Of a DNA stretch of 64,000 nucleotides, positions 1 to 64,000 are shown in pieces; within the stretch, counting starts at the first letter, position 1; each line of letters opens with the position of its first letter. This DNA comes from Thalia democratica (lineage: Eukaryota): the NCBI GenBank assembly GCA_965202585.1, contig OZ241833.1:50220001-50284000 (forward strand), given 5' to 3'. The position numbers were made by a program, and so were the translations under genes. The notes under the pieces are model-generated. The model was given only the letters and a program-made list of their open reading frames with translations, was not told the DNA's origin and searched no databases.

Positions 1-421
1 ATTTGTTGGTTAAAGTCATTTAAAAGTGATGTTTCAATGTATTTATACAGTTAATCCTCTTTTATTTGGAAAAAATTTGGTCCACAGGCATGTGCATAGA
101 ATCATACAATTTTATGTTGAAAAAATTTGCATAATTTTGTATAGCTTGCGTTGACAACACTAAACATTCGACTTGTGAAAATTCGACGAAGTTGCTGTTA
201 TCAAGTTCTTAAATAATATATTTTAACTAGTATTTAGAAAGTAAAATATATGCACACTTATCTTTATATAATAGATAGCGATAGCTTTTCTCAATAAAAT
301 GTTTCTTTCTGAGTTTAAAATTAATTGTTAATTAAAATTTGATATTCAATTACAGCAATATAATTCACTAAATAATTTTAAGTTTTTTAGTTTTTTAAAG
401 ATAATAATCTATAATAAATCT

Positions 422-1155
422 ATGAAACAAAACGATGAAAAACACTTAGCACCACGAAACTCCGACGATGAAACCAGCAAAACGTCGGAAGAAGATTCAG
501 AAAAAGAATTGGAAAACCAATTTTGTTTGACAGAAAAGATTTAGTAGTGAAAGAGTTGTTACAAGAATGAGGGTGCGGCTGCGTGTGCAACGCCACTTAT
601 AAAAACAAAAATGTCGTTGTCAAGACTTCATCAGCTGAAAGCAAAGACAAATACATTTTGCAGGAGTACGAGTTCCTGAAAATTCTCCAACAGGAAAACG
701 TTCGCGGCATTCCAAAGATCGGTCCGAGATTTGTTCATGAGGAAAGGCAGAGTTTTGTTTTGGAAAAACTCGGAAAGGACCTGTTTGATAAAAGAGAAGA
801 GACGAGAAAGGAAAAGTTTTCGTTGAAGACCACGGTGAAGGTAGCCTTGCAAGTGTTGAAAATACTGAATCACGTCCACAGCTGTGGCATCGTTCACAAC
901 GACATCAAATCCGAGAACCTCATGACAGGATTGTTCGATCAAAACACGATCTACCTGATTGACTTCGGGCATTCAACATTCTACGCGAAAGACGGAGAGC
1001 ACGTTAGAGACGAGCGCAGCGGGAAATTGCGCGGAACCCTGGCTTACAGGTCAGTGAACAGCCTGAAACTGAGAAATCAGAGCCGAAATTTGATGATATG
1101 CGGACAGAAAATGAAAAATCAAGGAAGTTGTAAAAACTGTGAAATTATAAAATGA
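422..1155 (+). pseudogene. CK1-like fragment: 1-nt deletion (ttggaaaacc), TGA at 568-570, C-lobe missing
   Basis: ATG at 422; the ORF track recovers only 583-1155; VVVK, HNDIKSEN and DFG motifs are present. Confidence 0.9.
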
Positions 1156-1927
1156 AAGGTTGACTAAAAAGATGCTTGATGAAAATTTACACAACAACAG
1201 TTTAAAAGAGTTTTATTAAGAATCAGCCTTGTTTGATGGGCCAGTTTAAAAAATGGTCAAATTAGCACGTCAGCGTGATATTTTCAATTTTTCAACCCAA
1301 CCCAAAAACATGCTAGAAAGCAGGCCATGGCCAACATGAGCAATAATTGTGTATTTTTAGTTCATTTAAATGTTCAAAAATTGTTTTATTAAGCATTTTA
1401 TAGTGCATTTTCACTTAAAAGTGCAAAAAAATGAATTTTCACTAATTTTCTTAGGTTTTGCTTGTTTTTCACAATTCTTTCACTTAAACATGGTGAAAAA
1501 CAAGCTATTTGTTGGTTAAAGTCATTTAAAAGTGATGTTTCAATGTATTTATACAGTTAATCCTCTTTTATTTGGAAAAAATTTGGTCCACAGGCATGTG
1601 CATAGAATCATACAATTTCATGTTGAAAAAATTTGCATAATTTTGTATAGCTTGCGTTGACAACACTAAACATTCGACTTGTGAAAATTCGACGAAGTTG
1701 CTGTTATCAAGTTCTTAAATAATATATTTTAACTAGTATTTAGAAAGTAAAATATATGCACACTTATCTTTATATAATAGATATCGATAGCTATTCTCAA
1801 TAAATTGTTTCTTTCTGAGTTTAAGTTTAATTGTTAATTAAAATTTGATATTCAATTACAGCAATATAATTCACTAAATTATTTTAAGTTTTTTAATTTT
1901 TTAAAGATAATAATCTATAATAAAGCT

Positions 1928-2594
1928 ATGAAACGAAACGAAGAAAAACACTTTGTACCGCGAAACTCCGACGAAGAAACCAACAAAACGTCGAAAGAAG
2001 ATTCAGAAAAAGAATTGGAAAAACCAATTTTGTTTGACAGAGAAGATTTAGTAGTGAAAGAGTTGTTACAAGAAGGAGGATGCGGCTGTGTGTACAACGC
2101 CACTTATAAAAACAAACATGTCGTGGTCAAGACTTCATCAGCTGAAAGCAAAGACAAATACATTTTGCAGGAGTACGAGTTCCTAAAAATTCTCCAAAAG
2201 GAAAACGTTCGCGGCATTCCAAAGATCGGTCCTAGATTTGTTCATGAAGAAAGGCAGAGTTTCGTTGTCTAAAAACTCGGAAAGGACCTGTTTGATAAAA
2301 GAGGAGAGACGAGAAAGGACAAGTTTTCGTTGAATACCACGGTGAAGGTAGCCTTGCAAGTGTTGAAAATACTGAATCACGTCCACAGCTGTGGCATCGT
2401 TCACAACGACATCAAATCTGAGAACCTCATGACAGGATTATTCGATCAAAACACGATCCACCTGATTGATTTCGGGCATTCAACATTCTACGTGAAAGAC
2501 GGAGAGCACGTTAGAGACGAGCACAGCGGTAAATCGCGCGGAACCCTGGCTTCAAGTCAGTGAACAGCCTGAAACTGAGAAATCAGAGCCGAAA
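1928..2594 (+). pseudogene. CK1-like fragment, type A (TAA at codon 115, 1-nt deletion near GTLA, C-lobe missing)
   Basis: GAA>TAA at 2270-2272 splits the ORF into 114 aa and 77 aa pieces; kinase homology ends at ccgaaa 2594. Confidence 0.92.
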
Positions 2595-3433
2595 TTTGAT
2601 GATATGCGGACAGAAAATGAAAAATCAAGGAAGTTGTAAAAACTGTGAAATTATAAAATGAAAGGTTGACTAAAAAGATGCTTGATGAAAATTTACACAA
2701 TAACAGTTTAAAAGAGTTTTATTAAGAATCAGCCTTGTTTGATGGGCCAGTTTAAAAAATGGTCAAATTAGCACGTCAGCGTGATATTTTCAATTTTTCA
2801 ACCCAACCCAAAAACATGCTAGAAAGCAGGCCATGGCCAACATGAGCAATAATTGTGTATTTTTAGTTCATTTAAATGTTCAAAAATTGTTTTATTAAGC
2901 ATTTTATAGTTCATTTTCACTTAAAAGTGCAAAAAAATGAATTTTCACTAATTTTCTTAGGTTTTGCTTGTTTTTCACAATTCTTTCACTTAAACATGGT
3001 GAAAAACAAGCTATTTGTTGGTTAAAGTCATTTAAAAGTGATGTTTCAATGTATTTATACAGTTAATCCTCTTTTATTTGGAAAAAATTTGGTCCACAGG
3101 CATGTGCATAGAATCATACAATTTCATGTTGAAAAAATTTGCATAATTTTGTATAGCTTGCGTTGACAACACTAAACATTCGACTTGTGAAAATTCGACG
3201 AAGTTGCTGTTATCAAGTTCTTAAATAATATATTTTAACTAGTATTTAGAAAGTAAAATATATGCACACTTATCTTTATATAATAGATATCGATAGCTAT
3301 TCTCAATAAATTGTTTCTTTCTGAGTTTAAGTTTAATTGTTAATTAAAATTTGATATTCAATTACAGCAATATAATTCACTAAATTATTTTAAGTTTTTT
3401 AATTTTTTAAAGATAATAATCTATAATAAAGCT

Positions 3434-4100
3434 ATGAAACGAAACGAAGAAAAACACTTTGTACCGCGAAACTCCGACGAAGAAACCAACAAAACGTCGA
3501 AAGAAGATTCAGAAAAAGAATTGGAAAAACCAATTTTGTTTGACAGAGAAGATTTAGTAGTGAAAGAGTTGTTACAAGAAGGAGGATGCGGCTGTGTGTA
3601 CAACGCCACTTATAAAAACAAACATGTCGTGGTCAAGACTTCATCAGCTGAAAGCAAAGACAAATACATTTTGCAGGAGTACGAGTTCCTAAAAATTCTC
3701 CAAAAGGAAAACGTTCGCGGCATTCCAAAGATCGGTCCTAGATTTGTTCATGAAGAAAGGCAGAGTTTCGTTGTCTAAAAACTCGGAAAGGACCTGTTTG
3801 ATAAAAGAGGAGAGACGAGAAAGGACAAGTTTTCGTTGAATACCACGGTGAAGGTAGCCTTGCAAGTGTTGAAAATACTGAATCACGTCCACAGCTGTGG
3901 CATCGTTCACAACGACATCAAATCTGAGAACCTCATGACAGGATTATTCGATCAAAACACGATCCACCTGATTGATTTCGGGCATTCAACATTCTACGTG
4001 AAAGACGGAGAGCACGTTAGAGACGAGCACAGCGGTAAATCGCGCGGAACCCTGGCTTCAAGTCAGTGAACAGCCTGAAACTGAGAAATCAGAGCCGAAA
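3434..4100 (+). pseudogene. CK1-like fragment, type A
   Basis: Same translation as the 1928 unit; period 1506. Confidence 0.92.
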
Positions 4101-4939
4101 TTTGATGATATGCGGACAGAAAATGAAAAATCAAGGAAGTTGTAAAAACTGTGAAATTATAAAATGAAAGGTTGACTAAAAAGATGCTTGATGAAAATTT
4201 ACACAATAACAGTTTAAAAGAGTTTTATTAAGAATCAGCCTTGTTTGATGGGCCAGTTTAAAAAATGGTCAAATTAGCACGTCAGCGTGATATTTTCAAT
4301 TTTTCAACCCAACCCAAAAACATGCTAGAAAGCAGGCCATGGCCAACATGAGCAATAATTGTGTATTTTTAGTTCATTTAAATGTTCAAAAATTGTTTTA
4401 TTAAGCATTTTATAGTTCATTTTCACTTAAAAGTGCAAAAAAATGAATTTTCACTAATTTTCTTAGGTTTTGCTTGTTTTTCACAATTCTTTCACTTAAA
4501 CATGGTGAAAAACAAGCTATTTGTTGGTTAAAGTCATTTAAAAGTGATGTTTCAATGTATTTATACAGTTAATCCTCTTTTATTTGGAAAAAATTTGGTC
4601 CACAGGCATGTGCATAGAATCATACAATTTCATGTTGAAAAAATTTGCATAATTTTGTATAGCTTGCGTTGACAACACTAAACATTCGACTTGTGAAAAT
4701 TCGACGAAGTTGCTGTTATCAAGTTCTTAAATAATATATTTTAACTAGTATTTAGAAAGTAAAATATATGCACACTTATCTTTATATAATAGATATCGAT
4801 AGCTATTCTCAATAAATTGTTTCTTTCTGAGTTTAAGTTTAATTGTTAATTAAAATTTGATATTCAATTACAGCAATATAATTCACTAAATTATTTTAAG
4901 TTTTTTAATTTTTTAAAGATAATAATCTATAATAAAGCT

Positions 4940-5606
4940 ATGAAACGAAACGAAGAAAAACACTTTGTACCGCGAAACTCCGACGAAGAAACCAACAAAA
5001 CGTCGAAAGAAGATTCAGAAAAAGAATTGGAAAAACCAATTTTGTTTGACAGAGAAGATTTAGTAGTGAAAGAGTTGTTACAAGAAGGAGGATGCGGCTG
5101 TGTGTACAACGCCACTTATAAAAACAAACATGTCGTGGTCAAGACTTCATCAGCTGAAAGCAAAGACAAATACATTTTGCAGGAGTACGAGTTCCTAAAA
5201 ATTCTCCAAAAGGAAAACGTTCGCGGCATTCCAAAGATCGGTCCTAGATTTGTTCATGAAGAAAGGCAGAGTTTCGTTGTCTAAAAACTCGGAAAGGACC
5301 TGTTTGATAAAAGAGGAGAGACGAGAAAGGACAAGTTTTCGTTGAATACCACGGTGAAGGTAGCCTTGCAAGTGTTGAAAATACTGAATCACGTCCACAG
5401 CTGTGGCATCGTTCACAACGACATCAAATCTGAGAACCTCATGACAGGATTATTCGATCAAAACACGATCCACCTGATTGATTTCGGGCATTCAACATTC
5501 TACGTGAAAGACGGAGAGCACGTTAGAGACGAGCACAGCGGTAAATCGCGCGGAACCCTGGCTTCAAGTCAGTGAACAGCCTGAAACTGAGAAATCAGAG
5601 CCGAAA
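4940..5606 (+). pseudogene. CK1-like fragment, type A
   Basis: Same translation as the 1928 unit; period 1506. Confidence 0.92.
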
Positions 5607-6445
5607 TTTGATGATATGCGGACAGAAAATGAAAAATCAAGGAAGTTGTAAAAACTGTGAAATTATAAAATGAAAGGTTGACTAAAAAGATGCTTGATGA
5701 AAATTTACACAATAACAGTTTAAAAGAGTTTTATTAAGAATCAGCCTTGTTTGATGGGCCAGTTTAAAAAATGGTCAAATTAGCACGTCAGCGTGATATT
5801 TTCAATTTTTCAACCCAACCCAAAAACATGCTAGAAAGCAGGCCATGGCCAACATGAGCAATAATTGTGTATTTTTAGTTCATTTAAATGTTCAAAAATT
5901 GTTTTATTAAGCATTTTATAGTTCATTTTCACTTAAAAGTGCAAAAAAATGAATTTTCACTAATTTTCTTAGGTTTTGCTTGTTTTTCACAATTCTTTCA
6001 CTTAAACATGGTGAAAAACAAGCTATTTGTTGGTTAAAGTCATTTAAAAGTGATGTTTCAATGTATTTATACAGTTAATCCTCTTTTATTTGGAAAAAAT
6101 TTGGTCCACAGGCATGTGCATAGAATCATACAATTTCATGTTGAAAAAATTTGCATAATTTTGTATAGCTTGCGTTGACAACACTAAACATTCGACTTGT
6201 GAAAATTCGACGAAGTTGCTGTTATCAAGTTCTTAAATAATATATTTTAACTAGTATTTAGAAAGTAAAATATATGCACACTTATCTTTATATAATAGAT
6301 ATCGATAGCTATTCTCAATAAATTGTTTCTTTCTGAGTTTAAGTTTAATTGTTAATTAAAATTTGATATTCAATTACAGCAATATAATTCACTAAATTAT
6401 TTTAAGTTTTTTAATTTTTTAAAGATAATAATCTATAATAAAGCT

Positions 6446-7112
6446 ATGAAACGAAACGAAGAAAAACACTTTGTACCGCGAAACTCCGACGAAGAAACCA
6501 ACAAAACGTCGAAAGAAGATTCAGAAAAAGAATTGGAAAAACCAATTTTGTTTGACAGAGAAGATTTAGTAGTGAAAGAGTTGTTACAAGAAGGAGGATG
6601 CGGCTGTGTGTACAACGCCACTTATAAAAACAAACATGTCGTGGTCAAGACTTCATCAGCTGAAAGCAAAGACAAATACATTTTGCAGGAGTACGAGTTC
6701 CTAAAAATTCTCCAAAAGGAAAACGTTCGCGGCATTCCAAAGATCGGTCCTAGATTTGTTCATGAAGAAAGGCAGAGTTTCGTTGTCTAAAAACTCGGAA
6801 AGGACCTGTTTGATAAAAGAGGAGAGACGAGAAAGGACAAGTTTTCGTTGAATACCACGGTGAAGGTAGCCTTGCAAGTGTTGAAAATACTGAATCACGT
6901 CCACAGCTGTGGCATCGTTCACAACGACATCAAATCTGAGAACCTCATGACAGGATTATTCGATCAAAACACGATCCACCTGATTGATTTCGGGCATTCA
7001 ACATTCTACGTGAAAGACGGAGAGCACGTTAGAGACGAGCACAGCGGTAAATCGCGCGGAACCCTGGCTTCAAGTCAGTGAACAGCCTGAAACTGAGAAA
7101 TCAGAGCCGAAA
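6446..7112 (+). pseudogene. CK1-like fragment, type A
   Basis: Same translation as the 1928 unit; period 1506. Confidence 0.92.
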
Positions 7113-7951
7113 TTTGATGATATGCGGACAGAAAATGAAAAATCAAGGAAGTTGTAAAAACTGTGAAATTATAAAATGAAAGGTTGACTAAAAAGATGCT
7201 TGATGAAAATTTACACAATAACAGTTTAAAAGAGTTTTATTAAGAATCAGCCTTGTTTGATGGGCCAGTTTAAAAAATGGTCAAATTAGCACGTCAGCGT
7301 GATATTTTCAATTTTTCAACCCAACCCAAAAACATGCTAGAAAGCAGGCCATGGCCAACATGAGCAATAATTGTGTATTTTTAGTTCATTTAAATGTTCA
7401 AAAATTGTTTTATTAAGCATTTTATAGTTCATTTTCACTTAAAAGTGCAAAAAAATGAATTTTCACTAATTTTCTTAGGTTTTGCTTGTTTTTCACAATT
7501 CTTTCACTTAAACATGGTGAAAAACAAGCTATTTGTTGGTTAAAGTCATTTAAAAGTGATGTTTCAATGTATTTATACAGTTAATCCTCTTTTATTTGGA
7601 AAAAATTTGGTCCACAGGCATGTGCATAGAATCATACAATTTCATGTTGAAAAAATTTGCATAATTTTGTATAGCTTGCGTTGACAACACTAAACATTCG
7701 ACTTGTGAAAATTCGACGAAGTTGCTGTTATCAAGTTCTTAAATAATATATTTTAACTAGTATTTAGAAAGTAAAATATATGCACACTTATCTTTATATA
7801 ATAGATATCGATAGCTATTCTCAATAAATTGTTTCTTTCTGAGTTTAAGTTTAATTGTTAATTAAAATTTGATATTCAATTACAGCAATATAATTCACTA
7901 AATTATTTTAAGTTTTTTAATTTTTTAAAGATAATAATCTATAATAAAGCT

Positions 7952-8618
7952 ATGAAACGAAACGAAGAAAAACACTTTGTACCGCGAAACTCCGACGAAG
8001 AAACCAACAAAACGTCGAAAGAAGATTCAGAAAAAGAATTGGAAAAACCAATTTTGTTTGACAGAGAAGATTTAGTAGTGAAAGAGTTGTTACAAGAAGG
8101 AGGATGCGGCTGTGTGTACAACGCCACTTATAAAAACAAACATGTCGTGGTCAAGACTTCATCAGCTGAAAGCAAAGACAAATACATTTTGCAGGAGTAC
8201 GAGTTCCTAAAAATTCTCCAAAAGGAAAACGTTCGCGGCATTCCAAAGATCGGTCCTAGATTTGTTCATGAAGAAAGGCAGAGTTTCGTTGTCTAAAAAC
8301 TCGGAAAGGACCTGTTTGATAAAAGAGGAGAGACGAGAAAGGACAAGTTTTCGTTGAATACCACGGTGAAGGTAGCCTTGCAAGTGTTGAAAATACTGAA
8401 TCACGTCCACAGCTGTGGCATCGTTCACAACGACATCAAATCTGAGAACCTCATGACAGGATTATTCGATCAAAACACGATCCACCTGATTGATTTCGGG
8501 CATTCAACATTCTACGTGAAAGACGGAGAGCACGTTAGAGACGAGCACAGCGGTAAATCGCGCGGAACCCTGGCTTCAAGTCAGTGAACAGCCTGAAACT
8601 GAGAAATCAGAGCCGAAA
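7952..8618 (+). pseudogene. CK1-like fragment, type A
   Basis: Same translation as the 1928 unit; period 1506. Confidence 0.92.
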
Positions 8619-9458
8619 TTTGATGATATGCGGACAGAAAATGAAAAATCAAAGAAGTTGTAAAAACTGTGAAATTATAAAATGAAAGGTTGACTAAAAA
8701 GACGCTTGATGAAAATTTACACAATAACAGTTTAAAAGAGTTTTATTAAGAATCAGCCTGGTTTGATGGGCCAGTTTAAAAAATGGTCAAATTAGCACGT
8801 CAGCGTGATATTTTCAATTTTTCAACCAAACCCAAAAACATGCTAGAAAGCAGGCCATGGCCAACATGAGCAGTAATTGTGTATTTTTAGTTCATTTAAA
8901 TGTTCAAAAATTGTTTTATTAAGCATTTTATAGTTCATTTTCCACTTAAAAGTGCAAAAAAATGAATTTTCACTAATTTTCTTAGTTTTTGCTTGTTTTT
9001 CACAATTCTTTCACTTAAACATGTTGAAAAACAAGCTATTTGTTGATTAAAGTCATTTAAAAGTGATGTTTCAATGCATTCATACAGTTAATCCTCTTTT
9101 ATTTGGAAAAAATTTGGTCCACAGGCATGTGCATAGAATCATACAATTTTATGTTGAAAAAATTTGCATAATTTTGTATAGCTTGCGTTGACAACACTAA
9201 ACATTCGACTTGTGAAAATTCGACGAAGTTGCTGTTATCAAGTTCTTAAATAATATATTTTAACTAGTATTTAGAAAGTAAAATATATGCACACTTATCT
9301 TTATATAATAGATAGCGATAGCTTTTCTCAATAAAATGTTTCTTTCTGAGTTTAAAATTAATTGTTAATTAAAATTTGATATTCAATTACAGCAATATAA
9401 TTCACTAAATAATTTTAAGTTTTTTAATTTTTTAAAGATAATAATCTATAATAAATCT

Positions 9459-10166
9459 ATGAAACAAAACGATGAAAAACACTTAGTACCACGAAACTCC
9501 GACGAAGAAACCAGCAAAACGTTGAAAGAAGATTCAGAAAAAGAATTGGAAAAACCAATTTTGTTTGACAAAGAAGATTTAGTAGTGAAAGAGTTGTTAC
9601 AAGAAGGAGGATGCGGCTGTGTGTACAATGCCACTTATAAAAACAAACTTGTCGTTGTCAAGACTTCATCAGCTGAAAGCAAAGACAAATACATTTTGCA
9701 GGAGTACGAGTTCTTGAAAATTCTCCAAAAGGGAAACGTTCGCGGCATTCCAAAGATCGGTCCTAGATTCGTTCATGAAGAAAGACAGAGTTTTGTTGTC
9801 GAAAAACTCGGAAAGGACCTGTTTGATAAAAGAAAAGAGACGAGAAAGGACAAGTTTTCGTTGAAGACCACGGTGAAGGTAGCCTTGCAAGTGTTGAAAA
9901 TACTGAATCACGTCCACAGCTGTGGCATCGTTCACAACGACATCAAATCTGAGAACCTCATGACTGGATTATTCGATCAAAACACGATCTATCTGATTGA
10001 TTTCGGGTATTCAACATTCTACGTGAAGGACGGAGAGCACGTTAGAGACGAGCACAGCGGCAAATCGCGCGGAACCCTGGCTTACAGTGAACAGCCTGAA
10101 ACTGAGAAACCAAAGCCGAAATTTGATGATATGCGGACAGAAAATGAAAAATCAAAGAAGTTGTAA
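9459..10166 (+). CDS. C-terminally truncated CK1-like kinase ORF, type B (235 aa, open from ATG)
   Basis: Open frame with Gly loop, Lys, HND and DFG. A 5-nt deletion (ggcttac/agtgaac) frameshifts into a spacer-derived tail. Expression unknown. Confidence 0.65.
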   Translation: MKQNDEKHLVPRNSDEETSKTLKEDSEKELEKPILFDKEDLVVKELLQEGGCGCVYNATYKNKLVVVKTSSAESKDKYILQEYEFLKILQKGNVRGIPKIGPRFVHEERQSFVVEKLGKDLFDKRKETRKDKFSLKTTVKVALQVLKILNHVHSCGIVHNDIKSENLMTGLFDQNTIYLIDFGYSTFYVKDGEHVRDEHSGKSRGTLAYSEQPETEKPKPKFDDMRTENEKSKKL

Positions 10167-10961
10167 AAACTGTGAAATTATAAAATGAAAGGTTGACTAA
10201 AAAGACGCTTGATGAAAATTTACACAATAACAGTTTAAAAGAGTTTTATTAAGAATCAGCCTGGTTTGATGGGCCAGTTTAAAAAATGGTCAAATTAGCA
10301 CGTCAGCATGATATTTTCAATTTTTCAACCCAACCCAAAAACATGCTAGAAAGCAGGCCATGGCCAACATGAGCAGTAATTGTGTATTTTTAGTTCATTT
10401 AAATGTTCAAAAATTGTTTTATTAAGCATTTTATAGTTCATTTTCCACTTAAAAGTGCAAAAAAATGAATTTTCACTAATTTTCTTAGTTTTTGCTTGTT
10501 TTTCACAATTCTTTCACTTAAACATGTTGAAAAACAAGCTATTTGTTGATTAAAGTCATTTAAAAGTGATGTTTCAATGCATTCATACAGTTAATCCTCT
10601 TTTATTTGGAAAAAATTTGGTCCACAGGCATGTGCATAGAATCATACAATTTTATGTTGAAAAAATTTGCATAATTTTGTATAGCTTGCGTTGACAACAC
10701 TAAACATTCGACTTGTGAAAATTCGACGAAGTTGCTGTTATCAAGTTCTTAAATAATATATTTTAACTAGTATTTAGAAAGTAAAATATATGCACACTTA
10801 TCTTTATATAATAGATAGCGATAGCTTTTCTCAATAAAATGTTTCTTTCTGAGTTTAAAATTAATTGTTAATTAAAATTTGATATTCAATTACAGCAATA
10901 TAATTCACTAAATAATTTTAAGTTTTTTAATTTTTTAAAGATAATAATCTATAATAAATCT

Positions 10962-11669
10962 ATGAAACAAAACGATGAAAAACACTTAGTACCACGAAAC
11001 TCCGACGAAGAAACCAGCAAAACGTTGAAAGAAGATTCAGAAAAAGAATTGGAAAAACCAATTTTGTTTGACAAAGAAGATTTAGTAGTGAAAGAGTTGT
11101 TACAAGAAGGAGGATGCGGCTGTGTGTACAATGCCACTTATAAAAACAAACTTGTCGTTGTCAAGACTTCATCAGCTGAAAGCAAAGACAAATACATTTT
11201 GCAGGAGTACGAGTTCTTGAAAATTCTCCAAAAGGGAAACGTTCGCGGCATTCCAAAGATCGGTCCTAGATTCGTTCATGAAGAAAGACAGAGTTTTGTT
11301 GTCGAAAAACTCGGAAAGGACCTGTTTGATAAAAGAAAAGAGACGAGAAAGGACAAGTTTTCGTTGAAGACCACGGTGAAGGTAGCCTTGCAAGTGTTGA
11401 AAATACTGAATCACGTCCACAGCTGTGGCATCGTTCACAACGACATCAAATCTGAGAACCTCATGACTGGATTATTCGATCAAAACACGATCTATCTGAT
11501 TGATTTCGGGTATTCAACATTCTACGTGAAGGACGGAGAGCACGTTAGAGACGAGCACAGCGGCAAATCGCGCGGAACCCTGGCTTACAGTGAACAGCCT
11601 GAAACTGAGAAACCAAAGCCGAAATTTGATGATATGCGGACAGAAAATGAAAAATCAAAGAAGTTGTAA
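10962..11669 (+). CDS. Truncated CK1-like ORF, type B (235 aa)
   Basis: Same translation as 9459. Confidence 0.65.
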   Translation: MKQNDEKHLVPRNSDEETSKTLKEDSEKELEKPILFDKEDLVVKELLQEGGCGCVYNATYKNKLVVVKTSSAESKDKYILQEYEFLKILQKGNVRGIPKIGPRFVHEERQSFVVEKLGKDLFDKRKETRKDKFSLKTTVKVALQVLKILNHVHSCGIVHNDIKSENLMTGLFDQNTIYLIDFGYSTFYVKDGEHVRDEHSGKSRGTLAYSEQPETEKPKPKFDDMRTENEKSKKL

Positions 11670-12463
11670 AAACTGTGAAATTATAAAATGAAAGGTTGAC
11701 TAAAAAGACGCTTGATGAAAATTTACACAATAACAGTTTAAAAGAGTTTTATTAAGAATCAGCCTGGTTTGATGGGCCAGTTTAAAAAATGGTCAAATTA
11801 GCACGTCAGCGTGATATTTTCAATTTTTCAACCCAACCCAAAAACATGCTAGAAAGCAGGCCATGGCCAACATGAGCAATAATTGTGTATTTTTAGTTCA
11901 TTTAAATGTTCAAAAATTGTTTTATTAAGCATTTTATAGTTCATTTTCACTTAAAAGTGCAAAAAAATGAATTTTCACTAATTTTCTTAGGTTTTGCTTG
12001 TTTTTCACAATTCTTTCACTTAAACATGGTGAAAAACAAGCTATTTGTTGGTTAAAGTCATTTAAAAGTGATGTTTCAATGTATTTATACAGTTAATCCT
12101 CTTTTATTTGGAAAAAATTTGGTCCACAGGCATGTGCATAGAATCATACAATTTCATGTTGAAAAAATTTGCATAATTTTGTATAGCTTGCGTTGACAAC
12201 ACTAAACATTCGACTTGTGAAAATTCGACGAAGTTGCTGTTATCAAGTTCTTAAATAATATATTTTAACTAGTATTTAGAAAGTAAAATATATGCACACT
12301 TATCTTTATATAATAGATATCGATAGCTATTCTCAATAAATTGTTTCTTTCTGAGTTTAAGTTTAATTGTTAATTAAAATTTGATATTCAATTACAGCAA
12401 TATAATTCACTAAATTATTTTAAGTTTTTTAATTTTTTAAAGATAATAATCTATAATAAAGCT

Positions 12464-13130
12464 ATGAAACGAAACGAAGAAAAACACTTTGTACCGCGAA
12501 ACTCCGACGAAGAAACCAACAAAACGTCGAAAGAAGATTCAGAAAAAGAATTGGAAAAACCAATTTTGTTTGACAGAGAAGATTTAGTAGTGAAAGAGTT
12601 GTTACAAGAAGGAGGATGCGGCTGTGTGTACAACGCCACTTATAAAAACAAACATGTCGTGGTCAAGACTTCATCAGCTGAAAGCAAAGACAAATACATT
12701 TTGCAGGAGTACGAGTTCCTAAAAATTCTCCAAAAGGAAAACGTTCGCGGCATTCCAAAGATCGGTCCTAGATTTGTTCATGAAGAAAGGCAGAGTTTCG
12801 TTGTCTAAAAACTCGGAAAGGACCTGTTTGATAAAAGAGGAGAGACGAGAAAGGACAAGTTTTCGTTGAATACCACGGTGAAGGTAGCCTTGCAAGTGTT
12901 GAAAATACTGAATCACGTCCACAGCTGTGGCATCGTTCACAACGACATCAAATCTGAGAACCTCATGACAGGATTATTCGATCAAAACACGATCCACCTG
13001 ATTGATTTCGGGCATTCAACATTCTACGTGAAAGACGGAGAGCACGTTAGAGACGAGCACAGCGGTAAATCGCGCGGAACCCTGGCTTCAAGTCAGTGAA
13101 CAGCCTGAAACTGAGAAATCAGAGCCGAAA
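12464..13130 (+). pseudogene. CK1-like fragment, type A, embedded among type B units
   Basis: Same TAA and 114 + 77 aa split as the 1928 unit. Confidence 0.92.
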
Positions 13131-13969
13131 TTTGATGATATGCGGACAGAAAATGAAAAATCAAGGAAGTTGTAAAAACTGTGAAATTATAAAATGAAAG
13201 GTTGACTAAAAAGATGCTTGATGAAAATTTACACAATAACAGTTTAAAAGAGTTTTATTAAGAATCAGCCTTGTTTGATGGGCCAGTTTAAAAAATGGTC
13301 AAATTAGCACGTCAGCGTGATATTTTCAATTTTTCAACCCAACCCAAAAACATGCTAGAAAGCAGGCCATGGCCAACATGAGCAATAATTGTGTATTTTT
13401 AGTTCATTTAAATGTTCAAAAATTGTTTTATTAAGCATTTTATAGTTCATTTTCACTTAAAAGTGCAAAAAAATGAATTTTCACTAATTTTCTTAGGTTT
13501 TGCTTGTTTTTCACAATTCTTTCACTTAAACATGGTGAAAAACAAGCTATTTGTTGGTTAAAGTCATTTAAAAGTGATGTTTCAATGTATTTATACAGTT
13601 AATCCTCTTTTATTTGGAAAAAATTTGGTCCACAGGCATGTGCATAGAATCATACAATTTCATGTTGAAAAAATTTGCATAATTTTGTATAGCTTGCGTT
13701 GACAACACTAAACATTCGACTTGTGAAAATTCGACGAAGTTGCTGTTATCAAGTTCTTAAATAATATATTTTAACTAGTATTTAGAAAGTAAAATATATG
13801 CACACTTATCTTTATATAATAGATATCGATAGCTATTCTCAATAAATTGTTTCTTTCTGAGTTTAAGTTTAATTGTTAATTAAAATTTGATATTCAATTA
13901 CAGCAATATAATTCACTAAATTATTTTAAGTTTTTTAATTTTTTAAAGATAATAATCTATAATAAAGCT

Positions 13970-14677
13970 ATGAAACGAAACGAAGAAAAGCACTTTGTAC
14001 CGCGAAACTCCGACGAAGAAACCAACAAAACGTCGAAAGAAGATTCAGAAAAAGAATTGGAAAAACCAATTTTGTTTGACAGAGAAGATTTAGTAGTGAA
14101 AGAGTTGTTACAAGAAGGAGGATGCGGCTGTGTGTACAACGCCACTTATAAAAACAAACATGTCGTGGTCAAGACTTCATCAGCTGAAAGCAAAGACAAA
14201 TACATTTTGCAGGAGTACGAGTTCTTGAAAATTCTCCAAAAGGGAAACGTTCGCGGCATTCCAAAGATCGGTCCTAGATTCGTTCATGAAGAAAGACAGA
14301 GTTTTGTTGTCGAAAAACTCGGAAAGGACCTGTTTGATAAAAGAAAAGAGACGAGAAAGGACAAGTTTTCGTTGAAGACCACGGTGAAGGTAGCCTTGCA
14401 AGTGTTGAAAATACTGAATCACGTCCACAGCTGTGGCATCGTTCACAACGACATCAAATCTGAGAACCTCATGACTGGATTATTCGATCAAAACACGATC
14501 TATCTGATTGATTTCGGGTATTCAACATTCTACGTGAAGGACGGAGAGCACGTTAGAGACGAGCACAGCGGCAAATCGCGCGGAACCCTGGCTTACAGTG
14601 AACAGCCTGAAACTGAGAAACCAAAGCCGAAATTTGATGATATGCGGACAGAAAATGAAAAATCAAAGAAGTTGTAA
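13970..14677 (+). CDS. Truncated CK1-like ORF, A/B recombinant (235 aa)
   Basis: N-terminus MKRNEEKHFV (type A); from ILQKGNV onward type B, so the type A stop is absent. Confidence 0.65.
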   Translation: MKRNEEKHFVPRNSDEETNKTSKEDSEKELEKPILFDREDLVVKELLQEGGCGCVYNATYKNKHVVVKTSSAESKDKYILQEYEFLKILQKGNVRGIPKIGPRFVHEERQSFVVEKLGKDLFDKRKETRKDKFSLKTTVKVALQVLKILNHVHSCGIVHNDIKSENLMTGLFDQNTIYLIDFGYSTFYVKDGEHVRDEHSGKSRGTLAYSEQPETEKPKPKFDDMRTENEKSKKL

Positions 14678-15472
14678 AAACTGTGAAATTATAAAATGAA
14701 AGGTTGACTAAAAAGACGCTTGATGAAAATTTACACAATAACAGTTTAAAAGAGTTTTATTAAGAATCAGCCTGGTTTGATGGGCCAGTTTAAAAAATGG
14801 TCAAATTAGCACGTCAGCATGATATTTTCAATTTTTCAACCCAACCCAAAAACATGCTAGAAAGCAGGCCATGGCCAACATGAGCAGTAATTGTGTATTT
14901 TTAGTTCATTTAAATGTTCAAAAATTGTTTTATTAAGCATTTTATAGTTCATTTTCCACTTAAAAGTGCAAAAAAATGAATTTTCACTAATTTTCTTAGT
15001 TTTTGCTTGTTTTTCACAATTCTTTCACTTAAACATGTTGAAAAACAAGCTATTTGTTGATTAAAGTCATTTAAAAGTGATGTTTCAATGCATTCATACA
15101 GTTAATCCTCTTTTATTTGGAAAAAATTTGGTCCACAGGCATGTGCATAGAATCATACAATTTTATGTTGAAAAAATTTGCATAATTTTGTATAGCTTGC
15201 GTTGACAACACTAAACATTCGACTTGTGAAAATTCGACGAAGTTGCTGTTATCAAGTTCTTAAATAATATATTTTAACTAGTATTTAGAAAGTAAAATAT
15301 ATGCACACTTATCTTTATATAATAGATAGCGATAGCTTTTCTCAATAAAATGTTTCTTTCTGAGTTTAAAATTAATTGTTAATTAAAATTTGATATTCAA
15401 TTACAGCAATATAATTCACTAAATAATTTTAAGTTTTTTAATTTTTTAAAGATAATAATCTATAATAAATCT

Positions 15473-16180
15473 ATGAAACAAAACGATGAAAAACACTTAG
15501 TACCACGAAACTCCGACGAAGAAACCAGCAAAACGTTGAAAGAAGATTCAGAAAAAGAATTGGAAAAACCAATTTTGTTTGACAAAGAAGATTTAGTAGT
15601 GAAAGAGTTGTTACAAGAAGGAGGATGCGGCTGTGTGTACAATGCCACTTATAAAAACAAACTTGTCGTTGTCAAGACTTCATCAGCTGAAAGCAAAGAC
15701 AAATACATTTTGCAGGAGTACGAGTTCTTGAAAATTCTCCAAAAGGGAAACGTTCGCGGCATTCCAAAGATCGGTCCTAGATTCGTTCATGAAGAAAGAC
15801 AGAGTTTTGTTGTCGAAAAACTCGGAAAGGACCTGTTTGATAAAAGAAAAGAGACGAGAAAGGACAAGTTTTCGTTGAAGACCACGGTGAAGGTAGCCTT
15901 GCAAGTGTTGAAAATACTGAATCACGTCCACAGCTGTGGCATCGTTCACAACGACATCAAATCTGAGAACCTCATGACTGGATTATTCGATCAAAACACG
16001 ATCTATCTGATTGATTTCGGGTATTCAACATTCTACGTGAAGGACGGAGAGCACGTTAGAGACGAGCACAGCGGCAAATCGCGCGGAACCCTGGCTTACA
16101 GTGAACAGCCTGAAACTGAGAAACCAAAGCCGAAATTTGATGATATGCGGACAGAAAATGAAAAATCAAAGAAGTTGTAA
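15473..16180 (+). CDS. Truncated CK1-like ORF, type B (235 aa)
   Basis: Same translation as 9459; period 1503. Confidence 0.65.
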   Translation: MKQNDEKHLVPRNSDEETSKTLKEDSEKELEKPILFDKEDLVVKELLQEGGCGCVYNATYKNKLVVVKTSSAESKDKYILQEYEFLKILQKGNVRGIPKIGPRFVHEERQSFVVEKLGKDLFDKRKETRKDKFSLKTTVKVALQVLKILNHVHSCGIVHNDIKSENLMTGLFDQNTIYLIDFGYSTFYVKDGEHVRDEHSGKSRGTLAYSEQPETEKPKPKFDDMRTENEKSKKL

Positions 16181-16975
16181 AAACTGTGAAATTATAAAAT
16201 GAAAGGTTGACTAAGAAGACGCTTGATGAAAATTTACACAATAACAGTTTAAAAGAGTTTTATTAAGAATCAGCCTGGTTTGATGGGCCAGTTTAAAAAA
16301 TGGTCAAATTAGCACGTCAGCATGATATTTTCAATTTTTCAACCCAACCCAAAAACATGCTAGAAAGCAGGCCATGGCCAACATGAGCAGTAATTGTGTA
16401 TTTTTAGTTCATTTAAATGTTCAAAAATTGTTTTATTAAGCATTTTATAGTTCATTTTCCACTTAAAAGTGCAAAAAAATGAATTTTCACTAATTTTCTT
16501 AGTTTTTGCTTGTTTTTCACAATTCTTTCACTTAAACATGTTGAAAAACAAGCTATTTGTTGATTAAAGTCATTTAAAAGTGATGTTTCAATGCATTCAT
16601 ACAGTTAATCCTCTTTTATTTGGAAAAAATTTGGTCCACAGGCATGTGCATAGAATCATACAATTTTATGTTGAAAAAATTTGCATAATTTTGTATAGCT
16701 TGCGTTGACAACACTAAACATTCGACTTGTGAAAATTCGACGAAGTTGCTGTTATCAAGTTCTTAAATAATATATTTTAACTAGTATTTAGAAAGTAAAA
16801 TATATGCACACTTATCTTTATATAATAGATAGCGATAGCTTTTCTCAATAAAATGTTTCTTTCTGAGTTTAAAATTAATTGTTAATTAAAATTTGATATT
16901 CAATTACAGCAATATAATTCACTAAATAATTTTAAGTTTTTTAATTTTTTAAAGATAATAATCTATAATAAATCT

Positions 16976-17683
16976 ATGAAACAAAACGATGAAAAACACT
17001 TAGTACCACGAAACTCCGACGAAGAAACCAGCAAAACGTTGAAAGAAGATTCAGAAAAAGAATTGGAAAAACCAATTTTGTTTGACAAAGAAGATTTAGT
17101 AGTGAAAGAGTTGTTACAAGAAGGAGGATGCGGCTGTGTGTACAATGCCACTTATAAAAACAAACTTGTCGTTGTCAAGACTTCATCAGCTGAAAGCAAA
17201 GACAAATACATTTTGCAGGAGTACGAGTTCTTGAAAATTCTCCAAAAGGGAAACGTTCGCGGCATTCCAAAGATCGGTCCTAGATTCGTTCATGAAGAAA
17301 GACAGAGTTTTGTTGTCGAAAAACTCGGAAAGGACCTGTTTGATAAAAGAAAAGAGACGAGAAAGGACAAGTTTTCGTTGAAGACCACGGTGAAGGTAGC
17401 CTTGCAAGTGTTGAAAATACTGAATCACGTCCACAGCTGTGGCATCGTTCACAACGACATCAAATCTGAGAACCTCATGACAGGATTATTCGATCAAAAC
17501 ACGATCTATCTGATTGATTTCGGGTATTCAACATTCTACGTGAAGGACGGAGAGCACGTTAGAGACGAGCACAGCGGCAAATCGCGCGGAACCCTGGCTT
17601 ACAGTGAACAGCCTGAAACTGAGAAACCAAAGCCGAAATTTGATGATATGCGGACAGAAAATGAAAAATCAAAGAAGTTGTAA
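16976..17683 (+). CDS. Truncated CK1-like ORF, type B (235 aa)
   Basis: Same translation as 9459. Confidence 0.65.
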   Translation: MKQNDEKHLVPRNSDEETSKTLKEDSEKELEKPILFDKEDLVVKELLQEGGCGCVYNATYKNKLVVVKTSSAESKDKYILQEYEFLKILQKGNVRGIPKIGPRFVHEERQSFVVEKLGKDLFDKRKETRKDKFSLKTTVKVALQVLKILNHVHSCGIVHNDIKSENLMTGLFDQNTIYLIDFGYSTFYVKDGEHVRDEHSGKSRGTLAYSEQPETEKPKPKFDDMRTENEKSKKL

Positions 17684-18478
17684 AAACTGTGAAATTATAA
17701 AATGAAAGGTTGACTAAAAAGACGCTTGATGAAAATTTACACAATAACAGTTTAAAAGAGTTTTATTAAGAATCAGCCTGGTTGGATGGGCCAGTTTAAA
17801 AAATGGTCAAATTAGCACGTCAGCGTGATATTTTCAATTTTTCAACCCAACCCAAAAACATGCTAGAAAGCAGGCCATGGCCAACATGAGCAGTAATTGT
17901 GTATTTTTAGTTCATTTAAATGTTCAAAAATTGTTTTATTAAGCATTTTATAGTTCATTTTCCACTTAAAAGTGCAAAAAAATGAATTTTCACTAATTTT
18001 CTTAGTTTTTGCTTGTTTTTCACAATTCTTTCACTTAAACATGTTGAAAAACAAGCTATTTGTTGATTAAAGTCATTTAAAAGTGATGTTTCAATGCATT
18101 CATACAGTTAATCCTCTTTTATTTGGAAAAAATTTGGTCCACAGGCATGTGCATAGAATCATACAATTTTATGTTGAAAAAATTTGCATAATTTTGTATA
18201 GCTTGCGTTGACAACACTAAACATTCGACTTGTGAAAATTCGACGAAGTTGCTGTTATCAAGTTCTTAAATAATATATTTTAACTAGTATTTAGAAAGTA
18301 AAATATATGCACACTTATCTTTATATAATAGATAGCGATAGCTTTTCTCAATAAAATGTTTCTTTCTGAGTTTAAAATTAATTGTTAATTAAAATTTGAT
18401 ATTCAATTACAGCAATATAATTCACTAAATAATTTTAAGTTTTTTAATTTTTTAAAGATAATAATCTATAATAAATCT

Positions 18479-19186
18479 ATGAAACAAAACGATGAAAAAC
18501 ACTTAGTACCACGAAACTCCGACGAAGAAACCAGCAAAACGTTGAAAGAAGATTCAGAAAAAGAATTGGAAAAACCAATTTTGTTTGACAAAGAAGATTT
18601 AGTAGTGAAAGAGTTGTTACAAGAAGGAGGATGCGGCTGTGTGTACAATGCCACTTATAAAAACAAACTTGTCGTTGTCAAGACTTCATCAGCTGAAAGC
18701 AAAGACAAATACATTTTGCAGGAGTACGAGTTCTTGAAAATTCTCCAAAAGGGAAACGTTCGCGGCATTCCAAAGATCGGTCCTAGATTCGTTCATGAAG
18801 AAAGACAGAGTTTTGTTGTCGAAAAACTCGGAAAGGACCTGTTTGATAAAAGAAAAGAGACGAGAAAGGACAAGTTTTCGTTGAAGACCACGGTGAAGGT
18901 AGCCTTGCAAGTGTTGAAAATACTGAATCACGTCCACAGCTGTGGCATCGTTCACAACGACATCAAATCTGAGAACCTCATGACTGGATTATTCGATCAA
19001 AACACGATCTATCTGATTGATTTCGGGTATTCAACATTCTACGTGAAGGACGGAGAGCACGTTAGAGACGAGCACAGCGGCAAATCGCGCGGAACCCTGG
19101 CTTACAGTGAACAGCCTGAAACTGAGAAACCAAAGCCGAAATTTGATGATATGCGGACAGAAAATGAAAAATCAAAGAAGTTGTAA
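18479..19186 (+). CDS. Truncated CK1-like ORF, type B (235 aa)
   Basis: Same translation as 9459. Confidence 0.65.
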   Translation: MKQNDEKHLVPRNSDEETSKTLKEDSEKELEKPILFDKEDLVVKELLQEGGCGCVYNATYKNKLVVVKTSSAESKDKYILQEYEFLKILQKGNVRGIPKIGPRFVHEERQSFVVEKLGKDLFDKRKETRKDKFSLKTTVKVALQVLKILNHVHSCGIVHNDIKSENLMTGLFDQNTIYLIDFGYSTFYVKDGEHVRDEHSGKSRGTLAYSEQPETEKPKPKFDDMRTENEKSKKL

Positions 19187-20113
19187 AAACTGTGAAATTA
19201 TAAAATGAAAGGTTGACTAAAAAGACGCTTGATGAAAATTTACACAATAACAGTTTAAAAGAGTTTTATTAAGAATCAGCCTGGTTTGATGGGCCAGTTT
19301 AAAAAATGGTCAAATTAGCACGTCAGCGTGATATTTTCAATTTTTCAACCCAACCCAAAAACATGCTAGAAAGCAGGCCATGGCCAACATGAGCAGTAAT
19401 TGTGTATTTTTAGTTCATTTAAATGTTCAAAAATTGTTTTATTAAGCATTTTATAGTTCATTTTCCACTTAAAAGTGCAAAAAAATGAACTTTCACAAAT
19501 TTTCTTAGTTTTTGCTTGTTTTTCACAATTCTTTCACTTAAACATGTTAAAAAACAAGCTATTTGTTGATTAAAGTCATTTAAAAGTGATGTTTCAATGT
19601 ATTCATACAGTTAATCCTCTTTTATTTGGAAAAAATTTGGTCCACAGGCATGTGCATAGAATCATACAATTTTATGTTGAAAAAATTTGCATAATTTTGT
19701 ATAGCTTGCGTTGACAACACTAAATATTCGACTTGTGAAAATTCGACGAAGTTGCTGTTATCAAGTTCTTAAATAATATATTTTAACTAGTATTTAGAAA
19801 GTAAAATATATGCACACTTATCTTTATATAATAGATAGCGATAGCTATTCTCAATAAATTATATCATATAAATTTTTAATATTTCAATAAAATTTTCGGA
19901 TATAATACTAAGAAGTATAAACATATTGTTTTAAAATATAAAAGTTGCTGTAATATAAAGTTCTTGTATAACATATTTTTACTAGTTTTTTGAAAACAAA
20001 ATACGCACACTTATCTTTATAAAATGTATAGCGAAAATTATTGTCAATGAATTGTTTCTTACTGAGTTTAAATTTAACTGTTAATTAAAAGTTAATATTC
20101 AATTACAGCAATA

Positions 20114-20212
20114 AAGTTTGATCAGAAGCCGGATTACGATATGTACTGCGGATTGTTTGAAAAATTACTGAACAAAAACGAAAACGATAGTCGGATTTAT
20201 TGGAAAAGCTAA
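20114..20212 (+). pseudogene. CK1-like C-terminal tail fragment (KFDQKPDYDMYCGLFEKLLNKNENDSRIYWKS*)
   Basis: Matches the end of the terminal copy (KFDQKPDY...DSRINWKR*); no start codon for the kinase body. Confidence 0.9.
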
Positions 20213-21207
20213 TGAATTACTAAACTTCTATATTTTAAACTGAAATTTGATGATATGCGGACAGAAAATGAAAAATTAAGGAAGTTGTAAAAACTGTGAA
20301 ATTATAAAATGAAAGGTTGACTAAAAAGATGCTTGATGAAAATTTACACAATAACAGTTTAAAAGAGTTTATTAAGAATCAGCCTGGTTTGATGGGCCAG
20401 TTTAAAAAATGGTCAAATTAGCACGTCAGCGTGATGTTTTCAATTTTTCAAACAAACCCAAAAACATGCTAGAAAGCAGGCCATGGCCAACATGAGCAAT
20501 AATTGTGTATTTTTAGTTCATTTAAATGTTCAAAAATTGTTTTATTATAGTGCATTTTCCACTTAAAAGTGCAAAAAAATGAACTTTCACAAATTTTCTT
20601 AGTTTTTGCTTGTTTTTCACAATTCTTTCACTTAAACATGTTAAAAAACAAGCTATTTGTTGATTAAAGTCATTTAAAAGTGATGTTTCAATGTATTCAT
20701 ACAGTTAATCCTCTTTTATTTGGAAAAAATTTGGTCCACAGGCATGTGCATAGAATCATACAATTTTATGTTGAAAAAATTTGCATAATTTTGTATAGCT
20801 TGCGTTGACAACACTAAATATTCGACTTGTGAAAATTCGACGAAGTTGCTGTTATCAAGTTCTTAAATAATATATTTTAACTAGTATTTAGAAAGTAAAA
20901 TATATGCACACTTATCTTTATATAATAGATAGCGATAGCTATTCTCAATAAATTATATCATATAAATTTTTAATATTTCAATAAAATTTTCGGATATAAT
21001 ACTAAGAAGTATAAACATATTGTTTTAAAATATAAAAGTTGCTGTAATATAAAGTTCTTGTATAACATATTTTTACTAGTTTTTTGAAAACAAAATACGC
21101 ACACTTATCTTTATAAAATGTATAGCGAAAATTATTGTCAATGAATTGTTTCTTACTGAGTTTAAATTTAACTGTTAATTAAAAGTTAATATTCAATTAC
21201 AGCAATA

Positions 21208-21306
21208 AAGTTTGATCAGAAGCCGGATTACGATATGTACTGCGGATTGTTTGAAAAATTACTGAACAAAAACGAAAACGATAGTCGGATTTATTGGAAA
21301 AGCTAA
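21208..21306 (+). pseudogene. CK1-like C-terminal tail fragment
   Basis: Same as 20114-20212. Confidence 0.9.
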
Positions 21307-22301
21307 TGAATTACTAAACTTCTATATTTTAAACTGAAATTTGATGATATGCGGACAGAAAATGAAAAATTAAGGAAGTTGTAAAAACTGTGAAATTATA
21401 AAATGAAAGGTTGACTAAAAAGATGCTTGATGAAAATTTACACAATAACAGTTTAAAAGAGTTTATTAAGAATCAGCCTGGTTTGATGGGCCAGTTTAAA
21501 AAATGGTCAAATTAGCACGTCAGCGTGATGTTTTCAATTTTTCAAACAAACCCAAAAACATGCTAGAAAGCAGGCCATGGCCAACATGAGCAATAATTGT
21601 GTATTTTTAGTTCATTTAAATGTTCAAAAATTGTTTTATTATAGTGCATTTTCCACTTAAAAGTGCAAAAAAATGAACTTTCACAAATTTTCTTAGTTTT
21701 TGCTTGTTTTTCACAATTCTTTCACTTAAACATGTTAAAAAACAAGCTATTTGTTGATTAAAGTCATTTAAAAGTGATGTTTCAATGTATTCATACAGTT
21801 AATCCTCTTTTATTTGGAAAAAATTTGGTCCACAGGCATGTGCATAGAATCATACAATTTTATGTTGAAAAAATTTGCATAATTTTGTATAGCTTGCGTT
21901 GACAACACTAAATATTCGACTTGTGAAAATTCGACGAAGTTGCTGTTATCAAGTTCTTAAATAATATATTTTAACTAGTATTTAGAAAGTAAAATATATG
22001 CACACTTATCTTTATATAATAGATAGCGATAGCTATTCTCAATAAATTATATCATATAAATTTTTAATATTTCAATAAAATTTTCGGATATAATACTAAG
22101 AAGTATAAACATATTGTTTTAAAATATAAAAGTTGCTGTAATATAAAGTTCTTGTATAACATATTTTTACTAGTTTTTTGAAAACAAAATACGCACACTT
22201 ATCTTTATAAAATGTATAGCGAAAATTATTGTCAATGAATTGTTTCTTACTGAGTTTAAATTTAACTGTTAATTAAAAGTTAATATTCAATTACAGCAAT
22301 A

Positions 22302-22400
22302 AAGTTTGATCAGAAGCCGGATTACGATATGTACTGCGGATTGTTTGAAAAATTACTGAACAAAAACGAAAACGATAGTCGGATTTATTGGAAAAGCTAA
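22302..22400 (+). pseudogene. CK1-like C-terminal tail fragment
   Basis: Same as 20114-20212. Confidence 0.9.
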
Positions 22401-23396
22401 TGAATTACTAAACTTCTATATTTTAAACTGAAATTTGATGATATGCGGACAGAAAATGAAAAATTAAGGAAGTTGTAAAAACTGTGAAATTATAAAATGA
22501 AAGGTTGACTAAAAAGATGCTTGATGAAAATTTACACAATGACAGTTTAAAAGAGTTTTATTAAGAATCATCCTGGTTTGATGGGCCAGTTTAAAAAATG
22601 GTCAAATTAGCACGTCAGCGTGATGTTTTCAATTTTTCAAACAAACCCAAAAACATGCTAGAAAGCAGGCCATGGCCAACATGAGCAATAATTGTGTATT
22701 TTTAGTTCATTTAAATGTTCAAAAATTGTTTTATTATAGTGCATTTTCCACTTAAAAGTGCAAAAAAATGAACTTTCACAAATTTTCTTAGTTTTTGCTT
22801 GTTTTTCACAATTCTTTCACTTAAACATGTTAAAAAACAAGCTATTTGTTGATTAAAGTCATTTAAAAGTGATGTTTCAATGTATTCATACAGTTAATCC
22901 TCTTTTATTTGGAAAAAATTTGGTCCACAGGCATGTGCATAGAATCATACAATTTTATGTTGAAAAAATTTGCATAATTTTGTATAGCTTGCGTTGACAA
23001 CACTAAATATTCGACTTGTGAAAATTCGACGAAGTTGCTGTTATCAAGTTCTTAAATAATATATTTTAACTAGTATTTAGAAAGTAAAATATATGCACAC
23101 TTATCTTTATATAATAGATAGCGATAGCTATTCTCAATAAATTATATCATATAAATTTTTAATATTTCAATAAAATTTTCGGATATAATACTAAGAAGTA
23201 TAAACATATTGTTTTAAAATATAAAAGTTGCTGTAATATAAAGTTCTTGTATAACATATTTTTACTAGTTTTTTGAAAACAAAATACGCACACTTATCTT
23301 TATAAAATGTATAGCGAAAATTATTGTCAATGAATTGTTTCTTACTGAGTTTAAATTTAACTGTTAATTAAAAGTTAATATTCAATTACAGCAATA

Positions 23397-23495
23397 AAGT
23401 TTGATCAGAAGCCGGATTACGATATGTACTGCGGATTGTTTGAAAAATTACTGAACAAAAACGAAAACGATAGTCGGATTTATTGGAAAAGCTAA
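23397..23495 (+). pseudogene. CK1-like C-terminal tail fragment
   Basis: Same as 20114-20212. Confidence 0.9.
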
Positions 23496-24491
23496 TGAAT
23501 TACTAAACTTCTATATTTTAAACTGAAATTTGATGATATGCGGACAGAAAATGAAAAATTAAGGAAGTTGTAAAAACTGTGAAATTATAAAATGAAAGGT
23601 TGACTAAAAAGATGCTTGATGAAAATTTACACAATGACAGTTTAAAAGAGTTTTATTAAGAATCATCCTGGTTTGATGGGCCAGTTTAAAAAATGGTCAA
23701 ATTAGCACGTCAGCGTGATGTTTTCAATTTTTCAAACAAACCCAAAAACATGCTAGAAAGCAGGCCATGGCCAACATGAGCAATAATTGTGTATTTTTAG
23801 TTCATTTAAATGTTCAAAAATTGTTTTATTATAGTGCATTTTCCACTTAAAAGTGCAAAAAAATGAACTTTCACAAATTTTCTTAGTTTTTGCTTGTTTT
23901 TCACAATTCTTTCACTTAAACATGTTAAAAAACAAGCTATTTGTTGATTAAAGTCATTTAAAAGTGATGTTTCAATGTATTCATACAGTTAATCCTCTTT
24001 TATTTGAAAAAAATTTGGTCCACAGGCATGTGCATAGAATCATACAATTTTATGTTGAAAAAATTTGCATAATTTTGTATAGCTTGCGTTGACAACACTA
24101 AATATTCGACTTGTGAAAATTCGACGAAGTTGCTGTTATCAAGTTCTTAAATAATATATTTTAACTAGTATTTAGAAAGTAAAATATATGCACACTTATC
24201 TTTATATAATAGATAGCGATAGCTATTCTCAATAAATTATATCATATAAATTTTTAATATTTCAATAAAATTTTCGGATATAATACTAAGAAGTATAAAC
24301 ATATTGTTTTAAAATATAAAAGTTGCTGTAATATAAAGTTCTTGTATAACATATTTTTACTAGTTTTTTGAAAACAAAATACGCACACTTATCTTTATAA
24401 AATGTATAGCGAAAATTATTGTCAATGAATTGTTTCTTACTGAGTTTAAATTTAACTGTTAATTAAAAGTTAATATTCAATTACAGCAATA

Positions 24492-24590
24492 AAGTTTGAT
24501 CAGAAGCCGGATTACGATATGTACTGCGGATTGTTTGAAAAATTACTGAACAAAAACGAAAACGATAGTCGGATTTATTGGAAAAGCTAA
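24492..24590 (+). pseudogene. CK1-like C-terminal tail fragment
   Basis: Same as 20114-20212. Confidence 0.9.
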
Positions 24591-25586
24591 TGAATTACTA
24601 AACTTCTATATTTTAAACTGAAATTTGATGATATGCGGACAGAAAATGAAAAATTAAGGAAGTTGTAAAAACTGTGAAATTATAAAATGAAAGGTTGACT
24701 AAAAAGATGCTTGATGAAAATTTACACAATGACAGTTTAAAAGAGTTTTATTAAGAATCAGCCTGGTTTGATGGGCCAGTTTAAAAAATGGTCAAATTAG
24801 CACGTCAGCGTGATGTTTTCAATTTTTCAAACAAACCCAAAAACATGCTAGAAAGCAGGCCATGGCCAACATGAGCAATAATTGTGTATTTTTAGTTCAT
24901 TTAAATGTTCAAAAATTGTTTTATTATAGTGCATTTTCCACTTAAAAGTGCAAAAAAATGAACTTTCACAAATTTTCTTAGTTTTTGCTTGTTTTTCACA
25001 ATTCTTTCACTTAAACATGTTAAAAAACAAGCTATTTGTTGATTAAAGTCATTTAAAAGTGATGTTTCAATGTATTCATACAGTTAATCCTCTTTTATTT
25101 GGAAAAAATTTGGTCCACAGGCATGTGCATAGAATCATACAATTTTATGTTGAAAAAATTTGCATAATTTTGTATAGCTTGCGTTGACAACACTAAATAT
25201 TCGACTTGTGAAAATTCGACGAAGTTGCTGTTATCAAGTTCTTAAATAATATATTTTAACTAGTATTTAGAAAGTAAAATATATGCACACTTATCTTTAT
25301 ATAATAGATAGCGATAGCTATTCTCAATAAATTATATCATATAAATTTTTAATATTTCAATAAAATTTTCGGATATAATACTAAGAAGTATAAACATATT
25401 GTTTTAAAATATAAAAGTTGCTGTAATATAAAGTTCTTGTATAACATATTTTTACTAGTTTTTTGAAAACAAAATACGCACACTTATCTTTATAAAATGT
25501 ATAGCGAAAATTATTGTCAATGAATTGTTTCTTACTGAGTTTAAATTTAACTGTTAATTAAAAGTTAATATTCAATTACAGCAATA

Positions 25587-25685
25587 AAGTTTGATCAGAA
25601 GCCGGATTACGATATGTACTGCGGATTGTTTGAAAAATTACTGAACAAAAACGAAAACGATAGTCGGATTTATTGGAAAAGCTAA
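25587..25685 (+). pseudogene. CK1-like C-terminal tail fragment
   Basis: Same as 20114-20212. Confidence 0.9.
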
Positions 25686-26549
25686 TGAATTACTAAACTT
25701 CTATATTTTAAACTGAAATTTGATGATATGCGGACAGAAAATGAAAAATTAAGGAAGTTGTAAAAACTGTGAAATTATAAAATGAAAGGTTGACTAAAAA
25801 GATGCTTGATGAAAATTTACACAATGACAGTTTAAAAGAGTTTTATTAAGAATCAGCCTGGTTTGATGGGCCAGTTTAAAAAATGGTCAAATTAGCACGT
25901 CAGCGTGATGTTTTCAATTTTTCAACCCAACCCAAAAACATGCTAGAAAGCAGGCCATGGCCAACATGAGCAATAATTGTGTATTTTTAGTTCATTTAAA
26001 TGTTCAAAAATTGTTTTATTATAGTGCATTTTCCACTTAAAAGTGCAAAAAAATGAACTTTCACAAATTTTCTTAGTTTTTGCTTGTTTTTCACAATTCT
26101 TTCACTTAAACATGTTAAAAAACAAGCTATTTGTTGATTAAAGTCATTTAAAAGTGATGTTTCAATGTATTCATACAGTTAATCCTCTTTTATTTGGAAA
26201 AAATTTGGTCCACAGGCATGTGCATAGAATCATACAATTTTATGTTGAAAAAATTTGCATAATTTTGTATAGCTTGCGTTGACAACACTAAACATTCGAC
26301 TTGTGAAAATTCGACGAAGTTGCTGTTATCAAGTTCTTAAATAATATATTTTAACTAGCATTTAGAAAGTAAAATATATGCACACTTATCTTTATATAAT
26401 AGATAGCGATAGCTATTCTCAATAAAATGTTTCTTACTGAGTTTAAATTTAATTGTTAATTAAAGTTTGATATTCAATTACAGCAATATAATTCACTAAA
26501 TTATTTTAAGTTTTTTAATTTTTTTAAGATAAAATTCCATATAAAAGCA

Positions 26550-27284
26550 ATGAAACGAAACGATGAAAAACACTTAGCACCACGAAACTCCGACGAAGAA
26601 ACCAGCAAAACGTCGAAAGAAGATTCAGAAAAAGAATTGGAAAAACCAAATTTGTTTGACAGAGAAGATTTAGTAGTGAAAGAGTTGTTAGAAGAAGGAG
26701 GGTGCGGCTGTGTGTACAATGCCACTTTTAAAAACAAACATGTCGTGGTCAAGACTTCTTCAGCTGAAAGCAAAGACAAATATATTTTGCAGGAGTACGA
26801 GTTCCTGAAAATTCTCCAAAAGGAAAACGTTCGCGGCATTCCAAAGATCGGTCCTAGATTCGTTCATGAAGAAAGACAGAGTTTTGTTGTCGAAAAACTC
26901 GAAAAGGACCTGTTTGATAAAAGAGAAGAGACGAGAAAGGACAAGTTTTCGTTGAAGACCACGGTGAAGGTAGCCTTGCAAGTGTTGAAAATACTGAATC
27001 ACGTTCACAGCTGTGGCATCGTTCACAACGACGTCAAATCTGAGAACCTCATGACAGGATTATTCGATCAAAACACGATCTACCTGATTGACTTCGGGCA
27101 TTCAACATTCTACGTGAAAGACGGAGAGCACGTTAGAGACGAGCACAGCTGTAAATCGCGCGAAACCCTGGCATTCAAGTCAGTGAACAGCCTGAAATTG
27201 AGAAATCAGAGCCGAAATTTGATGATATGCGGACAGAAAATGAAAAATCAAGGAAGTTGTAAAAACTGTGAAATTATAAAATGA
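26550..27284 (+). CDS. C-terminally truncated CK1-like ORF, type E (244 aa, open from ATG)
   Basis: Open through ...NQSR, then reads into the spacer (NLMICGQKMKNQGSCKNCEIIK); has HNDVKSEN and DFG. Confidence 0.65.
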   Translation: MKRNDEKHLAPRNSDEETSKTSKEDSEKELEKPNLFDREDLVVKELLEEGGCGCVYNATFKNKHVVVKTSSAESKDKYILQEYEFLKILQKENVRGIPKIGPRFVHEERQSFVVEKLEKDLFDKREETRKDKFSLKTTVKVALQVLKILNHVHSCGIVHNDVKSENLMTGLFDQNTIYLIDFGHSTFYVKDGEHVRDEHSCKSRETLAFKSVNSLKLRNQSRNLMICGQKMKNQGSCKNCEIIK

Positions 27285-28030
27285 AAGGTTGACTAATAAC
27301 AGTTTAAAAGAGTTTTATTAAGAATCAGCCTGGTTTGATGGGCCAGTTTAAAAAATGGTCAAATTAGCACGTCAGCGTGATATTTTCAATTTTTCAACCA
27401 AACCCAAAAACATGCTAGAAAGCAGGCCATGGCCAACATGAGCAATAATTGTGTATTTTTAGCTCATTTAAATGTTCAAAAATTGTTTTATTAAGCATTT
27501 TATAGTGCATTTTCCACTTAAAAGTGCAAAAAAATGAATTTTCACTAATTTTCTTAGTTTTTGCTTGTTTTTCACAATTCTTTCACTTAAACATGGTGAA
27601 AAACAAGCTATTTGTTGGTTAAAGTCATTTAAAAGTGATGTTTCAATGTATTCATACAGTTAATCCTCTTTTATTTGGAAAAAAATTGGTCCACAGGCAT
27701 GTGCATAGAATCATACAATTTTATGTTGAAAAAATTTGCATAATTTTGTATAGCTTGCGTTGACAACACTAAACATTCGACTTGTGAAAATTCGACCAAG
27801 TTGCTGTTATCAAGTTCTTAAATAATATATTTTAACTAGTATTTAGAAAGTAAAATATATGCACACTTATCTTTATATAATAGATAGCGATAGCTATTCT
27901 CAATAAAATGTTTCTTACTGAGTTTAAATTTAATTGTTAATTAAAGTTTGATATTCAATTACAGCAATATAATTCACTAAATTATTTTAAGTTTTTTAAT
28001 TTTTTTAAGATAAAATTCTATATAAAAGCA

Positions 28031-28765
28031 ATGAAACGAAACGATGAAAAACACTTAGCACCACGAAACTCCGACGAAGAAACCAGCAAAACGTCGAAAG
28101 AAGATTCAGAAAAAGAATTGGAAAAACCAAATTTGTTTGACAGAGAAGATTTAGTAGTGAAAGAGTTGTTAGAAGAAGGAGGGTGCGGCTGTGTGTACAA
28201 TGCCACTTTTAAAAACAAACATGTCGTGGTCAAGACTTCTTCAGCTGAAAGCAAAGACAAATATATTTTGCAGGAGTACGAGTTCCTGAAAATTCTCCAA
28301 AAGGAAAACGTTCGCGGCATTCCAAAGATCGGTCCTAGATTCGTTCATGAAGAAAGACAGAGTTTTGTTGTCGAAAAACTCGAAAAGGACCTGTTTGATA
28401 AAAGAGAAGAGACGAGAAAGGACAAGTTTTCGTTGAAGACCACGGTGAAGGTAGCCTTGCAAGTGTTGAAAATACTGAATCACGTTCACAGCTGTGGCAT
28501 CGTTCACAACGACGTCAAATCTGAGAACCTCATGACAGGATTATTCGATCAAAACACGATCTACCTGATTGACTTCGGGCATTCAACATTCTACGTGAAA
28601 GACGGAGAGCACGTTAGAGACGAGCACAGCTGTAAATCGCGCGAAACCCTGGCATTCAAGTCAGTGAACAGCCTGAAATTGAGAAATCAGAGCCGAAATT
28701 TGATGATATGCGGACAGAAAATGAAAAATCAAGGAAGTTGTAAAAACTGTGAAATTATAAAATGA
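28031..28765 (+). CDS. Truncated CK1-like ORF, type E (244 aa)
   Basis: Same translation as 26550. Confidence 0.65.
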   Translation: MKRNDEKHLAPRNSDEETSKTSKEDSEKELEKPNLFDREDLVVKELLEEGGCGCVYNATFKNKHVVVKTSSAESKDKYILQEYEFLKILQKENVRGIPKIGPRFVHEERQSFVVEKLEKDLFDKREETRKDKFSLKTTVKVALQVLKILNHVHSCGIVHNDVKSENLMTGLFDQNTIYLIDFGHSTFYVKDGEHVRDEHSCKSRETLAFKSVNSLKLRNQSRNLMICGQKMKNQGSCKNCEIIK

Positions 28766-29540
28766 AAGGTTGACTAAAAAGATGCTTGATGAAAATTTAC
28801 ACAATGACAGTTTAAAAGAGTTTTATTAAGAATCAGCCTGGTTTGATGGGCCAGTTTAAAAAATGGTCAAATTAGCACGTCAGCGTGATATTTTCAATTT
28901 TTCAACCAAACCCAAAAACATGCTAGAAAGCAGGCCATGGCCAACATGAGCAATTATTGTGTATTTTTAGTTCATTTAAATGTTCAAAAATTGTTTTATT
29001 AAGCATTTTATAGTGCATTTTCCACTTAAAAGTGCAAAAAAAATGAATTTTCACTAATTTTCTTAGTTTTTGCTTGTTTTTCACAATTCTTTCACTTAAA
29101 CATGTTGAAAAACAAGCTATTTGTTGGTTAAAGTCATTTAAAATAAAATGTTTCAATGTATTTATACAGTTAATCCTCTTTTATTTGGAAAAAATTTGGT
29201 CCACAGGCATGTGCATAGAATCATACAATTTTATGTTGAAAAAATTTGCATAATTTTGTATAGCTTGCGTTGACAACACTAAACATTCGACTTGTGAAAA
29301 TTCGACGAAGTTGCTGTTATCAAGTTCTTAAATAATATATTTTAACTAGTATTTAGAAAGTAAAATATATGCACACTTATCTTTATATAATAGATAGCGA
29401 TAGCTTTTCTCAATAAAATGTTTCTTTCTGAGTTTAAAATTAATTGTTAATTAAAATTTGATATTCAATTACAGCAATATAATTCACTAAATAATTTTAA
29501 GTTTTTTAATTTTTTAAAGATAATAATCTATAATAAATCT

Positions 29541-30262
29541 ATGAAACAAAACGATGAAAAACACTTAGCACCACGAAACTCCGACGATGAAACCAGCAAA
29601 ACGTCGGAAGAAGATTCAGAAAAAGAATTGGAAAACCAATTTTGTTTTACAGAGAAGATTTAGTAGTGAAAGAGTTGTTACAAGAATGAGGGTGCGGCTG
29701 CGTGTGCAACGCCACTTATAAAAACAAACATGTCGTGGTCAAGACTTCATCAGCTGAAAGCAAAGACAAATACATTTTGCAGGAGTACGAGTTCCTGAAA
29801 ATTCTCCAACAGGAAAACGTTCGCGGCATTCCAAAGATCGGTCCGAGATTTGTTCATGAGGAAAGGCAGAGTTTTGTTTTGGAAAAACTCGGAAAGGACC
29901 TGTTTGAAAAAAGAGAAGAGACGAGAAAGGAAAAGTTTTCGTTGAAGACCACGGTGAAGGTAGCCTTGCAAGTGTTGAAAATACTGAATCACGTCCACAG
30001 CTGTGGCATCGTTCACAACGACATCAAATCTGAGAACCTCATGACAGGATTATTCGATCAAAACACGATCCACCTGATTGACTTCGGGTATTCAACATTC
30101 TGCGTGAAGGACGGAGAGCACGTTGGAGACGAGCACAGCGGAACCCTGGCTTTCAGGTCAGTGAACAGCCTGAAACTGAGAAACCAAAGCCGAAATTTGA
30201 TGATATGCGGACAGAAAATGAAAAATCAAAGAAGTTGTAAAAACTGTGAAATTATCAAATGA
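29541..30262 (+). pseudogene. CK1-like fragment: 1-nt deletion, TGA 29687-29689, 12-nt activation-loop deletion
   Basis: 5' part resembles the 422 unit; 3' part resembles type C. Confidence 0.9.
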
Positions 30263-31019
30263 AAGGTTGATGAAAATTTACACAATAACAGTTTAAAAGA
30301 GTTTTATTAAGAATCAGCCTGGTTTGATGGGCCAGTTTAAAAAATGGTCAAATTAGCACGTCAGCGTGATATTTTCAATTTTTCAACCCAACCCAAAAAC
30401 ATGCTAGAAAGCAGGCCATGGCCAACATGAGCAAAAATTGTGTATTTTTAGTTCATTTAAATGTTCAAAAATTGTTTTATTAAGCATTTTATAGTGCATT
30501 TTCCACTTAAAAGTGCAAAAAAATGAATTTTCACTAATTTTCTTAGTTTTTGCTTGTTTTTCACAATTCTTTCACTTAAACATGGTGAAAAACAAGCTAT
30601 TTGTTGGTTAAAGTCATTTAAAAGTGATGTTTCAATGTATTTATACAGTTAATCCTCTTTTATTTGGAAAAAATTTGGTCCACAGGCATGTGCATAGAAT
30701 CTTACAATTTTATGTTGAAAAAATTTGCATAATTTTGTATAGCTTGCGTTGACAACACTAAATATTCGACTTGTGAAAATTCGACGAAGCTGCTGTTATC
30801 AAGTTCTTAAATAATATATTTTAACTAGTATTTAGAAAGTAAAATATATGCACACTTATCTTTATATAATAGACAGCGATAGCTATTCTCAATAAAATGT
30901 TTCTTACTGAGTTTAAATTTAATTGTTAATTAAAGTTTGATATTCAATTACAGCAATATAATTCATTAAATGACTTTAAGTTTTTTAATTTTTTAAAGAT
31001 AATAATCTATAATAAAGCT

Positions 31020-31742
31020 ATGAAACAAAACAAAGAAAAACACTTAGTACCGCAAAACTCCGACGAAGAAACCAGCAAATCGTTGAAAGAAGATTCAGAA
31101 AAAGAATTGGAAAAACCAATTTTGTTTGACAGAGAAGATTTAGTAGTGAAAGAGTTGTTAGAAGAATGAGGGTGCGGCTGCGTGTACAATGCCACTTTTA
31201 AAAACAAACCTGTCGTGGTCAAGACTTCATTAGCTGAAAGCAAAGACAAATACATTTTGCAGGAGTACGAGTTCCTTAAAATTCTCCAACAGGAAAACGT
31301 TCGCGGCATTCCAAAGATCGGTCCTAGATTTGTTCATGAGGAAAGGCAGAGTTTTGTTTTGGAAAAACTCGGAAAGGACCTGTTTGATAAAAGAGAAGAT
31401 ACAAGAAAGAACAAGTTTTTGTTGAAGACCACGGTGAAGGTAGCCTTGCAAGTGTTGAAAATACTGAATCACGTCCACAGCTGTGGCATCGTTCACAACG
31501 ACATCAAATCTGAGAACCTCATGACAGGATTATTCGATCAAAACACGATCCACCTGATTGACTTCGGGTATTCAACATTCTGCGTGAAGGACGGAGAGCA
31601 CGTTGGAGACGAGCACAGCGGAACCCTGGCTTTCAGGTCAGTGAACAGCCTGAAACTGAGAAACCAAAGCCGAAATTTGATGATATGCGGACAGAAAATG
31701 AAAAATCAAAGAAGTTGTAAAAACTGTGAAATTATCAAATGA
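31020..31742 (+). pseudogene. CK1-like fragment, type C (in-frame TGA 31167-31169, 12-nt deletion, C-lobe missing)
   Basis: ATG at 31020 is in frame with the 31182-31742 ORF apart from one TGA. Confidence 0.9.
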
Positions 31743-32499
31743 AAGGTTGATGAAAATTTACACAATAACAGTTTAAAAGAGTTTTATTAAGAATCAGCCT
31801 GGTTTGATGGGCCAGTTTAAAAAATGGTCAAATTAGCACGTCAGCGTGATATTTTCAATTTTTCAACCCAACCCAAAAACATGCTAGAAAGCAGGCCATG
31901 GCCAACATGAGCAAAAATTGTGTATTTTTAGTTCATTTAAATGTTCAAAAATTGTTTTATTAAGCATTTTATAGTGCATTTTCCACTTAAAAGTGCAAAA
32001 AAATGAATTTTCACCAATTTTCTTAGTTTTTGCTTGTTTTTCACAATTCTTTCACTTAAACATGGTGAAAAACAAGCTATTTGTTGGTTAAAGTCATTTA
32101 AAAGTGATGTTTCAATGTATTTATACAGTTAATCCTCTTTTATTTGGAAAAAATTTGGTCCACAGGCATGTGCATAGAATCTTACAATTTTATGTTGAAA
32201 AAATTTGCATAATTTTGTATAGCTTGCGTTGACAACACTAAATATTCGACTTGTGAAAATTCGACGAAGCTGCTGTTATCAAGTTCTTAAATAATATATT
32301 TTAACTAGTATTTAGAAAGTAAAATATATGCACACTTATCTTTATATAATAGACAGCGATAGCTATTCTCAATAAAATGTTTCTTACTGAGTTTAAATTT
32401 AATTGTTAATTAAAGTTTGATATTCAATTACAGCAATATAATTCATTAAATGACTTTAAGTTTTTTAATTTTTTAAAGATAATAATCTATAATAAAGCT

Positions 32500-33222
32500 A
32501 TGAAACAAAACAAAGAAAAACACTTAGTACCGCAAAACTCCGACGAAGAAACCAGCAAATCGTTGAAAGAAGATTCAGAAAAAGAATTGGAAAAACCAAT
32601 TTTGTTTGACAGAGAAGATTTAGTAGTGAAAGAGTTGTTAGAAGAATGAGGGTGCGGCTGCGTGTACAATGCCACTTTTAAAAACAAACCTGTCGTGGTC
32701 AAGACTTCATTAGCTGAAAGCAAAGACAAATACATTTTGCAGGAGTACGAGTTCCTTAAAATTCTCCAACAGGAAAACGTTCGCGGCATTCCAAAGATCG
32801 GTCCTAGATTTGTTCATGAGGAAAGGCAGAGTTTTGTTTTGGAAAAACTCGGAAAGGACCTGTTTGATAAAAGAGAAGATACAAGAAAGAACAAGTTTTT
32901 GTTGAAGACCACGGTGAAGGTAGCCTTGCAAGTGTTGAAAATACTGAATCACGTCCACAGCTGTGGCATCGTTCACAACGACATCAAATCTGAGAACCTC
33001 ATGACAGGATTATTCGATCAAAACACGATCCACCTGATTGACTTCGGGTATTCAACATTCTGCGTGAAGGACGGAGAGCACGTTGGAGACGAGCACAGCG
33101 GAACCCTGGCTTTCAGGTCAGTGAACAGCCTGAAACTGAGAAACCAAAGCCGAAATTTGATGATATGCGGACAGAAAATGAAAAATCAAAGAAGTTGTAA
33201 AAACTGTGAAATTATCAAATGA
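32500..33222 (+). pseudogene. CK1-like fragment, type C
   Basis: Period 1480; same translation. Confidence 0.9.
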
Positions 33223-33979
33223 AAGGTTGATGAAAATTTACACAATAACAGTTTAAAAGAGTTTTATTAAGAATCAGCCTGGTTTGATGGGCCAGTTTAA
33301 AAAATGGTCAAATTAGCACGTCAGCGTGATATTTTCAATTTTTCAACCCAACCCAAAAACATGCTAGAAAGCAGGCCATGGCCAACATGAGCAAAAATTG
33401 TGTATTTTTAGTTCATTTAAATGTTCAAAAATTGTTTTATTAAGCATTTTATAGTGCATTTTCCACTTAAAAGTGCAAAAAAATGAATTTTCACCAATTT
33501 TCTTAGTTTTTGCTTGTTTTTCACAATTCTTTCACTTAAACATGGTGAAAAACAAGCTATTTGTTGGTTAAAGTCATTTAAAAGTGATGTTTCAATGTAT
33601 TTATACAGTTAATCCTCTTTTATTTGGAAAAAATTTGGTCCACAGGCATGTGCATAGAATCTTACAATTTTATGTTGAAAAAATTTGCATAATTTTGTAT
33701 AGCTTGCGTTGACAACACTAAATATTCGACTTGTGAAAATTCGACGAAGCTGCTGTTATCAAGTTCTTAAATAATATATTTTAACTAGTATTTAGAAAGT
33801 AAAATATATGCACACTTATCTTTATATAATAGACAGCGATAGCTATTCTCAATAAAATGTTTCTTACTGAGTTTAAATTTAATTGTTAATTAAAGTTTGA
33901 TATTCAATTACAGCAATATAATTCATTAAATGACTTTAAGTTTTTTAATTTTTTAAAGATAATAATCTATAATAAAGCT

Positions 33980-34702
33980 ATGAAACAAAACAAAGAAAAA
34001 CACTTAGTACCGCAAAACTCCGACGAAGAAACCAGCAAATCGTTGAAAGAAGATTCAGAAAAAGAATTGGAAAAACCAATTTTGTTTGACAGAGAAGATT
34101 TAGTAGTGAAAGAGTTGTTAGAAGAATGAGGGTGCGGCTGCGTGTACAATGCCACTTTTAAAAACAAACCTGTCGTGGTCAAGACTTCATTAGCTGAAAG
34201 CAAAGACAAATACATTTTGCAGGAGTACGAGTTCCTTAAAATTCTCCAACAGGAAAACGTTCGCGGCATTCCAAAGATCGGTCCTAGATTTGTTCATGAG
34301 GAAAGGCAGAGTTTTGTTTTGGAAAAACTCGGAAAGGACCTGTTTGATAAAAGAGAAGATACAAGAAAGAACAAGTTTTTGTTGAAGACCACGGTGAAGG
34401 TAGCCTTGCAAGTGTTGAAAATACTGAATCACGTCCACAGCTGTGGCATCGTTCACAACGACATCAAATCTGAGAACCTCATGACAGGATTATTCGATCA
34501 AAACACGATCCACCTGATTGACTTCGGGTATTCAACATTCTGCGTGAAGGACGGAGAGCACGTTGGAGACGAGCACAGCGGAACCCTGGCTTTCAGGTCA
34601 GTGAACAGCCTGAAACTGAGAAACCAAAGCCGAAATTTGATGATATGCGGACAGAAAATGAAAAATCAAAGAAGTTGTAAAAACTGTGAAATTATCAAAT
34701 GA
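33980..34702 (+). pseudogene. CK1-like fragment, type C
   Basis: Period 1480; same translation. Confidence 0.9.
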
Positions 34703-35459
34703 AAGGTTGATGAAAATTTACACAATAACAGTTTAAAAGAGTTTTATTAAGAATCAGCCTGGTTTGATGGGCCAGTTTAAAAAATGGTCAAATTAGCACG
34801 TCAGCGTGATATTTTCAATTTTTCAACCCAACCCAAAAACATGCTAGAAAGCAGGCCATGGCCAACATGAGCAAAAATTGTGTATTTTTAGTTCATTTAA
34901 ATGTTCAAAAATTGTTTTATTAAGCATTTTATAGTGCATTTTCCACTTAAAAGTGCAAAAAAATGAATTTTCACCAATTTTCTTAGTTTTTGCTTGTTTT
35001 TCACAATTCTTTCACTTAAACATGGTGAAAAACAAGCTATTTGTTGGTTAAAGTCATTTAAAAGTGATGTTTCAATGTATTTATACAGTTAATCCTCTTT
35101 TATTTGGAAAAAATTTGGTCCACAGGCATGTGCATAGAATCTTACAATTTTATGTTGAAAAAATTTGCATAATTTTGTATAGCTTGCGTTGACAACACTA
35201 AATATTCGACTTGTGAAAATTCGACGAAGCTGCTGTTATCAAGTTCTTAAATAATATATTTTAACTAGTATTTAGAAAGTAAAATATATGCACACTTATC
35301 TTTATATAATAGACAGCGATAGCTATTCTCAATAAAATGTTTCTTACTGAGTTTAAATTTAATTGTTAATTAAAGTTTGATATTCAATTACAGCAATATA
35401 ATTCATTAAATGACTTTAAGTTTTTTAATTTTTTAAAGATAATAATCTATAATAAAGCT

Positions 35460-36182
35460 ATGAAACAAAACAAAGAAAAACACTTAGTACCGCAAAACTC
35501 CGACGAAGAAACCAGCAAATCGTTGAAAGAAGATTCAGAAAAAGAATTGGAAAAACCAATTTTGTTTGACAGAGAAGATTTAGTAGTGAAAGAGTTGTTA
35601 GAAGAATGAGGGTGCGGCTGCGTGTACAATGCCACTTTTAAAAACAAACCTGTCGTGGTCAAGACTTCATTAGCTGAAAGCAAAGACAAATACATTTTGC
35701 AGGAGTACGAGTTCCTTAAAATTCTCCAACAGGAAAACGTTCGCGGCATTCCAAAGATCGGTCCTAGATTTGTTCATGAGGAAAGGCAGAGTTTTGTTTT
35801 GGAAAAACTCGGAAAGGACCTGTTTGATAAAAGAGAAGATACAAGAAAGAACAAGTTTTTGTTGAAGACCACGGTGAAGGTAGCCTTGCAAGTGTTGAAA
35901 ATACTGAATCACGTCCACAGCTGTGGCATCGTTCACAACGACATCAAATCTGAGAACCTCATGACAGGATTATTCGATCAAAACACGATCCACCTGATTG
36001 ACTTCGGGTATTCAACATTCTGCGTGAAGGACGGAGAGCACGTTGGAGACGAGCACAGCGGAACCCTGGCTTTCAGGTCAGTGAACAGCCTGAAACTGAG
36101 AAACCAAAGCCGAAATTTGATGATATGCGGACAGAAAATGAAAAATCAAAGAAGTTGTAAAAACTGTGAAATTATCAAATGA
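35460..36182 (+). pseudogene. CK1-like fragment, type C
   Basis: Period 1480; same translation. Confidence 0.9.
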
Positions 36183-36939
36183 AAGGTTGATGAAAATTTA
36201 CACAATAACAGTTTAAAAGAGTTTTATTAAGAATCAGCCTGGTTTGATGGGCCAGTTTAAAAAATGGTCAAATTAGCACGTCAGCGTGATATTTTCAATT
36301 TTTCAACCCAACCCAAAAACATGCTAGAAAGCAGGCCATGGCCAACATGAGCAAAAATTGTGTATTTTTAGTTCATTTAAATGTTCAAAAATTGTTTTAT
36401 TAAGCATTTTATAGTGCATTTTCCACTTAAAAGTGCAAAAAAATGAATTTTCACCAATTTTCTTAGTTTTTGCTTGTTTTTCACAATTCTTTCACTTAAA
36501 CATGGTGAAAAACAAGCTATTTGTTGGTTAAAGTCATTTAAAAGTGATGTTTCAATGTATTTATACAGTTAATCCTCTTTTATTTGGAAAAAATTTGGTC
36601 CACAGGCATGTGCATAGAATCTTACAATTTCATGTTGAAAAAATTTGCATAATTTTGTGTAGCTTGCGTTGACAACACTAAACATTCGACTTGTGAAAAT
36701 TCGACGAAGTTGCTGTTATCAAGTTCTTGAATAATATATTTTAACTAGTATTTAGAAAGTAAAATATATGCACACTTATCTTTATAAAATTTATAGCGAT
36801 AATTATTTTCAATGAATTGTTTCTTACTGAGTTTAAATTTAATTGTTAACTAAAATTTGATATTAAATTACAGCAATATAATTCACTAAATAATTTTAAG
36901 TTTTTTAATTTTTTAAAGATAATAATCTATAATAAATCT

Positions 36940-37605
36940 ATGAAACAAAACGATGAAAAACACTTAGCACCACGAAACTCCGACGATGAAACCAGCAAAA
37001 CGTCGAAAGAAGATTCAGAAAAAGAAAAACCAATTTTGTTTGACAGAGAAGATTTAGTAGTGAAAGAGTTGTTACAAGAATGAGGGTGCGGCTGCGTGTG
37101 CAACGCCACTTATAAAAACAAAAATGTCGTTGTCAAGACTTCATTAGCTGAAAGCAAAGACAAATACATTTTGCGGGAGTACGAGTTCCTGAAAATTCTC
37201 CAACAGGAAAACGTTCGCGGCATTCCAAAGATCGGTCCGAGATTTGTTCATGAGGAAAGGCAGAGTTTTGTTTTGGAAAAACTCGGAAAGGACCTGTTTG
37301 ATAAAAGAGAAGAGACGAGAAAGGAAAAGTTTTCGTTGAAGACCACGGTGAAGGTAGCCTTGCAAGTGTTGAAAATACTGAATCACGTCCACAGCTGTGG
37401 CATCGTTCACAACGACATCAAATCTGAGAACCTCATGACAGGATTATTCGATCAAAACACGATCTACCTGATTGACTTCGGGTATTCAACATTCTACGTG
37501 AAAGACGGAGAGCACGTTAGAGACGAGCGCAGCGGGAAATTGCGCGGAACCCTGGCTTACATGTCAGTGAACAGCCTGAAACTGAGAAATCGAGCCGAAA
37601 TTTGA
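36940..37605 (+). pseudogene. CK1-like fragment, type D with an extra 1-nt deletion (aaatcgagcc)
   Basis: TGA 37081-37083; 6-nt deletion in the N-terminal leader; ORF ends LRNRAEI. Confidence 0.9.
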
Positions 37606-38439
37606 TGATATGCGGACAGAAAATGAAAAATCAAAGAAGTTGTAAAAACTGTGAAATTATAAAATGAAAGGTTGACTAAAAAGATGCTTGATGAAAATTT
37701 ACACAACAACAGTTTAAAAGAGTTTTATTAAGAATCAGCCTGGTTGGATGGGCCAGTTTAAAAAATGGTCAAATTAGCACGTCAGCGTGATATTTTCAAT
37801 TTTTCAACCCAACCCAAAAACATGCTAGAAAGCAGGCCATGGCCAACATGAGCAGTAATTGTGTATTTTTAGTTCATTTAAATGTTCAAAAATTGTTTTA
37901 TTAAGCATTTTATAGTTCATTTTCACTTAAAAGTGCAAAAAAATGAATTTTCACTAATTTTCTTAGTTTTTGCTTGTTTTTCACAATTCTTTCACTTAAA
38001 CATGTTGAAAAACAAGCTATTTGTTGGTTAAAGTCATTTAAAAGTGATGTTTCAATGTATTCATACAGTTAATCCTCTTTTATTTGGAAAAAATTTGGTC
38101 CACAGGCATGTGCATAGAATCATACAATTTTATGTTGAAAAAATTTGCATAATTTTGTGTAGCTTGCGTTGACAACACTAAACATTCGACTTGTGAAAAT
38201 TCGACGAAGTTGCTGTTATCAAGTTCTTGAATAATATATTTTAACTAGTATTTAGAAAGTAAAATATATGCACACTTATCTTTATAAAATTTATAGCGAT
38301 AATTATTTTCAATGAATTGTTTCTTACTGAGTTTAAATTTAATTGTTAACTAAAATTTGATATTAAATTACAGCAATATAATTCACTAAATAATTTTAAG
38401 TTTTTTAATTTTTTAAAGATAATAATCTATAATAAATCT

Positions 38440-39168
38440 ATGAAACAAAACGATGAAAAACACTTAGCACCACGAAACTCCGACGATGAAACCAGCAAAA
38501 CGTCGAAAGAAGATTCAGAAAAAGAAAAACCAATTTTGTTTGACAGAGAAGATTTAGTAGTGAAAGAGTTGTTACAAGAATGAGGGTGCGGCTGCGTGTG
38601 CAACGCCACTTATAAAAACAAAAATGTCGTTGTCAAGACTTCATTAGCTGAAAGCAAAGACAAATACATTTTGCGGGAGTACGAGTTCCTGAAAATTCTC
38701 CAACAGGAAAACGTTCGCGGCATTCCAAAGATCGGTCCGAGATTTGTTCATGAGGAAAGGCAGAGTTTTGTTTTGGAAAAACTCGGAAAGGACCTGTTTG
38801 ATAAAAGAGAAGAGACGAGAAAGGAAAAGTTTTCGTTGAAGACCACGGTGAAGGTAGCCTTGCAAGTGTTGAAAATACTGAATCACGTCCACAGCTGTGG
38901 CATCGTTCACAACGACATCAAATCTGAGAACCTCATGACAGGATTATTCGATCAAAACACGATCTACCTGATTGACTTCGGGCATTCAACATTCTACGCG
39001 AAAGACGGAGAGCACGTTAGAGACGAGCGCAGCGGGAAATTGCGCGGAACCCTGGCTTACATGTCAGTGAACAGCCTGAAACTGAGAAATCAGAGCCGAA
39101 ATTTGATGATATGCGGACAGAAAATGAAAAATCAAAGAAGTTGTAAAAACTGTGAAATTATAAAATGA
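38440..39168 (+). pseudogene. CK1-like fragment, type D (in-frame TGA at codon 48, C-lobe missing)
   Basis: ATG in frame with the 190-aa ORF apart from one TGA. Confidence 0.9.
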
Positions 39169-39940
39169 AAGGTTGACTAAAAAGATGCTTGATGAAAATT
39201 TACACAATAACAGTTTAAAAGAGTTTTATTAAGAATCAGCCTGGTTTGATGGGCCAGTTTAAAAAATGGTCAAATTAGCACGTCAGCGTGATATTTTCAA
39301 TTTTTCAACCCAACCCAAAAACATGCTAGAAAGCAGGCCATGGCCAACATGAGCAGTAATTGTGTATTTTTAGTTCATTTAAATGTTCAAAAATTGTTTT
39401 ATTAAGCATTTTATAGTTCATTTTCACTTAAAAGTGCAAAAAAATGAATTTTCACTAATTTTCTTAGTTTTTGCTTGTTTTTCACAATTCTTTCACTTAA
39501 ACATGTTGAAAAACAAGCTATTTGTTGATTAAAGTCATTTAAAAGTGATGTTTCAATGTATTCATACAGTTAATCCTCTTTTATTTGGAAAAAATTTGGT
39601 CCACAGGCATGTGCATAGAATCATACAATTTTATGTTGAAAAAATTTGCATAATTTTGTATAGCTTGCGTTGACAACACTAAATATTCGACTTGTGAAAA
39701 TTCGACGAAGTTGCTGTTATCAAGTTCTTAAATAATATATTTTAACTAGTATTTAGAAAGTAAAATATATGCACACTTATCTTTTTAAAATTTATAGCGA
39801 TAATTATTTTCAATGAATTGTTTCTTACTGAGTTTAAATTTAATTGTTAACTAAAATTTGATATTAAATTACAGCAATATAATTCACTAAATAATTTTAA
39901 GTTTTTTAATTTTTTAAAGATAATAATCTATAATAAATCT

Positions 39941-40669
39941 ATGAAACAAAACGATGAAAAACACTTAGCACCACGAAACTCCGACGATGAAACCAGCAAA
40001 ACGTCGAAAGAAGATTCAGAAAAAGAAAAACCAATTTTGTTTGACAGAGAAGATTTAGTAGTGAAAGAGTTGTTACAAGAATGAGGGTGCGGCTGCGTGT
40101 GCAACGCCACTTATAAAAACAAAAATGTCGTTGTCAAGACTTCATTAGCTGAAAGCAAAGACAAATACATTTTGCGGGAGTACGAGTTCCTGAAAATTCT
40201 CCAACAGGAAAACGTTCGCGGCATTCCAAAGATCGGTCCGAGATTTGTTCATGAGGAAAGGCAGAGTTTTGTTTTGGAAAAACTCGGAAAGGACCTGTTT
40301 GATAAAAGAGAAGAGACGAGAAAGGAAAAGTTTTCGTTGAAGACCACGGTGAAGGTAGCCTTGCAAGTGTTGAAAATACTGAATCACGTCCACAGCTGTG
40401 GCATCGTTCACAACGACATCAAATCTGAGAACCTCATGACAGGATTATTCGATCAAAACACGATCTACCTGATTGACTTCGGGCATTCAACATTCTACGC
40501 GAAAGACGGAGAGCACGTTAGAGACGAGCGCAGCGGGAAATTGCGCGGAACCCTGGCTTACATGTCAGTGAACAGCCTGAAACTGAGAAATCAGAGCCGA
40601 AATTTGATGATATGCGGACAGAAAATGAAAAATCAAAGAAGTTGTAAAAACTGTGAAATTATAAAATGA
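39941..40669 (+). pseudogene. CK1-like fragment, type D
   Basis: Period 1501; same translation. Confidence 0.9.
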
Positions 40670-41441
40670 AAGGTTGACTAAAAAGATGCTTGATGAAAAT
40701 TTACACAATAACAGTTTAAAAGAGTTTTATTAAGAATCAGCCTGGTTTGATGGGCCAGTTTAAAAAATGGTCAAATTAGCACGTCAGCGTGATATTTTCA
40801 ATTTTTCAACCCAACCCAAAAACATGCTAGAAAGCAGGCCATGGCCAACATGAGCAGTAATTGTGTATTTTTAGTTCATTTAAATGTTCAAAAATTGTTT
40901 TATTAAGCATTTTATAGTTCATTTTCACTTAAAAGTGCAAAAAAATGAATTTTCACTAATTTTCTTAGTTTTTGCTTGTTTTTCACAATTCTTTCACTTA
41001 AACATGTTGAAAAACAAGCTATTTGTTGGTTAAAGTCATTTAAAAGTGATGTTTCAATGTATTCATACAGTTAATCCTCTTTTATTTGGAAAAAATTTGG
41101 TCCACAGGCATGTGCATAGAATCATACAATTTTATGTTGAAAAAATTTGCATAATTTTGTGTAGCTTGCGTTGACAACACTAAACATTCGACTTGTGAAA
41201 ATTCGACGAAGTTGCTGTTATCAAGTTCTTGAATAATATATTTTAACTAGTATTTAGAAAGTAAAATATATGCACACTTATCTTTATAAAATTTATAGCG
41301 ATAATTATTTTCAATGAATTGTTTCTTACTGAGTTTAAATTTAATTGTTAACTAAAATTTGATATTAAATTACAGCAATATAATTCACTAAATAATTTTA
41401 AGTTTTTTAATTTTTTAAAGATAATAATCTATAATAAATCT

Positions 41442-42170
41442 ATGAAACAAAACGATGAAAAACACTTAGCACCACGAAACTCCGACGATGAAACCAGCAA
41501 AACGTCGAAAGAAGATTCAGAAAAAGAAAAACCAATTTTGTTTGACAGAGAAGATTTAGTAGTGAAAGAGTTGTTACAAGAATGAGGGTGCGGCTGCGTG
41601 TGCAACGCCACTTATAAAAACAAAAATGTCGTTGTCAAGACTTCATTAGCTGAAAGCAAAGACAAATACATTTTGCGGGAGTACGAGTTCCTGAAAATTC
41701 TCCAACAGGAAAACGTTCGCGGCATTCCAAAGATCGGTCCGAGATTTGTTCATGAGGAAAGGCAGAGTTTTGTTTTGGAAAAACTCGGAAAGGACCTGTT
41801 TGATAAAAGAGAAGAGACGAGAAAGGAAAAGTTTTCGTTGAAGACCACGGTGAAGGTAGCCTTGCAAGTGTTGAAAATACTGAATCACGTCCACAGCTGT
41901 GGCATCGTTCACAACGACATCAAATCTGAGAACCTCATGACAGGATTATTCGATCAAAACACGATCTACCTGATTGACTTCGGGCATTCAACATTCTACG
42001 CGAAAGACGGAGAGCACGTTAGAGACGAGCGCAGCGGGAAATTGCGCGGAACCCTGGCTTACATGTCAGTGAACAGCCTGAAACTGAGAAATCAGAGCCG
42101 AAATTTGATGATATGCGGACAGAAAATGAAAAATCAAAGAAGTTGTAAAAACTGTGAAATTATAAAATGA
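41442..42170 (+). pseudogene. CK1-like fragment, type D
   Basis: Period 1501; same translation. Confidence 0.9.
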
Positions 42171-42942
42171 AAGGTTGACTAAAAAGATGCTTGATGAAAA
42201 TTTACACAATAACAGTTTAAAAGAGTTTTATTAAGAATCAGCCTGGTTTGATGGGCCAGTTTAAAAAATGGTCAAATTAGCACGTCAGCGTGATATTTTC
42301 AATTTTTCAACCCAACCCAAAAACATGCTAGAAAGCAGGCCATGGCCAACATGAGCAGTAATTGTGTATTTTTAGTTCATTTAAATGTTCAAAAATTGTT
42401 TTATTAAGCATTTTATAGTTCATTTTCACTTAAAAGTGCAAAAAAATGAATTTTCACTAATTTTCTTAGTTTTTGCTTGTTTTTCACAATTCTTTCACTT
42501 AAACATGTTGAAAAACAAGCTATTTGTTGATTAAAGTCATTTAAAAGTGATGTTTCAATGTATTCATACAGTTAATCCTCTTTTATTTGGAAAAAATTTG
42601 GTCCACAGGCATGTGCATAGAATCATACAATTTTATGTTGAAAAAATTTGCATAATTTTGTATAGCTTGCGTTGACAACACTAAATATTCGACTTGTGAA
42701 AATTCGACGAAGTTGCTGTTATCAAGTTCTTAAATAATATATTTTAACTAGTATTTAGAAAGTAAAATATATGCACACTTATCTTTTTAAAATTTATAGC
42801 GATAATTATTTTCAATGAATTGTTTCTTACTGAGTTTAAATTTAATTGTTAACTAAAATTTGATATTAAATTACAGCAATATAATTCACTAAATAATTTT
42901 AAGTTTTTTAATTTTTTAAAGATAATAATCTATAATAAATCT

Positions 42943-43671
42943 ATGAAACAAAACGATGAAAAACACTTAGCACCACGAAACTCCGACGATGAAACCAGCA
43001 AAACGTCGAAAGAAGATTCAGAAAAAGAAAAACCAATTTTGTTTGACAGAGAAGATTTAGTAGTGAAAGAGTTGTTACAAGAATGAGGGTGCGGCTGCGT
43101 GTGCAACGCCACTTATAAAAACAAAAATGTCGTTGTCAAGACTTCATTAGCTGAAAGCAAAGACAAATACATTTTGCGGGAGTACGAGTTCCTGAAAATT
43201 CTCCAACAGGAAAACGTTCGCGGCATTCCAAAGATCGGTCCGAGATTTGTTCATGAGGAAAGGCAGAGTTTTGTTTTGGAAAAACTCGGAAAGGACCTGT
43301 TTGATAAAAGAGAAGAGACGAGAAAGGAAAAGTTTTCGTTGAAGACCACGGTGAAGGTAGCCTTGCAAGTGTTGAAAATACTGAATCACGTCCACAGCTG
43401 TGGCATCGTTCACAACGACATCAAATCTGAGAACCTCATGACAGGATTATTCGATCAAAACACGATCTACCTGATTGACTTCGGGCATTCAACATTCTAC
43501 GCGAAAGACGGAGAGCACGTTAGAGACGAGCGCAGCGGGAAATTGCGCGGAACCCTGGCTTACATGTCAGTGAACAGCCTGAAACTGAGAAATCAGAGCC
43601 GAAATTTGATGATATGCGGACAGAAAATGAAAAATCAAAGAAGTTGTAAAAACTGTGAAATTATAAAATGA
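42943..43671 (+). pseudogene. CK1-like fragment, type D
   Basis: Period 1501; same translation. Confidence 0.9.
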
Positions 43672-44443
43672 AAGGTTGACTAAAAAGATGCTTGATGAAA
43701 ATTTACACAATAACAGTTTAAAAGAGTTTTATTAAGAATCAGCCTGGTTTGATGGGCCAGTTTAAAAAATGGTCAAATTAGCACGTCAGCGTGATATTTT
43801 CAATTTTTCAACCCAACCCAAAAACATGCTAGAAAGCAGGCCATGGCCAACATGAGCAGTAATTGTGTATTTTTAGTTCATTTAAATGTTCAAAAATTGT
43901 TTTATTAAGCATTTTATAGTTCATTTTCACTTAAAAGTGCAAAAAAATGAATTTTCACTAATTTTCTTAGTTTTTGCTTGTTTTTCACAATTCTTTCACT
44001 TAAACATGTTGAAAAACAAGCTATTTGTTGATTAAAGTCATTTAAAAGTGATGTTTCAATGTATTCATACAGTTAATCCTCTTTTATTTGGAAAGAATTT
44101 GGTCCACAGGCATGTGCATAGAATCATACAATTTTATGTTGAAAAAATTTGCATAATTTTGTATAGCTTGCGTTGACAACACTAAACATTCGACTTGTGA
44201 AAATTCGACGAAGTTGCTGTTATCAAGTTCTTAAATAATATATTTTAACTAGTATTTAGAAAGTAAAATATATGCACACTTATCTTTTTAAAATTTATAG
44301 CGATAATTATTTTCAATGAATTGTTTCTTACTGAGTTTAAATTTAATTGTTAACTAAAATTTGATATTAAATTACAGCAATATAATTCACTAAATAATTT
44401 TAAGTTTTTTAATTTTTTAAAGATAATAATCTATAATAAATCT

Positions 44444-45172
44444 ATGAAACAAAACGATGAAAAACACTTAGCACCACGAAACTCCGACGATGAAACCAGC
44501 AAAACGTCGAAAGAAGATTCAGAAAAAGAAAAACCAATTTTGTTTGACAGAGAAGATTTAGTAGTGAAAGAGTTGTTACAAGAATGAGGGTGCGGCTGCG
44601 TGTGCAACGCCACTTATAAAAACAAAAATGTCGTTGTCAAGACTTCATTAGCTGAAAGCAAAGACAAATACATTTTGCGGGAGTACGAGTTCCTGAAAAT
44701 TCTCCAACAGGAAAACGTTCGCGGCATTCCAAAGATCGGTCCGAGATTTGTTCATGAGGAAAGGCAGAGTTTTGTTTTGGAAAAACTCGGAAAGGACCTG
44801 TTTGATAAAAGAGAAGAGACGAGAAAGGAAAAGTTTTCGTTGAAGACCACGGTGAAGGTAGCCTTGCAAGTGTTGAAAATACTGAATCACGTCCACAGCT
44901 GTGGCATCGTTCACAACGACATCAAATCTGAGAACCTCATGACAGGATTATTCGATCAAAACACGATCTACCTGATTGACTTCGGGCATTCAACATTCTA
45001 CGCGAAAGACGGAGAGCACGTTAGAGACGAGCGCAGCGGGAAATTGCGCGGAACCCTGGCTTACATGTCAGTGAACAGCCTGAAACTGAGAAATCAGAGC
45101 CGAAATTTGATGATATGCGGACAGAAAATGAAAAATCAAAGAAGTTGTAAAAACTGTGAAATTATAAAATGA
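44444..45172 (+). pseudogene. CK1-like fragment, type D
   Basis: Period 1501; same translation. Confidence 0.9.
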
Positions 45173-45944
45173 AAGGTTGACTAAAAAGATGCTTGATGAA
45201 AATTTACACAATAACAGTTTAAAAGAGTTTTATTAAGAATCAGCCTGGTTTGATGGGCCAGTTTAAAAAATGGTCAAATTAGCACGTCAGCGTGATATTT
45301 TCAATTTTTCAACCCAACCCAAAAACATGCTAGAAAGCAGGCCATGGCCAACATGAGCAGTAATTGTGTATTTTTAGTTCATTTAAATGTTCAAAAATTG
45401 TTTTATTAAGCATTTTATAGTTCATTTTCACTTAAAAGTGCAAAAAAATGAATTTTCACTAATTTTCTTAGTTTTTGCTTGTTTTTCACAATTCTTTCAC
45501 TTAAACATGTTGAAAAACAAGCTATTTGTTGATTAAAGTCATTTAAAAGTGATGTTTCAATGTATTCATACAGTTAATCCTCTTTTATTTGGAAAGAATT
45601 TGGTCCACAGGCATGTGCATAGAATCATACAATTTTATGTTGAAAAAATTTGCATAATTTTGTATAGCTTGCGTTGACAACACTAAACATTCGACTTGTG
45701 AAAATTCGACGAAGTTGCTGTTATCAAGTTCTTAAATAATATATTTTAACTAGTATTTAGAAAGTAAAATATATGCACACTTATCTTTTTAAAATTTATA
45801 GCGATAATTATTTTCAATGAATTGTTTCTTACTGAGTTTAAATTTAATTGTTAACTAAAATTTGATATTAAATTACAGCAATATAATTCACTAAATAATT
45901 TTAAGTTTTTTAATTTTTTAAAGATAATAATCTATAATAAATCT

Positions 45945-46673
45945 ATGAAACAAAACGATGAAAAACACTTAGCACCACGAAACTCCGACGATGAAACCAG
46001 CAAAACGTCGAAAGAAGATTCAGAAAAAGAAAAACCAATTTTGTTTGACAGAGAAGATTTAGTAGTGAAAGAGTTGTTACAAGAATGAGGGTGCGGCTGC
46101 GTGTGCAACGCCACTTATAAAAACAAAAATGTCGTTGTCAAGACTTCATTAGCTGAAAGCAAAGACAAATACATTTTGCGGGAGTACGAGTTCCTGAAAA
46201 TTCTCCAACAGGAAAACGTTCGCGGCATTCCAAAGATCGGTCCGAGATTTGTTCATGAGGAAAGGCAGAGTTTTGTTTTGGAAAAACTCGGAAAGGACCT
46301 GTTTGATAAAAGAGAAGAGACGAGAAAGGAAAAGTTTTCGTTGAAGACCACGGTGAAGGTAGCCTTGCAAGTGTTGAAAATACTGAATCACGTCCACAGC
46401 TGTGGCATCGTTCACAACGACATCAAATCTGAGAACCTCATGACAGGATTATTCGATCAAAACACGATCTACCTGATTGACTTCGGGCATTCAACATTCT
46501 ACGCGAAAGACGGAGAGCACGTTAGAGACGAGCGCAGCGGGAAATTGCGCGGAACCCTGGCTTACATGTCAGTGAACAGCCTGAAACTGAGAAATCAGAG
46601 CCGAAATTTGATGATATGCGGACAGAAAATGAAAAATCAAAGAAGTTGTAAAAACTGTGAAATTATAAAATGA
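45945..46673 (+). pseudogene. CK1-like fragment, type D
   Basis: Period 1501; same translation. Confidence 0.9.
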
Positions 46674-47445
46674 AAGGTTGACTAAAAAGATGCTTGATGA
46701 AAATTTACACAACAACAGTTTAAAAGAGTTTTATTAAGAATCAGCCTGGTTGGATGGGCCAGTTTAAAAAATGGTCAAATTAGCACGTCAGCGTGATATT
46801 TTCAATTTTTCAACCCAACCCAAAAACATGCTAGAAAGCAGGCCATGGCCAACATGAGCAGTAATTGTGTATTTTTAGTTCATTTAAATGTTCAAAAATT
46901 GTTTTATTAAGCATTTTATAGTTCATTTTCACTTAAAAGTGCAAAAAAATGAATTTTCACTAATTTTCTTAGTTTTTGCTTGTTTTTCACAATTCTTTCA
47001 CTTAAACATGTTGAAAAACAAGCTATTTGTTGATTAAAGTCATTTAAAAGTGATGTTTCAATGTATTCATACAGTTAATCCTCTTTTATTTGGAAAGAAT
47101 TTGGTCCACAGGCATGTGCATAGAATCATACAATTTTATGTTGAAAAAATTTGCATAATTTTGTATAGCTTGCGTTGACAACACTAAACATTCGACTTGT
47201 GAAAATTCGACGAAGTTGCTGTTATCAAGTTCTTAAATAATATATTTTAACTAGTATTTAGAAAGTAAAATATATGCACACTTATCTTTTTAAAATTTAT
47301 AGCGATAATTATTTTCAATGAATTGTTTCTTACTGAGTTTAAATTTAATTGTTAACTAAAATTTGATATTAAATTACAGCAATATAATTCACTAAATAAT
47401 TTTAAGTTTTTTAATTTTTTAAAGATAATAATCTATAATAAATCT

Positions 47446-48147
47446 ATGAAACAAAACGATGAAAAACACTTAGCACCACGAAACTCCGACGATGAAACCA
47501 GCAAAACGTCGAAAGAAGATTCAGAAAAAGAAAAACCAATTTTGTTTGACAGAGAAGATTTAGTAGTGAAAGAGTTGTTACAAGAATGAGGGTGCGGCTG
47601 CGTGTGCAACGCCACTTATAAAAACAAAAATGTCGTTGTCAAGACTTCATTAGCTGAAAGCAAAGACAAATACATTTTGCGGGAGTACGAGTTCCTGAAA
47701 ATTCTCCAACAGGAAAACGTTCGCGGCATTCCAAAGATCGGTCCGAGATTTGTTCATGAGGAAAGGCAGAGTTTTGTTTTGGAAAAACTCGGAAAGGACC
47801 TGTTTGATAAAAGAGAAGAGACGAGAAAGGAAAAGTTTTCGTTGAAGACCACGGTGAAGGTAGCCTTGCAAGTGTTGAAAATACTGAATCACGTCCACAG
47901 CTGTGGCATCGTTCACAACGACATCAAATCTGAGAACCTCATGACAGGATTATTCGATCAAAACACGATCTACCTGATTGACTTCGGGCATTCAACATTC
48001 TACGCGAAAGACGGAGAGCACGTTAGAGACGAGCGCAGCGGGAAATTGCGCGGAACCCTGGCTTACAGTGAACAGCCTGAAACTGAGAAACCAAAGCCGA
48101 AATTTGATGATATGCGGACAGAAAATGAAAAATCAAAGAAGTTGTAA
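47446..48147 (+). pseudogene. CK1-like fragment, D/B recombinant
   Basis: Type D body with TGA; type B tail (AYSEQPETEKPKPKF...). Confidence 0.9.
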
Positions 48148-48942
48148 AAACTGTGAAATTATAAAATGAAAGGTTGACTAAAAAGACGCTTGATGAAAAT
48201 TTACACAATAACAGTTTAAAAGAGTTTTATTAAGAATCAGCCTGGTTTGATGGGCCAGTTTAAAAAATGGTCAAATTAGCACGTCAGCGTGATATTTTCA
48301 ATTTTTCAACCCAACCCAAAAACATGCTAGAAAGCAGGCCATGGCCAACATGAGCAGTAATTGTGTATTTTTAGTTCATTTAAATGTTCAAAAATTGTTT
48401 TATTAAGCATTTTATAGTGCATTTTCCACTTAAAAGTGCAAAAAAATGAATTTTCACTAATTTTCTTAGTTTTTGCTTGTTTTTCACAGTTCTTTCACTT
48501 AAACATGGTGAAAAACAAGCTATTTGTTGGTTAAAGTCATTTAAAAGTGATGTTTCAATGGATTTATACAGTTAATCCTCTTTTATTTGGAAAAAAATTG
48601 GTCCACAGGCATGTGCATAGAATCATACAATTTTATGTTGAAAAAATTTGCATAATTTTGTATAGCTTGCGTTGACAACACTAAATATTCGACTTGTGAA
48701 AATTCGACGAAGTTGCTGTTATCAAGTTCTTAAATAATATATTTTAACTAGTATTTAGAAAGTAAAATATATGCACACTTATCTTTATATAATAGATATC
48801 GATAGCTATTCTCAATAAATTGTTTCTTTCTGAGTTTAAGTTTAATTGTTAATAAAAATTTGATATTCAATTACAGCAATATAATTCACTAAATTATTTT
48901 AAGTTTTTTAATTTTTTAAAGATAATAATCTATAATAAAGCT

Positions 48943-49863
48943 ATGAAACGAAACGAAAAAAAATACTTAGTACCACGAAACTCCGACGAAGAAACCAGCA
49001 AAACGTCGAAAGAAGATTCAGAAAAAGAAAAACCAATTTCGTTTGACAGAGAAGATTTAGTAGTGAAAGAGTTGTTACAAGGTTGAGGGTGCGGCTGCGT
49101 GTACAACGCCACTTATAAAAACAAACATGTCGTGGTCAAGACTTCATCAGCTGAAAGCAAAGACAAATACATTTTGCTGGAGTACGAGTTCCTGAAAATT
49201 CTCCAACAGGAAAACGTTCGCGGCATTCCAAAGATCGGTCCTAAATTTGTTCATAAGGAAAGGCAGAGTTTCGTTGTGGAAAAACTCGGAAAGGACCTGT
49301 TTGATAAAAGAAAAGAGACGAGAAAGGACAAGTTTTCGTTGAAGACCACGGTGAAGGTAGCCTTGCAAGTGTTGAAAATACTGAATCACGTCCACAGCTG
49401 TGGCATCGTTCACAACGACATCAAATCTGAGAACCTCATGACGGGATTATTCGATCAAAACACGATCTACCTGATTGACTTCGGGTATTCAACATTCTAC
49501 GTGAAAGACGGAGAGCACGTTAGAGACGAGCACAGCGGTAAATCGCGCGGAACCCTGGCTTTCAGATCAGTGAACAGCCTGAAACAGAGAAATCAGAGCC
49601 GAAAGGACGATCTCGAGTCTTTGGCCTACAACCTCGTGGAACTGTTGACTGGTAAACTGCCTTGGGATGCAGTTGAAAGGAATAACAAAATAAGCAAGGA
49701 GGAAAAAGAGAAGCTGTTGATAGAATGCAAAGAGAAGCCCGCAGAGGAAATTTGCAAAGGAATGCCCAAAGAGTTGGCTTACAGTGAACAGCCTGAAACT
49801 GAGAAACCAGAGCCGAAATTTGATGATATGCGGACAGAAAATGAAAAATCAAGGAAGTTGTAA
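48943..49863 (+). pseudogene. CK1-like fragment with part of the C-lobe (RKDDLESLAY...LPW...CKGMPKE), an in-frame TGA and an internal back-jump
   Basis: TGA 49084-49086; after gcccaaagagtt (49775) the sequence returns to ggcttacagtgaac. Confidence 0.9.
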
Positions 49864-50703
49864 AAACTGTGAAATTATAAAATGAAAAGTTGACTAAAAA
49901 GATGCTTGATATAAAGGAAAATGGTAAGCAAGGAATCATTAAGCTGAATCAAATTGAAAATTTACACAATAACAGTTTAAAAGAGTTTTGTTAAGAATCA
50001 GCCTGGTTTGATGGGCCAGTTTAAAAAATGGTCAAATTAGCACGTCAGCGTGATATTTTCAATTTTTCAACCCAACCCAAAAACATGCTAGAAAGCAGGC
50101 CATGGCCAACATGAGCAATAATTGTGTATTTTCAGTTCATTTAAATGTTCAAAAATTGTTTTATTAAGCATTTTATAGTGCATTTTCCACTTAAAAGTGC
50201 AAAAAAATGAATTTTCACTAATTTTCTTAGTTTTTGCTTGTTTTTCACAGTTCTTTCACTTAAACATGGTGAAAAACAAGCTATTTGTTGATTAAAGTCG
50301 TTTAAAAGTAATATTTCAATGTATTTATGCAGTTAATCCTCTTTTATTTGGAAAAAATTTGGTCCACAGGCATGTGCATAGAATCATACAATTTTATGTT
50401 GAAAAAATTTGCATAATTTTGTATAGCTTGCGTTGACAACACTAAACATTCGACTTGTGAAAATTCGACGAAGTTGCTGTTATCAAGTTCTTAAATAATA
50501 TATTTTAACTAGTATTTAGAAAGTAAAATATATGCACACTTATCTTTATATAATAGATAGCGATAGCTATTCTCAATAAAATGTTTCTTACTGAGTTTAA
50601 ATTTAATTGTTAATTAAAATTTGATATTCAATTACAGCAATATAATTCACTAAATTATTTTAAGTTTTTTAATTTTTTAAAGATAATAATCTATAATAAA
50701 GCT

Positions 50704-51707
50704 ATGAAACGAAACGAAGAAAAATACTTAAAGAAGGAGGGTGCGAAATAAGAAGAAAAATACTTAGTACCACGAAACTCCGACGAAGAAACCAGCAAAA
50801 CGTCGAAAGAAGATTCAGAAAAAGAATTGGAAAAACCAATTTTGTTTGACAGAGAAGATTTGTAGTGAAAGAGTTGTTACAAGAAGGAGGGTGCGGCTGT
50901 GTGTACAACGCCACTTATAAAAACAAACATGTTGTTGTCAAGACTTCATCAGCTGAAAGCAAAGACAAATACATTTTGCAGGAGTACGAATTCCTAAAAA
51001 TTCTACAAAAGGAAAACGTTCGCGGCATTCCAAAGATCGGTCCTAGATTTATTCATGAAGAAAGGCAGAGTTTCGTTGTCGAAAAACTCGGAAAGGACCT
51101 GTTTGATAAAAGAGAAGAGACGAGAAAGGACAAGTTTTCGTTGAAGACCACGGTGAAGGTAGCCTTGCAAGTGTTGAAAATACTGAATCACGTCCACAGC
51201 TGTGGCATCGTTCACAACGACATCAAATCTGAGAATCTCATGACAGGATTATTCGATCAAAACACGATCCACCTGATTGATTTCGGGTATTCAACATTCT
51301 ACGTGAAAGACGGAGAGCACGTTAGAGACGAGCACAGCGGTGAATCGCGCGGAACCCTGGCTTTCAGGTCAGTGAACAGCCTGAAACTGAGAAACCAAAG
51401 CCGAAAGGACGATCTCGAGTCTTTGGCCTACAACCTCGTGGAACTTTTGACTGGTAAACTGCCTTGGGATGCAGTTGAAAGGAATGACAAAATAAGCAAG
51501 GAGGAAAAAGAGAAGCTGTTGATAGAATGCAAAGAGAAGCCCGCAGAGGAAATTTGCAAAGGAATGCCCAAAGAGTTTGCACTTTTCCTCAAAGAAGCCA
51601 GAAGTTTAAAGTTTGATCAGAAGCCGGATTACGATATGTACTGCGGATTGTTTGAAAAATTACTGAACAAAAACGAAAACGATAGTCGGATTAATTGGAA
51701 ACGTTAA
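50704..51707 (+). pseudogene. Terminal CK1-family Ser/Thr kinase copy: complete kinase domain (open 50865-51707, 280 aa from GTG) with a disrupted 5' end
   Basis: CK1 hallmarks: HNDIKSEN, LIDFG, GTLAFRSVN (SIN-type motif, no APE), SRKDDLESLAY, GKLPW, EICKGMPKEF, RSLKFDQKPDY. There is a 36-bp insertion with TAA at 50749-50751 and a 1-nt deletion near 50861. Confidence 0.85.
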
Positions 51708-52595
51708 TGAATTACTAAAATTCTATATTTTAAACGTTTTGTGTTTTGCTTTAAATTAACATAGAATTTAGTGGTTTAATTTTGTTATTTTCCTTTAGAT
51801 TATTTTATGGCATAAAATGTTTTGAGAATATTATTTGCAACTTCTTGATAAAATAAAACAATGAATTTTTAAAATTAAAATAAATTAAAACCACCTGAAA
51901 ACTAAAATAAATTAATAATACTTTTCAAATTGTACATCTCTTTAGAATAGTTTCACTTAAAATTTATTTCTACAGTCGTTTTAAAATTCTTTTTAATATA
52001 ACAAACAAAATTATGTTTTAGTAAAAATGAATAAATTTTAGAAAAAAATTCAATTTTTAGAAAAATCTGATTGATTTTATTATAAATTAACGAAAATTAC
52101 GCTTGATTTAGTAAAAAACATTAAAACTAAGTTTTCTGTGGGTAGGCTGTGGTTAAAAGAATCAACTGCCGTTATATATACGTAAAAACAAGTGGGTTGC
52201 TTAAACCAGTGTGCACGATATTTTTTTTCAGGTGCACAAAACTTTAGTGTGCACCAAATTTTTAGGGTACACAAAAACAAAATTCAAGTTTTTTTGTTTT
52301 ATTTATTTCAACCGAAACAGCATAATATTAAAATTAAATCCAGCACTATTGTTTGATTTGCATTTTCATATAGTCGCATGAAATTAATTAGCATTTATTT
52401 AAGTATGACACTTTAACTGGAAACATACAATCGTATATTAAGTATTCAGTGTAGAGTTATCAAAATTAAAACAAAATCCTGGAAACTCTGAAAACCAGGA
52501 ACTTCAAAATGGGTGTTGCCACTCGTTCAAGTCGGAAGTACCATCCCGCACAGTTACATCCATACTTACAAGAAATATTAAGTACTTTTGCCAAA

Positions 52596-55500
52596 CATTA
52601 TACTTTAACAAAAGTAGATTTTCAAGGATTTTTCTTGCCAAAGTGCCGCAGTGATAGTCATAACCACCTGTGCTACAGTCTACGTAACCCTTTTATTTTA
52701 TACTTGTTTATGTTCCTTTAAAATTAATTAGTATATACACAAGTAGCTCCGTTTTGAACTACTTTGGAGCACAAATAAGATCAATTCAGAGGTAAAAGAA
52801 TGTCATTAGTTCTTCCCTTTTCATCAAAAACAGCTGATATTTATTAAGAAACTTTTAGATGTAAAAACTAGTGTGTCTAGTTTTTACTAGGTTTAAAAAC
52901 TGGTGTGTTTACTACAAAAGTGAAATTTTACTTCGATTTAAGTTAAAACTTTTGAATGTTTTTGTCACCAGGTCATAGCAAATCGCGTTTACTTGCGATC
53001 GTACAACAAAACTTTTTGGTCTTCTCGAGTTATAACTTCCAATTCGGAGTTAAACTTTATAAGATTAAAAGAATTATTAGTTACTTTACCTCTACACTTC
53101 AGACTTTTTATGACTGTTTAAAATGTAATCAACGCATTAACAACACAACGGGTGTCCACAGTTTTTTTTGTACTAAATTTTATACTAAAGTTCATGTTAC
53201 AATCTGCCTTAAAAACCCAGTATTTAGTTGTCATAATTTCAAAGCAAGTAAAACTCTCTGAACCCAAGTGATTTTCCAGAACAAATCTTATGTGCATTAC
53301 AACTTACTATAGTATTGAATGAAGCTATATGTACACAATATATATTATAAAACCTGAACTATAATGCCAAAAAATGGCAGAAATTTGGATTTGTAATAAA
53401 TGAGTTTTCCAGTTATCTACTTTTTTAATATTACAAAAATTGCTGGATATTAAAGTCATTTATATAGGTTATAAACGCAACTATAAATTAATAACTATTG
53501 TTGAACACTGTTCTTGTATAAGTTGTAAAAAACAAGCCTTTCACTTTAATTAAACAAAATATCAGATAAAAAACAAAAAATTTTATGACCACTAATATTA
53601 ATAAATAGTTTAAAATAAAATAATTTCAATGGTTTTAATCAACACCACTGTGGAGATCTTGGAATATACTTTTCTACGTTTTCTGATTTAAAAGTGGTTT
53701 TCAGTGAATTTTAAAATCACATTTCGCATTAACAAATAGCTTAAATTTTAAAATAAAAGATGAGTTGTTATGTTGAAATCGCTAATTTTCCCTGCTTTGT
53801 GATAATAGTAAATAAGTTTACAAAATAAGTAGTTGTAACACTGCGAAGTTTAAATTTGTTAAAGCATTATGACGTTTGCTTAACGACCAATTTTTAATAC
53901 AAAATGCCATTCTTGTTGTAGCAACGGTCAGTTACTGATGAACTCTGATGAATGACACATCACTTTCTATCACTTTGAATTGAATCTTTGAGTGGAATTC
54001 AGTTAAGCGTTTGAACTTTTATAAATTTGTTGCTTTAAAAGAAAGTACCAAATAATAGATTAAACTTTGTTGCTTATTAAAAAAAAACAAAAATATTTTT
54101 TAGTTTTATTAACTTTGATAAGTTATATGATCACAAATGGTTTTGGTAAAATTAAAAGCAAAAATAAATAAAATTTGTTTTAGATTAATTATTTAAGAAG
54201 TAAAAAGCTTCACCAAGAAAAGAACAAAATTTATTCTCTTGACGTGGTATGGAACAAAAACAAAAAACTGCTCTAAAAACTCTGGACCAACATGTTATCT
54301 CCTCAGGTATTCAAAAAATGAATGACAAAATATTAAAAAGAGCTCCAAACTAAAAAACTAATTCAGATTGCAAATGAGCGTAATGTAAAAACATGAGCTA
54401 TTTATCAGCTTACTTGTTTTAAAGCCTACAATCATCTAAAAAATTGATATATTTTAAAGAGTGTTCTACAGAAGTTAATTTTGCTCACTATCAGAAGACA
54501 TTTGCTTTTGGTAAGTGTTGCCTCTACAATGCAGCTTCTTGTTTATATAAAAGATCACGTGTCACTGAACAACTTATAAAGAAAATGTATGGTCGTAAAA
54601 AACCACAGTTCAAAAAAGCTCTAAATATGAGGTAGCTGTGAAGACAAGACGTAGTTAAACATTTATTCAAATAGAAATTCAAGCGTATTTATAGTGAGTT
54701 TAACTTCAAAATCAGAGTTTGCTAAATCATGGTTCAAAAATATTTTTTCAAGCAAACAATAAATTACATGTGGTAAAATGCTAAGTAAAACATTTTTAAG
54801 GTAATTGTTGATGAAAGTAAATTATATATTACCAAACACTGTTTTCCTTGCTATAAGCGTTAATTTGAATAGTTAAGTAGATACAGACAACTATTTCAAG
54901 CTAATGCTAAACGATTATGTATTCAAAATAAAATCAATCTTCAATACAACAGGATGCAAATAAAAAATTAATTTCTGAAGAAGAAGGATTATGTTTTGAG
55001 TTGTGTAAGTATTAATTATAACGTCAAGTCATGAAAGAGATGTGAAAACTATATATTTATGAAGAAAATTTTCCAATAGCAGAAAGTTTATGATTAATTT
55101 GCCTAGATGCAAAACAGCATAAACATTATTTTTAGTAGTAATATTAATTTTCTTACTTGAACAAAATGCTTGTAAAAATGAAATAAAAGCTTTTAATAGC
55201 ATGAATGTATAATACATACAACAAAAATTATTGTACTAATATTCAATTTTGAATATTATAATCTTTGTTTAGGCGATGGTAATTGGAACAGAGATGCTTA
55301 AATAGATTTTTATTAATAAAAAATAAACACCTCAGTAAAAGAAAGTTCAAAACATCAAAAGTTTTAGATTACAGGTAGCAGCTTATTATCTTGCATCAGC
55401 TGCCTATCTCCAAAAAGATAACGGAAAACCTTGCAAGTTGAATTTATAATGTTATCATCACAAAAACTAGTCTTGCTTTGTTTATAGTGGTGCTCTTGAT

Positions 55501-57925
55501 CTGATATGGAACAGAGTATGGAAAATAATTAGGCGTAAGACCAGTTTTAATGTTTTAGGCAAATTTCAACAGTTTTAAACGCAACATACTGTGGGGAGAT
55601 TTTGCAATATATTTTTTTACGTTTACTTCGTTAAAAGTTTTTAAAACTTCAGAGTGAATTATATTGTTTAAAAAATCGCATTTTTCTTTAACAGACAACT
55701 TAAATTTAAAAAAAATGAGTTGTTATGCTTAAAAGTTTAAGCAATAAAGAGTAAAAGAGCATCTGCAAGTTATAAAATAACAAATGGTTTTTGTACAGTT
55801 AGTTAAATGATAAGCAAAAATGAAAAAAAAAGCTTCACACTTCTCAATTAAGAAAAGAAGTCAAAAGCTTCACCAAGAAAAGAACAAAATGTTTTTTTTT
55901 AATAGTTTGTGCAATTACTTCGTTATAGAAGCAATATTGTTAAAATTTAAGACAAAATTGAAAATAGTAAAACGAGATATGACATTTGAAACTTTATTTT
56001 ATCATACAATGACAGTTACAAATGACAGTGTATAAAGTTTCTTTTGGGTGCTAAAGTGTTTTCCAAAAATTTTTGATAAAAAACACTTGAGTAAAGTTTG
56101 TAGACTATGTAACAAACAGTTGTTTAATCAGCTAGACCTCTAAATAATGGACGATTAAAAATCTTTGTTTGATATTGTCTTTAGTATTAACCCTAGTACT
56201 AAAAAAATAAACATTGAAATTTTGTCAAAACTGAATAAGTTATGTTAGATATTTCTAGTCATATAAAATTTATAAATATGTCACTGAAAAACATTTCTAA
56301 AACACCATTGGCTAGCGGTTTTTCCAAAAAAAATTTTTAAGCTTTTTGTTAAAGCAAGATGCCATCTTAAACGCAAAAAATGTTGGTCAAATTATTAGAA
56401 ATACAATTGAAGTAAAAAATTCATACCAAATAAGTCAAATAATGATATAAAGTTTTATTAGATTAGTATCTCTTGGGTTTCCCTAGCCCAATTAAAGAGC
56501 GTTAATTTGTCAACAAACGGAAACATTTGTTAGTTTTATAAAGAGTGCTGTGATAATTTGATACAAAATTTAGTATTTTATGAAGATTAAAATACTCACA
56601 GTACAGTTTTAGTACAAACAGAAAGTCAACAGTTTATGACTTCAAAATATTCTGATAAATTTGTTTCTTGTTTCATGAAGAAAGTTTATAAGCCTCATGT
56701 ACGAACTTGTAACATAATCAACCAAAACATCTTTAAAATGAATAATAGACAAAAATAATATTTTATATATTTGTTGTGCGTTTTGTTAGTCTATGCATTT
56801 TAGAAAATATTTAAAAAAAATGTATGCAGGTTCTCTTGTAAGTTTAGAATTCATTTGTTTTTGATCCAAAAACAATTTCATAGATCATTTTTTGAAAAGA
56901 CATAATTTAAAAGCTAATGTAAATATTAATAAAAGTACCTCTAAACTTTTTTTAATATCGGACTTTTAAAAGTTCAGATTAGAAACTTCACTTTTTTCAA
57001 TGATATCGATTGTAGATTAACTTCAAAATCACATTTTGCTTTAACAAAGAGCTTAAACCTTTTTTTAAAGTAACACAAGTATTACAAATGGTCAAACATA
57101 AAATAAAACATTTTTGAGGTAAATAAAGCAAACAAAGATCCTTTTATGTCTTGATTTTTAGTACAAAAAAAAGTTAAATATTAAAGTCTGGTCGCACTAG
57201 TTGAGTTTAAAATTAAATTCTAAAGTTATTTATAACTCAAATAGTATTTTCTTTGCTTGTAAAAGACAAAGTATTAAGAGAAAAATGAAGTTAATATATA
57301 TTCATTGTAAGTTTTCTAACAGCCTTGGTTAGCTTAACTTTCTTTTATGTAAGGGCCTAAATATAAAAGATTTTTTTTAGTTTGATCCGCAAAAGACATG
57401 TCAATTATTTTACCCAGATGATTGCCTTTTGTTGGGATTCAACTAAAAATAATTTAATAAGAAATTCAATTTTTAGACTAGGGCAATAAAAAACATTTAG
57501 TTACTTTTTGGATGCTAAGCCTGCTTTAACAATGAAATTGATTTAGAGTTCTTACATTATCTACAAATAGCTCAATTGTTGGACTTTTGAAAAAACTTGT
57601 TTAATCAACTAAACCATTTAATTATGAATCAGACAGTATCTTTGTTTATTATTACCTCAAGCGAAACTTCTAATTCTCTAGAAACAAACCTTGAGATATT
57701 CAACTGATTTAGACGTTTTCAAGATGTCTCTCGGTTGAGCAGTTGAATTTTCTTTCCGGTCTGGATGAAAATTTTGTTTCTAAAAGAATGCTTAAAATTT
57801 GATATAAAAAATAAACATTTTTTAAAACGCTCACTACATGTAAAGAATTTGTTTCCTAATGCAAAACTTTTCTTCAAAATTAGTTTCCTTCAATGCAAAA
57901 TCACATTTCGCCTTAACAATGAGCT
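52596..57925. repeat. Dispersed degenerate repeat motif (aaaatcacatttYgcYttaaca-like), at least 6 direct copies and 1 inverted copy
   Basis: Copies near 52596, 53713, 54701, 55671, 57018 and 57897; inverted copy at 56336-56361 (24/26 match to 57032-57057). Confidence 0.55.
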
Positions 57926-60900
57926 CAGGTCTTTTAGGTTTGTATTCAGTTTGAAATTGTAGCTGACATTGGAACTAAATACCTTAGTAGTTTTTATTAA
58001 ACCAATTTAAATTAGCTTTTAAACAAAAAAAGGTAAAAAATCTGTATTAAGATTTGAAAGGTAAAAGACCAAACAGAAAACATTTACAAAACAAATTCAA
58101 AAGATAACTATAATACTTAACCACTTCTAGCTGGAGCAAAATGATAATAAATTTAATTTGTTGTACAATTTGAAGATTTTGCTTAAAACCATTATGACGT
58201 AACTTTGAAAAAATTCAAATTTTTACATTTAGCTATACACGTAGAATTTGTACTTTAGCAGTAAATAAATTGTTTGTAAACAAGTAAATCATTTAAAACT
58301 CCTTCTTTTATATCAGAGCAGGAATCTCTGCAGTCTTTGAAATAAGAAAATTAAACTCGATTAAAGTAAACAATAACAAATATAAGAAAACGTTTTGAGT
58401 CTAGATTCTTAGCAAACTAATCACAGTATGATATTGTGCGCGTAGTAATGTTCTTGTAGTTATAGTCTATTAAACGACAAAAAAAAGACGTTCAAAATAT
58501 CTTGTCGAATATTTTTGCCCTAGGACCTTAAGTACTAAGAAGCTTTTGGTTATCAAGTCGCAAACCACGAATGCCTTTTAACGTCTTGTTCGGAACTTGA
58601 AGATTAATTTAATTAAATGTGCAGATGATAGTGTTGTTGTTTTTTATTAAGACAACAGATCTCAGTAACTGCTACAGTTTCAAATGTTATGAACATAAAG
58701 TTAATAAAATTTATGAAATAATTCTGTTTGGTATACCTAAAACATTTAATAAAATTAAAAAAATAGAAGCAGCTTAGCTAAAAATATGTTTTTCCTTTTA
58801 TTAATAATCAATTAATTTTAAATCTATTCTTGCAATCTAGTTTAACTTAGTATTTTAGTTTCATTTTAATCTTAACATTAGCACTAGTTGTACTTACATA
58901 GAAATACAAATAAAAATTTTAGTATAAAAACTCGTAATCTTTACAAAACTTATGTGATTAAGCTGGATTTAAATAAAATCAGTCTTTTTTGCTTTGTTTA
59001 CCTCTGAACTATGAAACCGAAATGACTGAAAAAAAAGTTGTTAAAGTTTAATAAAATAAAGAAATTGTATTTACTGAGTTTGAAAAATATCAATCAAAGT
59101 ACATGGGCTTTAATTTAGAAGAAAACGGTTTATATTGACAGTATAATTATAATACAAACATGCATATGCATTATTTAAAACGTTTTTTCTAATTATTGAT
59201 TTCTACAATTTTAAACTTGTTAAACAAAAATTTAAAAAAAAGTAAATATATTTATTTAAAATTACTTTAAACATATACAAAATTATGATTTTTATAGATA
59301 CCAAATGATTAAAGTTATTATAATTTTTATATAGTTTCTTAAACAACTTAACAAAGTATAAAAAAGAATGTTGTTTTATAAACCTAGAAAAAGATCTTGA
59401 TTATTTGTTTGTTAAATTAAATAAAAAGCAACTTTTGTATAAAACTTCTGACACATACTGGATTTACTGTTTTGATAGTGTCTGCAGTTGTGTACGAATG
59501 TTAGAGTTATTTTGTACACAAGATTCCAAAAACAATTTTTTGAGCATTTCCTTTTTGTGTTTAACAAACTTACTACAGTGTTTTAATCCAAAAAAAATGA
59601 TGATCTGACTTGTTTTTGTTTTAACGTAAAGTAATCAGTTAAAAATATTCTTTACTTTTGAAAAAGTTATAAATAATAAGTTGAATTTGATAGTTCTAAT
59701 TGTTTTGTAATTTTTAAAAAACATAATGAATACGTAAAACTGTAATATATACATTGTACACTATAGTAGACTAATAGACTAAGCTTAATCTTAAAATTTA
59801 CTACCTCTTTCAACTAAATAAGAATAAAGTCTTTTTGTTTAGATTTAAAGTTACCTCTAGTGACAACAAAATTTAAAAGCTTATTTAAATTTTCTTAAAG
59901 TAAACATTTCTAATTAAATGTTTTTAAACTTTTCAAATAACACATATTTGATTTTAGTTCACAAAGCGCGTAATAATTTTAAGTTGTAAGTGAGCAACAA
60001 ATATATTATATATACTTAATTAAAGAGTGTTTGAATTATTTTTCAAATAGCAACTTAACTGTCTTTTTCTATTAAAAAAGTCTTGTATTTAACTTACTGT
60101 AAATATATTTTAAACTTTATGTTTTAAATACGAGTTTAATTGTATTTGAATGTATTTATTATTACACCTTTAAAACTTACAAAAAGATAGTTCAAGTTAA
60201 AATAAAATATGCAAAACTGTACAAAAATAAAGAATTTTAGAATTGAGTAAACATAAAAAACGTGTTAGTTAATATAATGGTTTATAATAAATAGTTTATA
60301 ATGAATGGTTTATTTCAGTTTTTCATCAACTTTTTTTTTTTTTTAACCTTAATTTTAGTCATGTAGTTTTAATGTTATAAGAAGTACATTAACAATGTTT
60401 AATTATATATACTTTATTAACCTTAGTGTTCTTTAACTAAAGTTGAAATTTGATTATTTTTGTAAACTATTGAAAATAATATACATTAAAAGTGCAAATA
60501 CTTGTTAAATTCAAAACAATTGTTCGACGGACAGATGTCAATCTCATCAAGTTGTAATAAAAATTTGTATCTCCATACGTTAAATCGAGCGCTCTAATGT
60601 GAATAATTTTAAATATACCTCGAATACTGCTGAAAGTATAAACCTCATGTTTTAAGAAAATGATCTACCATCTAACTTAAGCTACTAAACTTATTTTAAA
60701 CAAACTTGCATGTTAAACGTTCTTTAAGGATTATCACAGCAAGCGTTTGAAAAAGTAAAAGTCTTAGACATATTCAATTTCATTTATTAGTTTCTGCTTT
60801 GAGATTTTTATTCTTATTAACAGGTTTGTGTAAATTTCTCACATATCCCGTATTATTTTGAAGTTGCTAAACAGTGATTAAAATTTAATTTTCTTGTTTA

Positions 60901-61878
60901 TATAAATTTCTATTTGATTTAATGGTTTTAAAATGAATGTGTCATAAATTTCTATGAAAAATAAACACGTTTTTTTCAGTGTAAAGTTAAGAATAGATCT
61001 TTAGATAATTCAAATTAAGATGATGCTGGAATAGCTATTTTAAAGTTTATTGAACTACCTTTAAAATTAATGAACTTAAAATTAACTAAACAAAGTTTAG
61101 TTAGTATTAGTGTTTTATTTTGCTTATAGTACTATTGAGTTAAGTTTATTTAAACTGTATGAAATAACTTTGTTATTTTTTCTTTTTATTTCTCGTTTTT
61201 GTTTAATAAACTTATTTACTTAATGTTAGTTCATAGTAAAAATATAAAACATACAAAATTATAAATATTTAAAAAAGTTATAGTTGTATATATAATTTTA
61301 TTTAAAAAACATCATGTATAAGACCTTTTGTTATAAACAAGAAGAAAATAAATTAGTTTGATATAAGATGTAACGTTATAAGGCGTTAAATCCTGGAGAT
61401 CCTGATAAGCTAAGCTTATCGGAATGTATATCACAGATGTTCTTGTGCTAAAACTATATTCCGACTAACGGCGTTTCACTGCTCTCAAATAAATTTAAGA
61501 ACAGATCTACGGAGTCTATAAAATGTTAACACACATTAGAAAAAAAGCAGAAAAAGCATGTATAATTATGTATAGTGTTTATCTAGGTAGTAACTATAAA
61601 TGGGCTTTATGGTTTAAAAACAAAGTTTGGGATAAAAGCGTAAAATTATAAAATTGTCTACAAAAAAAACAAATTTAATAAAAGTAGGCACCAACCTCAA
61701 AAAGCTCTAAGAATAGGCAAATTTTAAAAATGAAAATTAAATTGAGTTGTGCAGAAATGTTACGTCATAATAATTTTAACAAATTATTCAATAATTTATA
61801 CAGCTTGAAAACATGAAGTATTAAACTTGCAAGAATATATAAGTTTTGTGAAATAAATTAGTACATAAATAGACAGAG

Positions 61879-63999
61879 TTATTTAAAGTAGAATCGTCGG
61901 TTATGGGGACAGATATTCGATAAATCTTGCCGCTTATTCAGAAGTAGGTCTTTATCTTCTGCTGCAATTACTGCTCTTTCTGTATTGCAAGTTGGGCAAA
62001 TTCTACTTACTCCGTTGGATGTATGTTTTATCTTTGAAACAATACTCCACTCCATGTTTGGCCTTTTACCGTACCTGTGAAAAAAGCTCCAGACATAATC
62101 CGATAAACGCGTGCTTTGTTTTTTATTTATATTTTTAAAAGTATGTTTATGATTAGCATATCTATCCTTGAAACTACCTGCTGTACTTCCGATATAAATT
62201 TTATCTGGGCCCTTACTTTCAACTTTAACTTTATAAATTACATTTTTAATTAAGCAATTACCTTTTAATGGGCAGTTATCTTTGTTTAATTTACGGCAAT
62301 TACATGTTTTAGGCATATTACTTAACTTATTACTATTAGGGTTAGCTGGTTTTGAATATTTATTTATAGTTTTATTGTTATGCATTTTGCTTATACTTTT
62401 AGCGCTATTATCACTTACTTGTTCTAAGTTTTCTTTTATCATTTTAGAAATACTTCTAGTTATACGTTGATTATTATAATCTACATTATTGTTAGTATTA
62501 TTGATATCGATATTTTCATTATCATTAATATTAAAGTTATCATTATAGCTTATATCTTTAATGTTTAAAGTTTTAATATGTTTTACATTATTGTTACCAT
62601 AATTAAAATTTTTACTATTAGGATTATTATTATTATTACTGTTATTAAAATTATTATTATTATTATTATTACTATTATTATTAATTTGATTAGTATAATT
62701 AGAAATATTGTTCATATCTACGTTATTACTAACTTTATTACTGGAGTTATTATTTGTATTAGCTTTGATATGTCTATTTTTAAAATTTGAAATTACTGTT
62801 TTGTTGTGCGATTGTATTAAAGTTTTAACATTACTCATGCAACTATAAGAAATTTTAACTGTCTTTCTATTAAAAATTTTGTTATAAAAGTGGCTATCGG
62901 GGAAGTGTTTATCGACTAGCTTTAAAAATTCTTTACCTAAGTTTATATTAACTGAAGAGCAATATGGAGGATTATACCACATTATATGTCGGTTACGCGG
63001 TTTTTTGCGTTTTTTATCTACATCTAATTTTTCATACTTTAATTTACATTTAAAACCTCGATTTTTTAATTCATTTTCGTACGGTGCTTTTATTTCGTTA
63101 AATATCTTTTCGTTCGAAGAGAGGGTACTTAGACGTTTTTGTGTCATTACCGGGAGGCATTTTTTTACATGGTAAGGGTGGTCAGAATTAATATTGATAA
63201 AGTTTAATAAAGAATTCGGTTTACGGTACGGACGGTAAGTATTATTAGATAAATTTAAAGTAACATCTAAAAAATTCGTTATTTGCGCTCCTATTTCTAA
63301 AGTTATTTTAAAACCGATATCAGACATCAATCTAAACGTTGACTTTTTAATTTTTTCGTAAACAAGAGGTTTTGAAAGATCAATAACACCGAGTCCATCA
63401 TCTCTATACAACCCACAATTATCAAAAATACTTTTGAGTTTATCTAGGATGTATAAGCCTACAAGATCGCATACCTCCGCTCCATGAAAACTACCCATTG
63501 GTATATCAAAAAAACTATCGGTATCATTTTTCTTCCATACATCATCACCCGAAAAAAGCAAAGAGTCGCACGAATGGAATATAATGTCTGTATCAGATTT
63601 ATTAAAATTAGAAAATTGGGATGCATAATCTAGTGCGTTAATTAAGTGCGCTTTCGTAATAGACGGGTAAAATTCGACGATATCAAAGCTAATAAAACGC
63701 TTACTACTTTTATTGTTAATATTATTAAACCATTGTAATAGTTCACCAGTGTTTTTCCATTGGATTAGACTAGTGGCTGTTCTTACGTCTTTAATTATAC
63801 TAGTTAAAATTTGTTTAGATATTTTACCAATATGCGTTTTACTTTTACTTATTAGTCTGCACTTGACTGTTGCAGGAAAATTATCTTTATGATCCTTTAC
63901 TGTTATATATGCTTGCGATCTTTCTAACTTAGGTATACGTTTACCAGTAATATTATTTTCATTTAAAAGTTCTTGTGCACGGGAGTCTATCGTATCAGC
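61879..63999 (-). CDS. PLE reverse transcriptase-endonuclease ORF, >700 aa, open to the window edge
   Basis: Manual translation of 63562-63999 shows no stop (..AYITVKDHKDNF..CRLISKSK..FISFDIVEFYPSI..). Downstream: PMGSFHGAEVCDLVG, GLYRDDGL, FLDVTL, WYNPPY, CNC..CPLKGNC, VIY..YIGST..FKDRYANH, CPTC..E. Confidence 0.92.
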   Translation of the reverse strand, partial: ADTIDSRAQELLNENNITGKRIPKLERSQAYITVKDHKDNFPATVKCRLISKSKTHIGKISKQILTSIIKDVRTATSLIQWKNTGELLQWFNNINNKSSKRFISFDIVEFYPSITKAHLINALDYASQFSNFNKSDTDIIFHSCDSLLFSGDDVWKKNDTDSFFDIPMGSFHGAEVCDLVGLYILDKLKSIFDNCGLYRDDGLGVIDLSKPLVYEKIKKSTFRLMSDIGFKITLEIGAQITNFLDVTLNLSNNTYRPYRKPNSLLNFININSDHPYHVKKCLPVMTQKRLSTLSSNEKIFNEIKAPYENELKNRGFKCKLKYEKLDVDKKRKKPRNRHIMWYNPPYCSSVNINLGKEFLKLVDKHFPDSHFYNKIFNRKTVKISYSCMSNVKTLIQSHNKTVISNFKNRHIKANTNNNSSNKVSNNVDMNNISNYTNQINNNSNNNNNNNFNNSNNNNNPNSKNFNYGNNNVKHIKTLNIKDISYNDNFNINDNENIDINNTNNNVDYNNQRITRSISKMIKENLEQVSDNSAKSISKMHNNKTINKYSKPANPNSNKLSNMPKTCNCRKLNKDNCPLKGNCLIKNVIYKVKVESKGPDKIYIGSTAGSFKDRYANHKHTFKNINKKQSTRLSDYVWSFFHRYGKRPNMEWSIVSKIKHTSNGVSRICPTCNTERAVIAAEDKDLLLNKRQDLSNICPHNRRFYFK
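62470..62780 (-). repeat. AAT/AAC-rich low-complexity tract encoding a poly-Asn linker
   Basis: attattatt runs at ~62625-62685 on the + strand; translation NNNSNNNNNNNFNNSNNNNN. Confidence 0.85.
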
Positions 64000-64000
64000 C

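Follow-up and report, generated by a model that had tools for sequence, protein, structure and literature searches.

A Tandem Array of Disabled Casein Kinase 1-Like Gene Copies, Probably a Young Macrosatellite, in Thalia democratica

INTRODUCTION

How does a protein kinase gene come to be repeated dozens of times in broken form, and are such copies kept for a purpose or simply carried along? The question is raised by a stretch of 64,000 nucleotides from Thalia democratica, a marine animal with an AT-rich genome; this stretch, at its full length, is referred to here as the window. Most of it is occupied by casein kinase 1 (CK1)-like units. The reading that we favor, with a probability of roughly three in four, is that these units form a young gene-derived macrosatellite, which arose by the neutral amplification of a dead allele of an intronless CK1-group kinase.

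RESULTS AND DISCUSSION

Organization of the array

Positions 1 to 51735 of the window are made up of 36 head-to-tail CK1-like units in one orientation. With the 280-amino-acid open reading frame (ORF) of the last unit as the query, tblastn gave 36 matches, 36 of 36 on the plus strand, and blastn with the intact coding sequence gave the same 36 units, with starts at 422, 1928, and onward to 50752. Unit homology stops at 51735, equivalent to reference position 991. The span, count, and orientation given by an earlier sequence-only reading of the window are confirmed, and the end of unit homology is the very end coordinate of that reading. Periods were measured by k-mer spacing; the maximum period of Tandem Repeats Finder (500) is shorter than the unit. 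Distances from each 20-mer to its next occurrence peaked at 1501 (8685 words), 1506 (7668), 1503 (6049), 1480 (5452), 1095 (3714), and 1094 (1969), and these are exactly the periods that had been read from the letters. The sequence is periodic from its first base as far as about 50 kb; from 50 to 64 kb no periodicity is seen.

Neighboring units are 96.2 to 100% identical in the unit alignment, as had been described for units within a block, and seven neighbor pairs are 100% identical across 1094 to 1506 bp. The common upstream region that had been noted is an 840-bp spacer (reference 993 to 1833), present in all of the ~1.5-kb units at 92 to 97% identity; the six 1094/1095-bp units have a variant spacer and lack the gene start. 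The array continues for 32 kb upstream of the window, so that the whole amounts to ~84 kb and 52 units, all on the plus strand. Of these, 51 are broken, and the single intact unit lies upstream of the window. The locus has the form of a tandem satellite-like (macrosatellite) array: its units all face the same way, number more than 10, are highly identical, and share a unit junction. The individual units are mapped in Table 1.

Table 1. Units of the array, an example of the shared junction, and intact gene copies. Positions without a contig name are those of the window; nt, nucleotide; aa, amino acids.
Feature	Position	Strand	Lesions, composition, or basis
Spacer tail of 3300-bp unit starting upstream of window	1..421	+	Truncated unit; 1.78-kb terminal-inverted-repeat (TIR) element insertion
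Unit 1, 1506 bp	422..1927	+	663-992 deletion; 5-bp insertion frameshift at reference nt 87; TGA codon 48; most closely related to the 1501-bp units 36 kb downstream
Shared deletion junction, example	1081..1107	+	27-mer beginning AGCCGAAATTTG
Units 2-5, type A, four 100% identical 1506-bp units	1928..7951	+	663-992 deletion; TAA codon 113 (e.g., 2270-2272); 1-bp deletion at reference nt 618; ATG-ORF 114 aa
Unit 6, A/B hybrid	7952..9458	+	Type A to unit position ~659, type B from ~702
Units 7-8, type B, 1503/1502 bp	9459..12463	+	663-992 deletion; 5-bp deletion at reference nt 620; 235-aa ATG-ORF continues into junction; B-to-A changeover in unit 8 at unit position ~809-854
Unit 9, type A	12464..13969	+	Identical to units 2-5, with three units between
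Units 10-13, type B, 235-aa ORFs	13970..20111	+	A-to-B changeover in unit 10 at unit position ~197-255; longer variant spacer at end of unit 13 (1633 bp)
Units 14-19, five of 1094/1095 bp, last 965 bp	20112..26549	+	Coding nt 863-963 plus spacer only; derived from 2018-bp unit via ~923-bp deletion (proximal promoter and coding nt 1-862 lost)
Units 20-21, type D, 1481 and 1510 bp	26550..29540	+	663-992 deletion; no earlier lesion; ATG-ORF 244 aa
Units 22-26, type E, 1479/1480 bp	29541..36939	+	663-992 deletion; TGA codon 48; 12-bp deletion at reference nt 593; 5-bp frameshift in addition in unit 22; units 23-25 100% identical
Units 27-33, type H, 1500/1501 bp	36940..47445	+	663-992 deletion; TGA codon 48, e.g., 38581-38583 (caa gaa TGA ggg tgc), checked in sequence; neighbors differ by 0-9 mismatches
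Unit 34, type I, 1497 bp	47446..48942	+	663-992 deletion; TGA codon 48; 5-bp deletion at reference nt 620
Unit 35, type J, 1809 bp, rearranged hybrid	48943..50751	+	TGA codon 48; coding nt 1-836 joined at 49764-49789 to ~nt 612-662 of a truncated unit, then 663-992 junction
Unit 36, type K, last unit	50752..51735	+	Kinase domain open, 280-aa frame 50865-51707; start destroyed by ~35-bp insertion with in-frame TAA after ATG at 50706; 1-bp deletion at reference nt 117
Intact copy, 320 aa	C9:50191765-50192727		Own-genome search; within same array, 28 kb upstream of window
Intact paralogue, 320 aa	C9:49969287-49970249		Own-genome search
Intact paralogue, 322 aa	C9:50046035-50047003		Own-genome search
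Intact paralogue, 325 aa	C4:60881400-60882377		Own-genome search

Identity of the ancestral gene

Judged by sequence similarity, the units derive from an intronless CK1-group protein kinase gene, in agreement with the casein kinase 1-like identity first proposed. The Pfam Pkinase domain matched the units with E values of 2e-19 to 3e-27 (3e-27 for the last unit), and the best solved structures were all from the CK1 family (Gilgamesh, 7.6e-37; CK1 epsilon/delta, ~1e-34), followed by TTBK and VRK. For the intact 320-amino-acid copy, the top 45 solved structures were all CK1 or TTBK, with E values of 2e-36 to 9e-31 over residues 44 to 311. CK1 hallmarks, which include S-I-N at the place of APE, DDLES and LPW in subdomains IX/X, a catalytic Lys, D-x-K-x-x-N, and DFG, are likewise present. 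In the alignment to Gilgamesh and CK1 epsilon, SVN stands over the CK1 "SIN," QSRKDDLESLAY over QSRRDDLESLGY, and LPW over LPW; the intact copy has VVVK, DIKSEN, and DFG, and it deviates from the hallmarks in having HND in place of HRD. By language-model features in a protein atlas, the nearest clusters were nematode and giant-virus kinases, which we note as a lead only.

Introns as the source of the broken frames were rejected, since the intact copy is one continuous 320-amino-acid ORF that aligns end to end with CK1, and the parts missing from the units are absent rather than interrupted. A nonstandard code that reads through TGA was rejected because the intact paralogues have GGA at codon 48 (Gly, in the glycine-rich loop) and because other lesions are TAA codons and frameshifts. 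Nor do the units resemble a processed (retroposed) pseudogene family, as they include 840 bp of upstream spacer and abut one another directly, in tandem and without poly(A).

Lesions of the units

In none of the 36 window units is a complete catalytic domain contained in an ORF with a start codon. The sequence-only reading had called the array almost entirely crippled; all 36 units proved to be disabled, 29 by one shared deletion, 6 by reduction to a remnant, and 1 by loss of its start. The shared deletion is 330 bp long (reference nt 663 to 992) and takes out residues 221 to 320, from helix alphaF onward, together with the stop codon, although only part of them in unit J. It begins between QS and RKDDLESLAY, a site that aligns with QSRRDDLESLGY of CK1 epsilon, and is flanked by two CYGAAA microhomologies. 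The junction sequence is identical in all ~1.5-kb unit types of this array. The genome has 82 exact copies of the 27-mer pattern, confined to two contigs; 31 of them are on this contig, and 29 of these are in the window. The reversed control pattern occurs 0 times in the genome, and the JGI metagenome contigs scanned for the 27-mer gave no match.

The six remnant units retain only the last 101 coding bases, residues 1 to 287 being gone, and the last unit of the array keeps its kinase domain with the start lost. Earlier stops (TGA at codon 48, TAA at codon 113) or frameshifts are found in addition in 21 of the 29 junction units. Eight units, of types B and D, keep an ATG-initiated ORF of 235 to 244 amino acids that includes the N-lobe, the catalytic loop, and the DFG motif.

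Copies elsewhere in the genome

The sequence-only reading had suggested a genome-wide search for any intact copy and for other arrays, and such a search, by protein query and exact junction patterns, found both: four intact copies and a 112-kb array contig. Two of the intact paralogues lie 170 to 250 kb upstream on the contig of the array (C9), in the opposite orientation. The array contig, C76, is unplaced, consists of array throughout, and holds 51 of the 82 junction copies. Its units, of 1473 and 1458 bp, form clades of their own; the contig may represent a second locus, the other haplotype, or an unplaced piece of the present array. The C76 array resembles that of the window in that its 1473-bp units carry the identical 663-992 junction, but it also has a second deletion type (reference 564 to 935) that is absent from the present array. 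The latter, unlike C76, is anchored in a chromosome-scale contig with both ends seen, and among its units are full-length ones, one intact copy, and four additional types.

Such an arrangement could mean that the array is kept as RNA, with transcripts in one direction giving rise to piRNA or siRNA by which the four intact paralogues would be tuned or silenced, or that the locus is one side of an ampliconic genetic conflict of the Stellate/Su(Ste) kind. All 52 units are co-oriented and each has a promoter-bearing spacer, at least 82 copies face 4 intact targets at 93 to 97% identity, and two of those targets lie in opposite orientation on the same contig. We nevertheless consider this account unlikely: the array has no inverted units that would yield double-stranded RNA, Rfam matched no RNA family in the window, and neutral unequal crossing-over accounts for every feature observed.

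Exchange between units and integrity of the assembly

Units 6, 8, and 10 are hybrids: across 52 diagnostic sites, each changes once, at a clean breakpoint, between type A and type B. A three-unit higher-order period of 4512 bp is 99.0% identical, and TGA codon 48 and the 663-992 deletion are found in all four combinations (a four-gamete pattern). Hybrids and higher-order repeats of this kind mark an array that evolves by unequal exchange or conversion, and because the hybrids have clean single breakpoints and the four-gamete patterns are present, we ascribe them to unequal crossing-over or gene conversion. The three hybrids, along with the runs of 100% identical units, bear out the earlier suggestion of recent amplification and ongoing homogenization.

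It might be asked whether the copy number was inflated or the units misordered by the assembler, or whether C76 and the present array are two renderings of one locus. Perfectly periodic runs reach 7.2 kb, and a 112-kb contig of nothing but related units was left unplaced. However, assembly errors do not make ordered variant blocks, hybrids with clean breakpoints, and unique edge units such as J and K. Arrays of this kind are usually shortened by collapse during assembly, not lengthened. The array, moreover, has no Ns and lies inside a 57.8-Mb contig, and the separate clades and different unit lengths of C76 argue that it is not a duplicate rendering of the window. An assembly artifact seems improbable.

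The same truncated ORFs, with 3 to 7% residue differences, recur in independent ENA and Logan assemblies (relatives P0001, P0050-58, and P0066), and because of this recurrence the lesions are not regarded as artifacts of the present assembly. The type D ORF of 244 amino acids, with the same out-of-frame tail of 22 residues and unchanged length, is present in the independent assembly P0066 (93% identical). The join in unit 35 (J), which occurs once in this genome, is present in two other public assemblies (P0050 and P0051).

Constraint on the coding remnants

The coding remnant shows no extra constraint over the spacer; identity to the intact unit is 92.5 to 95.5% for the remnant versus 93.6 to 96.6% for the noncoding spacer. 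Pairwise dN/dS among unit types is mostly 0.2 to 0.6. The changes private to one crippled type comprise 11 synonymous, 21 nonsynonymous, and 1 stop, corresponding to an omega of ~0.5 that is borderline against neutrality (binomial p = 0.047). Since the intact copies give the same synonymous-to-nonsynonymous ratio (8:13), this omega probably reflects variation inherited or converted from functional copies, although selection may contribute.

There is little probability that types B and D yield a working half-kinase of 235 to 244 amino acids that would serve as decoy, scaffold, or dominant-negative partner to the intact kinase. In favor of it, eight ATG-initiated ORFs are open to the junction, the D-type ORF and its 22-residue tail keep their length in P0066, and dN/dS among unit types is below 1. 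Against it, the earlier stops and frameshifts in 21 of the 29 junction units mean that most of the amplification cannot serve this protein, and the tails of types B and D differ because the two types cross the junction in different frames. Conservation of the coding part does not exceed that of the spacer, and with alphaF to alphaI lost the C-lobe is without its hydrophobic core, which from established knowledge of kinase structure makes stable folding unlikely.

Proposed origin

As the sequence shows, the array began with the tandem duplication of a 1,833-bp segment, which was composed of the 840-bp spacer with its promoter, the 963-bp coding sequence, and 28 bp of 3' sequence. One copy then lost nt 663 to 992 in a microhomology-mediated deletion between two CYGAAA words, an event that took away everything from the SRKDDLES motif to the C terminus along with the stop codon. 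This dead allele and the 101-base remnant allele were multiplied and shuffled by misaligned recombination and gene conversion, partly seen in the sequence and partly presumed, with unequal exchange between sister chromatids or homologues as the likely route. The latest expansions left the runs of three to five units that are identical over their whole length or most of it. The window copies presumably produce no working kinase, and their persistence would require no function; the kinase job may be done by the intact copy of the array, 28 kb upstream, and the three dispersed intact paralogues.

If this origin is correct, the locus is a fully resolved natural case of a single loss-of-function allele reaching ~80 copies by recombination alone. 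One contig displays the founding deletion, its microhomology, the hybrid units left by individual exchanges, and a surviving intact copy. It also carries a caution for annotators, as apparent kinase "expansions" of this genome may largely be arrays of dead copies.

Comparison with known arrays

A literature search found no description of this array, nor of kinase-pseudogene arrays in tunicates. The Stellate and Suppressor-of-Stellate arrays of Drosophila melanogaster consist of tandem kilobase-sized units from a casein-kinase-related gene, homogenized in blocks, with many defective units and tens to hundreds of copies. The present array is like them in its tandem kilobase units, its casein-kinase-related gene, its homogenized blocks, and its defective copies. 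Stellate, however, derives from the CK2 beta regulatory subunit and the units here from a CK1 catalytic domain; the Drosophila arrays, moreover, show sex linkage, and a piRNA function has been demonstrated for Su(Ste).

By analogy, the dead-copy array could be one arm of a dosage or conflict system in which one-directional transcripts, or the N-lobe proteins of 235 to 244 amino acids from the eight open units, modulate the four intact paralogues, for example in the germline. We give this speculation a slim chance. It would explain why truncated forms persist in independent samples and why dN/dS is below 1, and it would amount to an analogue of Su(Ste)/Stellate in a chordate relative, made from the catalytic domain of a CK1. 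Were small RNAs or half-kinase proteins to be produced from the array, it would stand as a rare case, outside Drosophila, of a regulatory or selfish array derived from a kinase.

Human D4Z4 (DUX4) is an example of the ORF-bearing macrosatellites, in which head-to-tail units of 1 to 3 kb, 10 to 100 in number, each comprise an intronless gene and its own upstream region and unequal exchange sets the array length. The present array has the same kind of unit, an intronless gene with its upstream region, head to tail. D4Z4 units each keep an intact DUX4 ORF, whereas 51 of the 52 units here are broken, most of them by one shared deletion.

Tandem expansion of a CK1 gene has been described in Trypanosoma cruzi, where the TcCK1.2 genes on chromosome 32 were resolved only by long-read assembly and are treated as a gene family that has expanded and is expressed, not as defective copies (PMC10808112). 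The array of T. democratica is like TcCK1.2 in that a CK1 gene has been amplified in tandem on one chromosome; it differs in that the amplified allele is a deletion derivative and the host is an animal instead of a protist.

A single-orientation array of CK1-like units

The Thalia democratica genome assembly comprises 801.8 Mb in 1833 contigs, and the contig carrying the window, C9, is 57.8 Mb. The spacing between successive occurrences of 20-mers in the window peaked at 1501, 1506, 1503, 1480, 1095, and 1094 bp, periods of a size that Tandem Repeats Finder cannot detect, and the periodic signal ran from position 1 to about 50 kb and then ceased. A tblastn search with the open reading frame (ORF) of unit 36 gave 36 matches in the window, every one on the plus strand, and blastn with the intact coding sequence recovered the identical set of 36 units. 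Adjacent units were 96.2 to 100% identical, with seven neighboring pairs lacking any difference. The array terminates at window position 51735, and the G+C content is 31 to 35% inside it versus 23 to 28% in the flank. The sequence-only reading had described 36 units in one orientation, with these same periods and with near-identical units inside blocks; all of this is upheld, and its end coordinate agrees exactly.

The unit product contains a protein kinase domain (Pfam Pkinase), and its best relatives among solved structures are all of the casein kinase 1 (CK1) family, at E values of about 1e-36 to 1e-34, with TTBK and VRK next, so that the CK1-like identity proposed for the units stands. One intact copy survives in the array (see the table). 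Its CK1 alignment covers the entire catalytic domain and includes the CK1 hallmarks SVN (for SIN), DDLES, and LPW; the catalytic Lys, D-x-K-x-x-N, and DFG are all present, with HND in place of HRD. Because this copy is one uninterrupted ORF aligning with CK1 throughout the catalytic domain, the gene is intronless, and introns are ruled out as a source of the broken frames in the window units. By language-model features, the protein-atlas clusters nearest to the intact copy (L002:1381-2340 in an extracted piece of the genome) are nematode CK1-like kinases and giant-virus (Nucleocytoviricota) kinases; among named sequences, the closest relatives are CK1 proteins of protists and fungi, at 31 to 40% identity.

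The intact 1833-bp unit served as the reference for numbering and consists of coding nucleotides (nt) 1 to 963, 28 bp of 3' sequence, and an 840-bp noncoding spacer (993 to 1833). Upstream of the gene, three dispersed intact paralogues share no more than some 230 bp, and their homology stops at reference nt 991, which is also where the array ends. More distant paralogues lie tens of kilobases apart, and several contain in-frame stops; copies at 52 to 73% identity are located on C7, C109, C5, and C1. The CK1-like family is large and is decaying at several places.

Features of the array, its paralogues, and its flanks
Feature	Location	Strand	Description
Six units of 1094/1095 bp	window 20112-26549		retain only coding nt 863-963
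Unit 35 (type J)	window 48943-50751		coding nt 836 fused to about nt 612 of truncated unit
Unit 36 (type K)	window 50752-51735		open kinase domain, 280 codons; start lost
101-aa ORF	window 52956-53261	+	weak, sub-threshold match to LRRC8 pannexin-like transmembrane region (E=0.002; 17.6 bits vs cut-off 25)
560-aa open frame	window 61879-63561	-	reverse-transcriptase-like YRDDGL motif
Intact copy in array	C9:50191765-50192727		28 kb upstream of window; single unbroken 320-aa ORF
1.78-kb insertion	L037:4455-6234 (C9:50214455-50216234); second copy 3300 bp downstream		inside truncated kinase unit
Two open frames, ~135 aa each	L032:3205-3609, L033:8527-8928	-	weak, sub-threshold helix-loop-helix similarity in each (E about 0.005)
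Intact paralogue	C9:49969287	-	93-97% identical (range for three paralogues)
Intact paralogue	C9:50046035	-	93-97% identical (range for three paralogues)
Intact paralogue	C4:60881400	+	93-97% identical (range for three paralogues)
More distant CK1-like paralogues	C7:8.22-9.16 Mb, C109:25911-81142, C5:3061132, C1:73716849, C7:48963429, C8:10377311		52-81% identity

Lesions in every unit of the window

A deletion of reference nt 663 to 992 is common to 29 of the 36 units, with an identical junction sequence in all 29. It sits between two CYGAAA microhomologies and takes out the stop codon as well as residues 221 to 320, beginning with SRKDDLES, where helix alphaF starts. The 1094/1095-bp units descend from a longer 2018-bp unit type via a deletion of about 923 bp. 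The join in unit 35 has no second occurrence in the genome, and the start of unit 36 carries an insertion of about 35 bp with an in-frame TAA as well as a 1-bp deletion at nt 117. Further lesions are a TGA at codon 48, the first Gly codon of the glycine-rich loop (units 1 and 22 to 35), a TAA at codon 113 (six type A units), and additional 5-bp and 12-bp indels. Stops or frameshifts precede the junction in 21 of the 29 junction units; an ORF with an ATG stays open up to it in only eight (types B and D; 235 and 244 amino acids). With these deletions, truncations, and loss of the start in unit 36, and with stops and indels overlying them, all 36 units are crippled as kinases, which goes beyond the initial description of an array made "almost entirely" of crippled copies.

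ORFs from the public ENA/Logan assemblies contain the same lesions. P0066 has the D-type junction and tail at 93% identity, and P0050 and P0051 have the join of unit 35, the latter at 97% identity to that unit. Residue differences indicate that these ORFs stem from other copies or other individuals, and on this sequence evidence the lesions are real and independently supported. Correct assembly of the array is favored indirectly, because the variant blocks are ordered, hybrid units and unique edge units are present, the window contains no Ns, and the longest perfectly periodic span is 7.2 kb.

The array beyond the window

The whole array comprises 52 units over 84 kb, beginning at C9:50187712. 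Among the 14 full-length upstream units, 11 carry both a TAA at codon 6 and a TGA at codon 48 (nine of them with a frameshift too), two terminate 16 codons early, and one is intact. Each of two 3300-bp upstream units is a truncated unit carrying 1.78 kb of inserted sequence between 23-bp terminal inverted repeats starting TAGTGATGTACCGG. The insertion has subterminal, CCGG-rich 41-bp repeats, and a duplicated CTTACAGG flanks it. The element is probably a nonautonomous DNA transposon, and it was copied once, together with its host unit.

A 27-mer spanning the 663-992 junction occurs 82 times genome-wide, 31 times on C9 and 51 times on an unplaced contig, C76, and the reversed control pattern occurs nowhere in the whole genome. 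C76 (C76:1-112150; 112,150 bp) consists of array from one end to the other, with 51 units of 1473 bp bearing the junction; about 25 others, of 1458/9 bp, bear a separate deletion, reference 564 to 935. A second rendering of the window array is ruled out, because the C76 units group in clades of their own. The contig may be the other haplotype (a haplotig) or may be a second locus.

Exchange and amplification

Judged from 52 diagnostic sites, units 6, 8, and 10 are hybrids of types A and B, each with a single clean breakpoint, and the three breakpoints fall at different unit positions. Unit 9 is identical to units 2 to 5 despite three intervening units, and a 4512-bp block of three units is repeated at 99.0% identity. 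All four combinations of the TGA at codon 48 with the shared deletion are present, and the informative sites are mosaic, with patterns in common with the dispersed intact copies. Such patterns are the hallmark of misaligned units that have exchanged sequence by unequal crossing-over and gene conversion. Divergence is 2 to 4% between unit types, and up to about 6% versus the intact unit, compared with 0 to 0.3% within a block, so old variants are being reamplified in very recent bursts. The within-block divergence and the hybrid units corroborate the recent or ongoing amplification and homogenization proposed in the sequence-only reading.

In pairwise comparisons of unit types, dN/dS is mostly 0.2 to 0.6, similar to that of intact copies. 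Substitutions private to one crippled type number 11 synonymous, 21 nonsynonymous, and 1 stop, and those of intact copies 8 synonymous and 13 nonsynonymous; each ratio is borderline versus neutrality (p about 0.04 to 0.05). We read the low dN/dS, in what is a weak test, as variation that came from functional copies, by inheritance or by conversion. The eight open units may nevertheless be under selection. Most junction units have stops or frameshifts ahead of the junction, and the spacer is conserved at least as well as the coding remnant.

Among known systems, those most like it are tandem arrays derived from genes, namely Stellate/Su(Ste) and ORF-bearing macrosatellites. The tandem CK1 expansion of Trypanosoma cruzi (PMC10808112) also belongs to this group. 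No description of the present CK1-like array was found in the literature searched. The window array supplies a chromosomal anchor and both array ends, and it makes visible the founding deletion with its microhomology, an intact copy that has survived, and traces left directly by single exchange events.

Flanking features

Downstream of the array, the 560-amino-acid frame contains an extended region of low complexity, rich in Asn, and at its C-terminal end a GIY...YIG-like motif (VIYKV...KIYIGST). The frame resembles the 3' portion of a Penelope-like retroelement; a Pfam search of this frame gave no match. The 101-amino-acid ORF may belong to a flanking gene as one of its exons. The two frames of about 135 amino acids, which may represent a duplicated pair of bHLH exons, are located 44 to 57 kb upstream of the window and 17 to 25 kb ahead of where the array begins.
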